From positions 1 to 64,000 of the IMG/VR virus record IMGVR_UViG_3300023179_000039: a stretch of 64,000 nucleotides of DNA. One strand, 5' to 3'. Under the pieces are notes generated by a model. That model had not been told where the DNA came from. It made no database searches and saw nothing but the letters and a program-made list of their open reading frames with translations. Source of the stretch: a virus. The position numbers were made by a program, and so were the translations under genes. This document shows, one piece after another, positions 1 to 64,000 of the stretch. How positions within the stretch are numbered: position 1 is the stretch's first letter; the number at the start of each line of letters is the position of its first letter.

Positions 1-789
1 GATACCGTTCATGTTCTTCAAGTCCTGCTCAAGTTCGACAGACCAGCGAGCGGCAAGGCGGCGTGTACCGGCCTCAACGGCTGTCTTTTCGAAGCTGACT
101 ACGACCTGAGGAATATTGCTGTTTAGCTCAAACTGGCTGAGCAACTGAGCAACACCACGGTCTTGATCGAGAACTGTAAAGTCGGCATTGCCGGACAATG
201 CAGTGCTCTGTGCACCGGTAAACCCGGTGGCAAGGAACTGATAGCCAAGCTCAGGATTGCTGGATAAAGCCTGTTTCCAGGAATTACCGCCAAACTGAGT
301 GGCACCGGTGTTACCATCGATGCTACCAGTCTGATAGCCTAAGCTTGTGGGTTCGTACTTATAACGGAGGGCAAAAGCAAGGCCTACTGGACCGCTCATG
401 GGCTGAACGCCAACGATTTCGTTAGTGATCAACTCAGGGAACGTACGGCGAATCATCGGAATGAGGATCTTAGGAAGACGAGCATCGCCTTGAGCATAAG
501 CACCGTCATTCTGTGAAGGGAACTGGTTGCCATAAGCACCATTATTAACGGAGCCAAATACGCTTGTACCTGAACCTCCGCCAAAACTTCCACCAGCAAC
601 GTTGCTTGCTTCGAAGCACCACTTCTCTTGGTTTTCCAAAAGGATAGCGGTGTTTAAGCGAGTGTGATCGTCTTCAATAGCGCGGACGTTATCGGAAGAG
701 TAATCCAGAACTGGACCCCACTTCTCGAGAAGTACCCTAGCGCGTGACTCATCAATGTAAGCCTGTGTAGGACGAATTTGTTTAGCCAT
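1..789 (-). CDS. gp23: Major capsid protein, T4 gp23-like (5' part; runs off window start)
   Basis: Hand translation from ATG 789: MAKQIRPTQAYIDESRARVLLEKWGPVL...TAILLENQ...IPMIRRTFPELITNEIVGVQPMSGPVGLAFALRYKY...FEKTAVEAGTRRLAARWSVELEQDLKNMNGI, which are gp23 motifs. It lies downstream of gp21-gp22. SD-like GGAG at 802-805. Not in the ORF track because it is truncated. Confidence 0.96.
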   Translation of the reverse strand, partial: MAKQIRPTQAYIDESRARVLLEKWGPVLDYSSDNVRAIEDDHTRLNTAILLENQEKWCFEASNVAGGSFGGGSGTSVFGSVNNGAYGNQFPSQNDGAYAQGDARLPKILIPMIRRTFPELITNEIVGVQPMSGPVGLAFALRYKYEPTSLGYQTGSIDGNTGATQFGGNSWKQALSSNPELGYQFLATGFTGAQSTALSGNADFTVLDQDRGVAQLLSQFELNSNIPQVVVSFEKTAVEAGTRRLAARWSVELEQDLKNMNGI

Positions 790-819
790 AATTATATATT
801 TCTCCAATATATGTGTGTC

Positions 820-855
820 GACCTTTTAAATTTATCTGACCTTTTAAATTTATCT
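820..855. repeat. Perfect tandem 18-bp direct repeat (GACCTTTTAAATTTATCT x2) upstream of gp23
   Basis: Read directly: 820-837 and 838-855 are identical. Confidence 0.9.
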
Positions 856-887
856 ATTCAGGGGTTAAACCCTCAACGTAAAACAAA

Positions 888-1772
888 TTAGTATTTTGAA
901 AGCTCGCTCATGTAGTTATTAAAATGAGGATCTGTATCATTTTTTTCTACTGGAGCAACTGATTCTTCAACTACAGGTCTGTCAACTTTAGTAGCTACAG
1001 ACTCTGTTACTGCTTCTGTTTTTAGCGTCTTGAGCCGCTCTTCCTCTGTCTTTTCAAACAGATTTAAAGTATAATCAAAGTTCTCTTTAACGAACTCTGC
1101 AGACTTACCATTAAGCATCTTCTTCATATATGATTTTTTATCATCATCTAGAGAAGAAACTCTTTCTTCAAGAGTAGCACGAGCATTAAGCTTCTTGTTC
1201 TCTTCTGTAAGTCTAGCTACTTCTTTAGTAGCGGCTTCAAGCTGGCTAGCAGCTTCATCTAATCTCTTCTTACCATCGATAACGGCATCTTTAATGCTAT
1301 CTTTTGATAGCGCCATATCGACGGATAGAATCTGACGCATATTCTCTAATAGAGAAATGGCCTTTTTGTTCTTTACAGCCTCATTAATTGAGGTTGAGGG
1401 AAGCTTTTCTTCGAGGTAAAGATCTAAGTATTTGCTTAGCTCACTTACAATCGAACTCTTGAACTCAGTAGCTTCTTTATTGAGAGCAGCTTCATACTTC
1501 TCAACTACTGTTTTTAGCTTTGCAGCGCGATCAGTATCAATAGCTTCAACAACCTTTTTAAGCTTGTTGGTATGATCTGTATCCATTGCTTCAACTAAAG
1601 TCTCTAATTTCTTTGTATAATCAGCATCTTGTTCGGAAAGAGCTTTTTCAACGTGTATCTGTACTCTCTCATTAACAGAAGCATCAAACGCAGCTTCGAT
1701 TTCCTTAAGAACATCCTCAGTAAGAATATCCTTTGTAGCTTCTTTCAATACTTTGCTGATGTTATTGTCCAT
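888..1772 (-). CDS. gp22: Prohead core scaffolding protein, gp22-like
   Basis: Acidic coiled-coil protein with YLDLYLEE and C-terminal YMSELSKY; lies between gp21 and gp23. Confidence 0.85.
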   Translation of the reverse strand: MDNNISKVLKEATKDILTEDVLKEIEAAFDASVNERVQIHVEKALSEQDADYTKKLETLVEAMDTDHTNKLKKVVEAIDTDRAAKLKTVVEKYEAALNKEATEFKSSIVSELSKYLDLYLEEKLPSTSINEAVKNKKAISLLENMRQILSVDMALSKDSIKDAVIDGKKRLDEAASQLEAATKEVARLTEENKKLNARATLEERVSSLDDDKKSYMKKMLNGKSAEFVKENFDYTLNLFEKTEEERLKTLKTEAVTESVATKVDRPVVEESVAPVEKNDTDPHFNNYMSELSKY

Positions 1773-1775
1773 AAA

Positions 1776-1946
1776 TTAAAAAATTTTTTCTTTTAGAGCA
1801 TTCTCGATTTTTGATTTAATCTTCAAATCGATAACACTCTGTAAATATTTATTAGCCTCGGAATAATTTTTTTGAGAAATAGACTTTAAAAACCCAACTA
1901 TTTCCTTTTGTTCGTTTAGCTTAGATTCTTTCTTAGCCTTTGGCAT
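1776..1946 (-). CDS. Small prohead core-associated protein (probable start ATG 1946, MPKAKKES...)
   Basis: Lies between gp21 and gp22. TAAATA at 1952-1957 is 5 nt before ATG 1946, which favours this start over the ORF-track 1991. Confidence 0.55.
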   Translation of the reverse strand: MPKAKKESKLNEQKEIVGFLKSISQKNYSEANKYLQSVIDLKIKSKIENALKEKIF

Positions 1947-1995
1947 AGAATTATTTATTTTTTTGCCTCCCGTTTTTTTAGAATGTTTCATAAAA

Positions 1996-2667
1996 TTAAG
2001 AAGCTCTTAAAAACTTAAAAAACGTCAAAATTTGCTCTTTAAGGTAAGTTTGCATTTCCTTTCTTGGTAAAGTATTTAGCGATTTTTCAAATTTATCAAA
2101 TACTTCTTCTAATTCACCGTTTGTATTGACAACATATTGTTTGCTTTCTAGAATACCGTTAACAAAAGCCTTAGGACAGGATGGATCAGCAACACAATCA
2201 ACAGCTATTAATCTCATGTCTGTTACGCGATTAACACCCCCTGCATCTTCATTTAGCTTTCCTAATGCACGGCTAGACATACCAACCTTAACACCATCAT
2301 TAATAAGTGAACGTACTATTTGTCCCATGGGAGTAGATAGTACTTGTGATTTACCTAGAACGTGGTTGCCCTCAAATTTTAAATTTGTAACAATATGACA
2401 TGCTCTTTCAAGATTTACTTCTGCTGAAGCAGGGTGATTTAATTCTCCCATGGCGCGCTTGGTGCTGACCATTTCAGAAACATATCTCTCTACTTCACGG
2501 CGCATATCATCCTTTTCGTAAATTCGTTGATTTTTATTTACTTCATTACAAACCATGTAAGGGCCTTGAATATAAAGCTTTGCGGGCTCCTTAGGATTTT
2601 TCTCTTCTAGGATATATTCAAACTGCTCTTCAGGAGCAGGTGTTTCGACGAGTAGACGAAGCGCCAT
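1996..2667 (-). CDS. gp21: Prohead protease, gp21-like
   Basis: Motifs LYIQGPYM, NKNQRIY, RAMGELNHP, STPMGQIV, VGMSSRALG, DCVADPS. Confidence 0.95.
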   Translation of the reverse strand: MALRLLVETPAPEEQFEYILEEKNPKEPAKLYIQGPYMVCNEVNKNQRIYEKDDMRREVERYVSEMVSTKRAMGELNHPASAEVNLERACHIVTNLKFEGNHVLGKSQVLSTPMGQIVRSLINDGVKVGMSSRALGKLNEDAGGVNRVTDMRLIAVDCVADPSCPKAFVNGILESKQYVVNTNGELEEVFDKFEKSLNTLPRKEMQTYLKEQILTFFKFLRAS

Positions 2668-2671
2668 AATA

Positions 2672-3130
2672 TTATTTATTTAGTCCTAATTCCTTTTCTG
2701 TTAATATTAAGAATTTATAATTTCTTTTATCACACCACTTTTTAGCAGCTTCCCATTTAGCCATATTCTGTATATATCTTTTATTTTCATAAATGACAGT
2801 GCTCTGTCTTTTCTTACCAGGTTTTGGTTGAACAACCTGTGAAGATGGCTTAATTTCTATTATATACTTGTTGATAATACCGTTTTCTCTTATTGCTACA
2901 ACACCGTCTGTATAATATCTATGTGTTTTACCATCAATAGGGTTTACATATGGTATTATGATTGCCTCGCTTGCCCATTCAACTATATTAACATTTTCAT
3001 CACACCATCTAAAGAAACGAAGCTCCCACCCAGATCTGTAAACCGGCGGCGTACGGCCTATGTATTTTGATGTATTTCTAGGGCGAAATATACCCTGGCG
3101 AAAGCTATCGTTTTTACCAAGAGGTATCAT
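2672..3130 (-). CDS. gp4: Head completion nuclease, gp4-like
   Basis: Motifs YRSGWELRFFRWCD, WASE, IPY, YYTD, IEIKP, N.AKWEAA, ILTEKEL. Confidence 0.9.
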   Translation of the reverse strand: MIPLGKNDSFRQGIFRPRNTSKYIGRTPPVYRSGWELRFFRWCDENVNIVEWASEAIIIPYVNPIDGKTHRYYTDGVVAIRENGIINKYIIEIKPSSQVVQPKPGKKRQSTVIYENKRYIQNMAKWEAAKKWCDKRNYKFLILTEKELGLNK

Positions 3131-4206
3131 TATCCAACAAAAAACTGCGGAGGTGCGGCATCGCCTAAGCCAGGTGCACCTTCATATAGCTTTTGCTCGA
3201 GTTTTTCTTTTTCTGCTAATCCTTGAGATAGTAAATCATTATAATTAATTTGACCGCCACCAAACATTGTCGTACCTGTATATTTGCCTCTTACATTGCC
3301 TATAGCAATTTTACTTAAAGCAAGAGCATATTGATAAACCCAAGGCTCTTTGATAATATCTTTTAATCGTCTTTCTACATAACATGCTACGACTCCGTAA
3401 AATCTAGATCCGGAGCCTGGTGTTCTGGGCGGTGGATAGAAAGTTAAATATTGTGTTCTATCATCAAATGTAATATATCTTTTAACTGCTAATAATTTTT
3501 CTCTCATTTTAAGCCAGTCTTTTAAGGTATACCAGCTAATTAAATCAAAACCATAATTACCCATTGCATAGCTAAAATATGTTTGTTGAGCTAGTGTTTG
3601 CTCAATTGTAAAGAGTGAATTAATTCCAGTGTTTGAACCTTCTTCGAAGTCTATTACATCTATAACTTTTCTATAATCCATTGCATCATAGTCATAGCTA
3701 TTTGTAAACTTTAGTTTTTCATTTGCGGATGCTGTGAAATATTGCCCTAAAACACCATTCCAATTAATGACAGAAAGGTAGCTTGACGTTGTCAATATTT
3801 GATTTTGAAATATGCCCGAGCTATATGTACTGGAAAGTGTATTTGAGTTTGTAAAGTAGGATGCAGGGATAGAGGAACTAGCTGCATAAACAGTGGGAGA
3901 TGGGTCTATATTTTTATTAAAATAAGGTGTAATAGTGAATAGACTATCAAGCCTTATACCTTTACCATCTTCATATAAATTAGAATCAAAAATAAGATAC
4001 TCTTCTGTATAGCCAGCAAATTTAGCAAACATTTCACAAGCAATGGAAATATTTTCAAACAGTTGATCATGATGTAGTTCTAAATTAATCATAGGCGCTC
4101 CTAAGGAACGAGTAATTCTATCAGCAAGTCTAGAGAAAGAATCAATCTTATTGTTTAGATTAGTACTCTGAAACGCTGTAATAGGCGTAATTGCAGAACA
4201 GTCCAT
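3130..4206 (-). CDS. gp13: Neck protein, gp13-like
   Basis: Motifs RSLGAPMINLEL, WVYQYALAL.K...G.VRGKY, GGGQIN, C-terminal PPQFFVG. Confidence 0.88.
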   Translation of the reverse strand: MDCSAITPITAFQSTNLNNKIDSFSRLADRITRSLGAPMINLELHHDQLFENISIACEMFAKFAGYTEEYLIFDSNLYEDGKGIRLDSLFTITPYFNKNIDPSPTVYAASSSIPASYFTNSNTLSSTYSSGIFQNQILTTSSYLSVINWNGVLGQYFTASANEKLKFTNSYDYDAMDYRKVIDVIDFEEGSNTGINSLFTIEQTLAQQTYFSYAMGNYGFDLISWYTLKDWLKMREKLLAVKRYITFDDRTQYLTFYPPPRTPGSGSRFYGVVACYVERRLKDIIKEPWVYQYALALSKIAIGNVRGKYTGTTMFGGGQINYNDLLSQGLAEKEKLEQKLYEGAPGLGDAAPPQFFVG

Positions 4207-4221
4207 ATAGTTATTTATCTA

Positions 4222-6030
4222 TTAAGCTGTAGGAGAAGCTGCGGCTCCGCCTCCTGCAGCTGGCCCTGCGCCACCAGCAGTTGCGGTTTCAGGAGCAGCT
4301 CCTACTCCTGCGCCACCTCCTGCTGCAGCAGGCCCGGGACCAAATTCAGGCGGGGTACGTGTAGCTGAAGCACCACCAATACCACCTCCACCGCCTCCAC
4401 CAGGTGCTTCACCTTGTCCGCCGGCTCCAGGCTGTGCGGCACCAAGCTCTCTCCAGTTAGGACCACCATTAGTAATTTGATCAAGTTCCCACAAAAGCTC
4501 TCGATCCTTTCTTAAAAATTCTCTATTAGCCATTAAATCTGTATCCGACCAGCCTAGATATTTTTTCTGTGCGTATGTTTTTGAAACTAAATCACTTTGC
4601 GTTATTGAATTAAAGTTTTCTGCTTTAAGTTGAAACTTTTGATTTTCTCTAAGTTCATAAAAGTTTGTTGGTACATTAAAAGCTAAATCTAAATCTGTAT
4701 CTTTGAGTTTTAATTCTTCCCAGATCTTTTTAAGCTTTAAATGTGTAGTAAATCCGTTTTTTAACCCTGCTGCAAATACTCTTTGCTGACGTATAATAAA
4801 TCTAGCAAATTTTAATTCTTCCCTAAGAATGTCTGTACCGTCTTTAAATACATCTTCAACATTCAATCTACTTACAGGTACTTTTAACGACTTGTAAAGT
4901 TTTTGAACAAAATACATTAGATCGGTAAGTTCACCGAGATTTTGACCGCCCGGTAATTGTGTTACTGAAGTTCCCTCACTACCAGCGCGCTTTGCAAACC
5001 AAAAACTATCAAGCATTGATTGTGGGTTAAATTTCTGTACTGATGCACCTTGATCGGCGTCGTATGTTCTACGCGACCAATAATTTTGCATTAGCTTTCT
5101 AAGATAAGCTTCTGCTTTTGGAGGGGCCATATTACCAACATCAACATTAAACACTAAACGCTCAGGTGCACGAACTAATCTATAAATTACTATACTATCT
5201 TCTATTAAAGATAACTGCCTGTAAGCACGACGTGCATTTTCAATAAAAGGAAGTCTTACAGTTTTAGTTTCATTCCATATATCAGAATTAATATAAGTTA
5301 CTTGATTAACGTCCATTGGTACAAGTTCGATCTTAACAACTTTACCTGGGTTTTTAGCATCGTATATATTCTTACGTAGCAAATAACCTCTTACAATTTG
5401 ATTCTGTACGTTTTCAAAGACAGGATCAATAATATCCGACGGTACAGCAACTACACCAAGAATACCTTCTTCTGGATATTTTTTATGAATAATATGCTCC
5501 CAATATAGCTCTGCATCAACAAGTAACTGTCTTAAATACGACCATCCTTTATTTTCTAAATCAAAAAACCCTATGTATTTTTGAAATTCTTTTCTAAGCT
5601 TTTCTTTTTGCTCTTCGCTTAGATTGCCGGTCTTAAAATTAAGCTTTATAATATCACCATTATCGTCCTTGTTAATAAATTCATCACATATTTCATCTAG
5701 TGCATCTGCTACTTCTGCAAAAGCAGCCATTACGCGATAATCGGTTAATCTTCTGCCCTTATCAGGTTGAAGATTTGCATACATGAAATTATGATAATCT
5801 TTATTCTGTACTACGTTTGCGTAAAGATCATCAGTAAATGTAAGGGAAGAAGAAATAGACTGTCTTGCTAGGGCTTCCTCTCGTTTTGTACCTTTATTAA
5901 AAAAATCTTCGTACTTAGGATTTAATTTTTTAATTTGATCTTCTATACCGACAGATTGATAAGGAAGCTTAGATGATATAAACTTCATTATATCTCTACC
6001 AAATGTACTCTCTCTATTGGGATCGGCCAT
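4222..6030 (-). CDS. gp20: Portal vertex protein, gp20-like
   Basis: Motifs YRVMA..EV.DAL.EI, QLSLIEDSIVIYRLVRAPERLVFNVDVGNM, FWFAKRAGSEGTSVTQLPGGQNLG, LYKSLKVPVSRL, REELKF. Confidence 0.97.
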   Translation of the reverse strand: MADPNRESTFGRDIMKFISSKLPYQSVGIEDQIKKLNPKYEDFFNKGTKREEALARQSISSSLTFTDDLYANVVQNKDYHNFMYANLQPDKGRRLTDYRVMAAFAEVADALDEICDEFINKDDNGDIIKLNFKTGNLSEEQKEKLRKEFQKYIGFFDLENKGWSYLRQLLVDAELYWEHIIHKKYPEEGILGVVAVPSDIIDPVFENVQNQIVRGYLLRKNIYDAKNPGKVVKIELVPMDVNQVTYINSDIWNETKTVRLPFIENARRAYRQLSLIEDSIVIYRLVRAPERLVFNVDVGNMAPPKAEAYLRKLMQNYWSRRTYDADQGASVQKFNPQSMLDSFWFAKRAGSEGTSVTQLPGGQNLGELTDLMYFVQKLYKSLKVPVSRLNVEDVFKDGTDILREELKFARFIIRQQRVFAAGLKNGFTTHLKLKKIWEELKLKDTDLDLAFNVPTNFYELRENQKFQLKAENFNSITQSDLVSKTYAQKKYLGWSDTDLMANREFLRKDRELLWELDQITNGGPNWRELGAAQPGAGGQGEAPGGGGGGGIGGASATRTPPEFGPGPAAAGGGAGVGAAPETATAGGAGPAAGGGAAASPTA

Positions 6031-6071
6031 ATATAACCTAATTATTTATTATACAAAAGCTTACTTTAAAC

Positions 6072-6875
6072 TTAAAACTTGTAAGTATAATCTACGTTTG
6101 TTATTTGTGGTGTACCTGAAAGAGATACAACTTCTAGTTCATCTACTAAGCCCGTACTAACAGGGTATGCAAAAGTACTGTCTTCTAGGCTCTCATAAGT
6201 TGTAATTTTAGACGATACTCTAAAGTTTGAATCAATATAGAAAATATTGCCAACAGGGTTTTCGACATAAGGGAATAACCACCCTTTAATAGTAAATGCA
6301 GTATCACCAACTATTCTATACTTATCAGAAGAAGAAATATCTGTTGGATAATTGATAGTCACTCCACCATCCCATAGCACTTCACTTCGTATTTCTTGAG
6401 GTATTGAACTTGATGCTATATCTTCAGGTACTTTCCACGAAAGTATAATATAAGGATTACTGTATGGAACAAAGTTAGATATAATTTGATCCATATCGGT
6501 TTGAAATTTTGTAATGATAGACATTCCAACTTGTATGTTTACCGGTACAGGAGTCCTATAAAACTGAGAATTTATTAAAGCATCTCTTTCGCCTGATCCT
6601 CTTGAAACGTAAAAACCTGCAAGTTTGTTAAACACTCTTGTCTCATCACGACTGACACTATTAATAGTAACAGCTACTACGGGTACAGTTAAGTTTTGTG
6701 CCTTATTTACCAAATCATATAAAACTCTTTGCTTAGGAGCATAGACGTATCTAACCTGAATCTTACTCTGCGGTACTCTATTCTTATCGTATCTCTTGAT
6801 AATAATATTATCAAAAGCGGCAACAAATTGAGTAATAAGATCTTTTATCTCAAAATGAAATGTCTGGTTCTTCAC
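6072..6875 (-). CDS. gp15: Tail sheath stabilizer / tail terminator, gp15-like (probable GTG start at 6875)
   Basis: Motifs F...FDNIIIKR, VRYVYAPKQ, PVPVNI, DMDQII, FTIKGWLF. TAAATA lies 5 nt before GTG 6875. Confidence 0.82.
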   Translation of the reverse strand: MKNQTFHFEIKDLITQFVAAFDNIIIKRYDKNRVPQSKIQVRYVYAPKQRVLYDLVNKAQNLTVPVVAVTINSVSRDETRVFNKLAGFYVSRGSGERDALINSQFYRTPVPVNIQVGMSIITKFQTDMDQIISNFVPYSNPYIILSWKVPEDIASSSIPQEIRSEVLWDGGVTINYPTDISSSDKYRIVGDTAFTIKGWLFPYVENPVGNIFYIDSNFRVSSKITTYESLEDSTFAYPVSTGLVDELEVVSLSGTPQITNVDYTYKF

Positions 6876-6886
6876 TATATTATTTA

Positions 6887-8518
6887 TTAGCAAATACGGT
6901 CAATAAAAGCTTTAGGAAGCTTATCTTTCACTCTTTTCATTACATTAACAACATTGCCATCGAGAACGTAAGTAGTGGAAAAATCGTTCTTACTTCTTGT
7001 AGCTCTACCACATGCCTGTACTAATGCGTTAAGCATCTTATTCTCATACCACTCTTTATCCGTATCAAACAGTTTTTTAACCCTTTTACAAGCAAGCGAT
7101 GGATAGGGTAGTTTAATAATAATTTGAAACCGAGCTAAATGATCTTTTAAATCTACCCCAAACGCCAAGCTCGGTGAAACAAGAACTGTAGGTTCATTTG
7201 TTGTGTAATGCTCTTTTAAAATAGTTTCATTATTAGAAAATTCATCACGAAAGAGAAATCTTTTATCATTACAAAGTTTATTTTTTATAAATTGCGTAAT
7301 TTCATTTGAATGGGTATGAATAATTCCTTTTTCAGTTTTATGATGTTCAACAATAGTTTTTATTTGATCGCAAACATGCGGGAGTGCTGAGGCAAGGTTT
7401 TTATGATTTAATTTATATTTTGATGATACATAAATGGGTGATTTGCTAGGCTCAAAATCGCTTTCCACTTCTACGTATTCATAATCTTTAATTCCTAAAG
7501 TCTTAGCATAATTTTTATGATCAATTATAGTTGCAGACATCAACAAGACATTATCAGCATAGTCAAAAATAAATTTTGTGAGCCTATCAACCTTAAGAGG
7601 TGTAAATGTAGCTTTCTTTGCCTCTCTATTGATAATATATTCGCAGTCTTTCCACAGCCCGTCTACAGTAGTAAGTGCATTATGTATACTTTTAAGATAC
7701 TGCATTTTTATTTTTTCAGGCTGTGATAAGGTGCGATGCTTTTTATTTGCACGGTTTATTAGAACATTAATTTGCTCACTAATATTAAAAATAAGCTCAT
7801 ATATCCACGCTCTTGTTTTATCTCTATTTTCGGTTATTAGCGGCTTACAATCAACACCATAATGCTTAAGCTTATCATAAACAATCTCTGCTGAGAATCT
7901 CTTTATAAGCTCATCTTCAAGTTCAGAAGCCTCATCACATATAATAAAATTTTTTCTCTTTACATGTCCTGGTAATGCTAAAAACATTTTGTAGTTTAAT
8001 ACGGCAAATTTTGATAGTAGTGCATGATTGCGCGCATTATAATAATGACAGCGATTATTCTCCCAACATTCATCTCTAATTTTTGAAACTAAAACGCATG
8101 GTGCTGTCTCCACATCAAAGTTTGGATCTATATCACATGGGTAGTTTGATTTACCCTTTAAAATATCGGTATCAGGAAATAGATTTGTATATTGATCTTG
8201 TAGAGATTTTGTGATTGTGAGTGCAAATGTACCAAATGGTGGTTGTGCAAGACAGTCTACTTCATTAATGTAATTACCGGCAAAATCTTGCTTGTATGCA
8301 GAGTAAGATTTAATACTGTTAGAAAATTTTTCAGTTGGACCGGAGCCTAGACCAGAGAGTGTTTTTGCCAAAAAACTTTTACCGGTACCGGTAGGAGCAC
8401 AACAAATAACAAATTTTTTTCCGTTATTAAAAGCTCGCTCAACACCCTTAATTAATTTAACCTGTTGATTACTAGGATTATATTCTTTTGGAAAATGCAA
8501 AAGATATCTACTAAACAT
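6887..8518 (-). CDS. DinG/Rad3-like superfamily 2 helicase
   Basis: Walker A APTGTGKS, DEA(S), MSAT, GVDL, QACGRATR; Cys-rich segment compatible with an Fe-S cluster. Confidence 0.88.
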   Translation of the reverse strand: MFSRYLLHFPKEYNPSNQQVKLIKGVERAFNNGKKFVICCAPTGTGKSFLAKTLSGLGSGPTEKFSNSIKSYSAYKQDFAGNYINEVDCLAQPPFGTFALTITKSLQDQYTNLFPDTDILKGKSNYPCDIDPNFDVETAPCVLVSKIRDECWENNRCHYYNARNHALLSKFAVLNYKMFLALPGHVKRKNFIICDEASELEDELIKRFSAEIVYDKLKHYGVDCKPLITENRDKTRAWIYELIFNISEQINVLINRANKKHRTLSQPEKIKMQYLKSIHNALTTVDGLWKDCEYIINREAKKATFTPLKVDRLTKFIFDYADNVLLMSATIIDHKNYAKTLGIKDYEYVEVESDFEPSKSPIYVSSKYKLNHKNLASALPHVCDQIKTIVEHHKTEKGIIHTHSNEITQFIKNKLCNDKRFLFRDEFSNNETILKEHYTTNEPTVLVSPSLAFGVDLKDHLARFQIIIKLPYPSLACKRVKKLFDTDKEWYENKMLNALVQACGRATRSKNDFSTTYVLDGNVVNVMKRVKDKLPKAFIDRIC

Positions 8519-8547
8519 ACCTATATTATACTATCAAAACTTTAAAA

Positions 8548-8898
8548 TTAAAGCGGCGTTATCGCCATTTTTTTATTGTAAAGTTTTGCAGTCTTTTTAA
8601 TAGGAAGCTGATTAACAAGTTTTTGTAACTCTTTATTTGTTTTGCAAAATGTATTTACAGAATAATCAAAAATTATCTTTCCATTTTGCCCGGTATAAAG
8701 ATCAAAAGGATAAGGAACTTCATAAACAATTTTTTTATTCTTTTTCTCCTCACACAATAAAGTAAAAATGCAAAAAAAGTCTTTAATACAAAATAATATT
8801 AATCTACCTTTTTTAAGTATTTTTGTTTCTATAGAAAATGTAACGGTTTTCTGTAAAAAACCTGTTATTATTTTTTCTATTTCTAACGGTGAAGTCAT
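8548..8898 (-). CDS. Hypothetical protein
   Basis: 116-aa ORF, overlaps the upstream gene by ATGA. Confidence 0.6.
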   Translation of the reverse strand: MTSPLEIEKIITGFLQKTVTFSIETKILKKGRLILFCIKDFFCIFTLLCEEKKNKKIVYEVPYPFDLYTGQNGKIIFDYSVNTFCKTNKELQKLVNQLPIKKTAKLYNKKMAITPL

Positions 8899-9269
8899 GA
8901 GTTCATGAACCTTGTTTTTTCAGTTGACGACATTAATGATAATTTTTTATTAAAGAAATTCCAAAACTGTGATACAGGAATTAAATTTAACATATTACAA
9001 GCAGCCATATTTACACATCTATAGTCTTGCATAAGAATGTCCCACGTTATCAATAGGTCTTTTGCGGTGGGATTATATTTAACTGCGTTAATAGCACGAC
9101 GATAGTTTAAAGCAATTCTTCCTTCCGGGCTATTTAAAAGTGGCAAAGAATTAGTACACAACATTCTTCTCGTTGGTGGAAGCCCTGGCCTTGAACGCCT
9201 TCGGGTAAACTTAATTTCCGCCACGTTGTTTAGAAGAAGATTTTTTAATGTGGCTAGCGACACTTTCAT
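8895..9269 (-). CDS. WYL_2/DUF2693-like SH3-fold phage protein
   Basis: Pattern EIKFTRR...TRRMLCT...ITWDILMQDYR resembles this family. Confidence 0.55.
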   Translation of the reverse strand: MKVSLATLKNLLLNNVAEIKFTRRRSRPGLPPTRRMLCTNSLPLLNSPEGRIALNYRRAINAVKYNPTAKDLLITWDILMQDYRCVNMAACNMLNLIPVSQFWNFFNKKLSLMSSTEKTRFMNS

Positions 9270-9669
9270 TATCGTTTCTTACTGAGCAAATACCAAATAT
9301 TCTTTGCTCATTTAGAAAAATTCCTTTTTTAAGGGTACCATAACCATCAATATCAATATTTGCAACCGGTACACCTAGATTATTTGGAAAGCAAACAAAA
9401 TCACCTTTCTTAACATACTTAGCATTAGGGCCGCATAAGATAATTTCGCCTATTCTCCATGCACGCGTATCAGCATTAATAGGAACAACAATACCGTTTC
9501 TCATGATAGATGAGCCGTCAACTGTTTCATCAACAAATTTAACGAGCAGAACATCATCTAATATTGTTTTAAGGTTAAAGCCAAAAAAAACAGAATTAAA
9601 AGAATTTTTAGGTAATTCAGATAAATCTATTAAACTTTTTTGTGTAGGGAGTAAATCTATATCAGCCAT
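9211..9669 (-). CDS. GroES/Cpn10-like co-chaperonin (probable functional analogue of gp31)
   Basis: LDDVLLVK...NGIVVP...GEIILCGP...VKKGDFV...FLNEQRIFG matches the Cpn10 pattern. Confidence 0.75.
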   Translation of the reverse strand: MADIDLLPTQKSLIDLSELPKNSFNSVFFGFNLKTILDDVLLVKFVDETVDGSSIMRNGIVVPINADTRAWRIGEIILCGPNAKYVKKGDFVCFPNNLGVPVANIDIDGYGTLKKGIFLNEQRIFGICSVRNDNESVASHIKKSSSKQRGGN

Positions 9670-9681
9670 ATCGTAATTTAA

Positions 9682-10050
9682 TTAGCTGTGTATGGTTTTC
9701 AATGTTTGAATATGATCTTTTATCTCTCTTTGTGAAAGTTCTTTTGCTATAGCTAAAAGCTTTATATTGTCGTTTTCATCTGTCTTTTCAGCTTTTTTGC
9801 GCTTAAAGTAGTTAATTCTTTTATAGGGCATTCTTGTAAAACACGCACAAAATAAATTATATAATTCTTTTTTCGACTCAAATACAGCTAGATATTTGTT
9901 CAAAGTATTACATGTATTTACAGTAGAATTTGAATACATACTAATCCATCTGTTAACCAAGAAAGGTGAAAATTCATTTTCGTCTTCTAGTGTAGTTAAC
10001 TGCTTTTTTTTGGTAAAAAGAATATCTGAAATATAATCAAATATTGTCAT
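9682..10050 (-). CDS. gp62: Clamp loader small subunit, gp62-like
   Basis: Motifs IFDYISDI, FSPFLVNRWISM, LSQREI. Confidence 0.7.
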   Translation of the reverse strand: MTIFDYISDILFTKKKQLTTLEDENEFSPFLVNRWISMYSNSTVNTCNTLNKYLAVFESKKELYNLFCACFTRMPYKRINYFKRKKAEKTDENDNIKLLAIAKELSQREIKDHIQTLKTIHS

Positions 10051-10637
10051 TTAATTATAACTTTTGATGTAGCTATAAAAATATCATCGTTCATAGCGTA
10101 GAAAAGACTGACAACATCCTTCATAAACAATTCTGCTTGTTCATCTGATAGTTGTGTAGAAAAAGCAAACGCTGGAGCCTTTTTACCTGCATTAATATTA
10201 ATACCGGTATGCCCTAGCGCTACACCGTTATTGGTATACGTTATACTTACCGAGCATTTACCCTTTGTCTGTGTAACGCCGCCCTGGGTATGTTCTTTAT
10301 GTACAATTAAATCATCACCGTCGACCTCAATAGGTGCTTTAAGATATTTTGTACTTAAAATATTTGCAATTTGAGTATTGAATAGTCTTTGCCAAGCTAC
10401 TGCACCAAAGGAATCTATGTAAGGTATTTCCCAGCAGAAATTAATTGCATCTTCGCTGTATATGTAATCTGCATTTAGAATGTCCTCACTATCTATCATT
10501 CCTGCAGCTTCAACATTCATAGGAGCACGAAACGCGACAATATTACCAATTGGCAACGTCTTTTCTTTAAAAAACTTATATGCAAATCTAGAATGAATTA
10601 AATTACCATCATAAACCTTAATATCTTTTAAAATCAT
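10047..10637 (-). CDS. DUF366 family protein (biotin/lipoate ligase-like fold)
   Basis: YDG.LIH..FAY, GNIVAF..PM.V, MID.ED, QRLF, GDDL, K.SVSI, GHTGINI recall the DUF366 consensus. Confidence 0.75.
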   Translation of the reverse strand: MILKDIKVYDGNLIHSRFAYKFFKEKTLPIGNIVAFRAPMNVEAAGMIDSEDILNADYIYSEDAINFCWEIPYIDSFGAVAWQRLFNTQIANILSTKYLKAPIEVDGDDLIVHKEHTQGGVTQTKGKCSVSITYTNNGVALGHTGININAGKKAPAFAFSTQLSDEQAELFMKDVVSLFYAMNDDIFIATSKVIIK

Positions 10638-10656
10638 GCTGATAGTATAATGTATA

Positions 10657-11526
10657 TTACTTCTGAATTCCAGAAATTATTCTCATCAAATATCTGCATC
10701 GAGCATCATACGTATGCTTTTTGAGTACAGTATTATATCCATGCTCTTCAATTTCTTTTCTCTTGTCAGGATTGTCTAAATAAAATTTAATCTTTTCTTT
10801 AAGATCGTTTATATCCCTATAAGTTACCAAATCTTTGTCAATATCAAAAAGTTTTTCCAAGCCAGGTGTATGATTAGTAAGTAAAAATGTTTTACAACCT
10901 AATGTTTCAAACGTACGGTAATTTATATCGTTAGCTAGGTTTTTATTTAAATGTATTTTATACGAACAAATAGTTTCAACCATTTTGTTACCGATTACAA
11001 AAATGTCATATTTTGCATTAAATTCTGCTAATTCGTTTATTAAGCTCTGACGCTCTTGAAAGAAACTACCACAAAACCCTACATCAACAGTTTTCTCAAC
11101 GGGTAGAGGTTCAATCAAATCGCTTGGATATGAATTTGGAAACCAATAACAATATCTTGCATATGGAGTAAAGTATGGCAAATATGATTCAGTAGAATTT
11201 AAGTGTATATCAGGTTTAAGATTTTTATTTAAATCTATGTGCATGTTAAGAACGCAATGACTATCTATACTCCAGAAAATTTTTAATTTGTTACTTCTAA
11301 CTATTTTATTAACAGGCAGCCAAGCCGGCGTATAATTTTCAAGAATAAAAATTACATCAGCCCATCTCTCTAATTCATCAAACTCGTTAAACCTAGGATA
11401 ATTTAACCCCCATACTTCTGCACTATTACCCTCAATTTTATTAATAGAATTTTTAAGACACAGAGACTCTCTGAAGTGTCTATTTTCTTCATGCCTTCCA
11501 GCTTCTTGAATAATTAAAAAATTCAT
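10657..11526 (-). CDS. Glycosyltransferase, GT-B CgeB-like
   Basis: Motifs WSIDSH, DVGFCGS, KIHLN...DINYRTFE.LGC..FLLT, HTYDAR. Confidence 0.85.
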   Translation of the reverse strand: MNFLIIQEAGRHEENRHFRESLCLKNSINKIEGNSAEVWGLNYPRFNEFDELERWADVIFILENYTPAWLPVNKIVRSNKLKIFWSIDSHCVLNMHIDLNKNLKPDIHLNSTESYLPYFTPYARYCYWFPNSYPSDLIEPLPVEKTVDVGFCGSFFQERQSLINELAEFNAKYDIFVIGNKMVETICSYKIHLNKNLANDINYRTFETLGCKTFLLTNHTPGLEKLFDIDKDLVTYRDINDLKEKIKFYLDNPDKRKEIEEHGYNTVLKKHTYDARCRYLMRIISGIQK

Positions 11527-12257
11527 CTCGGTAAATTGTTAGCAATTAAAGCTTCTTCTAGCATACCTAAATGCTCAGGATGTGTTGGTTGATCGTCTTC
11601 ACTGTACTGGCATCCAGTAAATGTGCACATTTCTCTACCACCATATCCGTTTACTTTTATTTTTTTTCTAGGTAATGGCCAAGGCTTTTTATCAAAAAAT
11701 TCATCATGTACAGTTTTATCTTCTGTAAATCTAGGGTAAATAAGAGCAGTAATTAATCTTTGGTCGTACCCATGATTACTTGGCATTTTGTGAGGTAAGA
11801 GTATTTCCTTTACATCTCTTAGCTTGTCGCCTTTAACACCCCACATACCACCTAGCATCATATGGTGAGTAGGGCTAGGTCCGTGCCAAGGATGATCTCT
11901 CATTATATGCAAGCCTGTTCCTTCTTTAATCCATTCATTAACCGCTGCGGCTTCTCTTGCATCGACGCGTGAATCTGTGTCTCTAAAAATAGCATATTCA
12001 ACTCTTTCATCTGAGGGCGGAAAGAATCTGTAGTTCATAAAATAAGCATCATCAATATCTTCTACAACTAAAATTGTGGCTCCCTTATCTTTTAGTTCAA
12101 CTAAAAGGTCTCTTGGTATTGTTGGGGAAACGTAAAACCAAATCTCCCACCCTGGATAAAACTCTTTACATAAATCTACATTTTTTAACGCGCCTATCCT
12201 GTAATGATTGCGAACTCCATAGAGGCAAAAGCTAACCACACGAATTGAATTCTTCAT
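11523..12257 (-). CDS. Putative glycosyltransferase-like protein
   Basis: Motifs SFCLYG, YPGW, RDTDSR (DxD), HIMRDHPWH, GGMWG, YDQ; within the glycosyltransferase operon. Confidence 0.55.
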   Translation of the reverse strand: MKNSIRVVSFCLYGVRNHYRIGALKNVDLCKEFYPGWEIWFYVSPTIPRDLLVELKDKGATILVVEDIDDAYFMNYRFFPPSDERVEYAIFRDTDSRVDAREAAAVNEWIKEGTGLHIMRDHPWHGPSPTHHMMLGGMWGVKGDKLRDVKEILLPHKMPSNHGYDQRLITALIYPRFTEDKTVHDEFFDKKPWPLPRKKIKVNGYGGREMCTFTGCQYSEDDQPTHPEHLGMLEEALIANNLPR

Positions 12258-12994
12258 TGTATTTTAGAAATATCAGGGTCAATATTTAATAGCTTTTGCC
12301 ACATTCTAGCTTCTTTAATACGATCATCAAAAAGCTTGGGCCATATTTGATCAGAATATTCTTTATTTTCACCTTCACTGTCACGTAAATGCTGAGCAAC
12401 TTTATCAAACTTCGATGTACCAAATACCCAATTGTTATGTGTTATTGTAATATCTTCTCTATAAACTTTTCTATTAAAAGCTGTATAGATATTATCTAAC
12501 CATTGATCTATCCAATTACGAGCAAATTCTTCGCGCATAAAATAACCTGTTTGCTCCATATAAAACCTATGAATAAAAATCCAAGATGCGAATTTATCAC
12601 GCCTATGCCCATCATAACCACATACCAATTTAAATTTATCTGGGCAATTCTTTTCATTAAATTCTTCTAAAATTTTTTCATCCCAATCGTCTGTTGTAAA
12701 AACCATGTCGTCACCCAGCATTGAAATAACTTCTTCTGTACTATTTTTAGCTAAATAATTCCAAAGATATCCTAGACTAAGTCTTCCAGTAGGATTTTTT
12801 GGTATTGTAATTATCTTTAAATTGTTAATAGCTTTAGCGAGCTTGTTACATCTTGGTAGGGTAGAGTCGTCTTCATCGAGACCCATGTAGAGGGTATAGT
12901 TATCAGGGTTTTTACATTTTGCTAACGCAGATACTAAGAAATTAATCTTATTATTCATTCTTTCTTTTGTAGGTAATAGTAGAGCTATTTTCAT
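12254..12994 (-). CDS. Glycosyltransferase family 2-like
   Basis: Motifs IALLLPT, LDEDD, LWNYLA, MLGDDM, WIDQW. Confidence 0.75.
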   Translation of the reverse strand: MKIALLLPTKERMNNKINFLVSALAKCKNPDNYTLYMGLDEDDSTLPRCNKLAKAINNLKIITIPKNPTGRLSLGYLWNYLAKNSTEEVISMLGDDMVFTTDDWDEKILEEFNEKNCPDKFKLVCGYDGHRRDKFASWIFIHRFYMEQTGYFMREEFARNWIDQWLDNIYTAFNRKVYREDITITHNNWVFGTSKFDKVAQHLRDSEGENKEYSDQIWPKLFDDRIKEARMWQKLLNIDPDISKIQ

Positions 12995-13788
12995 GGTTTA
13001 ATCTTTTTAAGAAATTTAAATATATCTTCTTGTTTTGTATCGGGTACAGCTCCTTGCCATGCAGGTAAATAATTATGCTTTTTTTGAAAAAGTAAAGCTC
13101 CTTTTTTAATGTTTTCTTGCCAATCAGATCTTGGTCTTATAGAACTGCTATATTCAGAGCATTCAAGCTCTTCAAGCAATTCATAACTGTTAGCTAAATC
13201 AGGCCAATTCCAATATGGCGTACAAAAGCCAGCTTTTGCTATTCTATAGCTATGTTCAACATGTTCAAAGGCATTAGTAAAATCTTCATCAATTAGACCA
13301 ACTTTATTTAAAGTATTTTTTGAATAATAACAAAAAGCGCCAACGCTATGCGCATTGAAAGCTAGCTTAAATGTTTTGTAATCTACAATAAATTTAGGGG
13401 TTGGCTTACCTTTTGAAATACCTCCCCGGTTGGCCGGGCCATGGTAACCAAAACAAAAATGCTCAATACCACTAATTTTACTAGCATTAATATATTTTTC
13501 AAAAACCGTAGTATCTTTGATAATAATATCATCTTCTATTATAAAAATATGATCACATTCTTCATCAAGTAAAAACTTTAAGAGTTTATTTTTTGACTTA
13601 CCTACACCTAAATTTTCTTTGTTATGTATGTAAGTAAAAATTTTCTCATCTTTAAGCTTATCTATATCCTCAAAATCAGATCCATCATTAACAATAACTA
13701 GCGAATCTACATTAGGTATTGATCTAAAACATTTAAGAAAGAAGCTTGGTCTATTGCAAGTAACTATGCCTACACCTATTTTACCCAT
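12991..13788 (-). CDS. Glycosyltransferase family 2
   Basis: Motifs VGIVTCNR, VNDGS, NLGVGKSKN, IEDD, VGLIDE, EHVEHSYR. Confidence 0.88.
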   Translation of the reverse strand: MGKIGVGIVTCNRPSFFLKCFRSIPNVDSLVIVNDGSDFEDIDKLKDEKIFTYIHNKENLGVGKSKNKLLKFLLDEECDHIFIIEDDIIIKDTTVFEKYINASKISGIEHFCFGYHGPANRGGISKGKPTPKFIVDYKTFKLAFNAHSVGAFCYYSKNTLNKVGLIDEDFTNAFEHVEHSYRIAKAGFCTPYWNWPDLANSYELLEELECSEYSSSIRPRSDWQENIKKGALLFQKKHNYLPAWQGAVPDTKQEDIFKFLKKIKP

Positions 13789-13820
13789 ATAATTTTAATA
13801 TTATATAATAAATAATAACG

Positions 13821-14531
13821 ATGGCAATAAACACTTCTAACAGCAACTATGTAAATATCAGTAATCTTCCTCAAGCACAAGAGGCAATAGATACTGATCT
13901 AATAATTTTGCAAACAGAGAACGGTACTCAAACTATAACGTTTGGTGACTTTAATGTTGTAAAAACAGATGCTGCTGGTAATGCTACGATTGTAGGTAAT
14001 GTTACCGGAGCTAACGCTACTTTTAGTACGTTGTCAGCTAGCAATTATATAAAGACTTTAAATTATTACGCAGGTAATAATACAAAAGGCATCTATGCGC
14101 CAAATGCTTTTTACAACAGATTTACTATTAATGCAGGGTTAATAACTTCTGCAGATATTAATCTAGGATCTCCGGAATATGTTAACATTACGCAAGTAGT
14201 ATTACCATCTCTAACTGGTTGGCAAGACACGCAATATAAGAAGATTATTGACATTAATAACAATTCTGCAACAATTCTAGCTAATTATTCTTATGTGCCT
14301 GTTGAAATTATTAATTTTTATCAATCATATCCACAAATTGCATCTTCCTCACTAAACGGTACACATTTCATGCTAACAGCCACATCTAGATTATCTTCCA
14401 TGCCCTACCTTACCGATTTAAATAATGATCTATATAGATCTAATACAAACAATTTGTATTTTAGAATTAATTTAGGTTACGTTGTACCGCAAAACACTGT
14501 AATTAATTGGCGACTTCTTTACACGTATTAA
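13821..14531 (+). CDS. Putative virion structural / fibre-associated protein
   Basis: Late box TAAATA 13809-13814; N/T/S-rich, beta-type composition; N-terminal VNISNLPQ motif. Confidence 0.5.
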   Translation: MAINTSNSNYVNISNLPQAQEAIDTDLIILQTENGTQTITFGDFNVVKTDAAGNATIVGNVTGANATFSTLSASNYIKTLNYYAGNNTKGIYAPNAFYNRFTINAGLITSADINLGSPEYVNITQVVLPSLTGWQDTQYKKIIDINNNSATILANYSYVPVEIINFYQSYPQIASSSLNGTHFMLTATSRLSSMPYLTDLNNDLYRSNTNNLYFRINLGYVVPQNTVINWRLLYTY

Positions 14532-14737
14532 CGTGTATGGAACATTAATGCTTTATTAATACGCGCTAAAGCTATTCTTGGATGCAATCCTTCATCTAGT
14601 AATCTCTTATATTCCGTCTTGAACGATTTTACAAAGTCTTCTGATAGTCTGAAGTTTTTAGGGTAAAATTCTTTTTTAACTGTTTTTAAGTATTTAAAGC
14701 TTTCTAGAAGCTTGTCTACATTATCATTAAACGTCAT
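14528..14737 (-). CDS. Small hypothetical protein with capsid-targeting-like N-terminus (MTFNDNVDKLLE)
   Basis: TAAATA 5 nt before ATG. Confidence 0.6.
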   Translation of the reverse strand: MTFNDNVDKLLESFKYLKTVKKEFYPKNFRLSEDFVKSFKTEYKRLLDEGLHPRIALARINKALMFHTR

Positions 14738-14745
14738 TAAAATAT

Positions 14746-15483
14746 TTATCTGCCGGTAATGATTTTTTTCCTTATCTTTTGCTCTTCTTTTTCTTCAACT
14801 AACGCACTTTTCTGCACTCTAAGTAATTTCTCCATTTCGTCAATGTTTTTAGGGTCTAATACACTAGATTGATCATCAATTAATTCGCCTTTTTCATCAA
14901 GGTAAAATTTAATCATTTCTACACGCTGTTCTGGTGTACCAAAGATTTCTATAATAGGTGGTCGGTCATCATCAGCCATAAAAGGGCAAACACTATGACG
15001 CATTAAATTATATTCAATTCCTTTAAAAATATTATCTATTTCATTAATAAACTCTTTATCGATTTCGCGTGTTTCTTTTAACTCTACTTTAACAGGAGCC
15101 ACTTTTGTAATAGGAAGATAGAAAATAATATCAATAGACTTCATACTCTCTTTTACTAAAGGAATACATTTTTTAATAAATTCACTATCAATATCAGAGC
15201 TCTGCTTGTCTTCAGCCCAAAGCGAGTGCACAAGATTATCTAGCGGGCAGCGATCAAAAACAATTTTATCACCTTTTTCTGTGTGTTGAATATCGTCAAT
15301 AAGGCAATTTAAAATTTTCCATTGTCCATCCTTATCAACTTCTTTGTTAATTTTTATTTTCTCTTTTTTTAGAAGAGCACGATATGATTCGTCTGATCTT
15401 TTGTATGAGGGCCAATTTTTAATAATATCATTAACTAGTGTACTTTTACCCTGACATGCAGCGCCGCTAATAGCTATTCTCAT
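14746..15483 (-). CDS. P-loop NTPase, AAA_28 / nucleotide kinase-like (probable start ATG 15483)
   Basis: MRIAISGAACQGKST Walker A, FDRCPLD; ATG lies 1 nt after the queE stop. Confidence 0.75.
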   Translation of the reverse strand: MRIAISGAACQGKSTLVNDIIKNWPSYKRSDESYRALLKKEKIKINKEVDKDGQWKILNCLIDDIQHTEKGDKIVFDRCPLDNLVHSLWAEDKQSSDIDSEFIKKCIPLVKESMKSIDIIFYLPITKVAPVKVELKETREIDKEFINEIDNIFKGIEYNLMRHSVCPFMADDDRPPIIEIFGTPEQRVEMIKFYLDEKGELIDDQSSVLDPKNIDEMEKLLRVQKSALVEEKEEQKIRKKIITGR

Positions 15484-15484
15484 A

Positions 15485-16222
15485 TTATACTTTAAGTGCT
15501 TTATTCCAAATAACAAGCTGCAGTCTGGGACTAAACTTAAAGTTATACTTTTTGCAAAGCTCAGCTACTAAACCAACCTTTTCTGTATGTTCATCTCTAC
15601 TACCACAACACGGCATAAGCCATACTCTGTCGTTTGGTATATTAAATTTTATAACATATTGTTCGAGAATTTCATTAATATCTGACTCATTATTAATGAC
15701 AAATTTGAATCCGGATTTATGCTCAACGTGCCATTTGAGAACTTCTGGTTTATATCTTTTTTCAATAGGATCGCCATTATTAGAAAGCTTTGGCGATGTA
15801 GTAAATGTCGCCTTCCAGTCAACCCACTGATGATCGGGTATAATTGTTGCGTTTGTCTCAAAGTCAATTCTTGGTAAAAATCCGAATCTAAAAATAAACT
15901 GATCAACTAGTTCAAGTAACGCTTTTTGTTGAATAAGAGGCTCGCCACCAGTTATTTTCCATATAGCACCATCCTTAAGGCGACAGTTATAACTATTTTG
16001 TGCCATATATTCAAAAACGTCATCAAACGTCATGCGATTTTTAACTGACCAGCTTATAAAGCTATCGCAGCCGTTAGGTGAATCAGCTGATGCAAACCCT
16101 TTACACGTTAAATTACACATTGAAAGGCGCATAAAAACTGAAGGATGTCCAACATATTCACCTTCACCTTCTAAAGTATAGAAAAGCTTGTCATCGCTTA
16201 AGAAAATAGTCTGTTCGCTCAT
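15485..16222 (-). CDS. queE: 7-carboxy-7-deazaguanine synthase (radical SAM)
   Basis: Motifs FYTLEGEG..VG.PSVFMRL, CNLTC...CDS, ITGGEPL, ETN, TSPK, KFVI, SPRLQ. Confidence 0.93.
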   Translation of the reverse strand: MSEQTIFLSDDKLFYTLEGEGEYVGHPSVFMRLSMCNLTCKGFASADSPNGCDSFISWSVKNRMTFDDVFEYMAQNSYNCRLKDGAIWKITGGEPLIQQKALLELVDQFIFRFGFLPRIDFETNATIIPDHQWVDWKATFTTSPKLSNNGDPIEKRYKPEVLKWHVEHKSGFKFVINNESDINEILEQYVIKFNIPNDRVWLMPCCGSRDEHTEKVGLVAELCKKYNFKFSPRLQLVIWNKALKV

Positions 16223-16306
16223 ATAGTTCTATATTAATAGATATTTTTACTAATTCCATTTAATTATATATGACAAAAAAGCTTTATCAAGAATAAATAA
16301 TTATAG

Positions 16307-17041
16307 ATGTCGAAGAAAGACAGACAGCTTAAAAAAGCTGCCCGCGAAGATAAACAGCTTATTAAATCGGATATTTTTCTCAATTTTAAAGTAGAGCAAA
16401 AGTTCCATTTTAACGAGCATCATAAAGCTTTTGTAGACAAAGCTTTTGATGACAATTCTCATATAATATTTTGCGACGGCCCTGCAGGATCATCTAAAAC
16501 ATACTGTGCAACATATGTTGCTCTGTCTATGCTAAGAGATAAAAAGATAGATGAAGTTATCTACATAAGAAGTATAGTAGAATCAGCTACTAGAAAACTG
16601 GGAAGTCTTCCGGGAGAAGTAGACGACAAATTCAAACCATGGAGTATACCTCTAATAGAGAAATGTGATGAATTAGTTGGTAAACAAATTACTAATATGC
16701 TTTTCGAAAGTGAATATATTAAATGTACACCTGTTAATTTCTTGAGAGGCGCTACCTTTTCTAACAGTGTAGTCATTGTTGATGAGGCACAAAATTTAGA
16801 GCATAGTGAATTGGTAACTATTTTAACCAGATATGGTCGTAATTGTAAGCTGTTTGTTATAGGTGATTCTTTACAATCTGATATTCAAAAATCCGGATTT
16901 AAGAACATAATGAGCGGGTTTGATTCTAAAGAAAGTGATGAACACGGAATACATGTATTCCATTTCACAGAAGATGACATTACGAGAAGTAAGTTACTAA
17001 AATTTATTGTTAAAGTAATAGCAACTATAAAACCGAAATAA
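16307..17041 (+). CDS. phoH: PhoH family ATPase
   Basis: Motifs GPAGSSKT, LGSLPG, FLRGATF, VDEAQN, TRYG, GDSLQSD. Confidence 0.93.
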   Translation: MSKKDRQLKKAAREDKQLIKSDIFLNFKVEQKFHFNEHHKAFVDKAFDDNSHIIFCDGPAGSSKTYCATYVALSMLRDKKIDEVIYIRSIVESATRKLGSLPGEVDDKFKPWSIPLIEKCDELVGKQITNMLFESEYIKCTPVNFLRGATFSNSVVIVDEAQNLEHSELVTILTRYGRNCKLFVIGDSLQSDIQKSGFKNIMSGFDSKESDEHGIHVFHFTEDDITRSKLLKFIVKVIATIKPK

Positions 17042-17713
17042 TTAAACGCCCCAGCTTGTTCCGCCAAATAGATTCGAATAACCTTGAGTTGTCTTATTAC
17101 CAACTGGCGCGGCTTTACTACTGCTGCTATCCGGAGGAATCTGCTTTAAAACATTACTAATATTAATTCCTGATTCCTTTTCAACTTCATTAATAAAATT
17201 TCTAATATGATTTACAGGCGGCTGGTTTTGTAAATTTTCAACCGGTACAGCGGGAGGTACATTAGAGTTATTTGAAAGATTAGATACTACGGCAGAATTT
17301 TTATCATGCTCCCATACCTCTACCCTCTCTACCCAACATCTTTCTTTTGTAATTTCGCGAATATAACGATCTGCGGCTTTCAAACACCACTCAGCAGTCT
17401 TTTCTATCCCTACACCTTCAGGCATAATTCTTAAATCGCATCCTCCTGCTGTATGTAACGTTTTAAATCCTTCAAGTAAAGGGTCATCTCCTGCTACACA
17501 TAATGTATGATCAAATTGTTTTTCAAGTATATCTTTTAACCCTTTTAAACCTCCAAAGTCAACTACCCAATTCTTTTCATCTAATGTTGTACAACCAAAC
17601 CAAAACTTAGCAATTAATCTATAACCATGTACAAATTTGCAATGACTATCAGCTTTCCACTGTCTAAACGCACAACTACCTAATTCAATAACTTTTGTAC
17701 TAGTATACTTCAT
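17042..17713 (-). CDS. queD: 6-carboxytetrahydropterin synthase with C-terminal extension
   Basis: Motifs SHCKFVHGY, WVVDFGGL, FDHT, EKTAEW, VEVWEH. Confidence 0.9.
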   Translation of the reverse strand: MKYTSTKVIELGSCAFRQWKADSHCKFVHGYRLIAKFWFGCTTLDEKNWVVDFGGLKGLKDILEKQFDHTLCVAGDDPLLEGFKTLHTAGGCDLRIMPEGVGIEKTAEWCLKAADRYIREITKERCWVERVEVWEHDKNSAVVSNLSNNSNVPPAVPVENLQNQPPVNHIRNFINEVEKESGINISNVLKQIPPDSSSSKAAPVGNKTTQGYSNLFGGTSWGV

Positions 17714-17779
17714 ATATCCGGTAAACGTCTTTTCTATTATCTATAATATTATAACGCTACTATTTTAAAAATCAACTGA

Positions 17780-17926
17780 TTATTTTATATAACCGTTAAT
17801 ATTATTTTCAGAAATATATTTTTCTGCTTCTTCTTTTGTATTAAAAGTTATAATATTACCGTCTTTATCGACTAATGAATTATTGTCGACAATTATAACA
17901 AAACCGCGTTTAGTTAGAAGACGCAT
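17780..17926 (-). CDS. Small hypothetical protein, 48 aa (MRLLTKRGFVIIVDNNSLVDKDGNIITFNTKEEAEKYISENNINGYIK)
   Basis: Hand-translated; below the ORF-track cutoff. Fills the intergenic gap and overlaps the upstream gene end. Confidence 0.6.
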   Translation of the reverse strand: MRLLTKRGFVIIVDNNSLVDKDGNIITFNTKEEAEKYISENNINGYIK

Positions 17927-18125
17927 TATTAGTTGGCTTATAAAGCTCAGTTAGTATGTTGTCAACTAATTCGTTAAAAGATTCTTTTTTGAGAAACTTC
18001 TTTATTTCTTTTTTGGGCATTTCTTTTGCAACTTTTTTTGCTGCGCCTTTAACGCCTTTTTGATGTTTTTTAGCACCCATTACGGCGCCGAAGAATTTTC
18101 TTTGTTTTTCAGATTTTGCGGGCAT
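17910..18125 (-). CDS. Small basic protein (MPAKSEKQRKFFG type), likely virion-internal
   Basis: Lys-rich; TAAATA 5 nt before ATG. Confidence 0.6.
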   Translation of the reverse strand: MPAKSEKQRKFFGAVMGAKKHQKGVKGAAKKVAKEMPKKEIKKFLKKESFNELVDNILTELYKPTNNASSN

Positions 18126-18162
18126 ACAATTATTTAATAATAATAGTTGTTAAAACACTATA

Positions 18163-19017
18163 TTATTTCGAATATATTCGCTTTGCTGCGACAATATTAT
18201 TCTTAACATCTTGTATTTCATAATTATACATTCTACCATGGTCATCTTTTATTGTAAAAACAACACCTTTCTTAGGATCAGTTCCGGAAGCTGTTGAAGA
18301 AGATGGAGTTTGTCTGGTTGTACTTTGTGTTGTAGGTGTTGTTGTAGCCGTGGTTGAAGTTCCTGCAGGAGCTGTTCCTGGTAATCCTCCAGATATAACC
18401 TGACCTTGTGTAACTTGCCCTGCACCCTGTATAGTACCTGAAGATGTAGTACCTGGTGTTACTGCAGTAGCTGATGTCTGACCTGGCTTTTGTTGCTGCT
18501 GACCGCCTGCTAGCAATGCCTTTACGTCATTAATGTCAAACTCTTCTATATCTTTATCAGGCTTATTCATATCTTTCATAGCATTGTAAGCATTGCTTAC
18601 ACCCTGCTTAACCATACCGGTGGGGTTATTACCTAAGAAAAAATTTCTTGCTGTTTTTACCGGTGAATCTAATGCCGCTTTACCTGCTGCTATAGCGGCG
18701 CCTGCACTAAATTTTCCAGCAGTTTTTGCAGCGCTACCTATATTTTGTGCTGCAGCTCCTACTACACTTCCAACACCTTGTTTTAGCTGGCTTAAGCCAC
18801 TCTTTACACCCGGGGTTGCAGCTGCTGTAGCTCTACCTAACCTGGTAGCCATACTAGGAGTATTTTGCTGTTGCTGTTGAGCTTGTTGTTGCATTTGTCT
18901 AGCATGGTTTGCAACATTATTTCTATAAGCCTGTGAAGTCGGTCTTCTTATAAATGAAGACATAGGAGCTTCATTTAATATTAAATCTACTAAATTATCA
19001 AAATTAAGATGCATCAT
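18163..19017 (-). CDS. Low-complexity (Q/G/A/T) protein with capsid-targeting-like N-terminus
   Basis: N-terminus NFDNLVDLILNE-A; long disordered composition. Confidence 0.6.
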   Translation of the reverse strand: MMHLNFDNLVDLILNEAPMSSFIRRPTSQAYRNNVANHARQMQQQAQQQQQNTPSMATRLGRATAAATPGVKSGLSQLKQGVGSVVGAAAQNIGSAAKTAGKFSAGAAIAAGKAALDSPVKTARNFFLGNNPTGMVKQGVSNAYNAMKDMNKPDKDIEEFDINDVKALLAGGQQQQKPGQTSATAVTPGTTSSGTIQGAGQVTQGQVISGGLPGTAPAGTSTTATTTPTTQSTTRQTPSSSTASGTDPKKGVVFTIKDDHGRMYNYEIQDVKNNIVAAKRIYSK

Positions 19018-19441
19018 CTGAAATAAACTCCTTATAAAGATCAGCCAGTTTTTCCTTAGTATAGCCGCATTGATTAATTATCTGCTCTATATCATTTAAG
19101 TTATCTGAATTGGTAACTTGAAATATAATTGGATCGTTTTCAACCATACCATTTTGTATAAGTTTATTTATTATAAAATGCTTTAAAGAATGAAAAGCAT
19201 CTTCAGCTGCATCATCTGCTAATGCTTCAATAAACTCAATAGGTATATCTTCAATACCAAGCTCAGGTGTTAAAATTAAAATCTTTAAATGACTTTTACC
19301 CTCTTCTAATACATAACCCTCATAACCATCTACTTTAGAAAAATCAGCCTCAGCACTTACAAGAGCCGGATCTACTTTAATCCTTATACGCTTTAAAGCA
19401 GTCTTCTTTAAGCTTTCAAGAATTAAGTCATTATAATTCAC
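19004..19441 (-). CDS. Hypothetical protein (probable GTG start 19441, MNYNDLILES)
   Basis: TAAATA 19447-19452 lies 5 nt before an in-frame GTG. Confidence 0.6.
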   Translation of the reverse strand: MNYNDLILESLKKTALKRIRIKVDPALVSAEADFSKVDGYEGYVLEEGKSHLKILILTPELGIEDIPIEFIEALADDAAEDAFHSLKHFIINKLIQNGMVENDPIIFQVTNSDNLNDIEQIINQCGYTKEKLADLYKEFISDDAS

Positions 19442-19489
19442 ATTATTATTTATGTTGATCTTGTTACATCTTATCATATAATAGCTGAT

Positions 19490-20137
19490 ATGTTTAAGAA
19501 GAAATTAGCTTTCGCGAACCATAATCATCCTCATACTCAAGAAGAAAGAGAACAAATAATAGAAAGAGCAGCTAAAGCATACGAGGCTTATATGGATGCT
19601 CTAGGTTACGATTGGAGAAATGATCCAAATAGTGCCGACACTCCAAGAAGAGTGACAAAAGCATTCGTTGATGATCTTGCGTGGGGTTGTTATAGTGAAC
19701 CGCCTAAGATTACTGCGTTTGACAATACTGACGGTTATGATGGTATTGTATGTCAAAATAATATTAAAGTTGTATCACTATGCTCTCATCATCATGCACC
19801 GTTTACAGGGTTTGCACATGTTGCTTATATTCCTTCTAAAGATGGTAAGGTTATCGGTCTAAGTAAGCTTAATCGTATTGTTGATTGGTTTTCAAGGAGA
19901 CCACAAATACAAGAAGGGCTTACAAAACAGATACATCAGTTCATTGATGAAACATGTAAGAAAAATAATGGTGTTGCAGTATTAATAGAAGCAAATCATA
20001 CTTGTTGCTCTAATAGGGGCATCAAGCATGATAGCTCTATGCGCACTGCAAGAATGTCCGGTGCATTTTTAGATAATAAAGATAATTCAAGAGCAGAATT
20101 TTATAAGTTTGTAGAATTCTCTAAATCAAAAGTTTAG
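19490..20137 (+). CDS. folE: GTP cyclohydrolase I
   Basis: Motifs DTPRRV, SLCSHH.APF.G..HVAYIP, VIGLSKLNRIV..FSRRPQIQE.LT.QI, H.C...RG. Confidence 0.96.
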   Translation: MFKKKLAFANHNHPHTQEEREQIIERAAKAYEAYMDALGYDWRNDPNSADTPRRVTKAFVDDLAWGCYSEPPKITAFDNTDGYDGIVCQNNIKVVSLCSHHHAPFTGFAHVAYIPSKDGKVIGLSKLNRIVDWFSRRPQIQEGLTKQIHQFIDETCKKNNGVAVLIEANHTCCSNRGIKHDSSMRTARMSGAFLDNKDNSRAEFYKFVEFSKSKV

Positions 20138-20749
20138 TCGTTTTTTACCTCTTATTTTTATATTATTATTTTTTAATAATATACATATGGTAGGTACTGA
20201 GCAATTATATTTTAAAGATATTGTTTTTGCAGATTTACCTAAACTATACATTAAAATAATGTCATTAATTTCGTCTTTAGTAAATTTAAAACGAGAGCCT
20301 CTACTGTAAGTTTTTATTTTAGAAATTCTGAGATATCTAAGAACACTAGTCTCATGGAGACCGACAACCTCACCAATTTTTTTAGCTGTAAATTTTTTAT
20401 TAACATATAAATTAATTATTGTTCTTAAAATATTAGGATCTAAAATTTTAAATCCTTTTTGATTTACTACTTTATAATTTAATAAAGTACCACCATCCTC
20501 TATTCTTTTAAACTTTTTTATTAATTTTTCTTCTAAATTTAATGCTTGTTCTTCTGTTAAATTATCTTGAATTATACTAACAATTTGTTCGTTAGTAAAT
20601 CCGGTTTTAAGCAATTTTTGTCTTTTATTTTCACATCTTCCACTTTGATGAAAATTTGTTGATCTAGAGTCTGTACCTTTACCTACATAAAAGGTTATAT
20701 TTTTTACAGGTACTTTCCAGGTATAAACATAAAATCGATTATTATCCAT
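20126..20749 (-). CDS. GIY-YIG-family (LEM-3-like) putative homing endonuclease with C-terminal HTH repeats
   Basis: FYVY...FYVGKG...R, ALNLEEKLI, LLN; two HTH-like repeats at the C-terminus. Confidence 0.75.
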   Translation of the reverse strand: MDNNRFYVYTWKVPVKNITFYVGKGTDSRSTNFHQSGRCENKRQKLLKTGFTNEQIVSIIQDNLTEEQALNLEEKLIKKFKRIEDGGTLLNYKVVNQKGFKILDPNILRTIINLYVNKKFTAKKIGEVVGLHETSVLRYLRISKIKTYSRGSRFKFTKDEINDIILMYSLGKSAKTISLKYNCSVPTICILLKNNNIKIRGKKRLNF

Positions 20750-20826
20750 AAAATTATATTTATCTTTATAGTAAGATTTTCTTGTAAAGAGTTAAAAACT
20801 TATCTAATTATCGACTAAATATTTAT

Positions 20827-21150
20827 GTGAGTCGGTCGCTGTTAATAAATGGCGATTTAATAAACCCTCCGTCGTCAATATCTTGTGTGAGGGATATAAC
20901 CTTTATTGCACACGAGTATCTTGATTTAGACGTAATAATTGAATGTATAGCTGAAAAAGATTTTTATCATCGTTATCTTAAAAACTTCGGTGCTATGGAT
21001 TACGTAGATGAGTTAACAGCGTTTGGTGAAGAGGAAGGTATGAGAATTGATAATGATTTTCACTATGACCCGACTATCTATGTAACAGATATTATTGATG
21101 CAAAGAATGTACAGTTAATCTTGAGGTGTATCGGCTTCAGAGGCTTTTGA
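20827..21150 (+). CDS. Hypothetical protein
   Basis: 107-aa ORF; GTG lies 5 nt after TAAATA. Confidence 0.6.
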   Translation: MSRSLLINGDLINPPSSISCVRDITFIAHEYLDLDVIIECIAEKDFYHRYLKNFGAMDYVDELTAFGEEEGMRIDNDFHYDPTIYVTDIIDAKNVQLILRCIGFRGF

Positions 21151-21777
21151 CTTTTTCTTTAAAACTAAAAAAGGTTTTTTGGTATTCGGATTGTATATCT
21201 TTAAAGTATCCTGACCCTTAAATTTAGGACTACCGCTTTTATTTACAATTAAAGTCTTTTGCTTATTAGCTATGGCACGAATTGCATTTTCAGAGTAACT
21301 TGGTCTTTTCCAGTCTTTAGCAAGCTTATCTTTTTTATTAATTGCAGATACATTATATTTTGTTGATTCATGTACTGGTTCTTTATTAACATCTATAACA
21401 GCATTTAGCTTTTTTAGGAACGGTTCACCTACAAGAATAGGATCTTCATTTTCAGAGCGATCTGCTATACTAAAAGGCACATCTTTATATTCTTTTCCGT
21501 TTATTTTAATGTTTAGCTTAACAATTGGTCTATCTTCTTTTACACCACTACCAATATGAATTTTTATGTCCCCTGCTCGTGGTGCTTTTATTTTTTTACC
21601 ATCTACAGTAGTAAAAGAAACGGTTTCACCATCCTCGGAAACATCTACCCCATGAAGGACATTATAAGCCTCATTACCACTATCAATCTTTGCTTTAATT
21701 GGGCCAAGGCCTTCAATATCAATTATTTCATTGACACCAAATACTGGTTTATCGTAAAATTCTTTGAAAGATTCCAC
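21115..21777 (-). CDS. Retropepsin-like (RimK-associated type) aspartic protease with basic C-tail
   Basis: IKAKIDSG catalytic motif, E.RPIV, FSIADRS...PILVG..FL. Confidence 0.8.
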   Translation of the reverse strand: MESFKEFYDKPVFGVNEIIDIEGLGPIKAKIDSGNEAYNVLHGVDVSEDGETVSFTTVDGKKIKAPRAGDIKIHIGSGVKEDRPIVKLNIKINGKEYKDVPFSIADRSENEDPILVGEPFLKKLNAVIDVNKEPVHESTKYNVSAINKKDKLAKDWKRPSYSENAIRAIANKQKTLIVNKSGSPKFKGQDTLKIYNPNTKKPFLVLKKKSKASEADTPQD

Positions 21778-21822
21778 AAAGATATTTATTGATTATAAAG
21801 AGGTTTTCATGATAATAGTATT

Positions 21823-22230
21823 GTGGATAACATACTAACTAAGTGTACTGAGATTTCATATGCTTTATTAAAGAAGCATGGTAATTATCGTTGCAAGCAT
21901 TTCTCGTTTATTTTTCAAAGAAATAGGCTTATTTCCATAGGTATTAATAATCCGACTAAAACGCATCCAAAAAATTTAGAAATTGGGTTTTTTAATAAGA
22001 GGGGTGAAGATATATCTCATACCGTTGGTGTACATTCTGAGCTTTCTGCTATTTTAAAACTTGGAGAAGAAGATTGCTCCAAATTTACATTAGTTAATAC
22101 AAGAATTAATCGTAATCACCAATTAGATTTCTCTAAACCATGTGAAGGATGTACATCTCTTCTAGAGCAGCTTAACTTAAGAAAGATTTATTATTCAACA
22201 ATTAAAGGTTACCAGTTCTTACAGCTGTAA
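21823..22230 (+). CDS. Cytidine/deoxycytidylate deaminase-like zinc enzyme
   Basis: HSE...SKPCEGC zinc motif. Confidence 0.8.
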   Translation: MDNILTKCTEISYALLKKHGNYRCKHFSFIFQRNRLISIGINNPTKTHPKNLEIGFFNKRGEDISHTVGVHSELSAILKLGEEDCSKFTLVNTRINRNHQLDFSKPCEGCTSLLEQLNLRKIYYSTIKGYQFLQL

Positions 22231-22496
22231 TATTTAGGTGTCCCCGGTTTTGCAGACGAGCATTTATGCCTAGCTCTAAATGATTTACGTCTTTTTGGAT
22301 TTGATTTTTTTATGCGCAATCCCGGGTCACCGTAATGAATTCTCTTTAATTTACCGTCTACTCTAGCACAACGCATGTATTTCTTGTCTGAACGTGTAGA
22401 AGATTGCTGCCCAGTAACCTTTGTACAGCGAGAACCTTTTTTCTCTTCTAATATATCTTGTTCCAATGCATTGATAAACGCTTTCTCGAATAACAT
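22209..22496 (-). CDS. Small basic Cys/His-containing phage protein
   Basis: Motif IHYGDP...RRKSFRARHKC...YYSCKNW; late box 5 nt upstream. Confidence 0.65.
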   Translation of the reverse strand: MLFEKAFINALEQDILEEKKGSRCTKVTGQQSSTRSDKKYMRCARVDGKLKRIHYGDPGLRIKKSNPKRRKSFRARHKCSSAKPGTPKYYSCKNW

Positions 22497-22527
22497 AAAA
22501 TTATTTATACTTTGAATAAATATTTAT

Positions 22528-23172
22528 ATGTTCTCGAAAGATTTTAACGCTCTTAACGATCTTTATAATAAAAAGATTATAACTGAAAGCTTAGGCTTAG
22601 GACCCCTAGCTGATCAAAATTCTGCACCTTCTGTTAGCAAGCCTACTAAGATACCGCTTCCTCCTAAGAAAGAATGTGGCTGTGAAGAAGAAGAGCATTG
22701 TGCAGCAGCTGCTAAAGGTTGTAAATGTAACGGTTGTCCAGAATGTAAAGCCAACCAACATAATAAAAGCGAAGACTGTGAAGGTTACGATCCTACCACC
22801 CACGATAGCAACGGTGAAATGGCTAAACAATTACTTTATAGATGTGCTAAACTTTCAGTTATGCTTCACGATTTGTTAGCAGGTAAAGATAATATTGAAG
22901 CATGGGTTTTAAGCAAACTTACCAATGCACATGATCAATTAAATTCGGTATTTGGTTATGAAGATTATGAAGCTATAAAAAACCCGGAACACGGTATGTG
23001 CGGTGATGGCGGAAGCTTAGAAGAAAATAATGAAGAAGAGTTGTTTGCTGCTATAGCTAAAGGCGGTGATAGTTTACTTTCCAATTTAAAGAGTGTATTA
23101 AAGAAAGAATCTAAAGAAACATTAGAAAAAGTGTTACTAGAGACAATACTTATACTAGAAAAGAAAAGATAA
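22528..23172 (+). CDS. Hypothetical protein with Cys-rich segment
   Basis: Late box 5 nt upstream; ECGCEEEEHCAAAAKGCKCNGCPEC; LEAWVxSKLT-type motif. Confidence 0.6.
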   Translation: MFSKDFNALNDLYNKKIITESLGLGPLADQNSAPSVSKPTKIPLPPKKECGCEEEEHCAAAAKGCKCNGCPECKANQHNKSEDCEGYDPTTHDSNGEMAKQLLYRCAKLSVMLHDLLAGKDNIEAWVLSKLTNAHDQLNSVFGYEDYEAIKNPEHGMCGDGGSLEENNEEELFAAIAKGGDSLLSNLKSVLKKESKETLEKVLLETILILEKKR

Positions 23173-23829
23173 TTATTTTAGCTTGGCGTTAAACAGATTA
23201 TAAATTTTTGGATCAAACTTACCAATTACGCTTGTAACAATCTCTTTACGCTGTTGTTCGTTTGCCGCCTTATACATATTTCTTAGTTCAGTAGCACTTG
23301 TTATAGCTTTTTTTCCTATATTAAAAGTTATAGTACCCGGTGAATATATATAGCCATGTCCACCGGCTTCTTTAAACGGAACCATTTCATTTAAATTTTT
23401 AAAAGGCTGAAAATATGTAGGTGTACCTTTTTTAGTCATACCAAAAGAAAATCGAGGATCCTCTTTCATATCTTTCTCTCCTACAACATAAATTACTTTG
23501 GCAATATTAGAATCATAATCTTTTAAAATTTCTAATGGCTTATAAGGCTGTTTTACTAATCTTATCTCTTGTTCGGGTATACCTGCAGCCATCATAATTT
23601 GTTTTTTTTCATTGAAGTTAAATGGATAACGACCTGGGTCTTTTGCAGCATCTTTTGTGGGCATATCAGAAGTAGCTATAAAAAAATCTGCACCTGGAAA
23701 TTGCTTTTTTGCCATATCAAAAAATCTCTTATGACCTATATGAAAAGGTTGAAAGCGCCCAGGAAAAATTACAATCAAATTATTTTTTTGATGCATTAAA
23801 ATTTCATTTACTAATTTGTCAAATTTCAT
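23173..23829 (-). CDS. HIGH-motif nucleotidyltransferase (cytidylyltransferase/NMNAT-like)
   Basis: Motifs PGRFQPFHIGH, PF.F.EK, VVGEKD, SATELR. Confidence 0.85.
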   Translation of the reverse strand: MKFDKLVNEILMHQKNNLIVIFPGRFQPFHIGHKRFFDMAKKQFPGADFFIATSDMPTKDAAKDPGRYPFNFNEKKQIMMAAGIPEQEIRLVKQPYKPLEILKDYDSNIAKVIYVVGEKDMKEDPRFSFGMTKKGTPTYFQPFKNLNEMVPFKEAGGHGYIYSPGTITFNIGKKAITSATELRNMYKAANEQQRKEIVTSVIGKFDPKIYNLFNAKLK

Positions 23830-25040
23830 ATTGTTGCTCCCGGAGTTAAGGTACCTCTCAAAATATCCTTACTGTATGGTGGCGTTGTTTGATAGTTATT
23901 GGCTTTAACTACTTTATCTGTATTAAAAAGCTGTCCCTTTATACCATACTCTTCATTTTCATTTCTTTTAGCAAATTTACCAGCTTCTTTTCCAGTTATA
24001 AAGCTACCAGTAATTTTTACCGGATTTGTTGATACACTAGGATCTCTTATCACAATGCCCTCTTGTGTATTTAATGATCCTAATTTTGATGAAGCAGCCT
24101 GTTTAATGACATCGCCTAGAACGATAGTAGCATGATAAAGTAAAGCTCCATTTATAGCTTTATTAATAACATCTTGATTATCTCCAATGTATTGATGCAT
24201 TGGTACACCTGCAGTTACATTTTTATAATTTTCTAAGCTCATAGCACTTATAGTTTTACCAGAAGCAAGTTTTATTTTTTCAGCTCTAGGGTTAATAGCT
24301 TTAGCTAACCACTTACCTAAAGGCTGTGAAACTATATTTCTTGTATCATAATTTACAGTAAATTCTGAATTTAAAACGCTATTAAAATTAACATTTCCTA
24401 ATTCAACAGCAAATTCGTGCTCAACATCAAAACCATATTTTTTAGCAATAGGATTTACTTTTTCTATTAACGATAATAATGCCTTTTTATCATAAGATAT
24501 TTCTCTTGATGCTCTTCTAATACTACCTTTAACAGGGCTCTTAACTTCTATAATTTCGTTTAAACCGTGAATGGCAAGAAAGTTATTTGCATATCCAATA
24601 ACGTTGGTTGCACCTTTTACAAATTCCATATTAAAAAGAATTTTAGGATTATTCCACATTTTAAGTTTTTTTAGTTCAGGCTCTATATTAGGAATAGCAG
24701 TATTAAAAATATTGAGTACAGTTTTTCCTGTCTCTATCATTCCATGGCCTTCAGGAAATCTTGATGTAAGCTTAGCTATAGTAACACCTTCTACGTCCTC
24801 AGGTTTATTAGAACCTCTATCCATAGCAAACTCTTTATTACCTTCTTCATTAGTAATAAGCTTTATTGATGCGTTAACTCCGTCAATTTTTACAGAAGAA
24901 GGTTTCTTTTTTAAGCTAATAGCAATTTTATTAAAGACATTTATTAAGTCTTTACCACTATTAACATTAGGTAAATCAAAAGGATGGGCCATATGCCCGG
25001 CTACTCCACCCTCAACTAAAAACTGTTCAAACGTTATCAT
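23826..25040 (-). CDS. Putative ATP-dependent ligase-fold nucleotidyltransferase (DUF6267-like)
   Basis: GHMAHPFD, KIDG (motif I), EGIVI (motif IV), VKITG (motif V). Confidence 0.6.
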   Translation of the reverse strand: MITFEQFLVEGGVAGHMAHPFDLPNVNSGKDLINVFNKIAISLKKKPSSVKIDGVNASIKLITNEEGNKEFAMDRGSNKPEDVEGVTIAKLTSRFPEGHGMIETGKTVLNIFNTAIPNIEPELKKLKMWNNPKILFNMEFVKGATNVIGYANNFLAIHGLNEIIEVKSPVKGSIRRASREISYDKKALLSLIEKVNPIAKKYGFDVEHEFAVELGNVNFNSVLNSEFTVNYDTRNIVSQPLGKWLAKAINPRAEKIKLASGKTISAMSLENYKNVTAGVPMHQYIGDNQDVINKAINGALLYHATIVLGDVIKQAASSKLGSLNTQEGIVIRDPSVSTNPVKITGSFITGKEAGKFAKRNENEEYGIKGQLFNTDKVVKANNYQTTPPYSKDILRGTLTPGATI

Positions 25041-26455
25041 ACTGTAGCTTGTTGTTTTTTAACAGCTATTTTAACACCTCCGCTAGAAATTTGATCTATT
25101 TCTATATAATTAGAAATTTGATCTTGAGGAAAATAACTAAATTGATTTGCTGAGACCAAAAATACGCCGGTAATATCTTTAGGAAATAAGTTTCTTATAA
25201 TAGCAGCATCATTAAACATATCCTGTACCCTTCTTAATTCTGATAAAAGCTTTAAATTGTTCACTGAATTAAAAAAGTCTTTTGCTGTTAAATGTCCCTT
25301 GCCTGTCGTGGTAATTTTTCTTCTTGTTAATTTTCTATCAAGATCATCAACTATATCATCTAAAAATTCTTCTTCTTTTTGCTTTTGTTCTGGGGTTTCT
25401 ATTTCTGGCAAATACATTTTACGTATTATATCTTTAAGTTCTTGTGATTTATTTGTCACATTAACAGTAAAAGCTGTTTGATCTTTTGCTATTTCTTCAA
25501 TGGCATTAAAGACCTCTTGTAAGGTTCTTAAAAAATATCTTGCTCTTAGAGGGTTTTTAGAGTATCTAGATGGGTCCATTGTTCCCTCTTTTTTGATTAA
25601 ATTAGAAGGTAATTCTCTTATTGTTTTATTATCTGTATCTTCTGATTGATAAATTGCAGATAAAAATCCACCTAAGTTCCAGCCTTGACCAAACTCAAAC
25701 ATTTGCTGTTGTTTGCCGTATTTTGCTAGATTTGCTTTAGTTTCTTTAAAAGGTTTTGCAGGTGGTCCACCCTTAGTAAGTTCAAGCTGACGTCTTAATA
25801 AATCATCTACTTGAAGTTTGGAGTTTCTATCTAGAGAATGATATGAATTTTCCAACCTTTCAATAATTCTAAGAACTCCGTTAACAATTAAGCTGGTTGC
25901 CTTTTGACCTTCTGCTCCAATTCGAACGCTAGCACCATCTACATCTAATTCTTTAACTTCAAATTTTAATTTTTGCTTACTTTTATACTCTTCAGTTTCA
26001 GGCGGTACGCATACGTCAAATGATTTAGATTGACCTTGTATACAATCATCAAGTAAGCATTTTACTTCCTCAGCAGCAATTGCACTACTAGAAACAATTC
26101 CTGACACAAAACTTGCAACACTAAATTCACCTCTACCAGTACCCGTTTTCTGCCAATTAAATATTTGCTGTTGAAAAGGAGTCCATGCTTTGTTAACTAC
26201 TGGAGAATTTTGTATTTGAGTAAATTCCTTACCAGGGGCAATCTCTATATTTGGTTTAGCTAAACCTGCACAAGCTGACGCCTCTTTTTGCTTTTGTTTT
26301 TTTACTACAGGTTGCTGAGTTACAGGCTGTTGTTCCGGCTGTTGGGGAGTAGCTACCTGTGAGTAAGGAGCACCAGGTACAGGCTTTGCAAAAGCTTCGC
26401 TTAAATAGATACTTGATAGCGAGCGGTAAGGCTTTTTAATTTTAGCTTTACGCAT
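25037..26455 (-). CDS. Hypothetical protein, possible PD-(D/E)xK nuclease
   Basis: GRGE...SFDV...FEVKE spacing resembles a restriction-endonuclease-like active site. Confidence 0.5.
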   Translation of the reverse strand: MRKAKIKKPYRSLSSIYLSEAFAKPVPGAPYSQVATPQQPEQQPVTQQPVVKKQKQKEASACAGLAKPNIEIAPGKEFTQIQNSPVVNKAWTPFQQQIFNWQKTGTGRGEFSVASFVSGIVSSSAIAAEEVKCLLDDCIQGQSKSFDVCVPPETEEYKSKQKLKFEVKELDVDGASVRIGAEGQKATSLIVNGVLRIIERLENSYHSLDRNSKLQVDDLLRRQLELTKGGPPAKPFKETKANLAKYGKQQQMFEFGQGWNLGGFLSAIYQSEDTDNKTIRELPSNLIKKEGTMDPSRYSKNPLRARYFLRTLQEVFNAIEEIAKDQTAFTVNVTNKSQELKDIIRKMYLPEIETPEQKQKEEEFLDDIVDDLDRKLTRRKITTTGKGHLTAKDFFNSVNNLKLLSELRRVQDMFNDAAIIRNLFPKDITGVFLVSANQFSYFPQDQISNYIEIDQISSGGVKIAVKKQQATV

Positions 26456-26456
26456 A

Positions 26457-26906
26457 TCATTTTAATTTAGGGTCGTTACTATACTTTTGCATTACAGAAA
26501 GAAGCTGCTTATATTTAGCCATAAAATTATTTTCATTTATAGATTTTACAAATGCTCTATAATGTGGATTTTCTATTTTCTGAGGATTGTCTTCGTAATT
26601 TTCATTTGTATTAATTGCATCTTGTAATCCTTCTCTTACTTGTGTAGCATTTTCCTGTGTAATAGGAGTTGTAAATAAAGCATCAATAGAACCAGCAGGT
26701 ATATTCATTACAAGAGCCTTAGCAAGCATTCTTACCATATCAACATATCCCTCGGGCGGTATAGCAGTTTGCTGTTCAGTTGAGGGTTGAGGCGCAGGCT
26801 GCTCTGCAGCAGGCGCAGGTGCCGCGGCATCCTGAGTATTCATATCTTGTTGAGGTGCTTCAGTTAACGTAGAAAATAAGGATTTTAACTTATTGTTAAA
26901 TGTCAT
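26457..26906 (-). CDS. Hypothetical protein (probable start ATG 26906, MTFNNKLKSLFSTLTE-A)
   Basis: TAAATA 26912-26917 lies 5 nt before this ATG. Confidence 0.6.
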   Translation of the reverse strand: MTFNNKLKSLFSTLTEAPQQDMNTQDAAAPAPAAEQPAPQPSTEQQTAIPPEGYVDMVRMLAKALVMNIPAGSIDALFTTPITQENATQVREGLQDAINTNENYEDNPQKIENPHYRAFVKSINENNFMAKYKQLLSVMQKYSNDPKLK

Positions 26907-26922
26907 ATTATTATTTATTAAA

Positions 26923-27483
26923 TTAAACAATAATAAGTTGCTTTGCTTTAAGCTGATTAAAGTATTCTTTATTTAGAAACACTAGGCCATATGTTTTGGT
27001 AAACTTGTTAATATTGCTAAATGTATAATTTTCAAGGCTTATTGAATCTATATAAGCTCTAATGTTGTTAATTAATTCTTGACTTCTGCCATCATTTTTT
27101 TGAAGTAAATGAACTAAGAAATCAAAAGATATAGATGAAATAAAGATCTTAATAGGTAAAAGCTTTTTTATTTTTTTAATAATAACATTTATTAATGATA
27201 AAACCTCTTCTTCTTTAAAATATTTTGTTAGCTTAAAATTACCTAGCTGTGTGTTATTAATATAAATTATTGTCTTTTCTTTTACTCTATTCTTTAAGAG
27301 CTCTTCACACAATCCAAAAATTATATGATGATAAAAAAATCTTTTTGCATTAGTACTAATTTTATCTTTTAACAGACTGTGATTATGGAGGTCATTGATA
27401 ATATTAATTTCAATATCTTTAAAAAGAAAATTAAAATTAAGTATTCTAAAATTATATTGACTAAATTCTAACTGACTAAGCAT
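26923..27483 (-). CDS. Hypothetical protein
   Basis: 186-aa ORF; TTGATA-N17-TATAAT-N6-ATG upstream. Confidence 0.6.
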   Translation of the reverse strand: MLSQLEFSQYNFRILNFNFLFKDIEINIINDLHNHSLLKDKISTNAKRFFYHHIIFGLCEELLKNRVKEKTIIYINNTQLGNFKLTKYFKEEEVLSLINVIIKKIKKLLPIKIFISSISFDFLVHLLQKNDGRSQELINNIRAYIDSISLENYTFSNINKFTKTYGLVFLNKEYFNQLKAKQLIIV

Positions 27484-27504
27484 TAAAAAATTATAGCCGC
27501 TTTT

Positions 27505-27924
27505 TTAAATGTTATCAAGAAAATTCTTTGGCGGCCTTCCAATCCTTACATTTATAATACCGTTATAATAATCTTCTCTCATTAAAACGTTTTTTGCTAT
27601 CTGCTCAGATATTTCAAAGTAAGCTAGCTCCCATTTAGATCCACATGCTCTTAGAATTTTAAAGATAAATTTATCTTTACCATATTTTTTAATATCTTCA
27701 TTTAGCTCAGTCGATGAGCTTGTATATTCTTTCCAATCAGATTCTTTAATTTCAATTCTTTTATTTTTTCTGCCTTTTAAAGGCTTTTTTTTTAATTTTG
27801 ATTTACATTGCTTTTTACCAATATACTTCTTGCCGGTGACAGTATTAGTAATTTCGTAAATAAACCCAAACGTATTCTCGTTAACTGTTACGTTTTCGCT
27901 TAATATCCAATGACCTAGATCCAC
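27505..27924 (-). CDS. GIY-YIG endonuclease family protein
   Basis: Motifs GFIYEITNTVTGKKYIGKK, ESDWKEYTSSS, YFE, YYN. Confidence 0.82.
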   Translation of the reverse strand: MDLGHWILSENVTVNENTFGFIYEITNTVTGKKYIGKKQCKSKLKKKPLKGRKNKRIEIKESDWKEYTSSSTELNEDIKKYGKDKFIFKILRACGSKWELAYFEISEQIAKNVLMREDYYNGIINVRIGRPPKNFLDNI

Positions 27925-27927
27925 AAG

Positions 27928-28185
27928 TTATTTAGATGTTTTAAGAACTAATCCAGGTAAAGGACGACGCTGTACAAAAAACTTTTTCTTCTTTTTCTTT
28001 GCACCTAAAACTTTAGGCACTCTAGCATCACCCGGTGCATATGCATTATCGTTTTGTGAAGGAAATTGATTACCAAATTCTCCAGATAACCCTTTTACTC
28101 CAAATATACTGTCAGCCCCTCCAGCAACGTTTACAGTTTCAAGTAGTTTTAAAAATTTTGATTCAAATAAACCAATTGATTTCAT
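27928..28185 (-). CDS. Small protein reproducing the major-capsid N-arm sequence, with poly-Lys tail
   Basis: GNQFPSQNDNAYAPGDARVPKVL versus gp23 residues 87-109 GNQFPSQNDGAYAQGDARLPKIL (19/23 identical). Confidence 0.8.
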   Translation of the reverse strand: MKSIGLFESKFLKLLETVNVAGGADSIFGVKGLSGEFGNQFPSQNDNAYAPGDARVPKVLGAKKKKKKFFVQRRPLPGLVLKTSK

Positions 28186-28211
28186 ATATGTTTATATTAT
28201 TATTTAATTTA

Positions 28212-28604
28212 ATGCTGCTAGAAGAATATATAAAAGAGCTTGAAAACGACTTAAAAATAAGTGAATTAGAGCTCAAAGATTATCAGTTAAAATTACCAGG
28301 CATCAAGCATAAGTGGGCCGGTAGATGTATTCGACATAAGTTAGAGCTCAACGATTTACGTAAAAAGCGCGATTTGCTTAAACGTACTTTAGTCGAAAAG
28401 CTTCAAGAACAAAGCCCGGTAAAGCTTAATCTACCTGTTGCTGAGCGTACAGTTGAAAAGCATAGCGAGCTTGTAGAGCTTGACAATAAGCTTAAACAAC
28501 TAGAGCTTGTAGTTGAGCTACTAGAAAAATCAGAAAAAACACTAAGCGCTACATCTTATGACTTGAAGAATATTATTGACATTATCAAACTTGAAACGAC
28601 ATGA
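28212..28604 (+). CDS. uvsY: Recombination mediator UvsY-like (probable start ATG 28212)
   Basis: Helical protein with DLKI, LPGIKHKW, YDLKNIID; directly upstream of uvsW. Confidence 0.75.
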   Translation: MLLEEYIKELENDLKISELELKDYQLKLPGIKHKWAGRCIRHKLELNDLRKKRDLLKRTLVEKLQEQSPVKLNLPVAERTVEKHSELVELDNKLKQLELVVELLEKSEKTLSATSYDLKNIIDIIKLETT

Positions 28605-30070
28605 TTACTTTTGCTTTAGACGAAAAAAAGGGAATGGGTGTCATCACCGGTGATTTATTTGAAGATATAAGAGAATCATTTTCAGTAAAGAATGAAGCCG
28701 CGGTATTTATTCGCCGCAAATACGGTAGGTTTCTCCCTCAAAGAACATATGCGATTACCCCTACAGGTAGATTTGATCCCGGATTATATTTTGAAATAAG
28801 AAAATACCTTACGAGTAATAATTATGTTGGTGAAGTAAAGACAGACGAGTCTCTTTTTAAAGCTATTCTTCCTGCTAAAAAATGGCAAGAAAGTACAAAT
28901 TTTAGTAATAATATAATACCTCTTTCTTTACCATTACGAGACTATCAAGAGGAAATAGTTAAAAAGGCTTTCTCTATAGGAAGAGGAACTATAGTTCTTG
29001 CAACTGCTGGAGGTAAGACTCTTACTGCTGCCTCTTTACTTACAAAAATATTTTTACAGTACGGTAGATCGTTTCGTTGTCTATATATAGTTCCAGATTT
29101 AGGACTAGTAGAACAAACATATTCTGATTTTATTTCATATAATGTACCTTTCTCACTTCGTAAGTGGACAGGAAAATATGGAATAGAAGATGAAAAAGAT
29201 GCTCCCTCAAACGTAATTATTGCTAATTTAGGAATTTTACAAAGTAAAAATACAGATCTTTCTTGGCTATCAAATATTGATGCGCTATTTGTAGATGAAG
29301 TTCATAAAATTAGAAAAGGCAATGAAATTAACAAAATCTTAAAAACTATTAAAACGTCTGTACGCTTTGGGTTTACAGGAACTATGCCTGAAAATCCATT
29401 AGATCAATGGAATATCATTGGTAAAATTGGCCCGATTATATATGAAAAGAATAGCTATGAATTGAGATTGGAGAATTTTGTAAGCAATGTTCAAGTACAA
29501 ATTTTAAAACTCATCTACAAAGAAGATCCTTTTAAGGATGTAGTTATTTCTTCATCTAATCTATTTAGAGAAGAGCAGAGATTTTTAATGCGCAATAAAT
29601 TTAGAAATAGCGTTCTAAGTAAATTAGCATGTAAGCTTAATAATAATGTTCTTATTTTAGTAGATTTTATTGAGCACGGTGAAACAGTATATAATGCTAT
29701 TAAAGAGTTATGCCCCGGAAAGCAGTGCTATTTTATTCGCGGTGAAGTAGAAGTAGCAGAAAGAGACAAAATTCGTAAGCTAATGGAAGATCATTCAGAT
29801 GTAGTAGTTGTAGCTATAACAAAAATATTTTCAACAGGTATTAACATTAAAAACTTACACTATATTATTTTTGCATGCGGTGGCAAGGCAAAAATAAAAA
29901 TTGTTCAGTCAATAGGCAGAGGCCTTCGCTTGCATAAGGATAAGGATAAGCTTATAATATTCGACATTGCTGATAATTTCAAGTATAGCTTAGCACACAT
30001 GGAAAAAAGAATAAATTTATATGAAAAAGAAAAAATCCAATTCTCCGTCAAAGAGATTAAAGAAAGTTAA
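28601..30070 (+). CDS. uvsW: UvsW DNA helicase
   Basis: Motifs LRDYQ, ATAGGKT, DEVH, GFTGT, FSTGINIKNLH, QSIGRGLR. Confidence 0.93.
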   Translation: MITFALDEKKGMGVITGDLFEDIRESFSVKNEAAVFIRRKYGRFLPQRTYAITPTGRFDPGLYFEIRKYLTSNNYVGEVKTDESLFKAILPAKKWQESTNFSNNIIPLSLPLRDYQEEIVKKAFSIGRGTIVLATAGGKTLTAASLLTKIFLQYGRSFRCLYIVPDLGLVEQTYSDFISYNVPFSLRKWTGKYGIEDEKDAPSNVIIANLGILQSKNTDLSWLSNIDALFVDEVHKIRKGNEINKILKTIKTSVRFGFTGTMPENPLDQWNIIGKIGPIIYEKNSYELRLENFVSNVQVQILKLIYKEDPFKDVVISSSNLFREEQRFLMRNKFRNSVLSKLACKLNNNVLILVDFIEHGETVYNAIKELCPGKQCYFIRGEVEVAERDKIRKLMEDHSDVVVVAITKIFSTGINIKNLHYIIFACGGKAKIKIVQSIGRGLRLHKDKDKLIIFDIADNFKYSLAHMEKRINLYEKEKIQFSVKEIKES

Positions 30071-30605
30071 TAAAAAATCATCTTCTGTTGTTACAGAAAA
30101 TGACCCGGAAGTTCAAAAGCTTCTTACTACGCAATTGCCTGCAGCAGTACCTGGCAAGAAGGGAAAAGAAAAAATTCATTATGTAAACAGTAAAGAATTT
30201 GAGGACGAAATTCGTGCTTATTATAAAACCGGGCATGTAACACAAAAGCTAGGCGAAAGCATTACAAAGATTGCCCACGGCCTCTCTTATGCACCTAACT
30301 TTATCAATTATTCGTATAAGGATGATATGATAGGCGATGCAATAGTTAAAATGTTTTCAGCTTTGCGTAATAAAAAGTTTAAGCTAGATACAGGTTTTAG
30401 TCCGTTTTCATACTTTACAACAATTGCATTTCATGCGTTTATTAATCGTATTAAGAAAGAAAATAAGCACCACGCTGTACTTAATGAGTATAGAGAAAAG
30501 GTTTATACTGATTTAATGCTTGACCCTGAGATTGCTGGTAATGCACATATTTACGTCGAGCTACAGACGACAATTATAATTCATCTGGAGAGTGAAAACA
30601 AATAA
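30021..30605 (+). CDS. gp55: Late transcription sigma factor, gp55-like
   Basis: Motifs HYVNSKEF, IAHGLS..PNFINYSYKDDMIGDA, PFSYFTTIAFHAFINRIKKE. Confidence 0.92.
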   Translation: MKKKKSNSPSKRLKKVNKKSSSVVTENDPEVQKLLTTQLPAAVPGKKGKEKIHYVNSKEFEDEIRAYYKTGHVTQKLGESITKIAHGLSYAPNFINYSYKDDMIGDAIVKMFSALRNKKFKLDTGFSPFSYFTTIAFHAFINRIKKENKHHAVLNEYREKVYTDLMLDPEIAGNAHIYVELQTTIIIHLESENK

Positions 30606-31665
30606 AGAATTAACGTTAAAGACGGATAAGGTTTGTTGTATTGCTGACCTACATATCGGCGTGCATCAAAACAGTATTTTTTGGCACGAAACCGCATTAA
30701 AGTGGGCTGAATGGCTAAAAATAGAACTTATCTCTAAGGGAATAAAAGATATTTTTATTCTCGGTGATCTCTATCATTATCGTGATGAAATTGCTGTAAA
30801 TACGATTCACGTTGTTAATCAGATATTACGTCTTTGGTCTGATTTTAATATTGTTATCTTAGTTGGTAATCATGATGCGTTTTATAAGGATAGGGCAGAT
30901 GTTAACTCTCTATCTATTCTAGATGGCTGGAAGAATATTTTAGTTATTAGTGAGCCCTCAACATATACTATATTAGGTAAAAACGCTACTTTCTTGCCAT
31001 GGGGTGCGAGTGTAAAGGATATAAAAAAGAGCGATGTTTTATTCGGTCATTTAGAGATAGAAAGCTTCAAAATGAATAGCCATAAGCACTGTGATCATGG
31101 TATAAAAACTTCTGATTTATTATCAAAAGCAAACCTTACAATGACTGGGCATTTTCATTTAAGAGATGAACGCAAGTATGATAGCAAAACAATCCTATAT
31201 GTTGGTAATCCTTTTGAAATGGACTTTGGGGATACTGGCTCAACGAAAGGCTATTATATACTAGATTTCAATGATCTTTCTTATGAATTTTTCGAAAATA
31301 CACTTTCACCAAAGCATAGAAAAATTTCTATTACAGAACTTTTAAATTTTAAATCGCTTAGCGCAACAGAAGTTAACGATTTAGTTAATAATAATATAGT
31401 TAAACTTGCTGTTGATAAAAAGATATCAAGTGACAATATTGAACTTTTAATTCAAAAAATCACTACGTTTAAACCTTTTAATCTATCAGTAGACTATTCT
31501 CTTTATGACAATTCTATCACGGTAAATGAAGATCAATCCTATGATCTATCTGGGGTAAATATGAGCCAAGCTATTGAAGAGTTCGTGACTTTACTTGACA
31601 TTGATAAAAAAGAAGATGTATCGCGATATTGTTTAGAGCTCTACAGAAAGGCAGTACAAAAATGA
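30592..31665 (+). CDS. gp47: Recombination endonuclease subunit gp47 (Mre11/SbcD-like)
   Basis: Motifs DLHIG, LGDLY, VGNHD, GHLE, GHFH, YVGNP. Confidence 0.93.
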   Translation: MKTNKELTLKTDKVCCIADLHIGVHQNSIFWHETALKWAEWLKIELISKGIKDIFILGDLYHYRDEIAVNTIHVVNQILRLWSDFNIVILVGNHDAFYKDRADVNSLSILDGWKNILVISEPSTYTILGKNATFLPWGASVKDIKKSDVLFGHLEIESFKMNSHKHCDHGIKTSDLLSKANLTMTGHFHLRDERKYDSKTILYVGNPFEMDFGDTGSTKGYYILDFNDLSYEFFENTLSPKHRKISITELLNFKSLSATEVNDLVNNNIVKLAVDKKISSDNIELLIQKITTFKPFNLSVDYSLYDNSITVNEDQSYDLSGVNMSQAIEEFVTLLDIDKKEDVSRYCLELYRKAVQK

Positions 31666-33473
31666 AATATATTTCATTCAATAAGATTAGTATTAAAAAT
31701 TTTCTATCTGTTGGTAACCAGCCTGTTGTTGTTGATTTTAAGAGAGGCATTCACATTATTACTGGAATTAATAAAGATAAAGAAGATAGGCGTAATGGTG
31801 TTGGTAAGTCGACTGTTGCTGATGCAATCTATTTTGCAGTATTTGGCGAAACGCTTAGAGATTTAAAGAAAGAAAATATTATTAACAATATTAATCGTAA
31901 GAATTGTGAAATTATTCTTGACGTTACCGTTAGTAATATGGATATAAAGGAAGATATTCAAATTATTAGAACCCTCGAGCCTTCTAAATGCTACATATAT
32001 GTTAATGGCGAGGATAAAACTCGCGATAGTATAAGCAATACTAACTCATTTATTGCATCAAAATTTAATAGTAATACTGAGGTATTTCAAAACTGTGTTA
32101 TTATGACCATAAACAACGTCATTCCGTTTATGGCAAAAAAGAAGCAAGAAAAGAGAAAATTTATTGAAGATATCTTTAACCTTGGTATTTTTGGTGATAT
32201 GTTAGATATACTGAAAAACGATATAAATGAGAATAAAAAAAGCTTTGATCTCGAAGTTACAAAGCATGATGAAATATCTAAAAGCATATTGTCTTTAGAA
32301 GCACAACAAAAGAAATTTGCTGAAGAAAGAGAGCGTAAGAAAGAAAAATACACCACTCGTCAAGAAAATAATATCAACGAAATAGACACAATTAGTAAGA
32401 AGTTAGCAAATTTTGTGCTACCTGATGTTGCAGAAATTAAGAAAGAAATTACTGAGCAAGAGACTAATAATACTAAAATAGATAAAAAGCTACAAGATGC
32501 GCGCCATTTAATTTCAGAAAACACCACACTTATTACACAAGCTAATAAAAAATTATCTTCTGTGGGCACAGATAAAGATGTATGTCCTACTTGTTTGCGT
32601 ACTATAGAGGAGAATGACCGAGATCATATTAAAAATGAAAAGAAAAAGATTAACAGTGAGATTGATAGTTGTGAGGACAAGATAACTAAATTTAAAGCAG
32701 AAGAAAAGCAATTCTTATCTCTCCAAGAGAAAGTAAAATCAAAAATGTTGAAGTTAAGAGATAATCTTAATTCTTACCAACATAAAGTGAAAGAAAGAAA
32801 TGATTTAGAAGCAAGACTTAATCAATTAAGAACGTGGCAAACTGAACTCGAGCAAGATTTAAAAGATCTTGAATCTGACCATAACACTTTTGATAATTCC
32901 ATTAAAGAACAAAAAACGAGACTCGATACGGTAAAGAAACAAATAGATATAATTAAGGAAAAATTAAACACCTTAGATGTAGTTAAATTTGTAGTTTCTG
33001 AGGAAGGCGTAAAGTCATATATTGTTAAAAAGATGCTTCAATTGTTTAATAGTAAACTTGCATATTATTTGAAAAAAATGGATGCAAACTGTGTATGTAC
33101 ATTTAATGAATATTTTGAAGAAGAAATTATTGATAGTAGAGGCAAGGTATGTTCGTATTTTAACTTTAGCGGAGCAGAGCGTAAGAATATTGATTTAGCT
33201 TGCTTATTTACATTTATGGATATTCGTAGATTGCAGGGTGATGTGACATTTAACTTTAGCATTTATGATGAGCTATTTGATTCTAGTTTAGATGAAAGAG
33301 GTGTAGAATTGGTTATCAACATATTACGAGAGCGTGTTGAGAAATATAATGAATGTATTATGGTTATAAGTCATAGAAAGGAAAGTATTAAAGCTGCAAC
33401 TGGCGATATTATATTCTTAGAAAAGTCTAACGGTATAACAAAGCGAGTTGATTATAAAGAATATAGCAGTTAA
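31662..33473 (+). CDS. gp46: Recombination ATPase gp46 (Rad50/SbcC-like; probable start ATG 31662)
   Basis: Motifs KNFLSVGN, NGVGKST, CPTC hook, FSGAE, YDELFDSSLD, ISH; ATGA overlap with gp47. Confidence 0.95.
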   Translation: MKYISFNKISIKNFLSVGNQPVVVDFKRGIHIITGINKDKEDRRNGVGKSTVADAIYFAVFGETLRDLKKENIINNINRKNCEIILDVTVSNMDIKEDIQIIRTLEPSKCYIYVNGEDKTRDSISNTNSFIASKFNSNTEVFQNCVIMTINNVIPFMAKKKQEKRKFIEDIFNLGIFGDMLDILKNDINENKKSFDLEVTKHDEISKSILSLEAQQKKFAEERERKKEKYTTRQENNINEIDTISKKLANFVLPDVAEIKKEITEQETNNTKIDKKLQDARHLISENTTLITQANKKLSSVGTDKDVCPTCLRTIEENDRDHIKNEKKKINSEIDSCEDKITKFKAEEKQFLSLQEKVKSKMLKLRDNLNSYQHKVKERNDLEARLNQLRTWQTELEQDLKDLESDHNTFDNSIKEQKTRLDTVKKQIDIIKEKLNTLDVVKFVVSEEGVKSYIVKKMLQLFNSKLAYYLKKMDANCVCTFNEYFEEEIIDSRGKVCSYFNFSGAERKNIDLACLFTFMDIRRLQGDVTFNFSIYDELFDSSLDERGVELVINILRERVEKYNECIMVISHRKESIKAATGDIIFLEKSNGITKRVDYKEYSS

Positions 33474-33486
33474 TATTATATCATCT

Positions 33487-34704
33487 ATGCATGGTTCGCC
33501 CTTCGTCTCTCCGTTTACTTCACCCTTTGTATCTCCTTTTGCTTCACCGTTTGCCTCCCAGCAATCACCACAGCCGGAGATACCCCGTCCGCCGGAAATG
33601 GATCTTCAGCGTGTAATGAACTATTATGCAGATTATAGTGGCTGTGGATTCTGGAGAATGATTTGGCCTGAGCATGTGCTCAATGCACATCAAAAACTTA
33701 TAGTTCATGGTAGTACTGTTATGTGCTTTGATCCAAATTATTATAGAGGTACAAAAACAATTCGAATTCAAAGACAAGCAACATCCAGTCAGCTTAAATT
33801 TGTTCAGTTTCTTAAGGAGTTGAGTAAGAAAGTAGGTTTTCGTTTAGTATATGAAATTGATGATTTAGTGTTTAGTGAAGATATTCCTGAATACAATAAA
33901 TTTAAGCCAGCATTTACAGATCCAGAGATTAGAAAAACCGCTCAATCGATTATGGAGCTGTGTGATGAAATTACCGTAACATGTGATTTCATGAAAGAGT
34001 ATTATCTAGGCAAAACGAAAAACCAAAACATTACAGTTATACCTAATTATCCGCCTAAGTTTTGGATGGGTCATTTTTATGATGAAAAGCGCATTTCATC
34101 AAATTATGATGAATTTGAGAAGAGACCTAGAATTTTATATGCAGGTTCCGGTGCACACTTTGATGTAGATAATAGGGTAAATCAACATGATGACTTCCAT
34201 CATATCGTCGATACTATTATTAAAACGAGACACAAGTATAGGTGGGTCTTTTTAGGTGCATTTCCAATTCCATTGAAGCCGTATATTCAAAACGGTGATC
34301 TCGAATTTCATTCTTGGCAACAACTTTATAGTTACCCAGAAAAGATTTATAATTTAAAGGTTAATATGATGGTTGCGCCATTACAAAACAACACTTTTAA
34401 TAAAGCTAAGAGCGATTTAAAATATATAGAAGCCTGTTGCTATGGCTTGCCCATTGCTTGTCAAGACTTAGTAACATATAGTAATGCACCTATAAAGTTT
34501 AATACTGGTGAAGAGATGGTAGGGTGTATTGACGATGCTTTATCTAAGAAGGGAAAATATATGAATATGTGTGCTAAATTTAGAAAAGTTGCAGAAGATA
34601 GATGGCTGGAAAACGAAAATAACTTGCAAAAGTATGTAGAACTGTATACACTACCTTATGGGCATAAAGACAGAAAGCTTTTAAATTCTGTAAACAGTCT
34701 ATGA
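33487..34704 (+). CDS. GT-B glycosyltransferase-like protein with N-terminal SPFx repeats (probable start ATG 33487)
   Basis: Motifs SGCGFWRM, IQRQ, YEIDD, APL..N.FN.AKSDLKYIEA. Confidence 0.75.
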   Translation: MHGSPFVSPFTSPFVSPFASPFASQQSPQPEIPRPPEMDLQRVMNYYADYSGCGFWRMIWPEHVLNAHQKLIVHGSTVMCFDPNYYRGTKTIRIQRQATSSQLKFVQFLKELSKKVGFRLVYEIDDLVFSEDIPEYNKFKPAFTDPEIRKTAQSIMELCDEITVTCDFMKEYYLGKTKNQNITVIPNYPPKFWMGHFYDEKRISSNYDEFEKRPRILYAGSGAHFDVDNRVNQHDDFHHIVDTIIKTRHKYRWVFLGAFPIPLKPYIQNGDLEFHSWQQLYSYPEKIYNLKVNMMVAPLQNNTFNKAKSDLKYIEACCYGLPIACQDLVTYSNAPIKFNTGEEMVGCIDDALSKKGKYMNMCAKFRKVAEDRWLENENNLQKYVELYTLPYGHKDRKLLNSVNSL

Positions 34705-34880
34705 GAAAGTTATCTAGAAAAGAAATTAAAAAATTAGAAGAGGAAGGGCGTTTAAGAGATTTAGTTGAAATCTGGGTTGACCGCCACAATCATAAGCTTG
34801 AATTATTACGCACACTTACAAGCTTTATTGCCGCAGCATGCTCTTCTGTTGTTTTGTTAAAATTATTTCACTTGATTTGA
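34701..34880 (+). CDS. Small protein, 59 aa, with C-terminal hydrophobic segment
   Basis: Hand-translated MRKLSRKEIKKLEEEGRLRDLVEIWVDRHNHKLELLRTLTSFIAAACSSVVLLKLFHLI; ATGA overlap with the upstream gene. Confidence 0.6.
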   Translation: MRKLSRKEIKKLEEEGRLRDLVEIWVDRHNHKLELLRTLTSFIAAACSSVVLLKLFHLI

Positions 34881-34905
34881 CAAGTATTTAAGTTATAATT
34901 TTTAA
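34872..34905 (+). promoter_or_regulatory. Sigma70-like early/middle promoter of DNA polymerase (TTGATT-N16-TATAAT-N6-GTG); representative of at least 10 such sites
   Basis: TTGATT 34872-34877, TATAAT 34894-34899, start codon 34906. Confidence 0.75.
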
Positions 34906-37497
34906 GTGTATCGTAACGTAGCATATCTTCCAAAAGATCAATTAATGCGACTATTCACTTGGGATAGTGATGGTAAGCGTGTAGCTGTCGACACTACCTA
35001 CGAACCGTACATATATTTGGAAACTAATAATCATCCGGATAGTAATAGTATTTTTAATACAAAGTTAAAAAAGAAAAGGTTTAAAAACCAAGCTGAGCGC
35101 TCACGTTATCTTAAGGATAATAAAGTCACGCGCGTCTTTGAAAACTTAAATATACAACAACAGTTTCTTATTGATAACTTTTGGGAGCTTAACGAGAAGG
35201 ATGAATTCACTAAACATCCTATACGCGTGCTTTTTATAGATATCGAGACATATAGCCCGGATGAATTTCCACAAGTAGATAATCCCAACCATCCAATTAA
35301 TGTTATAACCGTTTATGATACATTAAGGAAGCAGTTTATAACATGGGGGTTAAAAGCTTTTCATAAGAATATTAATAACGGTATATATATCTATTGTAAG
35401 ACAGAAAAAGATTTGTTATCAAAATTTATAAATTTCTTTGCATCTGATTATCCAGATATTTTATCTGGATGGAATAGTGAATTTTTTGACGTACCTTATA
35501 TTATTAACCGTATTACACGTATCTTAGGTGAAGATGAAACGAAACGGCTTTCACCGGTAGGCTATATTCGTCCTATTGTGTTTAAGGGTAAGTTTGGAAG
35601 AGAGCAGGTACACTGGCATATAGAGGGCGTATCTTGCGTTGATTATCTAGATATCTACAAAAGATTTTGCCCCACATTGCGTGAATCATATAAGTTAGAT
35701 GCTATCGGCGAACTTGAGCTTGGTGAAAATAAGATAGATTACGGTGATACTAATCTAGCAAGTCTTGCTGATGATAATTGGGAATTATTTATCGAATATA
35801 ATATTCAAGACGTAAACCTTCTTGTACGCCTAGAAGAAAAGCTACAATACTTGAAGCTATTGAAAATGATTGCATATGCCGGGCTAACAACGTTTGAAGG
35901 CGCGCTTGGCTCTTTGTCCGTTATTACAGGGCTTTGTGCTATCAGAGCACGTGGTCGTAATCAAAGAATCCCCACATTTGTTAAAACCGTTACCAACGAT
36001 GAGCAGAATGCTGGGGCTTATGTGGGTGAGCCTCTTAAAGGGTTTCAAGAAAATATAGTATCATTTGATGCAAACAGCCTATATCCAAACGTAATGATTA
36101 CTTTAAATTTATCTCCAGAAACTAAGGTAGGTGTAATTACAGAAAAAACAGATAAAGAAATTACTATTCATCATGTTAACGGTCAAGAGTTTAAACTTTC
36201 GGTAAACAGTTTTGTTGAGTTTATAAAGAAAGAGAAGATAGCTATATCAAAAGCTAAAGTATTATTCACACAAAAAGAAAAAGGTATTATACCTGAAACT
36301 GTTGATCATTTTTATAAAAAGAGAGTAGAAATTAAAAGACAACTTAAACTTCTAAAGAAGAAACTAGTAAGTCTAGACATTAAATCAGAAGAATATACAA
36401 CACTAAGCCAACAAGTTGATAATTTAAATATTTTACAACATACAATTAAGATTTTAATTAATACAATCTATGGCTACTTCGGTAATAAGCATAGCCCTCT
36501 TGGCGACGACGAACTAGCAGAGTCAATTACACTGACCGGTCAAGCCGTGATTAAGGAATCTAACAGGTTACTAGAAGAATATGTAAAACAAAAAACAGGA
36601 ATGACAGATAAAGATCTTTTAGAAGATACGCCTATTATATACAACGATACAGACAGTTCCTATATTTCTATAAAACATATTGTTAAGAAAACAGGATTAA
36701 AAATGTTCGATAATAAAGGTAAAATTACTCCAGAATACTACAAAGAAGTGCAAAACATAGAAGATTATCTCAATAAAAATATTATTGTTTGGGGCCAGAC
36801 AGCTTTAGGTTCAACAGATTGCCGGCTAAATTTTAAGAGAGAAGCGATCGCAGATACCGGTATCTTTCTTCAAAAAAAGCGATATGTTCTACATGTTCTC
36901 GATGAAGAAGGTATTCCGTGCGATAAATTTAAGTATACAGGTGTTGAGGTTGTACGCACAACTATGCCAGCGCCTATCAAGCCTTATGTAAAGAAGATTA
37001 TTGAAACAATGCTTCTCACAAGAGATTTGGGGGAAACAAATAAAATCTTTAACGAAACATATGATATTTTTAAAGGGTTAGATGTGGAGGACATTGCCTT
37101 TGTTATGGGAGTTAAGGGATATGAAAAATATGCTTCAATGTGTGACGGATTTAAAACTGCCAAGCATATGCCTATTCACGTCAAAGCAGGATATTTTTAC
37201 AATCTGCTCCTAGACAGATTTAACACTGGTAAAAAATACGAAAAAATATCCTCTGGAGATAAGGTAAGATACTTTTATGCTAAACAACCAAATAAATTCG
37301 GCATATCGACAATAGGTTACAAATATAGTTATCCCAAAGAATTTAGAGAAGTTTTTGAGCCTGATCACGAATTAATGTTTGAGAAGATTATCTTTTCAGT
37401 TATTGAAAGGTTTTACGAGGCCGTGAATTGGAAATTATTATCTCCTGGCTGCCAAGTACAGACAGATTTATTTGATTTATTAAGTGTTGATAGTTGA
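34906..37497 (+). CDS. gp43: Family B DNA polymerase, gp43-like
   Basis: Motifs DIET, GWNS..FD, YNIQD, SFDANSLYP, KILINTIYG, YNDTDS, KKRY. Confidence 0.97.
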   Translation: MYRNVAYLPKDQLMRLFTWDSDGKRVAVDTTYEPYIYLETNNHPDSNSIFNTKLKKKRFKNQAERSRYLKDNKVTRVFENLNIQQQFLIDNFWELNEKDEFTKHPIRVLFIDIETYSPDEFPQVDNPNHPINVITVYDTLRKQFITWGLKAFHKNINNGIYIYCKTEKDLLSKFINFFASDYPDILSGWNSEFFDVPYIINRITRILGEDETKRLSPVGYIRPIVFKGKFGREQVHWHIEGVSCVDYLDIYKRFCPTLRESYKLDAIGELELGENKIDYGDTNLASLADDNWELFIEYNIQDVNLLVRLEEKLQYLKLLKMIAYAGLTTFEGALGSLSVITGLCAIRARGRNQRIPTFVKTVTNDEQNAGAYVGEPLKGFQENIVSFDANSLYPNVMITLNLSPETKVGVITEKTDKEITIHHVNGQEFKLSVNSFVEFIKKEKIAISKAKVLFTQKEKGIIPETVDHFYKKRVEIKRQLKLLKKKLVSLDIKSEEYTTLSQQVDNLNILQHTIKILINTIYGYFGNKHSPLGDDELAESITLTGQAVIKESNRLLEEYVKQKTGMTDKDLLEDTPIIYNDTDSSYISIKHIVKKTGLKMFDNKGKITPEYYKEVQNIEDYLNKNIIVWGQTALGSTDCRLNFKREAIADTGIFLQKKRYVLHVLDEEGIPCDKFKYTGVEVVRTTMPAPIKPYVKKIIETMLLTRDLGETNKIFNETYDIFKGLDVEDIAFVMGVKGYEKYASMCDGFKTAKHMPIHVKAGYFYNLLLDRFNTGKKYEKISSGDKVRYFYAKQPNKFGISTIGYKYSYPKEFREVFEPDHELMFEKIIFSVIERFYEAVNWKLLSPGCQVQTDLFDLLSVDS

Positions 37498-37527
37498 TTT
37501 ATTCTTATAATATTATAATATAACTAC

Positions 37528-37881
37528 ATGAGCGAACAAAATCTTATTACATTTATTGACCATATTGGTAGAACAATTCTTGCAACTTTAGTTGAGCAGG
37601 ACAAGACAACACTTACCGTGAAGAACCCTGCTATTATTCATGTACAGCCCACACAGCAAGGTCAACTAAATGTACAGACAATCCCGCTTTTCTTTAGAGA
37701 GTTTATCGGTGAAAAGTCGAAAGCCAATGGAACGACTTGGAAGTTTAATCTTAATACTGTTGTTCTTGGGCTGGATATTGATAATGACCCGAGACTAGTT
37801 GAGCAGTACAATAGGCTTTTCTTGCCCCCGGCTCCGGCTCCTGAGTCAACCGCTCCCGTAATTAAGTTGTTTGACGAGTAA
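37528..37881 (+). CDS. Hypothetical protein
   Basis: 117-aa ORF between gp43 and uvsX; own sigma70-like promoter. Confidence 0.65.
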   Translation: MSEQNLITFIDHIGRTILATLVEQDKTTLTVKNPAIIHVQPTQQGQLNVQTIPLFFREFIGEKSKANGTTWKFNLNTVVLGLDIDNDPRLVEQYNRLFLPPAPAPESTAPVIKLFDE

Positions 37882-37923
37882 TTTTTTACTTGTAATTTCA
37901 TCTAGTTCATTTATACTAGACCT

Positions 37924-39042
37924 ATGAGTAAAGACCTTAGTAAGATATTTGCATCGTTAGACAAGCTAAACAGTGAAGCCTCGTTTTTAAACGAAAACGC
38001 TTTAAGTAAAGTAGATGAATGGTTTGATACTGGCTGCTATGCTCTCAATGCCATATTGGGTGGCAGCTGTCGTGGTGGCGGTGTCCCTAAGGGAAGAATT
38101 ACCGGCTTCTCTGGCCCTAGTCAGACAGGCAAGACTTTTATTGTTAACAAGATTCTTGCAACGGCGCAAAAGAAAGGCATCACGCCAGTTATTTTTGATA
38201 CAGAGATCGCTATCGACGAGAATAGTACAAAAGGTGTAGGTCTTGACCCCGAAAATGTAAAATATGTACCGGTAGATACAATTGATCAGTGCCGTAATCA
38301 GATCAGTGCATTACTTGATAGTATTATCGAAAACAATGCTAAAGGTAAGTTTATTATTAGTATTGACAGTTTAGGTAATCTTGCTTCACAGAAAGAGCTG
38401 GATGACGTAGCTAAGGATAAATCTGCTGCAGATATGGGTCTTCGTGCAAAGTCTTTAAAGAGTATGTTTCGTACTTTAACTTTTAAAGCTGCTAAGGCTG
38501 GTGTTACAATTCTGTTTACTAATCATACTTACGATGACCCGGCTGCAATGTTCCCTAGTCTTGTAAAGAATCAAGCCGGTGGCTCAGGACCTGTATATAT
38601 GGCTAGTATTCTTGTACAGCTTGCCAAGCGTCATGAGAAGGAAGGCGAAGGCGATTCAATGGATACAGAAGATAAAAAGCTTGCTGAAGCAAACAAATAC
38701 AGCGGTACAACACTTCGTGCATTAACTGTAAAGAATCGCTTTCTACCACCGTTTTTAGAGACAGAAATGTATCTTTCCTTTAAGACTGGATTGAACAAGT
38801 ATAGCGGTTTGCTTGGTATGGCTGCAGTGAGAGGTATCGTTGAACAAAATGGTGCAACCTATACTGTAGGTGTTACCAGTGGTAAGTATAAGAAGGGCGA
38901 TAAACTAGGATATGCAAAGACATTTGCAAAAGATCCCGCTTTCTACGAGGAATTCATTATCCCTGAACTCGACAAGCGCTTGGCTGAAGAATACAAGTAT
39001 AACGTAAATGAAGCGCAAGGCGAAGAAGAACCTCACGAGTAA
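37924..39042 (+). CDS. uvsX: UvsX/RecA-like recombinase
   Basis: Motifs DTGCYALN, GPSQTGKT, FDTE, IDSLGNL, ADMG.RA, TNHTY, KNRF. Confidence 0.93.
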   Translation: MSKDLSKIFASLDKLNSEASFLNENALSKVDEWFDTGCYALNAILGGSCRGGGVPKGRITGFSGPSQTGKTFIVNKILATAQKKGITPVIFDTEIAIDENSTKGVGLDPENVKYVPVDTIDQCRNQISALLDSIIENNAKGKFIISIDSLGNLASQKELDDVAKDKSAADMGLRAKSLKSMFRTLTFKAAKAGVTILFTNHTYDDPAAMFPSLVKNQAGGSGPVYMASILVQLAKRHEKEGEGDSMDTEDKKLAEANKYSGTTLRALTVKNRFLPPFLETEMYLSFKTGLNKYSGLLGMAAVRGIVEQNGATYTVGVTSGKYKKGDKLGYAKTFAKDPAFYEEFIIPELDKRLAEEYKYNVNEAQGEEEPHE

Positions 39043-39748
39043 AGCTGTAGTCCCCATTTCCGGAGGAATGGACAGTACTGTCCTACTACATTTAGCTGCT
39101 AGTAGGTATGATAAGATAATCACGGTTAACTATGATTACGGGCAGAAGCACCGTGATAAAGAAATAAATTGCGCTTCATTTCAGATTGAATCGGTTGATA
39201 TGCCGGTTGACAGTTTACACATAAAATTACCGTTTTTTAAGGATATATGTCAGGTTTCTTCACTTCTTAATAACAAGGTTGCAGTTGCTAAAGCCAAGGA
39301 TGTAATGGGCGATCCGCAGACGGTTAACTATGTTCCCTACCGTAACTTGATGTTACTTAGCATTTCACTAGCTATCGCTGAAAACTACGGTGCTAGCACG
39401 GTTTTTCATGGTGCAGCACAAGCCGATAGTGTTGCAGGATTCTGGGATGGAAGCGAGGAGTTTCTTGATCAAATTAATAAAGTATCAGCTCTTAACAGAA
39501 GAAACAAAATTGTTGTACAGGCGCCATTAATTGACAAATCTAAAGAAGAAATCATAAAATTAGGTGTAAAGCTTGGTGTAAATTTTAGCCAGACATGGAC
39601 TTGTTATGAGGGAGAAGAACAGGCCTGCGGTGAATGTACTGCGTGCTCTTTAAGAATAAAAGGCTTTATAGATGCAGGTTATGTAGACCCGTTAAACTAT
39701 AAAATCTCAATACCTTGGGAAAAATATAAGTGTAAAGAAATAATTTAA
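39008..39748 (+). CDS. queC: 7-cyano-7-deazaguanine synthase
   Basis: Motifs SGGMDS, YGQKH..E, YVPYRN, TWTCY...CGECTAC..R. Confidence 0.95.
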   Translation: MKRKAKKNLTSKAVVPISGGMDSTVLLHLAASRYDKIITVNYDYGQKHRDKEINCASFQIESVDMPVDSLHIKLPFFKDICQVSSLLNNKVAVAKAKDVMGDPQTVNYVPYRNLMLLSISLAIAENYGASTVFHGAAQADSVAGFWDGSEEFLDQINKVSALNRRNKIVVQAPLIDKSKEEIIKLGVKLGVNFSQTWTCYEGEEQACGECTACSLRIKGFIDAGYVDPLNYKISIPWEKYKCKEII

Positions 39749-40284
39749 CCTATCCGGTAAAATACAGCTCCGCTGTTTCTTTCATCAGCATCCCAAAAAG
39801 GATAAGAAGTAGGAGCTGTTATATCCATGTAATCACCTGCAGCGAGATCAAAAATGTAAAAACCAGTAACTTGCCAGTAGGGTTGAGATGATCCACCTGC
39901 GTAAGGTTTCAACGGAAAATCTACTCCATTTTTTCTATAAAAAAATTGAGCATAAATATTATTAGCTTTTGAAATCATAAAAACACCAAAATAATATCTT
40001 CCAGCTACTGGAGCAGTAAACCTACCATTGGTGTTATTATACAAATTATTATCATTAATATCTGCAATATCCCAAATCACTACGTAATCAGTATTATTAC
40101 CTACATATTTTGAAATACGTCTTACAGAAGCCATAGGCATGTAAGGCTTGTTAATAATACTTGAATAAGCCACAGGTAAAGAAGAAATTTGCGCTGCATT
40201 TGTAGAGTTGTTTTGACTGTAAGGCAACAAAGCACTACCAGCAGGCGTTCCTTGAGTTAACTGAGAAATCGTAACATCAGCCAT
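39745..40284 (-). CDS. C1q-domain-containing virion fibre/adhesin-like protein
   Basis: YNNTNGRFTAPVAGRYYF, LAAGDY, C-terminal GAVFYRIG: C1q globular pattern. Confidence 0.72.
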   Translation of the reverse strand: MADVTISQLTQGTPAGSALLPYSQNNSTNAAQISSLPVAYSSIINKPYMPMASVRRISKYVGNNTDYVVIWDIADINDNNLYNNTNGRFTAPVAGRYYFGVFMISKANNIYAQFFYRKNGVDFPLKPYAGGSSQPYWQVTGFYIFDLAAGDYMDITAPTSYPFWDADERNSGAVFYRIG

Positions 40285-40293
40285 ATTTTATCC

Positions 40294-41193
40294 TTAGACA
40301 GTACTATATTTATCAAATTCATCCATTGGCCCGCTTCTACCAACATAGCCTAAATCTCTTGCAACAGATGTAGGTTCATCGGCTTCTGGATATTCATCTA
40401 TAGTTTCTACTTCTCCGGAGCCTTCACCTTCTTTTGCTTTTTCAGAAGCCGGTGAATAGCTGTTTTTATACTTCAACGAGTCAATAAAGTCTTGAACCAT
40501 CTCTTTGTCGTTTGCCATTTTTTCATCATATGCGCGCACAATAGCATCAACTACTTCTTTTCTTAGCTCAGGTGAATCATAAAGATCACCCTTTGCAACA
40601 GTAATTTCATCAGGAAGCTCTGCAAAAATAGGCATCCACTCTTTAATGAACCTTACATCATTTTTTACAAAAGAATTAGCAGCAGGTGTAGCAGGCGCAG
40701 TACTTGGTGTACCAGGAGCCACGACTTTCTTACCTTCAACGCCAGCTGTTACAGCTTGTTTAACTTGAGCAGGGCTAGCAGCAGCACCACCTTCAACATC
40801 AACACGTAAAACATTTAAAAGATTGTCGACAACACGAGCTGTGTATTTAGCTTCTGTACCACCTATTTTAAGCTCGTTCTTTATTAAATTTTCTAAATCA
40901 GTTCTAAACTTCATTTTAGAACCCGGGTAGTAAAGCTTATATTCTTTACCATCGATAGTATGAATAGCAGGTTTAAATAGCTTTGTTTGAATAACTTGCA
41001 GTAAACGGTTAGCAATTTCAGCTTTTGATTTGCCTTCTTTTGCTGCAGTTTTACCTATTCCATAACCTTTGCCAGGTGCTTTTTCAATATCACCAGTATA
41101 ACCTAAATCATCAGCATATATAGGCGCTTCACTAACTACCTGTTTTTTCTTTGAAATATATGCTTCGTATATAAATTGTACATCTTTGTTCAT
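40294..41193 (-). CDS. Hypothetical late protein
   Basis: TAAATA 41201-41206; N-terminus MNKDVQFIYEAY...VVSE-A. Confidence 0.6.
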   Translation of the reverse strand: MNKDVQFIYEAYISKKKQVVSEAPIYADDLGYTGDIEKAPGKGYGIGKTAAKEGKSKAEIANRLLQVIQTKLFKPAIHTIDGKEYKLYYPGSKMKFRTDLENLIKNELKIGGTEAKYTARVVDNLLNVLRVDVEGGAAASPAQVKQAVTAGVEGKKVVAPGTPSTAPATPAANSFVKNDVRFIKEWMPIFAELPDEITVAKGDLYDSPELRKEVVDAIVRAYDEKMANDKEMVQDFIDSLKYKNSYSPASEKAKEGEGSGEVETIDEYPEADEPTSVARDLGYVGRSGPMDEFDKYSTV

Positions 41194-41242
41194 CTTGAAT
41201 TATTTATTCTTTATAATATAATAATTAGGAGGTATATAATAT

Positions 41243-41926
41243 ATTTGCGGTATATTTGGTTCTAAAGACTTTACAACATATGTAAAGCTTTATAAGAGTA
41301 ATAAGAAAAGAGGCACCTTTTCTTACGGGGGTCTATTAATTGGACATAAGATACATGCCTTGTTAAAAACTCCAGGAACTGCAGAATTACATAAAAAGCT
41401 AGTTATCGAATACGGGAGAAAGAAGAGAAGTATTACTGATTTTGAAACGTTTTTAGGTCATACACAAGCACCTACATCAAGCCAGAGACGATTTACACCT
41501 GCCACTTCTCACCCTTTTCAATATAAAAACTGGATCATTGCACATAATGGCGTTTTAACAAATGATAGAGAGCTTAAGAAACTTATAAAAGATAAAAAAT
41601 CTTTTAATGTAGTTGACTCATCTGTTATTGCACCTTTAATAGATTTTAAATTTAGGGATATAGGGGATGAGGTAGCAGGTATATGTAGCGCGCTTTCTAT
41701 GCTTAAAGGTACCTTCGGGTTATGGATTTATGAGCAAAAGAGCGGAAACATATACCTTGCAAGATCCGGTAGTACGATTTATGCAAATTTTATCACTAAT
41801 GACTTCTCATCTCTTAAAGAAGAAGGCTTTGTTTCATTAGATGAAGGAGTTCTCTATCTCTTAACAAAAGAAGGCATTACATCTGTAGGCGTCTTTAAGA
41901 CAAACTCACCTTTTTTCTCACCATGA
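41243..41926 (+). CDS. Class II glutamine amidotransferase (Ntn hydrolase) with probable ATT start
   Basis: In-frame upstream extension of ORF 41360 reads ATT-TGC-GGT-ATA-TTT-GGT (M-CGIFG). Motifs GHTQAPT, HPF, AHNGVL.N, DS. AGGAGGT at 41227-41233; in-frame TAA at 41237. Confidence 0.85.
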   Translation: MCGIFGSKDFTTYVKLYKSNKKRGTFSYGGLLIGHKIHALLKTPGTAELHKKLVIEYGRKKRSITDFETFLGHTQAPTSSQRRFTPATSHPFQYKNWIIAHNGVLTNDRELKKLIKDKKSFNVVDSSVIAPLIDFKFRDIGDEVAGICSALSMLKGTFGLWIYEQKSGNIYLARSGSTIYANFITNDFSSLKEEGFVSLDEGVLYLLTKEGITSVGVFKTNSPFFSP

Positions 41927-42597
41927 AGACGGCATTCTATACATGTACAAGGCGTTCAATAATTGATGAGACGTTTGCTTTCAAGTCACTAAGAAGACTT
42001 TGTGATAAAATAGAATTTTTTTACGATTGTAATAACAAAGAGGGCCTCAGCAAACGTTACAACGATATTCTAAAAGAACATGCAAACTCATTTGATAATA
42101 TAGTATTCTTGCACGACGATGTTTATGTCGATGATCTTTATGTTATTGAAAAGCTAGAAAAAGCGCACACCGTTTTTGATATTGTTGGTCTTGCTGGAGG
42201 AGTTAACCCAACCGTTAAGACACCTGCACTATGGCATTTAATGTGTGGGGGGTTCGGTAGCGGTAACTTGAGAGGCGCAGTCGCGCACCCGACAGGTAAC
42301 AAAGCAAATGATCAGATATTTGTAACTAGCTTTGGCCCTACACCTAGCCGAGTAGCTATTTTAGACGGTTTATTTTTAAGTGTTAATACAAAATGCTACT
42401 TAGATAAAAACTGGAAATTTAATGAAAACTATACATTTCATCATTATGATATAGCTAGCAGTCTAGATGCAAATAAAGCTCAGCTTAAGCTAGGGGTAGT
42501 GCCTATTTGGTGTGTACACAGTTCTCCTGGTCTTTTAAATATAGAAGACAAATTATTCTTAAATAGCCAACAAAAGTTTTTAGAAGAATATAGTTAG
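41923..42597 (+). CDS. Glycosyltransferase family 2-like (Glyco_tranf_2_5)
   Basis: Motifs YN, FLHDDV, IVGLAG, LDGLFL, FHHYDI. Confidence 0.8.
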   Translation: MKTAFYTCTRRSIIDETFAFKSLRRLCDKIEFFYDCNNKEGLSKRYNDILKEHANSFDNIVFLHDDVYVDDLYVIEKLEKAHTVFDIVGLAGGVNPTVKTPALWHLMCGGFGSGNLRGAVAHPTGNKANDQIFVTSFGPTPSRVAILDGLFLSVNTKCYLDKNWKFNENYTFHHYDIASSLDANKAQLKLGVVPIWCVHSSPGLLNIEDKLFLNSQQKFLEEYS

Positions 42598-42633
42598 CAT
42601 TGATTATTTGTTTTTATAATTTATTATAATGTA

Positions 42634-43962
42634 ATGGGCAAGTTAGATCTAGACTTTTTTGAAACAGTTATTGCTTTTAAGTCTTTAACTGATGAAACCT
42701 ACCTCGCATCCATAGTAGATCATATAAAACCTGTTTTTTTCAAAAATAAAGATATTAAATCGATTTTTACTATTATTCGCGATTTCTATGAAAGTAGAAA
42801 CGCGTGCCCCACTCTTACTGAAATTAAGTCTTATCTTACTACAGAAGAATTAAAAACGTCATTTAAAAATACCGTAAATCTGTTTAATAATCTTGATAAA
42901 AATTTTAATAACGACGAGCTTTCATTTAATACTGAAAAATTTATTAAAGAAAAGTCTGTATACCATACAATGATGGATGTAATTGAAGATATCGACAAGA
43001 ATAGCGTTGATACCTCTAAAATTTTAGCGAAGTTTGAAAAGGCTTGTAATATTTCTCTCACCACCGAGATTGGTTTAGATCTCTACACAGATATTGATAA
43101 AGTTATTACAGACTTACATTCGAATGAAAAATATTTGCCTTCAAAATGGAAATGGTTAGATGAAAAAATAGGAGGTGGGTTTTTAGAGGAAGGTAGAGCA
43201 TTATATTTGTTTGCCGGTGAAACTAATATTGGTAAGAGTATATTTCTAGGCAATGTTGCAATTAATGTGGCTGATCAAGGCAAGACCGTCCTGCTTGTTT
43301 CTTTGGAAATGCCTGAAATAATTTATGCAAAAAGGCTTGTTTCAAGCGTATCTAAGATACCGCTTAGTCAATTAAAGGTTGAATCTGATACTTTAAAAAA
43401 TCAAATAAGCGAATATTGTATAGAGAATCCTAATGCTAAAATTTTAATTAAAGAGTTTCCCCCTGCTACAATCACACCCAATCATTTAAAGGCATTTATT
43501 AAAAAGCTTTTTCAAAAAGGTATAAAAATCGATGCAATTGTATTAGATTATGTAAATCTATTACATTCAACTATGGGTGATTCGAGTTATGAAAGGGTAA
43601 AGATATGTACAGAACAACTCAGAGCTCTAAGCTATCAGTTTAATTGCCCTGTTATAACAGCTACTCAATTAAATCGTGAAGGATATGAGATAACCGATCC
43701 CGGTCTTAAGACAATTTCTGAAAGTATAGGATTAGCAATGACAGGCGATGTCATTATGAGTATTTGGCAAGAAGATACAGATAAAGAGTTAGGTGTTATA
43801 AAAATGGGGTTAATGAAGAACAGATTTGGGCCAAATTTCGGCCATTGCGCTATGAGAATAGACTATTCTACATTGACTATAACAGAGGACGAACATATAA
43901 ACGACACGGAGGCAAGTACATCATCTATTAATACGTTGACAAAATTAGCTATAGATAATTGA
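42634..43962 (+). CDS. gp41: Replicative DnaB-like helicase, gp41-like
   Basis: Motifs AGETNIGKS, SLEM, IKEFP, LDYVNL, TATQLNR, ISES, KNRFG. Confidence 0.95.
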   Translation: MGKLDLDFFETVIAFKSLTDETYLASIVDHIKPVFFKNKDIKSIFTIIRDFYESRNACPTLTEIKSYLTTEELKTSFKNTVNLFNNLDKNFNNDELSFNTEKFIKEKSVYHTMMDVIEDIDKNSVDTSKILAKFEKACNISLTTEIGLDLYTDIDKVITDLHSNEKYLPSKWKWLDEKIGGGFLEEGRALYLFAGETNIGKSIFLGNVAINVADQGKTVLLVSLEMPEIIYAKRLVSSVSKIPLSQLKVESDTLKNQISEYCIENPNAKILIKEFPPATITPNHLKAFIKKLFQKGIKIDAIVLDYVNLLHSTMGDSSYERVKICTEQLRALSYQFNCPVITATQLNREGYEITDPGLKTISESIGLAMTGDVIMSIWQEDTDKELGVIKMGLMKNRFGPNFGHCAMRIDYSTLTITEDEHINDTEASTSSINTLTKLAIDN

Positions 43963-43987
43963 TTTATTAGTTTTGAGTAATAATTAG

Positions 43988-44284
43988 TTGTTGACTGTGA
44001 AAGGTTACGATCCTTCTGAACTGATAACTGATTATGAACAAACACATTTGTTTTTATCGTTTTGTTCGTTTGTAACATTAACAAATACTAAAAAACTTAA
44101 TCTAGCTAATGTTTTTATATGTTTACTTAAACATAAAGAGTTTAGAGACGTCTTTAAAGTATATTGTGATTTAAAAAATGATTTTAACGCCGTTAAATTT
44201 TTCTTGCAATTTGATTCAAGTTTGTATAAAAGTAAATACATTATGAAATTTTTAAACAGTAACAAAAAGTTTTTATTAGTATGA
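43988..44284 (+). CDS. Hypothetical protein (start uncertain: TTG 43988/43991 or GTG 43997)
   Basis: ORF between gp41 and bS21; ATGA overlap with bS21. Confidence 0.55.
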   Translation: MLTVKGYDPSELITDYEQTHLFLSFCSFVTLTNTKKLNLANVFICLLKHKEFRDVFKVYCDLKNDFNAVKFFLQFDSSLYKSKYIMKFLNSNKKFLLV

Positions 44285-44493
44285 GTAAAGTAATTAACGT
44301 TTCCGTTTCTTTAGACAAAAAGAAATGCACAGATAAAGCTTATTTTGATAAAGCTTATAAAAAATTTGCAAGAGAAGTTTTAAGAGCAGGTATTTCTGAA
44401 GATCTACGTTTTAAGCGTTATTATCTTAAGCCGAGTGCGCTTAGAAAGCTTAAAAAGCAGTTCAGCAGACAAAAGTGGAAATTTTATAATTGA
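44281..44493 (+). CDS. rpsU: Phage-encoded 30S ribosomal protein bS21
   Basis: FDKAYKKFAREVLRAGISEDLRFKRYYLKPSALRKLKK matches the bS21 pattern (F..AL.RF...V...G...E.R....Y.KPS..R). Confidence 0.82.
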   Translation: MSKVINVSVSLDKKKCTDKAYFDKAYKKFAREVLRAGISEDLRFKRYYLKPSALRKLKKQFSRQKWKFYN

Positions 44494-45131
44494 TAACTGA
44501 ATTTGAAAAACACATTTACAATTCTTTCTTAAAAGTTACTCGCTCAAATAGTAATTTACCGTACAAGCTTCGCAAAAATTTTGAAAATGTAGACGAAAAA
44601 ACATATTTATCGTTAAAAAAGCTATCATTGTTTTTTAAGAAATACCCCCATATAAAAGTAGAAGACTTTTTCAAAGCACCTTATTTGCTATATAAGGATG
44701 AAAAATATTTTCCATTAGAATACTTTTATACACTTAAGGCAATAAAATCCTTTACTCTTAATAATCAAAGGCAAAATAATTTAGATCCAGATAGTGACGA
44801 GCAGTTAAATAATATTAAACAGTCATTAGTCTATATTTTAAATTTTTGTAACAAGCATAACATTGATGTAGAAAATTATATTTTTCACAAAACTAATAAT
44901 GAATATTCTTTTTTATTACACCTCAAAGAACATAATGTTAATATGTATACTCTTTTAGGCTATAATAATTTTGAAAAGGTGCTGCGCTCCTGTAATGCCG
45001 AAATAACAAAATTTATTATTGGTGAAGAGCTCTACAACAACGTACAGACATTTAGAACAAAACTCTTTAATTCAAAAAAAGCTGCAAAATTAGTTTCACT
45101 TGGCCTTAAAAAAATTATAGAAAAGTCTTGA
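44490..45131 (+). CDS. Hypothetical protein; position matches gp59 helicase loader
   Basis: 213 aa, aromatic/basic, immediately upstream of gp32 as in T4; synteny only. Confidence 0.45.
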   Translation: MITEFEKHIYNSFLKVTRSNSNLPYKLRKNFENVDEKTYLSLKKLSLFFKKYPHIKVEDFFKAPYLLYKDEKYFPLEYFYTLKAIKSFTLNNQRQNNLDPDSDEQLNNIKQSLVYILNFCNKHNIDVENYIFHKTNNEYSFLLHLKEHNVNMYTLLGYNNFEKVLRSCNAEITKFIIGEELYNNVQTFRTKLFNSKKAAKLVSLGLKKIIEKS

Positions 45132-45161
45132 TTTACATTTTAAATCATATATCATAATAAC

Positions 45162-46022
45162 ATGAGTACATTTACCACATCGATGTTTGAAAGTATTAAA
45201 GGCGCGCTGACAAAGAGTAACGAATCAACTGCTTCGAAGATAAAAGATTATCTAAGATGTGAGGTTGGCAATACATATACAGTACGACTTCTCCCTAATG
45301 TTAAGGACCCATCAAAGACATTCTTCCATTATTATTCCTACGGATGGAACAGTTTTTCAACAGGAGAGCTAATTACTGCTGTTAGCCCTACAACCTGGAA
45401 TCAGCGTGACCCTATTGCAGAGGAACGCTATAGGATTCTTCGTACGGGCACTGAAAAGGAAAAGGAAAAGGCCCTGGCTATTAAGCGTCGCGAAAACTGG
45501 CTTGTTAGTGTTTATGTAGTTAATGATCCGGTTAATTCTGATAACAACGGTAAGGTCAAGCTGTTAAGGTTTGGTCGCCAGTTGCATAAGATTATTATGG
45601 GCGCTATTGAGGGTGAGGAAGCAGAAGAGCTCGGTCCTCGCATATTCGATCTTTCACCTAAAGGCTGCAACCTTAAGATTAAAGTAGAAAAGCAAGGTGA
45701 ATATCCTACTTATGTTTCATCTAAGTTTACTACACCCAAGGAAATTGAAGGCCTAGATGATGATTCTTTTAAGAAAGTATATAGCAGCGCCTTTGATCTC
45801 GAATCGTATGTTAGTGTAAAGAGTTATGATGAACTTAAGGACATCCTCGATTCACATTACCATGGCACTAAGGACGTTGAAGATGTAATTGAAGAGCCTG
45901 TAGCTAAAAAGACATCAGCTCCAACCCCTTCCGTTAATGTTACAGTCAAGCCTTCGAAAACAGAAGCAAAAGCTGTTACAGAAGACGACGAGAGCATTAG
46001 CGAACTTCTTAAGGACCTTTAA
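45162..46022 (+). CDS. gp32: Single-stranded DNA-binding protein, gp32-like
   Basis: Motifs VRLLP, VYVVNDP...NNGKVK..RFG, IFD....CN.K, Y..SKF, KSYDEL; acidic tail ending LLKDL. Confidence 0.92.
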   Translation: MSTFTTSMFESIKGALTKSNESTASKIKDYLRCEVGNTYTVRLLPNVKDPSKTFFHYYSYGWNSFSTGELITAVSPTTWNQRDPIAEERYRILRTGTEKEKEKALAIKRRENWLVSVYVVNDPVNSDNNGKVKLLRFGRQLHKIIMGAIEGEEAEELGPRIFDLSPKGCNLKIKVEKQGEYPTYVSSKFTTPKEIEGLDDDSFKKVYSSAFDLESYVSVKSYDELKDILDSHYHGTKDVEDVIEEPVAKKTSAPTPSVNVTVKPSKTEAKAVTEDDESISELLKDL

Positions 46023-46025
46023 TTA

Positions 46026-46445
46026 ATGGAAATGCAGGAACTTTCTCCTGAAGAGCTCAAATTAACAGCTCTTCAATTTATGGGTCAACATCTCACTGGT
46101 GATCTTAAGGAGTTAAATAAAAATATTGTAAGTCAAAATAGAACATTACAGGGCATGACTATAGACCCTGTGAGAATTATTAACACTATTCCTGCAGGGC
46201 ATAATAATCAGCATATAAACCCATATGCTAATGTTGTTAACGCTGGTATTAATGTAGCCCAGCAAAGACCAATCAACGTTCAAGCCTCCGCTGTACATCA
46301 AATTCAAACTGAACAACCAGCAGTTATTAATGACCCGAATCAGCTTGAATTTGAATTTAATAACTCAACAATTGCAAAACAAATATTTGAAAAATTAGAT
46401 ATTATTCTCAAAAAAATTGATAGTTTAGAAAACAAGCTTAAATAA
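46026..46445 (+). CDS. Hypothetical protein
   Basis: 139-aa ORF with DPNQLEFEF and a C-terminal coiled coil. Confidence 0.6.
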   Translation: MEMQELSPEELKLTALQFMGQHLTGDLKELNKNIVSQNRTLQGMTIDPVRIINTIPAGHNNQHINPYANVVNAGINVAQQRPINVQASAVHQIQTEQPAVINDPNQLEFEFNNSTIAKQIFEKLDIILKKIDSLENKLK

Positions 46446-46449
46446 GTTT

Positions 46450-47130
46450 ATGCCTGATTTTGAGAACTTAGTGATTCATACTCATTTAGGTTTAGGTGAT
46501 CACTTTATTTGTTGCGGATTAGTTAGAAAGCTAGCTTTAAAAGGCGACTATAAAAAGTATTACGTTGCTGTTAAAAAAAATAATTTTTCTTCTGTAAAAC
46601 CGCTCTACAGTGATTTAGAAAATATTGATTTTATAGTTGTTACACAGGACAATGAGGTAGGAGGTAGCTTACCTCCTAATAGCGAATATTTGAGAGTAGG
46701 CTTTTTTCAGCGCCCTTGGCTTAGATTTGATATAGGTTTTTATGATCAAGTTGGGTTTGATATTAAAGACAAATATGAATATTTTAAAATTAATAGAAAC
46801 ATAGAAAAAGAAAAAGAAGTAATTGATAAAGTTTGCCCACAAGGAGATTTTATTTTTGTAAATAATACATCTTCTTCTGGTACTTTTGATTTTAAAATAG
46901 ACAATAATTTACCAGTGGTATTACCAGATCCCAGCTTAGAATTTGCTGCTGTTGACTATTTAGGGGTTATTGAAAAGGCTAAGGAAGTTCATCTTCTGCA
47001 TAGTAGTTTTCTATGTCTTACCGACTTAGCGCTAAATCGCGGCGAGCTGTTTTTTCATAGAGTTAAAAAGAGTAGTGATGATGAACTTAATCCCGATCTA
47101 AGACTTAATTGGACTAAAATTGATTATTGA
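46450..47130 (+). CDS. Putative glycosyltransferase (fucosyltransferase/GT9-like)
   Basis: Motifs HTHLGLGDH, FD..FY, IEKAKEVH...SSF; late box 5 nt upstream. Confidence 0.55.
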   Translation: MPDFENLVIHTHLGLGDHFICCGLVRKLALKGDYKKYYVAVKKNNFSSVKPLYSDLENIDFIVVTQDNEVGGSLPPNSEYLRVGFFQRPWLRFDIGFYDQVGFDIKDKYEYFKINRNIEKEKEVIDKVCPQGDFIFVNNTSSSGTFDFKIDNNLPVVLPDPSLEFAAVDYLGVIEKAKEVHLLHSSFLCLTDLALNRGELFFHRVKKSSDDELNPDLRLNWTKIDY

Positions 47131-47160
47131 TATCTTGCATATATAAGCTATTATAAACAT

Positions 47161-47892
47161 GTGAATTTAAATGTAAAAGATAAAGATAATTTTTTATTAA
47201 ATTTTGTTACACCGTTAAGCAAAGTTGCTGATAGCGCAGTTTTAAAAGTTAAGAATGGTAAAATAACATCATTAATATCGACAAGCGATAATACTATTAT
47301 TGTATATTCTGAATATAATGACGATGCAATTAAAGCAGATTCTACTCTTAATATTCCTGACCTAAAGAAGTTAAGTAGAGTTATTTCATGTGTTGAAGAG
47401 CCAAAATTAGATTTCGATATATCATCAAACTATATCGGATATAATTCGAATAATGTAAGATTTAAATACCATCTTTACGATGACGGTATTATACCTTCAC
47501 CTAAACTTAGTATCGATAAACTTAATGCTTTAGAATTTGATGGTAAATTCACCCTCCCTTTTAGTTCCGTTATTAATCTTATTAAAGGCAGCTCTATTAG
47601 TACCGAAACAAATAAAGTTTATATCAGTGTAAAGAATAATTCTGTATTTGGTGAGCTAACTGATAAAACTAGAGCTAACATAGATTCATATGGAATTAAT
47701 ATTTCTACAGATTATGAAGGCACACAGTTTGCCATTGCTATACCGTTGAATTTTGAGATATTTAGAATAATTTCTTCTATGAAGTTCAAAGAGCTACAAG
47801 CCCACCTTATTACAAAAATGGGCGTAATGACGCTTGATTTAAATCTTGATAATGCAAAATTTAAATTTGTTATTTCTGCACTAGCTAACTAA
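47161..47892 (+). CDS. gp45: Sliding clamp, gp45-like
   Basis: 243 aa; LNIPDL..L, RFKYHL, C-terminal FVISAL; replication context. Confidence 0.75.
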   Translation: MNLNVKDKDNFLLNFVTPLSKVADSAVLKVKNGKITSLISTSDNTIIVYSEYNDDAIKADSTLNIPDLKKLSRVISCVEEPKLDFDISSNYIGYNSNNVRFKYHLYDDGIIPSPKLSIDKLNALEFDGKFTLPFSSVINLIKGSSISTETNKVYISVKNNSVFGELTDKTRANIDSYGINISTDYEGTQFAIAIPLNFEIFRIISSMKFKELQAHLITKMGVMTLDLNLDNAKFKFVISALAN

Positions 47893-47893
47893 T

Positions 47894-48268
47894 ATGAGTA
47901 AAAATAAAATTAAAACACCTAGTTACTTTATTAAGCGTTTGCGAGATAACGGGTTTGTTGTTATTAAGCTTTTTAATGTCTATAGCAAATGTGACCCGCG
48001 TAGATGGACAGTAATGGTTAACCCTAGTTTTGAATCTGTTCTTATTACATGCTATACAAACAAGGATAATATTGATGAGGTGTTGTTTGAATTTAATGAT
48101 GGCGATAGAAAAATTCAGCGTAATTTCTCAATTAAGACAGATTCTATTGAAGTAATAATAACTTTCTTAATTAGACATGGTATTTCTAATAATGTTGATT
48201 ACCAAGGACGTAGCAGATACTTGTCAAGGAGACTAAATAATTATGATGAAAAACAAAAAGTTGCCTAA
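47894..48268 (+). CDS. Hypothetical protein
   Basis: 124-aa ORF directly after gp45. Confidence 0.6.
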   Translation: MSKNKIKTPSYFIKRLRDNGFVVIKLFNVYSKCDPRRWTVMVNPSFESVLITCYTNKDNIDEVLFEFNDGDRKIQRNFSIKTDSIEVIITFLIRHGISNNVDYQGRSRYLSRRLNNYDEKQKVA

Positions 48269-48569
48269 AGACAATAGTTCTGATAAAAACTTTAATCCTA
48301 ATGAGAATAAAGAAATTAAAGAACTTACTCACAAGGCTTTGCTGTCATTTTTAAAAGAACAGATTTCCGAAAGAAACTCAAATAAAAAAGACCTCGACGC
48401 GTTACACGCTCAAATACTAGAATTTCTTAATTGCTTTATTTTAATTGGCTACAATTTTCAAGGCGAGCCAATTTCAATGATATCTGCGCACAATCAGCAA
48501 GAGGCCGACTCTTTAGCCGCTTTAATTAATAAATTTATTTTGAACTCTTCTAAAGATCAAAACGATTGA
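48243..48569 (+). CDS. Hypothetical protein
   Basis: 108-aa ORF; TAAATA 48234-48239 upstream. Confidence 0.6.
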   Translation: MMKNKKLPKDNSSDKNFNPNENKEIKELTHKALLSFLKEQISERNSNKKDLDALHAQILEFLNCFILIGYNFQGEPISMISAHNQQEADSLAALINKFILNSSKDQND

Positions 48570-48599
48570 TATAGCTATTTTTTCTATTAAAATAATCGA

Positions 48600-49433
48600 G
48601 TGAAAGTATTAGTCCTAGGAAAGGGATTTATTGGATCTAAGCTTATTGATTTTTTAAGATTAAAAGATGTTGATACTTTTGGTATTGCGCAGAACGAAAT
48701 TAATTATACTAGCTCTAGAGCGCTTGCTAATCTTTTAAGAGATTACAACTTTACTCACGTTATTAATTGCTGCGGGTATACAGGTGTACCGAATGTAGAC
48801 GGATGTGAGAGTAATAAAGAAGACTGTTGGAAATATAATGTAGTTATTGCTTCAAAAATTGATAGCCTTGTAAAATACTATAATAAAAAAATGATTCACA
48901 TTTCAAGCGGTTGCATATACACCGGATATGAAAAAGAATTTGAGGAAACAGATGTACCTAATTTTGGATTGTTTAATCCGCAGTCGAGTTTTTATAGTAA
49001 AACAAAACACGCATTCGAGACAATTATTGACACACATTGCTCTGCAATATTTAGAATAAGAATGCCTTTTACCGGGTTACGTGAAAATAAAAATTATCTT
49101 TACAAGCTTTTAAAATATGATAATTTAATTTCTATGCCTAATAGCTTAACAGGCGTTAATGATCTTAATGAACTTGTTTATAAATTTATTTTAGATTTTA
49201 GACCAGGACTATATAATGTAGTTAACCCTCAACCTTTGACAGCTAAAGAAATTGTCGATATTATGAAAAAATATAATATTAATAATGTAAATTGGAAGTT
49301 TATTGATATATCTAATCTTAATACTGTAGCAAATAGGTCTAATTGCGTGTTAAGTGCTAATAAACTAAAGAGCTTAGGTCTATCATTACCAGATACATTA
49401 GTTTCATTAGAAAACTGTATAAAGTCCTTATGA
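48600..49433 (+). CDS. RmlD-like NDP-4-keto-6-deoxy-sugar reductase (NRS/ER type)
   Basis: Motifs VLGKGFIG, INCCGYTGVPNVDGCE, SSGCIY, FYSKTK (YxxxK), RIRMP. Confidence 0.85.
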   Translation: MKVLVLGKGFIGSKLIDFLRLKDVDTFGIAQNEINYTSSRALANLLRDYNFTHVINCCGYTGVPNVDGCESNKEDCWKYNVVIASKIDSLVKYYNKKMIHISSGCIYTGYEKEFEETDVPNFGLFNPQSSFYSKTKHAFETIIDTHCSAIFRIRMPFTGLRENKNYLYKLLKYDNLISMPNSLTGVNDLNELVYKFILDFRPGLYNVVNPQPLTAKEIVDIMKKYNINNVNWKFIDISNLNTVANRSNCVLSANKLKSLGLSLPDTLVSLENCIKSL

Positions 49434-49720
49434 TATTTGGCTTTAATAAACACCCCAAGCGTAAAGTTGTCTATGCTATAACCGGCGGCAAATATCTAGG
49501 AGAACTATTTGTTTTTATGGAAGAAAAAGATAATAATTTTATTTTTCTATCTTTACCCGAAATGATTGTTAGAGAAGTTCCTAAAGAAAAATTTATGTTT
49601 GGGTTAACCGAAAAAATTATTGATGTCGTCCAAAAGATACCTAGCTATGTTTACAATGTATGTAAAGCACAGTATAATAAGAATAAAACACGTGAAACAG
49701 CATTAGCTGTTAATAAATAG
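49430..49720 (+). CDS. Hypothetical protein
   Basis: 96-aa ORF, ATGA overlap. Confidence 0.6.
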   Translation: MIFGFNKHPKRKVVYAITGGKYLGELFVFMEEKDNNFIFLSLPEMIVREVPKEKFMFGLTEKIIDVVQKIPSYVYNVCKAQYNKNKTRETALAVNK

Positions 49721-49724
49721 TTTT

Positions 49725-49931
49725 ATGGACTTTATCGTACCTAAGAAAATTGTTTCACCTATAAGCGGCGAAACAGTCGTTCCTCGTTTACATACATATG
49801 TGAGAGAGGGTAAGCAAATCGTAGAAGCAGAATATATTGACCCTGCAAGCGGAGTCTTTATTAGAAAAGGCATTGTTTCAGTAACAGATTTGCCTAAACA
49901 AAATAAAAATACAGACAAAAAAGCTGAATAA
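49725..49931 (+). CDS. Small hypothetical late protein
   Basis: TAAATA 5 nt before ATG. Confidence 0.6.
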   Translation: MDFIVPKKIVSPISGETVVPRLHTYVREGKQIVEAEYIDPASGVFIRKGIVSVTDLPKQNKNTDKKAE

Positions 49932-49973
49932 CTTTTGTCTTGTATTTGTTTGTTAAACTATTATACTTAACTT

Positions 49974-51005
49974 GTGTTAGTTCCTACCGAATATATACTG
50001 CAAAAATTCTATCAATATGCAGGCTACCCGCAATTTAAGAAAACAAGCAATACGTATATTGCAGGGTGTCCAATTTGTAGGGAGGGTAAATCGTGGGGTA
50101 AGAAGAGAAGATGTATTTTTATACCTGAAGATGGTGTTGTATGTTGTCATAATTGCGGGTGGTATAGTAATGCTGTAAAATGGATAACTGAGGTATCTGG
50201 TCTTTCGTTCTCTGAAATAGTAAACGAATCTAAAGAATTTGATGTGTTGCCATTAAACGTGTATCAAGAAGAAAAAAAGCCTGTTAAAAAACCAGCTGCT
50301 ACTTTACCTTCTGATTGTATAAATTTGTTTGATTCAAATCAGATAGATTTTTATAAAGATAACTCAGTAGTAAAGGATGCCTTAGAATTAATTAAAAATA
50401 GAAAATTAGATGTAGCTATTAATAGACCGGATACGCTGTGGGTTACTTGTAAAGACAAGATTCATAAGAATAGAATAGTGATACCTTTTTATGATGAAAA
50501 CAATAATATTATTTTCTATCAAACCAGGCTCATATATAAAAAAGATGAGCGAATGTATCCAAAATATCTAAGCAAGGTAAACGGTGAAAAGTCACTATAT
50601 AATGTTAATAAGATTTCATCTAATTTAGAATATATTTTTATTTTTGAAGGCCCTATAGATGCTTTTTTTGTTAAAAATGGAACAGCTGTTGCTGGTATTC
50701 AAGAGAAAAGTTCTAATACATTTTCTACACTACAAGAGCATCAAATGTTATCTTATAAATTTTTTAATAAAATATGGGTATTAGATAGTCAGTGGCAAGA
50801 TAAAGCTAGCAGAAATAAAACTAATAAATTAATTGAATCTGGTGAAACAGTATTTATTTGGCCTGAAAACGTTGGTAAAAAATATAAAGATATTAATGAG
50901 ATGTGCGTGGACAGAGACTTATCTCAAATAGATCCAGAGTTTATAATTAGTAACTCACACAAAGATATGAAAGCCAAGCTTTTAATGTCTATTATCTGTC
51001 GTTAG
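49974..51005 (+). CDS. gp61: DNA primase, gp61-like
   Basis: CPIC...CHNC zinc finger, RIVIPF, KY, FEGPIDA, LD, KDINEM. Confidence 0.93.
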   Translation: MLVPTEYILQKFYQYAGYPQFKKTSNTYIAGCPICREGKSWGKKRRCIFIPEDGVVCCHNCGWYSNAVKWITEVSGLSFSEIVNESKEFDVLPLNVYQEEKKPVKKPAATLPSDCINLFDSNQIDFYKDNSVVKDALELIKNRKLDVAINRPDTLWVTCKDKIHKNRIVIPFYDENNNIIFYQTRLIYKKDERMYPKYLSKVNGEKSLYNVNKISSNLEYIFIFEGPIDAFFVKNGTAVAGIQEKSSNTFSTLQEHQMLSYKFFNKIWVLDSQWQDKASRNKTNKLIESGETVFIWPENVGKKYKDINEMCVDRDLSQIDPEFIISNSHKDMKAKLLMSIICR

Positions 51006-51396
51006 CAGAAATAAGATATCCCTTTAACGATTCGCTTAGCGAGCTTAATTCTGAAGCAAGTCTCGCTATTTTCTTTTTTTCACTTCTAGCAATATCTTCA
51101 AAAATAGTATCACAAGCTGCTGTATGTAATTGTACTTGCATGCTTGAAGGTTCTGTACTATTTAAAAACTTAATGAATTCATCTATTTGAGAAATCCATT
51201 CTCTTAGCTTTTGAACTTGTTCTGTCTTTCTGTGATCCTGTACTTGCTCTCTACCACCTTGTACATCAAAATCTTCAGGCTTTGCATTAGTTAATGTCTG
51301 TGCCATAGCTTCTTTGTCGTTAGCAGGAGCAGCAGGTTCTGGGGTAGTTTCGTCAGCTTCTAAAAGCGTATAAAATCTTTTAACAAATGAACTCAT
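50992..51396 (-). CDS. Hypothetical late protein with capsid-targeting-like N-terminus (MSSFVKRFYTLLE-A)
   Basis: TAAATA 5 nt before ATG. Confidence 0.6.
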   Translation of the reverse strand: MSSFVKRFYTLLEADETTPEPAAPANDKEAMAQTLTNAKPEDFDVQGGREQVQDHRKTEQVQKLREWISQIDEFIKFLNSTEPSSMQVQLHTAACDTIFEDIARSEKKKIARLASELSSLSESLKGYLISANDR

Positions 51397-51426
51397 ATTA
51401 TTATTTATTATTGAATAAATAATTTT

Positions 51427-51813
51427 GTGAGAAAAAAGCTTGTTTTTGAAGATATTCTTAACTATAACAAATGGGTTTCTGGTATAGCTTCAAGAGAGCT
51501 TGCCACTCAAAAAGTTACACTTAAAGACATTTTTAACGGACCTTCCACCGAACAAAGCCCTAATGATGCTAAAGCAGACCCTGTAGTACCTTATCCTTTA
51601 CAAAATACTGTACAACAGATAGGAGAGCTTTATATTAATGCTACTAATGCAAAACAATCAGTTCTAAGCTCTTTAAATAACCCTGTATTAAAAGATAATA
51701 AAATAGCAAAAGAAGCAGTTAAAGGTGTTTTAGAAAGATTAGATATTATTATAAACACCGTACAAGACATAATAAAGTTAACTAATAAGCCGGTTGCAAA
51801 AAAAGAAAAATAA
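51427..51813 (+). CDS. Hypothetical late protein
   Basis: TAAATA 5 nt before GTG. Confidence 0.6.
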   Translation: MRKKLVFEDILNYNKWVSGIASRELATQKVTLKDIFNGPSTEQSPNDAKADPVVPYPLQNTVQQIGELYINATNAKQSVLSSLNNPVLKDNKIAKEAVKGVLERLDIIINTVQDIIKLTNKPVAKKEK

Positions 51814-51827
51814 GTTATAATACTATA

Positions 51828-52268
51828 ATGGCAAAAAGACTCTTGGGTCAACTAATATCTTTGTTATTAGTTTCAGTTATTTTTAGTGTGTTATTAAAAC
51901 ACTTTGATGTAAGCTATTGGGTGGGTGGGCTGTTCGGTATTGCAGTACAGTTTGCCGGGTTTTATGCTTTTAAAGCAATTCTCTCTACTTACGCAGCATT
52001 ACAAGATAAAAAGCTAGAAAACGAGCGCATAAAAGAATTATCGTATCAAGGGCTAAGCGTAGCCTGCCCTTGTTATAAAGCAGTTAAACAGTTTGTTCCT
52101 ATTAAGCTTAATGCACCTAACTATTACAAATGCGGCGATTGTAACAAACTAGTAGGCGTTTATGTAAATGCAGAGACTGCTATTGTAACTGAACCGCAAG
52201 AATCTAGTCTAGAAGCAGTAAATAGTTTATTATCTAAGAGCGTTGCTGCAGCAACTAAAACCGTATGA
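51828..52268 (+). CDS. Membrane protein (two TM segments) with C-terminal zinc ribbon
   Basis: Two hydrophobic stretches, then CPC...CGDC. Confidence 0.6.
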   Translation: MAKRLLGQLISLLLVSVIFSVLLKHFDVSYWVGGLFGIAVQFAGFYAFKAILSTYAALQDKKLENERIKELSYQGLSVACPCYKAVKQFVPIKLNAPNYYKCGDCNKLVGVYVNAETAIVTEPQESSLEAVNSLLSKSVAAATKTV

Positions 52269-52717
52269 ATGTACCACAAAGCATAAGTTCAATTACAACT
52301 GACACATCTCCTGATCCCTTTGCCTCGGTAGTCAAATTACCGGATCTTCCTTTAGATGAAATTATAGCTGCCTTTAAACGCTCTTTAACCGCTAAAGAGT
52401 TAGAAGACTTTCAAACTGGCTTGGCTTATTTTAAAAAAGATATATCTTCAGAAAAAGCTATACTAAAAAATATTTTTAATTTGGTATGTGAAATGTTAAT
52501 TAAAGCTATTAACAATAGCGATTTAGATGTAGATTTAAAACCCACCCTTGCAGTACAGATTAAAATGTCAATAGAGAGTCTTTGTAATAATTTTGATGCT
52601 TTTTACACGACTTTAATTATTTTAAATAAAAATAAAAATTTACTTGACGTGAAAGGATTAATCCTGATAATAATAGGATATGCAATCAGTCTTCTCAAAA
52701 AAACAAATAACGGTTGA
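52265..52717 (+). CDS. Hypothetical protein
   Basis: 150-aa ORF, ATGA overlap; hydrophobic C-terminus. Confidence 0.55.
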   Translation: MNVPQSISSITTDTSPDPFASVVKLPDLPLDEIIAAFKRSLTAKELEDFQTGLAYFKKDISSEKAILKNIFNLVCEMLIKAINNSDLDVDLKPTLAVQIKMSIESLCNNFDAFYTTLIILNKNKNLLDVKGLILIIIGYAISLLKKTNNG

Positions 52718-52982
52718 AACATCTAAAACAAAGCACGTACTAGACGCTGAAGAATATACTAGATGGCTTTGTCTTATAGAAGCTTTAGATATCATTTCAA
52801 AAAGTGCAGAGCGCTTTAAAGTCGACTTAAACAATAGCGACTGGATTAAGCCGCTATCACTACAAAAATATATTGTCGAAAGGTTTGAATCAATGATAGA
52901 TGAAGTGTCGATGAACGAAGGTATTAAGATAAATATTAAAAAATTACCATGCACTACATTGTCGGAACCAGTTTTAGAGTAG
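52680..52982 (+). CDS. Hypothetical protein
   Basis: 100-aa ORF in the operon; start uncertain. Confidence 0.55.
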   Translation: MQSVFSKKQITVETSKTKHVLDAEEYTRWLCLIEALDIISKSAERFKVDLNNSDWIKPLSLQKYIVERFESMIDEVSMNEGIKINIKKLPCTTLSEPVLE

Positions 52983-53224
52983 CGCCTAATAGCAAAGTTA
53001 ATATTAGGGATAAACGTTTTGTTCCTAATCAGAGTTATGTACTAACCTACATTTCTAGAAAACAAGATAAAGTAATTTATTTCTTTTCTGGTGGAGGTCA
53101 AAAATTTCAAATTGAATTTAATAGCTGTCGGGAAGGTGACGCGCTTATTTCAAAATTTAGAAATGAAAATATTCCTAACTACGAAGAACGTGTAGAAGAA
53201 GTAGTAGATGTTTTAAACGATTAG
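52949..53224 (+). CDS. Hypothetical protein
   Basis: 91-aa ORF ending convergently with gp14. Confidence 0.55.
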   Translation: MHYIVGTSFRVAPNSKVNIRDKRFVPNQSYVLTYISRKQDKVIYFFSGGGQKFQIEFNSCREGDALISKFRNENIPNYEERVEEVVDVLND

Positions 53225-53946
53225 TATCCGCCGTAAACATTACCGTAGTCTGTCTTAGAATAATCAAAAACAGTTTTAGAAGCAACATTTACATCATATT
53301 CATAAGGTTTATCTGCACCCGATGCATAAGGGCTTTTTGAATCTTCGAATATTTGCTGGTTTTGTGCCTCTTGTGTAACACCAGGTTCAAATGAATATTC
53401 AAATCGTTTGGCTTTTACCAACCATACGTAATGGCCCATTAGAGGGTTAATCTGTGCAATATCTTGATCTAACCTTTGTGTTATTTCGTAAATGTTACCA
53501 TTTCTTCCCCCGGGTCTGTCACTGCCATATTCAGTTAATTGCATAAGGTCACCCGACTTAGGCTCTGCGCCAGGGCCAAAGGTAGCATAGAAAGAGCTTA
53601 TATGAATAAATGCAGTCATCTCATCATCTGAAACAAGACCAAACTTGCTTAACAACAATGCATTTTCATTTAAATTTATTCCTATTATTAAGTTTTGAGG
53701 GGGAGAGTATTGCTGTGTTGGTTGTTCACCGTAAAGCATATCAGCGCTTAATGTTGTTGTATTATTAACAATATAACCTATTTTTTGCCCGTATAAATTA
53801 ATCTGTTCTCTCCAGTAATTAGAAATAGTATTTCTTTCATCAGCATTCTTCTCTTTATCAGTAAATCTAAAACACGTGTTATCTTCAAAAAAGAAAGGAT
53901 ATGTTTTTGGCTGCTCTAAATTACCTGTATAATATTGTGTAGACAT
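53221..53946 (-). CDS. gp14: Neck protein, gp14-like
   Basis: Motifs EQINLYG, D.LYGE, LSKFGLVSDDEMT, PKSGDL, KRFEYS.E. Confidence 0.82.
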   Translation of the reverse strand: MSTQYYTGNLEQPKTYPFFFEDNTCFRFTDKEKNADERNTISNYWREQINLYGQKIGYIVNNTTTLSADMLYGEQPTQQYSPPQNLIIGINLNENALLLSKFGLVSDDEMTAFIHISSFYATFGPGAEPKSGDLMQLTEYGSDRPGGRNGNIYEITQRLDQDIAQINPLMGHYVWLVKAKRFEYSFEPGVTQEAQNQQIFEDSKSPYASGADKPYEYDVNVASKTVFDYSKTDYGNVYGGY

Positions 53947-53947
53947 G

Positions 53948-54268
53948 TTATTTCTCTAGAACTGCCTTTCCAATTAATGGATCAAATCTTAAAATTATCC
54001 CAGTATTACCTAGTTTTTTTGGTGTAGTACTAGCATATTTTAGATTAAACTCATCTTCTATTTGCTTTATTTCGGCTGTATTTAAAACGACTCTACCTTG
54101 TGTTTTACGTAATAGACCCTCTACTTTTTGATTTTTATGAATGGTTCTATGTGCTTTCGGTACAAATCTTGATTGCGAAGGCAGGGTAGCTCCTAGACCT
54201 TCATGACGCTTTTTAACAAAATTACCTTTTTTATTGAATTTACGCCAATGGTCTTTAAACGTATTCAC
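53948..54268 (-). CDS. Basic hypothetical late protein
   Basis: TAAATA 5 nt before GTG. Confidence 0.6.
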   Translation of the reverse strand: MNTFKDHWRKFNKKGNFVKKRHEGLGATLPSQSRFVPKAHRTIHKNQKVEGLLRKTQGRVVLNTAEIKQIEDEFNLKYASTTPKKLGNTGIILRFDPLIGKAVLEK

Positions 54269-54282
54269 ATTATTATTTAAGC

Positions 54283-54320
54283 AAAAAAAAGGGCCTAATT
54301 TGACTTAGGCCCTAATTTTT
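54283..54320 (-). terminator. Rho-independent terminator (possibly bidirectional)
   Basis: Stem AGGGCCTAA (54290-54298) / TTAGGCCCT (54305-54313). A8 run on the left gives the minus-strand U-tract; T-run on the right. Follows the stop at 54337. Confidence 0.85.
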
Positions 54321-54336
54321 ATTAGCTACTTAACGC

Positions 54337-55266
54337 TTATTTAAGACCGGCTAGATAAGCTCCAACCTTTGATGTCTTAGAAGCAACTACGTTAGCCTTA
54401 CCCTTAGGGGATGTGGGAGCGCCACCTTTTACGCCACCACCTACTAGAGCATGGCCTTTTTCACCATCATTACCGACTTTGTCAGTAACTTTACCATCAC
54501 CAGCACCGTGAGATGTTAAACTCTTTGTTACATCACCGACTTTATTGTCTTTCTTCTGTAGGCTTTCACCGGCAGAAGCGGGAAGTTCCTTAAGTTCAGT
54601 GGCTTCCTTAGCTACATTCCTGGAATTCTCTTCGTTATCTTCGTCGGAATCCTTCTCTTCATTATCTTCTTCAGCAGCTTCTTCTTCTTCGTTAGATTCT
54701 TCGCTACCAGCAGCTTCTTCACCACCAACTTCATCGCTTGTTTCATCAGCTTTATGAGCTTCTTCACCGGAGAGCAAATCAGCGAGAACGTCATGAAGCT
54801 TTTGAGCTACATCGCGAGGTAATGTTAAAGTTACTTCTTCTTCACCACCCTTATCTTCACCAGCATCAACGCTAGGAAGACCGAGTGCGGCGATATCGTC
54901 CGACTCAGCGTTCTCGGCCTGTCCGGCCATTACATCTTCAAAAAGTTTATCGAATATTGATTTGCTCATAAAAGTATTTATTGTTTGTACTTCCGTTTTT
55001 TCAAGGTTTTGTGAGAATTTTTTAGGTTCAAAGAAATTTTCTTTTTTAGAAGAATTAGGATCAACGATATCTTTATTAAAGCCATCCGCGTTTTCAGGTC
55101 CAGAATTCTTAGGGAGAAAAGCTTTCTTATCAGCCGTTGCTTCAACAGGCTTTTTATCATCAGCAACCTTAAAAGTGCCCTTAGGAGGAAAGACTGACTT
55201 TTTCTCTTCAATAACTTGCTTTTCATAGAAATCACCGAGTGTTACTAGAGTTCTCGCACCGTTCAT
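54337..55266 (-). CDS. Acidic, low-complexity late protein (probable prohead/internal protein) with nested in-frame start at 54969
   Basis: E/D-rich centre; TAAATA boxes before ATG 55266 (6 nt) and ATG 54969 (5 nt); followed by a terminator. Confidence 0.65.
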   Translation of the reverse strand: MNGARTLVTLGDFYEKQVIEEKKSVFPPKGTFKVADDKKPVEATADKKAFLPKNSGPENADGFNKDIVDPNSSKKENFFEPKKFSQNLEKTEVQTINTFMSKSIFDKLFEDVMAGQAENAESDDIAALGLPSVDAGEDKGGEEEVTLTLPRDVAQKLHDVLADLLSGEEAHKADETSDEVGGEEAAGSEESNEEEEAAEEDNEEKDSDEDNEENSRNVAKEATELKELPASAGESLQKKDNKVGDVTKSLTSHGAGDGKVTDKVGNDGEKGHALVGGGVKGGAPTSPKGKANVVASKTSKVGAYLAGLK

Positions 55267-55277
55267 ATTAAGTATTT

Positions 55278-58055
55278 ATGTTATATATGCCTAAAAAACA
55301 AGAAAGTCAATTTTATTTAGGAAATCAAAATTTACCCACAACAGATGCTGTATTTGATTATGAAGCACATCCAGAATGGGTACAAGATATAGCCAGATGT
55401 AGAAAAAATATATTATATTTTGCTGAGAACTTCTTCTATATTACCAATCTAGATGAAGGTAAGATGAAAATTAAACTTCATACTTATCAAAAGCGTATTT
55501 TAAGAAGTTTACGAGATAATAGATTTGTATGTTTATTAGCAAGTCGTCAAATTGGTAAAGCACTTGCTTTAGACACCCCAATACCTACTCCAGCTGGATG
55601 GACTACTATGGGTGAATTAAAAGACGGGGACATTGTATTTGGTTTAGATGGTAAAAGATGCAAGGTTGCAAAAGCTCATGATATTTTATTAAATAGAAAT
55701 TGTTATGAAGTGTTGTTTGATAATGGTGAAAAAATAATTGCTGACGAAGATCATTTGTGGTTAACACAAACTAGAGCCGAAAGACATAAAGAGATACAAG
55801 GTAGTAAAAAGACAACTAAAGAAATTTTCAATACTTTATTAACTAAATCTAAAACAAGACAAGAACCAAATCATAGAATTCCGGTTTGTTTGAATGGTAT
55901 AGAAACGAGTAGAAATTTACTACCAATAGATCCTTATGTTCTAGGATTTTGGTTGGGCGATGGAGCTTCTGAAGGCGGTACAATAACTGTTGGTAAAAGA
56001 GATTTAGATAATGTTATCTCTATTCTTAAAAATAATCAAATGCAGTTTAACAATTTAATTGTACATAAATACAATAAAAATGCTTTTACAGTGCGCATTA
56101 CAACCAGCAAAAACGTAAAGACTGAAAGTTTAAGCACATTATTAAAGGAAAATAATTTAGTTTTTAACAAACATATACCGCAAGAGTATATGTTAAGTAG
56201 CAGAACACAAAGATTATCTTTACTGCAGGGGTTAATAGATAGTGACGGCTATATAACAAAACATGGTATAGCTCAATTTTATAATACAAATTTAAATTTA
56301 GTAAAGCAGGTAAGAGAACTTATTGAAAGTTTAGGATACAAAGTAACTTACAAAGAATTTATTCCAAAACTCAGAGGTGTTGAATGCAGTAAAGTAGGCA
56401 CATTGACTTTTACTCCTTATGAAGAGGTATGTCTTTTAGACTTTAAAAAATCTAGACTAAAGAAAATAACTAAAAAAGAAAACGTTTCTAAATTAAGAGC
56501 TCAATGGCATTACATTAAATCTATAACCCCTGTAAAATCTGTGCCCGTTAGATGTATAACTGTAGATAATGAAACAGGGACATTTTTATGTGGAAAACAG
56601 TTTATTCCAACAAGTAATACTACATTAATGACAATATATGCTTTGTGGATAGCCTGTTTTTTTGAAGACCAACGTACTCTCATTGTCGCTAATAAAGAGC
56701 AAACAGCAATTAATATTTTTAAGAGAGTTCGTTTAGCTTATGAAAAACTACCAAACTATCTTAAACCAGGAACCGTAGAATATGGGAAAACATCAATGTC
56801 TTTGGGAAACGGGTCTAGTATTGGTATTTCGACGACAAGTAGTGATGCAGGCCGAGGCGATAGCTGTAATGTTTTAATTTTGGATGAGTTAGCATTTATT
56901 GACAACCATCTTGTTGAGCAATTCTGGAGTTCAGTATACCCAATTATTTCATCGTCCAAAAAATCTAAAATATTTGTTGCATCAACGCCAAACGGAACCG
57001 GTAATCTTTTTCATGAATTATATTCTGGGGCAATAGAGGGTAAAAATGATTGGCATGCTGAAAAAGTTGATTGGTGGGAGTTTCCCGGGCGTGATGATGT
57101 CTGGAAAGAAAAAACAATTAAAACTTTAGGCAGTAGAGAAGTTTTTGATCAAGAATTTGGTAATGTATTTTTACAAGCCGGAGAAAGTGCCATCGATGAA
57201 AAACTTTTTGAAGAAATGAAAACTGAATGTATTGAACCTAATTTTATTTTTGAAGAAGGAAAATATTTGATGTGGGAAGAGCCCTCACAGGATAAAATTT
57301 ATGTCGTCGGAGTCGACATAAGCGAAGGCGTAGGAGAAGCTGCAAGTGTTGTTCAAGTTTTAGATATTACGGATTTGAGAGAAATAAAACAAGTAGCAGT
57401 TTATCATGACCGTACAATTAGCCCTTACAATTTTACAACTAAGTTACACGAAATCTTAAAGCACTGGGGATCACCTCTTGCCATGATAGAAAGAAATAAC
57501 TGCGGTGCACAGGTTGTCGATCAACTTAAAAATACTATGGGATATGAAAATATAGTTTCATATGGAATTAAATCTGGACCGGTTTCGTTTAATAAAATTG
57601 GCGTACAAGCCCATACCAACACAAAATATAAAGGTGTAATGAATATGCGGTATTGGATGTCAGAATTAAAAGTATTAAAAATTAGAGATTTAAAAACGTT
57701 AAACGAATTAAAAGGGTTTGTTCGCTATCCTAACGGCACATGGGCGGCTAAACAAGGTTCAGATAGCTGGGATGATAGAGTAATGAGTCTTATGTGGGGG
57801 CTAATGATTTTAGAAAACGGGTTAGTGGAAAAATATTTTGAAATTGTAGAGTTTGATAATAATAAAAAACCATTAAAATTAAAATCTTTAGATTATGGAA
57901 TTAAGTATTTTCTAAACCCTGCATCAATTTATAACAATGAAAAAAATGGCTTAGAAGGGTTACCACCTTTACCTATAGTAATACAACAACAAGATAATAA
58001 TGATTTTAATGAAATAGCTGATTTAGAATCACAAGGCTACCGCCGAATTCAATAA
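55278..58055 (+). CDS. gp17: Terminase large subunit gp17-like, intein-containing (start may be ATG 55287)
   Basis: SRQIGK|TT Walker A split by the intein; ANK, LDELAF, STPNG, QEF, GVDISEG, IERNN, DDRVM. Confidence 0.95.
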   Translation: MLYMPKKQESQFYLGNQNLPTTDAVFDYEAHPEWVQDIARCRKNILYFAENFFYITNLDEGKMKIKLHTYQKRILRSLRDNRFVCLLASRQIGKALALDTPIPTPAGWTTMGELKDGDIVFGLDGKRCKVAKAHDILLNRNCYEVLFDNGEKIIADEDHLWLTQTRAERHKEIQGSKKTTKEIFNTLLTKSKTRQEPNHRIPVCLNGIETSRNLLPIDPYVLGFWLGDGASEGGTITVGKRDLDNVISILKNNQMQFNNLIVHKYNKNAFTVRITTSKNVKTESLSTLLKENNLVFNKHIPQEYMLSSRTQRLSLLQGLIDSDGYITKHGIAQFYNTNLNLVKQVRELIESLGYKVTYKEFIPKLRGVECSKVGTLTFTPYEEVCLLDFKKSRLKKITKKENVSKLRAQWHYIKSITPVKSVPVRCITVDNETGTFLCGKQFIPTSNTTLMTIYALWIACFFEDQRTLIVANKEQTAINIFKRVRLAYEKLPNYLKPGTVEYGKTSMSLGNGSSIGISTTSSDAGRGDSCNVLILDELAFIDNHLVEQFWSSVYPIISSSKKSKIFVASTPNGTGNLFHELYSGAIEGKNDWHAEKVDWWEFPGRDDVWKEKTIKTLGSREVFDQEFGNVFLQAGESAIDEKLFEEMKTECIEPNFIFEEGKYLMWEEPSQDKIYVVGVDISEGVGEAASVVQVLDITDLREIKQVAVYHDRTISPYNFTTKLHEILKHWGSPLAMIERNNCGAQVVDQLKNTMGYENIVSYGIKSGPVSFNKIGVQAHTNTKYKGVMNMRYWMSELKVLKIRDLKTLNELKGFVRYPNGTWAAKQGSDSWDDRVMSLMWGLMILENGLVEKYFEIVEFDNNKKPLKLKSLDYGIKYFLNPASIYNNEKNGLEGLPPLPIVIQQQDNNDFNEIADLESQGYRRIQ
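55560..56618 (+). mobile_element. Class 3 intein (353 aa) with LAGLIDADG homing endonuclease, in the terminase Walker A motif
   Basis: Starts ALALDTPIPT; block B ADEDHLW; LGFWLGDG and LQGLIDSDG; block F VRCITVD; ends FIPTSN followed by Thr. Confidence 0.93.
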
Positions 58056-58063
58056 ATATTTTT

Positions 58064-58726
58064 ATGGCAAACTTAGTTACATACACCCAAAGCCCTTTTA
58101 ATAAGGCGCGTAAAGACAAATTTTTATTTGTCTTAAATTTACCCCCTTGCTTAAAAGACATCTCTAGAAAAACCGAACGTAGTAATCAAACAGTAATGCC
58201 TGATTCTTTACAATTTTCAGTTTTTGGTGCAATCGTACCAGAAGTAACAGTACCTTCTGTACAATTAAGATATTCCGGTCAAACTTTACACAATTCGAGT
58301 CATTCACGCGACCCCTACCCTCCCGTTACAATTAATTTTACTGTTGACAATAGATTTAATAATTACTGGATCATTTATAAATGGCTGGACCTTCTTAATA
58401 GCGCAAAGTTAAGTTATTATGATGCAAATAATTTGACAAAATCTAATATTAAGGAAACACCGGGAAATATTGATCCTCGCGAAAATTCGAATTCTGCTCT
58501 AGCTGCTGTTGGCTATGATTATCTTAAGTTTAGAGCTAACTTTTCATTGTTTGCGTTAGATGAATATGATAAAAGAATTATTGAATTTATATACAAAGAA
58601 GCGTTTCCTACAGCTATAGGAAGTATTAATTTTAACAATAGAGATGCCTCAGAATTAGAAACTTCTTTTACGTTTGAATATTCTCAGCTGGAAGTATCTC
58701 TTATTGAACAGGTAGATAGTTTGTAA
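58064..58726 (+). CDS. Tail completion / tube terminator, gp3-like
   Basis: Tube-fold pattern F.VD....NY..IYKW, F..AFPTAIG.I.F, F.YS. Confidence 0.7.
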   Translation: MANLVTYTQSPFNKARKDKFLFVLNLPPCLKDISRKTERSNQTVMPDSLQFSVFGAIVPEVTVPSVQLRYSGQTLHNSSHSRDPYPPVTINFTVDNRFNNYWIIYKWLDLLNSAKLSYYDANNLTKSNIKETPGNIDPRENSNSALAAVGYDYLKFRANFSLFALDEYDKRIIEFIYKEAFPTAIGSINFNNRDASELETSFTFEYSQLEVSLIEQVDSL

Positions 58727-58767
58727 AAAATTAAAAAGTTTTATCCAAAAAGACATAAATACTTTAT

Positions 58768-61065
58768 ATGGCACGTACAATTCAGTCACCCGGAGTTGAA
58801 ATTCAAGAAATAGATTTATCGTTGAGAAACGCTGGTGCACCATCTACCGTGGTGTTTGTTCCAGGATTTGCATCAAAAGGCCCTTCTTCAGAACCTATTA
58901 GCGTTACATCGTTATCAGAATTTGAACAGATTTTTGGTCAGCCTACCAACTCCGCTGAAAGATATTTTTATCACTCTGTAAAAGCTACTCTACAGTCACC
59001 TGCAACTCCTATTGTATATCGTCTACCTTACGGTGCCGGTGCAGGAGTAGATACAAGTGATGAATACAGTGCTTTGGTATATCCTGTTAAGACCTACTGC
59101 CCTTCCACCGGATATGTAGATACAGATTTAACAAAGCCCGATAGCGTTTACTTTTTTGGAGCTCCTACTCACTTAAAACTTACACAATCAGAATATCTTT
59201 CAATCTTAAAGGGCGATGCTTTTAGCTGGGATAGCAATACATACGGCAGAACAACATTTAATTCTGTAACAGCTCTAAGCGGCGCAGGAATGATAGTTTT
59301 AAATAAAGGACAAACAACAATCAATACAAAGTTTGAAGGTGTATATATTGGTGTTATAGATAATACAAACCTAAATCCAGCTACACCTTACAATGATGTT
59401 AATGCAGTATACAGTGTCAACAAGGAAGACAAATCAATCGAAGGATCAAACTACGTTACAATTCCTGAAGTTCGTCTTAACTTTACTCTTTCCGCTGATT
59501 CAACAGGCTTACAGGGCAGTGTATCCGAGGTATTAGAAAATATACCTACATTTGATATTTCTTCAAATCAGTTTGATGATACCGTAACAATCGGCGTCTT
59601 TAAGCTCAGACAATCAGTATTCTCACCAGATACAATTGCTCTCGATTTCGTACTACAAGAAGGTTATACAGCTTCATTCGACGCCAACCGTCAGATTAAT
59701 AGTACTAATGGCGGACCCGCTGTTAGCTACTTCATGGAAACCGCAGATCAAAATTCTACAAATATTACAACCATTATTAACCCTTATATTTCTAATAAGG
59801 GTGCAAATACATGGCTAGATGCAAATGGTGTTCCGGTTAAGAAAGTACGTTTTCTTAGCACCGGCCTTGCAACGCCTCTAGATGGTGAAACATCAACACA
59901 ATATTTAGCCCGCGTCGGTGCACCTCAGGCAACAGTACAGAGCTTACTTGCCTCACTAGGTACAACAAACGCTCTTTACGCTCTAGGTGATTATAATAGT
60001 GAAGATCTTTCTACAAAAATCATTGGTAATGTACCAGCTAAGCTTTCGATAGCTACAGAAAAGATAACAAATTCTGATCTCTATCCTTTAAATCTAACTG
60101 TAGAGGCTGGTCTCGGTACAGTGTACGTAAATTCGTTTAACCCTTCAACATACGGTTATTTTGATGATAGTGTACCTTATGATCTAGTCAATGAAACCTT
60201 AGCTATACAAAATCCTAGCACAACTTCTGATATTGTACAACAATACAACGCAGTAGTTGCACCGTTTATTAATTTAACGTTAACACGAAAAGATCATATG
60301 TTTATCGCTGATGCGATTACTAACATCTTTATACAAGGTGCTAATCTTAAGACATTAGATATTCCGGATAACACATTTTCATCTCATATTTACTGGCCCC
60401 TAAAGAATCAATTTGCTGGTGTAGATACTAGCTATGCTTGCACATTTGGTAATGTAGCTAAAGTAGCTGATCCTTCAACAAACCAACAGGTTTGGGTTCC
60501 ATTCTCTGGATTTGCTGCAGCATCAATGGCTTCAACTGATACTAACTTCCAGCCATGGTATGCACCGGCAGGCTTTACCCGTGGTATTATCAATGGCGTA
60601 GTAGATATTGGTATGTATCCTAAGCAGAAACAACGCGATCAGCTTTATCGTATTAATATTAATCCGGTAACATTCTTCCCTGCAGAAGGGTTTGTAATCT
60701 TCGGGCAGAAGACTCTTCAAAAGAAGCCAAGCGCTTTTGATCGTATTAATGTACGTAGACTGTTCTTGAATATCGAAACAGCAACTCGCGATACAGTTAA
60801 GTTCTTCTTATTTGAGCCAAACACATTGTTTACCCGTACTCAAATTATCAATAGCTTAACACCAATCTATGATAATGCTAAAAATACACAAGGTATATAT
60901 GATTATCTCTTAATTTGCGACGAACGTAATAATACGCCCGAGACTATTGATGATAATACAATTGTAATAGATGTCTATATTAAGCCTGTAAGAGCTGCAG
61001 AGTATATACTTTGTAACTTCTACTGCACAAGAACTGGTACAAACTTCCAGGAGATTGTAACTTAA
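58768..61065 (+). CDS. gp18: Tail sheath protein, gp18-like
   Basis: Motifs SPGVEIQEIDLS, PWYAPAGFTRG, RDQLY...INP, FGQKTL....SAFDRINVRRLF, FEPN, IKP. Confidence 0.96.
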   Translation: MARTIQSPGVEIQEIDLSLRNAGAPSTVVFVPGFASKGPSSEPISVTSLSEFEQIFGQPTNSAERYFYHSVKATLQSPATPIVYRLPYGAGAGVDTSDEYSALVYPVKTYCPSTGYVDTDLTKPDSVYFFGAPTHLKLTQSEYLSILKGDAFSWDSNTYGRTTFNSVTALSGAGMIVLNKGQTTINTKFEGVYIGVIDNTNLNPATPYNDVNAVYSVNKEDKSIEGSNYVTIPEVRLNFTLSADSTGLQGSVSEVLENIPTFDISSNQFDDTVTIGVFKLRQSVFSPDTIALDFVLQEGYTASFDANRQINSTNGGPAVSYFMETADQNSTNITTIINPYISNKGANTWLDANGVPVKKVRFLSTGLATPLDGETSTQYLARVGAPQATVQSLLASLGTTNALYALGDYNSEDLSTKIIGNVPAKLSIATEKITNSDLYPLNLTVEAGLGTVYVNSFNPSTYGYFDDSVPYDLVNETLAIQNPSTTSDIVQQYNAVVAPFINLTLTRKDHMFIADAITNIFIQGANLKTLDIPDNTFSSHIYWPLKNQFAGVDTSYACTFGNVAKVADPSTNQQVWVPFSGFAAASMASTDTNFQPWYAPAGFTRGIINGVVDIGMYPKQKQRDQLYRININPVTFFPAEGFVIFGQKTLQKKPSAFDRINVRRLFLNIETATRDTVKFFLFEPNTLFTRTQIINSLTPIYDNAKNTQGIYDYLLICDERNNTPETIDDNTIVIDVYIKPVRAAEYILCNFYCTRTGTNFQEIVT

Positions 61066-61069
61066 TAGA

Positions 61070-61080
61070 TAAATACTTTT
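61070..61080 (+). promoter_or_regulatory. T4-type late promoter (TAAATA-N5-ATG) of the tail tube gene; representative of about 30 sites
   Basis: TAAATA 61070-61075, CTTTT, ATG 61081. A gp55 homologue is present in the window. Confidence 0.8.
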
Positions 61081-61629
61081 ATGGCAGACGTAAATCAATT
61101 AATTACAGACTTCTACAGAGTAGCACAAAATCGCGAGTTCGCTCGTGATTATAACTTCAGAGTATTATCAATTAATACTGGAGGCGCTAGCAACGTAACA
61201 TTCGATCAAGACGATCTCGTATATGTTAAGACAGCTTCTTTACCTGCCCGTCAAATAAAAAACGTCGAAGTACCTTACATGGGATTAAACTTTAACCTTC
61301 CTGGTAATGCTACGTATCCCGGTTCTGATGCTTATGAAATGGCATTTTATGCTGATGCACAGTCTAAAATTCGTCAGAAATTTGAAACATGGTCATTAGA
61401 TATCTTTAATGACGCTAATTCAACCGGTAACTATTTTGCACCAAAGCAGACAGCTATTATTGATTTAGTTCAACTCGATAACCAGCTTAACAAAGTTGCA
61501 CAGTATCAATTAGTTGGTGTTTCAGTAAGAAATGTTGGCCCGATAAGCTATAACATTGCTGCTGGCACTGGCGAAACAATTGAATTTACCGCTACAGTTT
61601 CTTATCACTATTGGAGAAATATCGGCTAA
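61081..61629 (+). CDS. gp19: Tail tube protein, gp19-like
   Basis: Motifs ASLPA, VPYMG, IRQKFETW, VQLD, IEFTAT.SY.YW; follows the sheath gene. Confidence 0.88.
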   Translation: MADVNQLITDFYRVAQNREFARDYNFRVLSINTGGASNVTFDQDDLVYVKTASLPARQIKNVEVPYMGLNFNLPGNATYPGSDAYEMAFYADAQSKIRQKFETWSLDIFNDANSTGNYFAPKQTAIIDLVQLDNQLNKVAQYQLVGVSVRNVGPISYNIAAGTGETIEFTATVSYHYWRNIG

Positions 61630-61653
61630 TAGTGTCGGGTAATAAATAATTAG

Positions 61654-62562
61654 GTGAATAACCCGCTCACCGATGCGCTTAATGGTTTAGGTAAAAATTT
61701 TACCGGTTTATTTACAGGTACTAATCCGTCTTTTTCTCCTCAAATTACTGATCTGTTTGGGTTTAATATACCCGGAGTTCCTTTAATTAGTGTACGTGAT
61801 TATTTCCTCGTACAAATGGAATCTTGGTTTACTTCAATACCAAATTCTACACAATGGATAATTGTAATTGATAGATACCCATCATGTTTGAGCACAAGCG
61901 TTATTCAAGGTCTTGAGCGTACTGATGGTGCAAAGAAAGGGTTTAATATAGATACTGCTGCATCGATTTTAAAAAGTTTTCCTTTTCAAAAAATTATAGG
62001 TTGCTTGTTTGCACATGAGGTAACTATTCCTACCGAGCAGTTCGAAGTACAAACGGCTAATGTTAATAACAACAGAGGATTTTTACCAGGTATTTTAGGT
62101 GGTCCGAGGAGTAATGATTTTCCTTCTCTAGTAATAGATTTTCGCGAAACTAACACTTCATTTATAGATTTTGTTATAAGACCCTGGGTTATTTTAGCAT
62201 CACACTTTGGAATGGTTGCACGACCTGGTGACACAGGTAGATCACGTGATCCTAATAATGTTAAATGTAATATGACATTACTTAACTATACCCGTACAAG
62301 CGCAGGTATTTCAATGGTACCTCGAAAAGCATTTACATTTTTTAATTGTGTGCCTTATCAAGTCAGTGAACAATCTTATGACTACACAGATGAAAAATTG
62401 TTGTCATATCAAACTAGATGGACATATTCGCATTATACAGTAGAGAATAGTTTGTACTTGCCTATTGGAGACTTAGTGAATAGAATATCTCAAGGTGAAA
62501 TACCGAGAGTTACAAGCTTCCAAAACGGACTTAGTATTCCTAATCCGGTAAACTTCTTATAA
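61654..62562 (+). CDS. Tail tube-like baseplate protein (gp48/gp54-like)
   Basis: Tube-fold pattern (FRETN, PW, F.NC.P, W.Y); position after gp19. Confidence 0.55.
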   Translation: MNNPLTDALNGLGKNFTGLFTGTNPSFSPQITDLFGFNIPGVPLISVRDYFLVQMESWFTSIPNSTQWIIVIDRYPSCLSTSVIQGLERTDGAKKGFNIDTAASILKSFPFQKIIGCLFAHEVTIPTEQFEVQTANVNNNRGFLPGILGGPRSNDFPSLVIDFRETNTSFIDFVIRPWVILASHFGMVARPGDTGRSRDPNNVKCNMTLLNYTRTSAGISMVPRKAFTFFNCVPYQVSEQSYDYTDEKLLSYQTRWTYSHYTVENSLYLPIGDLVNRISQGEIPRVTSFQNGLSIPNPVNFL

Positions 62563-63401
62563 TGTCATTTCATTTAAACTTTACATCTCCAACACTAAAC
62601 AAAAATTTTAAACTTAAAGAACTAAGTTTCTCTCAATATAGGACGCTGAATAAATTTTTAATTAACAATAACAATAATCATATTTCAGAATATTTAGACA
62701 TCATACTACACGAATGTCTAGTAGAAAAAAATGAGTTCTTAGATCTTTCAAGTTTTGATAAATTTTGCGCATTGTTCTTACTTAGATGTACATGTATTTC
62801 TCCAGAAATAGAATTTTTAAAGAATAATTTAAAATCAAAAGCTTCTTTACTACCTTTTTTACAGAAATGTCTAGATTTTAAAACAGAGTTTTTTGAAACT
62901 GTTAAAGTAGATGAAAATATTGAATTAAAATTATCTTTACCGAAAATATTTTTCTTTGAAACTTATTTCGATGCAATGTATGAATCTATTGATTCTGTAT
63001 ATCACAATGGCAACCTTGTAGAATATAGCAACAAAAAAGAACTAGTAGAGATTTTACCTGCAGGGGTTCTTAATTCTTTAAAAGAGTTTAGTGAAAAAAT
63101 TACTGACGCTTTTAAGCCATTAGTTTTAAATATTGGCGTAAACGAAAAAGATCAATTTTCTTTGACACCTTATAATTTGTCGTTTTTAGAAATTTTAAAA
63201 GCACTTTTCTCTGCTAATTTAAAAAACATATTTGAACTGCAATATGTTTTAGTTAGTAAATGCAGATACAATCCTGACTATGTTGACAAAAACACATTGG
63301 CAGAAAATTTAATTCTACTAAGCGTTTATGAAGAAGAAGTAAAAAAGATTAACGAAGAACAGAGCAAATCAATTGATAAACAAAATTTAGGTAATAAATA
63401 G
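62562..63401 (+). CDS. Baseplate hub assembly protein (gp26/gp51-like)
   Basis: Pattern L..FDKF..LF.LR..CI, L.L.LP; position. Confidence 0.5.
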   Translation: MSFHLNFTSPTLNKNFKLKELSFSQYRTLNKFLINNNNNHISEYLDIILHECLVEKNEFLDLSSFDKFCALFLLRCTCISPEIEFLKNNLKSKASLLPFLQKCLDFKTEFFETVKVDENIELKLSLPKIFFFETYFDAMYESIDSVYHNGNLVEYSNKKELVEILPAGVLNSLKEFSEKITDAFKPLVLNIGVNEKDQFSLTPYNLSFLEILKALFSANLKNIFELQYVLVSKCRYNPDYVDKNTLAENLILLSVYEEEVKKINEEQSKSIDKQNLGNK

Positions 63402-63405
63402 GCTT

Positions 63406-64000
63406 ATGAGTACTTTTAATTCTGCTTTAAGTTCCTTAGAGTCACTCACAAAAATTTACGATATATTTGTACCTTCTCTTAACAAGACTGTCAAATTTAA
63501 AGGATTAACTACCAAGCAACAGAAAGAAGCTGTAAAAACCGCTCTAGATAAAAATATAACAGGAATTACTTTTTCAAACCTTTTAAATCAGGTTATTATA
63601 GAAAATTCTACAGAAAAAAACAAATATCTTCTTTCTGATAGGAGTTATATTGTTACTGCACTTCGTGTTACTTCTCTATCTAAAACCTTTACGGTAGATG
63701 AAACGGTTGTAGACCTTTCTTTTGTAAGTAACAATAAATTCGCTTTACCTGAGGATTTAAAAACAAAGGAAATAGTAGATGATAATGTAAAGATATCTGT
63801 TTCTATCCCAACCCTAGAAAAAGACACTTACGTTAATAATGAAACTCGTAAGAAATTAGCAGTACTTCCAGATAATGATAGTTTTGCCAAAGAGTCTATC
63901 GGTGAGGTTTTTGTTAATGAATTAGTAAAGTATATCGACTCTTTGACAATAATAGACGGTCAGCAGCCAACGACTATTGTTTTTAATGAACTAACTTTTG
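63406..64000 (+). CDS. Baseplate hub subunit, gp26-like (partial; runs off window end)
   Basis: Hand translation MSTFNSALSSLESLTKIYDIFVPSLNKTVKFKGLTTKQQKE...FDRSYIVTALR; TAAATA 63395-63400 lies 5 nt before ATG. Confidence 0.6.
   Translation, partial: MSTFNSALSSLESLTKIYDIFVPSLNKTVKFKGLTTKQQKEAVKTALDKNITGITFSNLLNQVIIENSTEKNKYLLSDRSYIVTALRVTSLSKTFTVDETVVDLSFVSNNKFALPEDLKTKEIVDDNVKISVSIPTLEKDTYVNNETRKKLAVLPDNDSFAKESIGEVFVNELVKYIDSLTIIDGQQPTTIVFNELTF

Follow-up and report, generated by a model that had tools for sequence, protein, structure and literature searches.

Known systems and the present layout

Late transcription in phage T4 relies on a TATAAATA promoter box, the sigma factor gp55, the co-activator gp33 and the gp45 sliding clamp. 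In the T4 structure the box spans positions -13 to -6 and gp55 flips its bases A-12, A-9 and A-8, in agreement with the position (about -13 to -6) on which an earlier, sequence-only reading of the DNA studied here had relied. With the box so placed, a spacer of 5 nt puts the start codon at +1. That reading had also held that T4's own late mRNAs have Shine-Dalgarno (SD) leaders, and this was borne out: in T4 the distance from box to start codon is mostly 21 to 29 nt, and SD-like motifs are present at half of the genes.

Leaderless messages are known from several other systems. Transcription of the lambda cI mRNA from PRM starts on the A of the AUG (PMC10491246). This classic leaderless phage message serves a single regulatory gene, whereas the design described here is genome-wide. 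In Thermus phage phiYS40, a large myophage, middle and late mRNAs are mostly leaderless, and host IF2 is raised and IF3 lowered (PMC3594737). The phage studied here is likewise a large myophage, and its later genes are predicted to be expressed as leaderless mRNAs. However, phiYS40 is not T4-like, has no gp55-type promoter and infects a host phylum that is itself rich in leaderless genes, whereas here the early class is fused to start codons as well, no IF1 or IF3 homologue is encoded in the phage, and the ribosomal protein bS21 is carried. The "-10 region adjacent to the ORF" mode of Deinococcus-Thermus and the leaderless genes of actinobacteria, as described in PMC12340547 and PMC4007540, resemble the present case in that a -10 element directly precedes AUG or GUG. 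That layout belongs to cellular genomes and their housekeeping sigma factors; here a phage has two promoter classes and a rigid -35 element.

Among T4-like phages, Mosig EXVC030M and HTVC008M (Kyanoviridae) have a minority of genes with ATAAATA-N5-ATG (8-9 sites versus 2-3 in controls). In Mosig, however, about half of the genes keep SD-like motifs, only 9% fall in the two promoter classes defined below, and the rigid early class is lacking. We found no paper describing this fused-promoter layout in T4-like phages.

The source phage

The window analysed is the first 64 kb (64,000 nt) of the 109,659-bp IMG/VR record IMGVR_UViG_3300023179_000039, which is about 51% complete and has a GC content of 33%. 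By its sequence, the source is a deeply divergent, uncultured T4-like myophage. The closest deposited T4-like phages include the SAR11 myophages Mosig EXVC030M and HTVC008M, with about 30% identity in the DNA polymerase and portal proteins. A gp55-type late sigma factor, a PCNA-fold sliding clamp, a clamp loader and bS21 are encoded. The phage belongs to a large, widespread clade of uncultured T4-like phages, with 258 clamp clusters and genomes that reach about 220 kb.

A TAAATA box at a fixed distance from start codons

We define the L box as a TAAATA core, usually ATAAATA, and the spacer as the nucleotides between the box and an ATG or GTG. The 22 sites with a 5-nt spacer listed in the sequence-only reading are all present in the window, at the coordinates and on the strands given there. 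Counted independently of gene calls, spacer 5 occurs 22 times, as against 0-5 times for the other spacers within 0-30, and 200 dinucleotide shuffles gave a mean of 4.1 and a maximum of 12 at spacer 5. Over the whole record, spacer 5 is represented by 30 sites, of which 28 lead into an ORF of 56 aa or longer, and spacer 6 by 11 sites. ATAAATA heptamers stand 5-7 nt before ATG or GTG in 29 of 57 cases in the record, compared with 4 of 65 in T4. The same scan in related genomes gave 50 sites in G001 and 41 in G002. Mosig, whose GC content is as here, has only a weak spacer-5 peak, and neither T4 nor cyanophage P-SSM4 has one.

A 33% GC, tightly packed genome, with TAA stops and A/T-rich gaps before ATG, might yield such a pattern as a by-product, and in at least one case, before 58064, the TAA of the box is indeed the upstream stop codon. 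The shuffles never reached the observed count, however, and together with the comparator genomes they refute this reading, which is hardly credible on other grounds too: neighbouring spacers are at background, divergent gene pairs carry boxes on both strands, and among orthologues the distance from stop to box varies while that from box to ATG does not. Thus, across 47 distinct tube-gene upstreams (94 stretches match the tube-gene pattern, of which about 47 are distinct true orthologue upstreams), the box-to-ATG spacing is fixed, the stop-to-box distance ranges from 3 to 16 nt, and the flanks vary.

Around the start codon, L genes have 27 ATG and 9 GTG starts, so that a purine (A or G) always occupies +1, and base -1 is T in 27 of 36. 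There is no spacer peak at TTG starts, and TTG is used by none of the genes with either promoter class. We read the T at -1, the invariable purine at +1 and the lack of TTG starts as the signature of a transcription start. As in T4, A and T predominate in the spacer between box and start. The TAAATA core is strict; full TATAAATA is rare, with 8 copies in the record, 2 of them at spacer 5.

Genes preceded by the box

The boxes lie mainly before virion genes, among them those for gp21, gp13/14, gp15, gp18, gp19 and a fibre protein. In what follows, coordinates run from box to start codon. On the minus strand, a 5-nt spacer separates the box from the ATG of a 56-aa ORF starting at 1946 (1944..1957), of the gp21-like prohead protease gene (1996-2667; 2665..2678) and of the gp13/14-like neck protein gene (3130-4206; 4204..4217), and from the GTG of the gp15-like tail sheath stabiliser gene (6072-6875; 6873..6886). 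The same holds for the ATG of a 69-aa ORF starting at 14737 (14735..14748), of a 71-aa ORF starting at 18125 (18123..18136) and of gene 26457-26906 (26904..26917), as well as for the GTG of genes 19004-19441 (19439..19452, divergent from the early-type promoter of 19490), 21115-21777 (21775..21788) and 53948-54268 (54266..54279).

Plus-strand sites with a 5-nt spacer lead to the ATG of gene 46450-47130 (46439..46452, which also has TTGA at -33), a 68-aa ORF starting at 49725 (49714..49727), gene 58064-58726 (58053..58066, where the box TAA is the stop codon of the terminase gene), the tail tube gene gp19 (61081-61629; 61070..61083, with the spacing invariant in the 47 orthologous upstreams) and gene 63406-64155 (63395..63408), and to the GTG of genes 20827-21150 (20816..20829) and 61654-62562 (61643..61656). 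Two divergent pairs carry boxes on both strands: back to back in a 31-nt intergenic gap between starts 22496 (minus) and 22528 (plus; 22494..22530), and in a 30-nt gap between starts 51396 (minus) and 51427 (plus; 51394..51429).

The relaxed sites proposed earlier were also found. They comprise TAAATT with a 5-nt spacer at 9669; 6-nt spacers before the ATG of gene 13821-14531 (13809..13823, plus), of the tail sheath gene gp18 (58768-61065; 58756..58770, plus, conserved in relatives) and of gene 54337-55266 (55264..55278, minus, the box overlapping the terminase ATG on the opposite strand); 7-nt spacers before the ATG of the PhoH-like gene (16307-17041; 16294..16309, plus) and of genes 20126-20749 (20747..20762, minus) and 40294-41193 (41191..41206, minus); and a 4-nt spacer before the GTG of the UvsY-like gene (27505-27924; 27922..27934, minus). 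PhoH and UvsY are examples of non-structural genes with an L box. At 48234..48248 (plus) the box is followed by ATGATG, with spacer 6 to the listed start at 48246 and spacer 3 to a second ATG at 48243. A start at 54969 fared less well: TAAATA with a 5-nt spacer is present (54967..54980, minus), but its ATG is internal and in frame within gene 54337-55266, whose full-length start, 55266, is conserved in the relative G001.

The boxes might be late promoters whose true starts of transcription or translation differ from those assigned, giving leaders of a few nucleotides, or proteins that begin at codons farther downstream, rather than strictly leaderless messages. The spacers of 4, 6 and 7 nt, the adjacent ATGs at 48243 and 48246, and the fact that five starts in the sequence-only reading had been picked by means of the motif all lean that way. 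We nevertheless regard such a shift as quite unlikely. At 22 of the 30 spacer-5 sites in the record, the fused codon is the earliest start available to an ORF of 50 aa or more, and the orthologous N termini of the sheath, the tube and the product of the 55266 gene align from residue 1. Moreover, a leader of 1-2 nt would functionally still be leaderless.

A second promoter class fused to replication genes

Replication genes show a different element in the same position. This E class has the rigid form TTGNNN-N16-TANNNT-N6-ATG/GTG, a sigma70-type promoter with the same start-codon fusion as the L box. The record contains 12 such elements and G001 contains 25, whereas the other cells of the two 7x10 spacing grids hold 0-10. 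TTGA at about -34/-33 is almost confined to this class and stands alongside just two L boxes. E genes, of which 10 start with ATG and 5 with GTG, include gp43, UvsX, gp41, gp32, gp61, the sliding clamp and the gp44 operon.

In the window, all on the plus strand, the DNA polymerase gene gp43 has TTGATT-N16-TATAAT-N6-GTG (34872..34908), and the next promoter, fused to ATG 37528 (37494..37530), has a -35 TTGA that includes the TGA stop codon of gp43. Further E promoters are fused to the ATG of UvsX (37890..37926), of the gp41-like helicase (42600..42636), of gp32 (45128..45164) and at 51828 (51794..51830), and to the GTG of the sliding clamp (47127..47163), an RmlD-like gene (48566..48602) and the gp61 primase (49940..49976). 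Altogether, of 109 genes, 36 in the L class and 15 in the E class have a -10-type element 5-7 nt before the start codon.

These promoters bear on the earlier proposal that the phage expresses its late programme as many short leaderless transcripts. The T4-like character of the phage, its gp55 homologue and the location of the boxes mainly on virion genes favour the late assignment. In contrast, the fusion itself is not specific to late genes, since the sigma70-type promoters of replication genes share it. As for the shortness of the transcripts, a look between the boxed genes yielded no terminators.

Late-transcription factors

The gp55-like late sigma factor is encoded at 30021..30605 (plus strand; phrog_234, E 8e-27) in uvsW-55-47-46 synteny and is 37% identical to the product of T4 gene 55 (tblastn, E 9e-9). 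It conserves Y97 and T99, which form the pockets for A-12 and A-8, as well as L54 and F86; three gp55 contact residues differ from T4 (N13S, R57A and H95F). The sliding clamp gene (47161..47892, plus) encodes a putative functional equivalent of gp45: the product gives a weak profile match to gp45 and no match to the Pfam gp45 models, and its AF2 model (pLDDT 91) matches PCNA in Foldseek (E 2e-13, TM 0.75). A gp44-like clamp loader is encoded at 72765-73700 of the record. Searches with phmmer and a two-sequence profile did not detect gp33, a small, fast-evolving protein, in the record (about 51% complete) or in the complete relative G001.

The system resembles T4 late transcription in the base-flipping pocket residues of its gp55 homologue, in a TAAATA core about one helical turn before the predicted start, followed by an AT-rich segment and mostly without signs of a -35 element, in the placement of the box before virion genes, and in encoding a sliding clamp and clamp loader. 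It differs from T4 in that only 5 nt separate box and start codon, where T4 mostly has 21-29 nt and an SD-containing leader, in that the first T of TATAAATA, at -13, is not conserved, and in that gp33 was not found.

Shine-Dalgarno motifs, coupling and bS21

SD-like motifs precede 6 of 108 genes here, compared with 122 of 250 in T4 and 85 of 181 in Mosig, and no SD-like word, at any offset, was found at four or more genes. Where a gene has no fused promoter, it is nearly always stop/start coupled through ATGA, TAATG or TAA-N-ATG, and 55 of the 66 genes that lack such coupling have a fused L, E or one-mismatch L promoter. Each cistron would then lie at a 5' end or be reached by reinitiation. 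Two observations speak against the leaderless reading. Over their first 35 nt, L and E genes are folded at least as stably as coupled genes, and GTG, a poor leaderless start in E. coli, accounts for about a quarter of the fused starts. In mycobacteria and Deinococcus, GTG is used as such a start (PMC4007540). The bS21 gene (44281..44493, plus; PF01165, 37.5 bits) is present in G000, G001 and G002.

The scarcity of SD motifs and the conservation of bS21 across the clade would also suit an SD-independent translation-initiation signal, in which TAAATA-N5 is not a promoter but an A/U-rich landing site for the ribosome or S1 on longer polycistronic mRNAs, possibly read by bS21-carrying ribosomes. 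The position of the motif is set by the start codon rather than by the preceding stop, and no terminators were found between neighbouring boxed genes, as such a signal would allow. We consider this improbable. The spacing equals the box-to-start distance of T4 gp55 promoters in a phage that has a gp55 homologue, and a tolerance of about 1 nt, the T at -1 and the purine at +1 fit transcription start selection better. TAAATA is not known to be complementary to the usual 3' tail of 16S rRNA. The motif lies on virion genes and not on replication genes, which are fused in the same way through an unmistakable bipartite sigma70-type promoter; that element cannot be a ribosome-binding site.

Proposed mechanism

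What has to be explained, namely the geometry with its statistics and conservation, the factors present and the way in which the promoter classes divide with gene function, was observed directly. Leaderless late and early expression from promoters fused to start codons is, on sequence grounds, the likely explanation of this layout. The TAAATA box would be the form that the T4 late promoter takes in this clade. Host RNA polymerase would read it with the phage gp55-like sigma factor bound, probably assisted by the phage sliding clamp. As the box stands 5 nt, sometimes 4-7 nt, before ATG or GTG, transcription would begin at position 1 of the start codon or no more than 1-2 nt away. Late mRNAs would thus be leaderless and initiate in a 5'-end-dependent manner, not by SD pairing, and early and replication genes would follow the same design through the host-type promoters TTGNNN-N16-TANNNT-N6-start. 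In this phage and throughout its clade, about half of the messages should begin on AUG or GUG, with no ribosome-binding leader. Transcription start sites, leaderless translation and expression timing are here predicted from promoter geometry; no contig end fell on the tube gene ATG in one metagenome scan.

If transcripts do start on start codons, this clade couples promoter choice directly to translation initiation: the promoter doubles as a ribosome entry signal, which would account for the separate promoter of every uncoupled gene. Gene starts would be predictable to the base, and gene callers that expect a ribosome-binding site would mis-call them. The clade would offer a natural setting in which to study how virion proteins expressed at high levels are translated efficiently from leaderless messages, would point to a role for the bS21 that phages encode, and would imply that the late-promoter mechanism of T4 can do without the leader altogether.

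The gp23 exception and variation among relatives

The earlier claim that late genes are leaderless does not extend to the major capsid gene gp23 (ATG 789, minus strand), which keeps a conserved, GGAG-bearing leader at least about 20-40 nt long. The leader region (787..874) comprises a hairpin at 860-874, two tandem 18-nt repeats at 820-855, each with ATAAATT, and GGAG 12 nt before the ATG. Thus, not all late genes are leaderless, and a GGAG leader on the gene for the late protein made in the largest amount means that SD-like pairing by the host ribosome may persist. More tentatively, the clade might have dispensed with SD-led initiation, every cistron being translated from the 5'-terminal AUG or GUG of a fused promoter or by stop/start reinitiation. 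Conserved bS21 would then retune host ribosomes toward such messages over SD-led host mRNAs, a translational take-over to which the gp23 leader would be the sole deliberate exception, reserved for the most abundant protein. We hold this broader scheme to be possible but doubtful.

Upstream regions also vary among relatives. The distant relative L023 has AGGAG plus a terminator in place of the L box, and some relatives have purine-rich runs just 5' of the box, 12-13 nt from the ATG.

A TAAATA box is fixed relative to start codons

The sequence-only reading had listed 22 instances of TAAATA followed by 5 nt and ATG or GTG, which it took for late promoters. All 22 were found on the strands assigned to them, as were its relaxed sites, with spacers of 4 to 7 nt or a TAAATT box. 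A count of TAAATA-to-ATG/GTG distances in the window, made independently of gene calls, gave 22 sites at a spacer of 5 nt, against 4.1 on average and at most 12 in 200 dinucleotide-preserving shuffles; all other spacers from 0 to 30 nt had 0 to 5 sites each. In the whole record (109,659 bp; GC 33%; CheckV completeness estimate 51%), of which the window is the first 64 kb, 30 sites occur at spacer 5 and 11 at spacer 6. Of the 30 spacer-5 sites, 28 begin ORFs that are 56 aa or longer, and 22 fall on the earliest start codon available to an ORF that is 50 aa or longer. TTG starts showed no spacer peak. The heptamer ATAAATA is found 5 to 7 nt before ATG or GTG in 29 of its 57 occurrences in the record, versus 4 of 65 in T4.

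Among the 36 genes that carry this box (L genes), base -1 is T in 27, and base +1 is a purine in all of them (27 ATG and 9 GTG). T at -1 with a purine at +1 is the pyrimidine-purine step typical of transcription starts, and the spacer is A/T-rich, like the melted segment of T4 late promoters. In the open complex of T4, the adenines flipped by gp55 are those at -12, -9, and -8 (PMC7892883), which fixes TATAAATA at -13 to -6, and the T4 late box has been described as lying "about one helical turn" upstream of the start (PMC2988020). With the box so placed, a start codon that follows after a 5-nt spacer has its first base at +1, where transcription is predicted to begin.

One listed start was only partly borne out. 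The box at spacer 5 before 54969 is real, but this ATG is internal and in frame rather than the start of a gene. The gene in question (54337-55266, minus strand) thus has two promoter-fused in-frame starts, 55266 (box + 6 nt), which is the conserved full-length start, and 54969 (box + 5 nt), and may give rise to proteins of 309 and 210 aa. The large terminase gene (55278-58055, plus strand; 925 aa) is divergent from it, and its ATG overlaps with the box of 55266. The terminase has a LAGLIDADG/Hom_end insert at approximately residues 300 to 360, likely an intein or a homing endonuclease.

A second promoter class is fused to start codons in the same way

Fifteen genes, the E genes, are preceded by TTG-N16-18-TANNNT ending 5 to 7 nt before ATG or GTG, and 12 of them have exactly TTGNNN-N16-TANNNT-N6. 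A 7 × 10 grid of spacer versus distance to the start codon had a single populated cell, with 12 sites in the record and 25 in the IMG/VR relative G001, the remaining cells of both grids holding 0 to 10. No such cell was populated in T4, in the SAR11 myophage Mosig, or in the cyanophage P-SSM4. TTGNNN-N16-TANNNT is bipartite, a canonical promoter of the sigma70 type, which rules out a ribosome-binding site. This independent second class with the same start-codon fusion is the strongest support for reading the TAAATA box as a promoter as well. The intergenic gaps are just big enough for the E promoter: where neighboring genes are exactly 30 nt apart, the -35 TTGA shares its TGA with the stop codon of the preceding gene (37494-37497, 45128-45131, 47127-47130, and 48566-48569).

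Gene function separates the two classes along the lines expected from T4 biology. L boxes are found before gp21, gp13/14, gp15, gp18, gp19, and a fiber gene, and also PhoH and UvsY, and E promoters before gp43, UvsX, gp41, gp32, gp61, the sliding clamp gene, and the gp44 operon. Generic scans of the 34- to 54-kb region were uninformative in such AT-rich DNA, yielding 99 promoter-like sites versus 83 in shuffles and 15 terminator-like sites versus 9. The best-supported reading of the TAAATA-N5-start arrangement, and a probable one, is that of a late promoter fused to the start codon, which would produce leaderless messages.

Genes without a fused promoter are mostly coupled

A simple gene call gave 109 genes in the record. 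An L box precedes 36 of them, and an L box with one mismatch another 4; 15 have an E promoter, 43 are stop/start coupled, and 11 were classed as "other." The commonest gaps between coupled genes are -4 (ATGA, 11 genes), +1 (10 genes), and -1 (4 genes). A -10-like hexamer 5 to 6 nt upstream, but no TTG, is present in several of the "other" genes. Each cistron would then either have a predicted 5′ end of its own or be coupled to its predecessor, a rule that would explain why adjacent uncoupled genes each have their own box. No terminators were seen between boxed genes. A metagenome scan for contigs ending at the ATG of the tail tube gene, used as a proxy for transcript ends, returned none, and the 5′ mRNA folding energies of L and E genes did not differ from those of coupled genes.

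No Shine-Dalgarno (SD)-like word was enriched at any offset. SD-like motifs at -18 to -5 were found before 6 of 108 genes here and 22 of 280 in G001, compared with 122 of 250 in T4, 85 of 181 in Mosig, and 57 of 186 in P-SSM4. The view that T4's own late genes have leaders held, with T4 boxes lying 21 to 29 nt before the start codons. One exception in our phage is the major capsid gene, gp23, whose ATG (789, minus strand) is without a fused promoter. Its leader (787-874) contains a hairpin (860-874) and a tandem pair of 18-nt repeats (820-855) that each include ATAAATT; GGTCGAC comes next, and GGAG lies 12 nt upstream of the ATG. G001 shares the conserved segment GGTCGAC...GGAGAAA.

The replication gene region also encodes a ribosomal protein bS21 (44281-44493, plus strand; PF01165, 37.5 bits), as do the relatives G001 (89444-89584) and G002 (15868-16029), making three members of the clade. 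No IF1 or IF3 homologue is encoded. A Bacteroidia-type bS21 variant is known to sequester the anti-SD, and the Flavobacterium protein has an anti-SD-blocking Tyr. The best PDB matches of the phage protein are ordinary bS21 proteins; with the Flavobacterium johnsoniae chain 7jil_z, the match reached only an E value of 0.15, and the alignment ends before the aromatic C terminus. The C terminus of the phage protein is aromatic (W, F, Y). A role of bS21 in favoring leaderless or reinitiating translation is speculation.

The fused layout is conserved in the clade

Thirteen IMG/VR relatives, collected through their sheath protein, share the TAAATA peak at spacers of 5 and 6 nt, with 50 spacer-5 sites in G001 (217 kb, complete) and 41 in G002 (193 kb). 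When we searched metagenomes for the 20 conserved nucleotides that open the tube gene, 94 stretches were returned. In approximately 47 distinct upstream regions of true tube gene orthologues, ATAAATA-N5-ATG is essentially invariant, whereas anywhere from 3 to 16 nt separate the box from the sheath stop codon, with intervening sequences that are unrelated from one orthologue to the next. The position of the box thus follows the start codon rather than the stop codon upstream. The distant relative L023 (IMGVR_UViG_3300025102_000423; 38% sheath identity, GC 33%) has a classical SD, AGGAG, 8 nt before the sheath ATG and a strong hairpin-T terminator after the sheath gene, which indicates that the fused layout is a derived trait of the clade.

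Late transcription factors are largely present

The phage has most of the factors that late transcription of the T4 type needs. Its late sigma factor of the gp55 type (30021-30605, plus strand; phrog_234, E value of 8e-27; 37% identity to T4 gp55) is encoded in uvsW-55-47-46 synteny. Y97 and T99, which in the T4 structure accommodate the flipped A-12 and A-8, are conserved in it, whereas N13, R57, and H95 differ. The protein encoded at 47161-47892 (plus strand) is predicted with high confidence to fold as a PCNA-type sliding clamp (pLDDT of 91; Foldseek E value of 2e-13, TM score of 0.75). It matched neither Pfam models, those of gp45 included, nor PHROG profiles, and a tblastn search of 50,697 deposited phage records gave no match. 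Its relatives in metagenomes form 258 clusters, and it represents a sequence-orphan clamp family. Searches with thin profiles did not find gp33, regA, or gp16.

The phage and its relation to known systems

By its gene content, the phage is a deeply divergent T4-like myophage. We identified a T4-type portal (PF07230), a family-B DNA polymerase, tail sheath, and tail tube; gp21, gp13/14, gp15, and gp23; gp46/47, UvsW, UvsX, and UvsY; and the replication genes gp32, gp41, gp61, and gp44. The nearest deposited phages are cyanomyoviruses and SAR11 myophages, with approximately 30% protein identity for DNA polymerase and portal; blastn and tblastn searches against deposited phages revealed no close relative and no nucleotide match. 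The window contains no tRNAs and no match to an Rfam family, and ten small ORFs, early and late, yielded nothing useful when scanned against PHROG. Host searches returned only pattern-biased Gemmatimonadota matches for bS21 in genome contigs, solely phage or viral relatives by protein search and Atlas, and no genomic relative of an RmlD-like gene. A QueC-like gene (39008-39748, plus strand) and a glutamine-amidotransferase-like gene (41360-41926, plus strand) suggest 7-deazaguanine DNA modification. A glycosyltransferase is encoded at 33448-34704.

Leaderless phage messages such as that of lambda cI are known, and the T4 late transcription system is well characterized. The large Thermus phage phiYS40 is described in one account as having mostly leaderless middle and late mRNAs (PMC3594737), and -10 elements abutting ORFs are reported as common in Deinococcus-Thermus (PMC12340547, PMC4007540). 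The arrangement found here is a variant of these known kinds. Our literature searches found no description of leaderless T4-like late genes, nor of a T4-type late promoter fused to starts clade-wide together with fused host-type promoters and SD loss.

Unlike the clade, P-SSM4 has no box-spacing peak. The SAR11 myophages have only a weak version of it, with 8 ATAAATA sites at spacer 5 in Mosig and 9 spacer-5 sites versus 2 for the control in HTVC008M (NC_020484.1). With 8 to 9 ATAAATA-N5-ATG starts each, these two cultured phages offer a tractable system for 5′-end mapping. In Mosig (MT647606.1), coding sequences that start in this way include those at 60990, 60328, 94129, 92381, and 92996.

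Follow-up and report, generated by a model that had tools for sequence, protein, structure and literature searches.

A conserved small gene with a copy of the gp23 N-terminal arm that follows the capsid protein of its own phage

The small ORF at positions 27928 to 28185 of the window is a real, conserved and selected gene. Its product copies the N-terminal arm of the capsid protein gp23 and tracks that arm in its own phage. The build of the gene suggests that it is the version, in the clade of the window, of the design of T4 gene 61.1, in which the mobile N-terminal element of gp23 is copied into a separate gene. The reading that we prefer, with a probability of about 0.5, is that the product is an accessory protein that is targeted to the prohead, processed by the prohead protease and equipped with the docking element that gp23 itself carries at its N-terminus. 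Its targeting, cleavage, binding partner and effect on the head are the parts that we infer.

The T4 head is among the best-studied virus assemblies, and a detached copy of the mobile N-terminal element of its capsid protein has stood there without an assigned function. In enterobacterial phages, as well as in those of cyanobacteria and of the lake, this detached copy changes in step with the capsid sequence. This persistence and co-variation imply a partner that is common to the small protein and the gp23 N-fist. Such a shared partner would bear on the communication between shell and scaffold, the setting of head length and the stability of expansion.

Architecture of the small ORF

The window is the whole stretch of DNA that was analysed, namely the first 64 kb (64,000 nucleotides) of a 109,659-bp IMG/VR viral contig with a CheckV completeness of ~51%. 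The sole public sequencing run that contains the stretch is a lake-water metagenome, possibly the source sample, and no RNA run is present among the public sequencing runs that contain it. The features are as follows.

27928..28185 (-): small ORF, 85 aa plus stop, ATG start, composed of a leader, the capsid-arm copy, a Lys tract and an R-R-P-L-P-G-L tail
28138..28185 (-): leader, residues 1-16 (M-K-S-I-G-L-F-E ... L-L-E), similar to capsid-targeting sequences, with a hydrophobic-x-E site of the prohead-protease kind at its end and predicted cleavage there
28006..28137 (-): copy of the mature gp23 N-terminal arm (N-fist and arm), residues 17-60
28000-28080 (-): invariant core, G-N-Q-F-P-S-Q-N-D ... 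P-G-D-A-R-x-P-K
27982..27999 (-): Lys6 tract, residues 63-68
27949..27969 (-): R-R-P-L-P-G-L, counterpart of gp23 R-R-T-F-P-E-L
1..789 (-): gp23, truncated by the contig end
430..609 (-): model of the copy, gp23 residues 61-120, from the predicted mature N-terminus to R-R-T-F-P-E-L
1996-2667: prohead protease, gp21 homologue
27505..27924 (-): GIY-YIG gene with a SegE-type domain (PF19835, 2e-30), 139 aa, starting 3 nt past the stop of the small ORF
28193..28205 (-): conserved 13-mer, consensus A-A-A-T-A-A-T-A-G-T-A-T-A, within the 26-bp gap between the small ORF and uvsY
28212..28604 (+): UvsY-like gene, divergent from the small ORF and first of the uvsY-uvsW-gp55-gp47-gp46-gp43 module
50019-50987 (+): primase homologue

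The equivalent of R-R-P-L-P-G-L in the alignment with T4 gp23 is R-R-A-I-P-N-L (residues 100-106). The small protein can be read as four parts, which would be an amphipathic leader that ends in L-x-E, the portion of gp23 that follows the cut, a Lys tract at the Arg-Arg position and a second R-R-x-x-P-x-L. The second R-R-x-x-P-x-L is found only in the clade of the window. The head module also has an ORF with a TnsA-like endonuclease N-terminal domain (2672-3130(-), PF08722, 2.5e-18) that adjoins the prohead protease gene.

Likeness to gp23

The small ORF and the gp23 of the window share 20/27 identical residues in BLASTP (E 3e-13), and a six-frame search of the whole contig returned just these two copies and not a third. 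The 27-residue core (28000-28080 versus 457-537) has 19 identical residues at a nucleotide identity of 51/81, and different codons are used at 13 of those 19 residues. The original prediction had described both the likeness to the gp23 arm and this codon count, and both were reproduced. It had also placed the start of the likeness at the predicted cleavage Glu, which agrees with the alignment, where similarity begins at N-V-A-G-G in both proteins directly after a Glu. The context of that Glu is L-L-E in the small ORF and C-F-E (residue 60) in gp23, and it is a putative protease site.

C58, F59 and E60 do not vary among 14 gp23 sequences, and all gp23 sequences of the clade share G-N-Q-F-P-S-Q-N-D-x-A-Y-A-P-G-D-A-R-L-P-K-I-L after C-F-E. 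The core motif is near-invariant across the clade in both the small protein and gp23. The window gp23 matches PF07068 (2.4e-31) from residue 112 onward, downstream of the copied segment. The small ORF has no Pfam match and hence no PF07068 HK97-fold body.

The Lys6 tract is located between P-K-V-L-G and R-R-P-L-P-G-L and aligned with I-P-M-I-R-R of gp23. The tract that had been described as inserted is present; it can be read as an expansion of the invariant di-arginine of gp23 and equally as an insertion.

Conservation, selection and synteny

A protein search gave 48 family members, 55-96 aa long and with identities as low as 49%, and 49 loci were identified by a scan of viral contigs. In the family alignment the leader is conserved and the core G-x-x-F-P ... 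D ... A-P-x-D-x-R-x-P is invariant; a K/R run is also present, as is R-R, with R73 and R74 invariant. The median of pairwise dN/dS is 0.18, and synonymous sites are close to saturation. The small ORF is a genuine gene under purifying selection.

The synteny is strict in 18/18 loci examined, and both the small ORF and the GIY-YIG gene are intact in all of them. One side of the small ORF consists of the divergent uvsY followed by uvsW, gp55, gp47, gp46 and gp43. The other side consists of the 139-aa GIY-YIG gene, a 186-aa gene and a gene of ~150 aa, beyond which lie a variable gene, a 404-aa gene and a cytidylyltransferase. The GIY-YIG gene is always the downstream neighbour of the small ORF and is among the best-conserved genes there. 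Since it is 65-92% identical and fixed in position across the 18 loci, it acts as a resident core gene and not as a mobile homing endonuclease. The size of its product is reminiscent of T4 endonuclease II.

The small ORF could in principle be a non-functional relic, either a gp23 fragment that was moved by the adjacent GIY-YIG homing endonuclease or an artefact of assembly. The SegE-type gene that lies 3 nt downstream would suit such an origin, as would T4 segD, which adjoins gene 23. Against it stand the intact and syntenic state of 18/18 loci, the immobile neighbour, a dN/dS of ~0.18, codons that have diverged from gp23, and a leader and tail that belong to the small ORF itself. This explanation has practically no probability left, and a pseudogene dragged in by a homing endonuclease was rejected on the same intact loci, dN/dS and codons. 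An old copy under selection, as originally proposed, is what the dN/dS and the diverged codons indicate, and its expected presence in relatives is seen in the 48 proteins and 49 loci.

The small ORF gave no match in tblastn against 50,697 phage records and none against Pfam and PHROGs. A nucleotide search with the locus returned just one irrelevant 40-nt match, and the family profile had no match to the sequences of solved structures at E up to 10.

Counterparts in T4-type phages and cyanophages

T4 gene 61.1 (NC_000866 18966-19130, phrog_1823) encodes a 54-aa 'hypothetical protein'. The protein matches T4 gp23 residues 57-93, a segment that spans the E65|A66 maturation cut, with 17/37 identical residues (E 6e-9), and the only solved structures that it matches are gp23 chains, where the match falls on the N-fist. 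The leader, M-K-T-F-K-E-F-I-K-E, terminates in I-x-E and is identical at 7/10 positions to the capsid-targeting sequence of ipII/ipIII; in the PHROG search, the only related match was a weak one of T4 61.1 to phrog_5341 'internal virion protein' (E 0.31). A K4 tract follows the gp23 copy, and the tail beyond K4 is acidic. Homologues of T4 61.1 are present in 1,389 phage records, some of them annotated as 'major capsid (domain-containing) protein'. In the searchable literature, gp61.1 receives only passing mention, in two papers.

Long forms of 61.1 (150-166 aa, phrog_2086) are found in Ac42 and RB43. The sole solved-structure matches of T4 gp61.1 and the RB43 long form are gp23 chains, residues 58-100. 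The 10-aa leader is replaced in the long forms (L078:83-535(+) in Ac42 and L079:86-586(+) in RB43) by an N-terminal domain of ~105 aa, which has no match to a known family.

The four cyanophage genomes were each searched with their own gp23 N-terminus. A second N-fist copy was identified in 2/4, namely S-CRM01 g121 (64 aa) and P-HM2 PHM2_171 (234 aa), and this self-search found none in Bellamy and S-CAM4. In tblastn against phage records, S-CRM01 g121 matches itself only, and the P-HM2 form occurs in P-HM1 and MED4-213 only. The basic tract aligns with the invariant R-R of gp23 in all lineages, and the design spans phages of enterobacteria, Aeromonas, Acinetobacter, cyanobacteria and a lake host. 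The earlier statement that no T4-like gene of this kind was known is not supported, since T4 61.1 shares the design and so do two cyanophage genes.

T4 61.1 matches phrog_1823 at 3e-33, whereas neither phrog_1823 nor phrog_2086 was matched by the window ORF and three divergent relatives in the PHROG search, with E values of up to 5 admitted. The alignments of the window family and the 61.1 family were paired by hhalign with 65% probability (E 6e-5) over 20 columns only, and those columns comprise the leader end and the E-D-M-V-A-G junction.

Co-variation with gp23

The small protein of each lineage tracks the capsid protein of that lineage. The small proteins of T4, 44RR, RB43 and Ac42 match the T4-type gp23 arms and not those of the window clade, while the small proteins of the window clade match the gp23 arms of their own clade and not the T4-type ones. 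The small protein agrees with gp23 at a V/I site (G-A-V versus G-A-I) in 4/4 T4-type phages. Within the window clade, the G/N-D-A/S/T site matches between the small protein and gp23 in most pairs. Record G005 offers the clearest case, as both of its proteins have lost a Gln (Q to A/V) and have turned F-P-S into F-P-G.

A permutation of the 25-residue cores from 10 contigs gave a score of 952 for same-genome pairs versus 889 +/- 21.5 for shuffled pairs (p 0.0016), where the 10 pairs count lineages and not events, with few independent changes. Co-variation of the small ORF with the gp23 arm of its own genome, which had been expected, was borne out by the joint changes in G005 and by this permutation.

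The positional orthologues of three more distant lineages (G004, G006 and G015) have drifted from the motif of their own gp23, which retained it. They are located as follows.

L094:1229-1486(+): drifted positional orthologue
L049:5998-6237(+): drifted positional orthologue
L050:6001-6237(+): drifted positional orthologue

These orthologues retain the leader, the basic tract and R-R, and their middle part has diverged. Strict mimicry is therefore not obligatory.

Leader, basic tract and proposed role

The leader terminates in [LIVMF]-x-E in 35/36 family members, in line with the original description of a targeting-like leader in place of the gp23 propeptide. The leader of the window ORF is 16 aa long and contains L-x-E twice. 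In some members the leader has only 10 aa (M-I-T-F-x-Q-F-F-x-E), and the leaders of P0036 and P0042 are 10-aa leaders of the T4 pattern. The longest K/R run in the family has a median of 5, and the net charge after the site has a median of +8.

Several neighbours in the same leftward cluster bear conserved leaders of the same type. The leader of the 404-aa protein, which also has 10 aa and the T4 pattern, is M-I-T-F-K-Q-F-L-L-E, followed by G-G-V-A-G-H. The leader-bearing proteins may form a set of packaged head proteins. Proteins with conserved leaders that end in hydrophobic-x-E and resemble the T4 capsid-targeting sequence are encoded at 23826-25040(-), 26457-26906(-), 23173-23829(-), 22209-22496(-), 14528-14737(-) and 50992-51396(-); most of these genes have the late motif, and one encodes a cytidylyltransferase.

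The role of a packaged accessory would proceed in three steps. The leader would direct the small protein to the scaffold that fills the prohead as its core, the gp21 homologue would cleave it after the Glu, and the resulting basic peptide of ~69 aa would bind the partner of the N-terminal element of gp23. The candidate partners are the acidic scaffold in the prohead and, once the head has expanded, the gp23 surface on which the arm docks. The basic tract would touch an acidic partner, either scaffold or DNA, and the outcome would be a minor accessory for head assembly or head stability.

Several findings weigh against this packaged accessory. The T4 61.1 protein is undetected and the small ORF is without the late-promoter arrangement, the P-HM2 version is without a leader, and 2/4 cyanophages are without a second copy. 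The drift of the positional orthologue in G004, G006 and G015 and the missing match to phrog_1823 and phrog_2086 count in the same direction. For the T4 internal proteins the leader suffices for packaging, and targeting thus does not call for an arm copy.

The copied segment in the T4 head

The residues 66-105 of T4 gp23 are disordered and inward in the unexpanded head, where they probably touch the scaffold, and on expansion they go outside as arm and N-fist and bind neighbouring capsomers (PMC9546572). The head-length mutations A66D, A94V and G97S fall in the copied segment (PMC9546572). The portal-vertex paper defines the N-fist as gp23 residues 66-91 and reports that the N-fists are disordered in the five portal-facing subunits, and that the portal-side capsomers are without a neighbouring capsomer (PMC7136217).

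A specific sub-case of the packaged-accessory reading, and one of the three mechanisms in the original prediction, is an arm supplied in trans that fills vacant N-fist docking sites at the portal or the vertices, with the Lys tract tethering DNA. The docking sites reciprocal to the five disordered N-fists would, by inference from that disorder, be empty. The tract is strongly basic, and only one Gp23-family (PF07068) gene per record was identified in G000, G002, G003 and G006, one of which is 88% complete at 193 kb, so that the clade seems to be without a gp24-type vertex paralogue. However, T4 possesses gp24 yet retains 61.1, the tail of T4 61.1 after K4 is acidic, and expansion places the N-fist on the outside of the head, away from the DNA (PMC9546572). 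In addition, unidentified, extra or unassigned density is not mentioned in the portions of the portal-vertex paper that a keyword search covers (PMC7136217). We regard this sub-case as quite improbable.

Timing of expression

ATAAATA-N5-ATG is present at 13 sites of the window versus 0.75 expected, for example at 2665-2679(-), 26904-26918(-), 58052-58066(+) and 61069-61083(+). It precedes gp21, the tail tube gene and several leader-bearing genes, and is probably a late promoter of the T4/cyanophage type. The late mRNAs would be almost leaderless because this putative promoter is so near to the start codon. A tandem duplication of an 18-nt unit that contains A-G-A-T-A-A-A-T-T lies upstream of gp23 at 820-855(-), and it may represent two late-promoter copies before the most highly expressed gene.

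The scan of the window did not find this arrangement at the small ORF, and a scan for sigma-70-type promoters did not find a convincing site directly upstream of it. The conserved 13-mer that lies upstream differs from the canonical late motif, and the rest of the window shows no excess of it (17 matches versus 13.8 expected). In T4, the transcript of 61.1 is classed as early and its protein is undetected in the time-resolved proteome, and the transcripts of ipII and ipIII are likewise classed as early (PMC9697503, Table S2).

This timing bears on a second explanation, in which the small protein is soluble and never packaged. The free arm would be made before the late proteins and would compete with the N-terminal element of gp23 for the scaffold, the docking groove or the protease, and it would thus time assembly, limit aberrant polymerisation or tune head size. 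It corresponds to the assembly or size regulator of the original prediction. The early class of the T4 61.1 transcript (PMC9697503) and the location of the small ORF beside early-type replication genes, without a canonical late motif, are consistent with such a regulator. The cleavage junction is included in the copy, which could make it a competing protease substrate, and the three head-length mutations in the copied segment (PMC9546572) point in the same direction. The conserved leader does not fit, since it is of the kind by which internal proteins enter the proheads of T4, and the early class of transcript also applies to the packaged ipII and ipIII. The soluble regulator is on the whole unlikely.

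The original prediction also offered an anti-defence decoy or sponge, in which a host sensor of the major capsid protein is kept busy by an innocuous imitation of a capsid epitope. Several bacterial defences do sense capsid proteins, one case being Lit with the Gol segment of gp23, and Gol comprises 29 residues of gp23 in its most conserved region (PMC3014915). A sponge that acts in advance would fit the early expression in T4, and a decoy must follow the capsid sequence, in keeping with the co-variation. However, Gol is presumably the conserved G-V-Q-P-M stretch of gp23, and both copies are without it: the small ORF terminates seven residues after R-R and the T4 61.1 copy stops at gp23 residue 93. 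The protease-type site and the targeting-type leader would be purposeless in a decoy. The design is retained across very different hosts, which favours a partner within the phage. The decoy is very unlikely, and it is the least likely of the three mechanisms that had been proposed.

A broader proposal is that T4-like phages generally, and T4 among them, produce a free N-fist that evolves together with gp23 and acts in trans on the capsid lattice. Once loaded into the prohead and cleaved there, it would fill empty docking sites at the portal or the vertices or would gate expansion, and its basic tract would be coupled to the incoming DNA. We consider this proposal distinctly unlikely. It would, if true, add an unrecognised structural or regulatory component to a very well-studied virus head.

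Comparison with known systems

The nearest comparison within the phage is the N-terminal arm of gp23. The small ORF carries the same segment without the HK97-fold body, and the Lys tract of the small protein stands in place of the I-x-x-I-R-R linker of gp23.

The T4 internal proteins IPI, IPII and IPIII have an N-terminal leader (M-K-T-Y-Q-E-F-I-A-E) that ends in a prohead-protease site and that the leader of the small ORF resembles, and their mature part is basic as in the window family. They differ in that they are without a capsid-protein copy. They also represent diverse anti-restriction cargo, whereas the window family is conserved and tied to gp23.

The genes of S-CRM01 (g121) and P-HM2 (PHM2_171) each copy the N-fist of their own gp23 up to ...P-I-L-G, followed by a K/R tract. 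S-CRM01 g121 is located directly upstream of primase, like T4 61.1. PHM2_171 differs in that it is without a leader and has a long charged C-terminal extension, and the sequences of both proteins are unrelated to the core of the window ORF.

T4 61.1 exhibits the same order of parts as the window ORF, with a leader that ends in hydrophobic-x-E, a copy of the junction and N-fist of its own gp23 and then a K/R tract. Both are small and unannotated and track the gp23 of their own clade, and the junction word E-D-M-V-A-G of T4 61.1 is common to some members of the window family. The copied N-fist sequences are wholly different because the capsid proteins differ. The copy in the window clade extends further, to R-R-x-x-P-x-L, and the leader has 10 aa in T4 versus 16 aa in the window ORF. 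The T4 gene is upstream of primase, whereas the window ORF is beside uvsY in all relatives and is not directly upstream of the homologue of primase gene 61 (50019-50987). The window ORF is thus a probable distant counterpart of T4 61.1 with the same design, and not a demonstrated member of its family, because of the missing PHROG match and the 65% profile-profile probability. Since T4 gene 61.1 is built in the same way, what such a protein does can be tested directly in T4.
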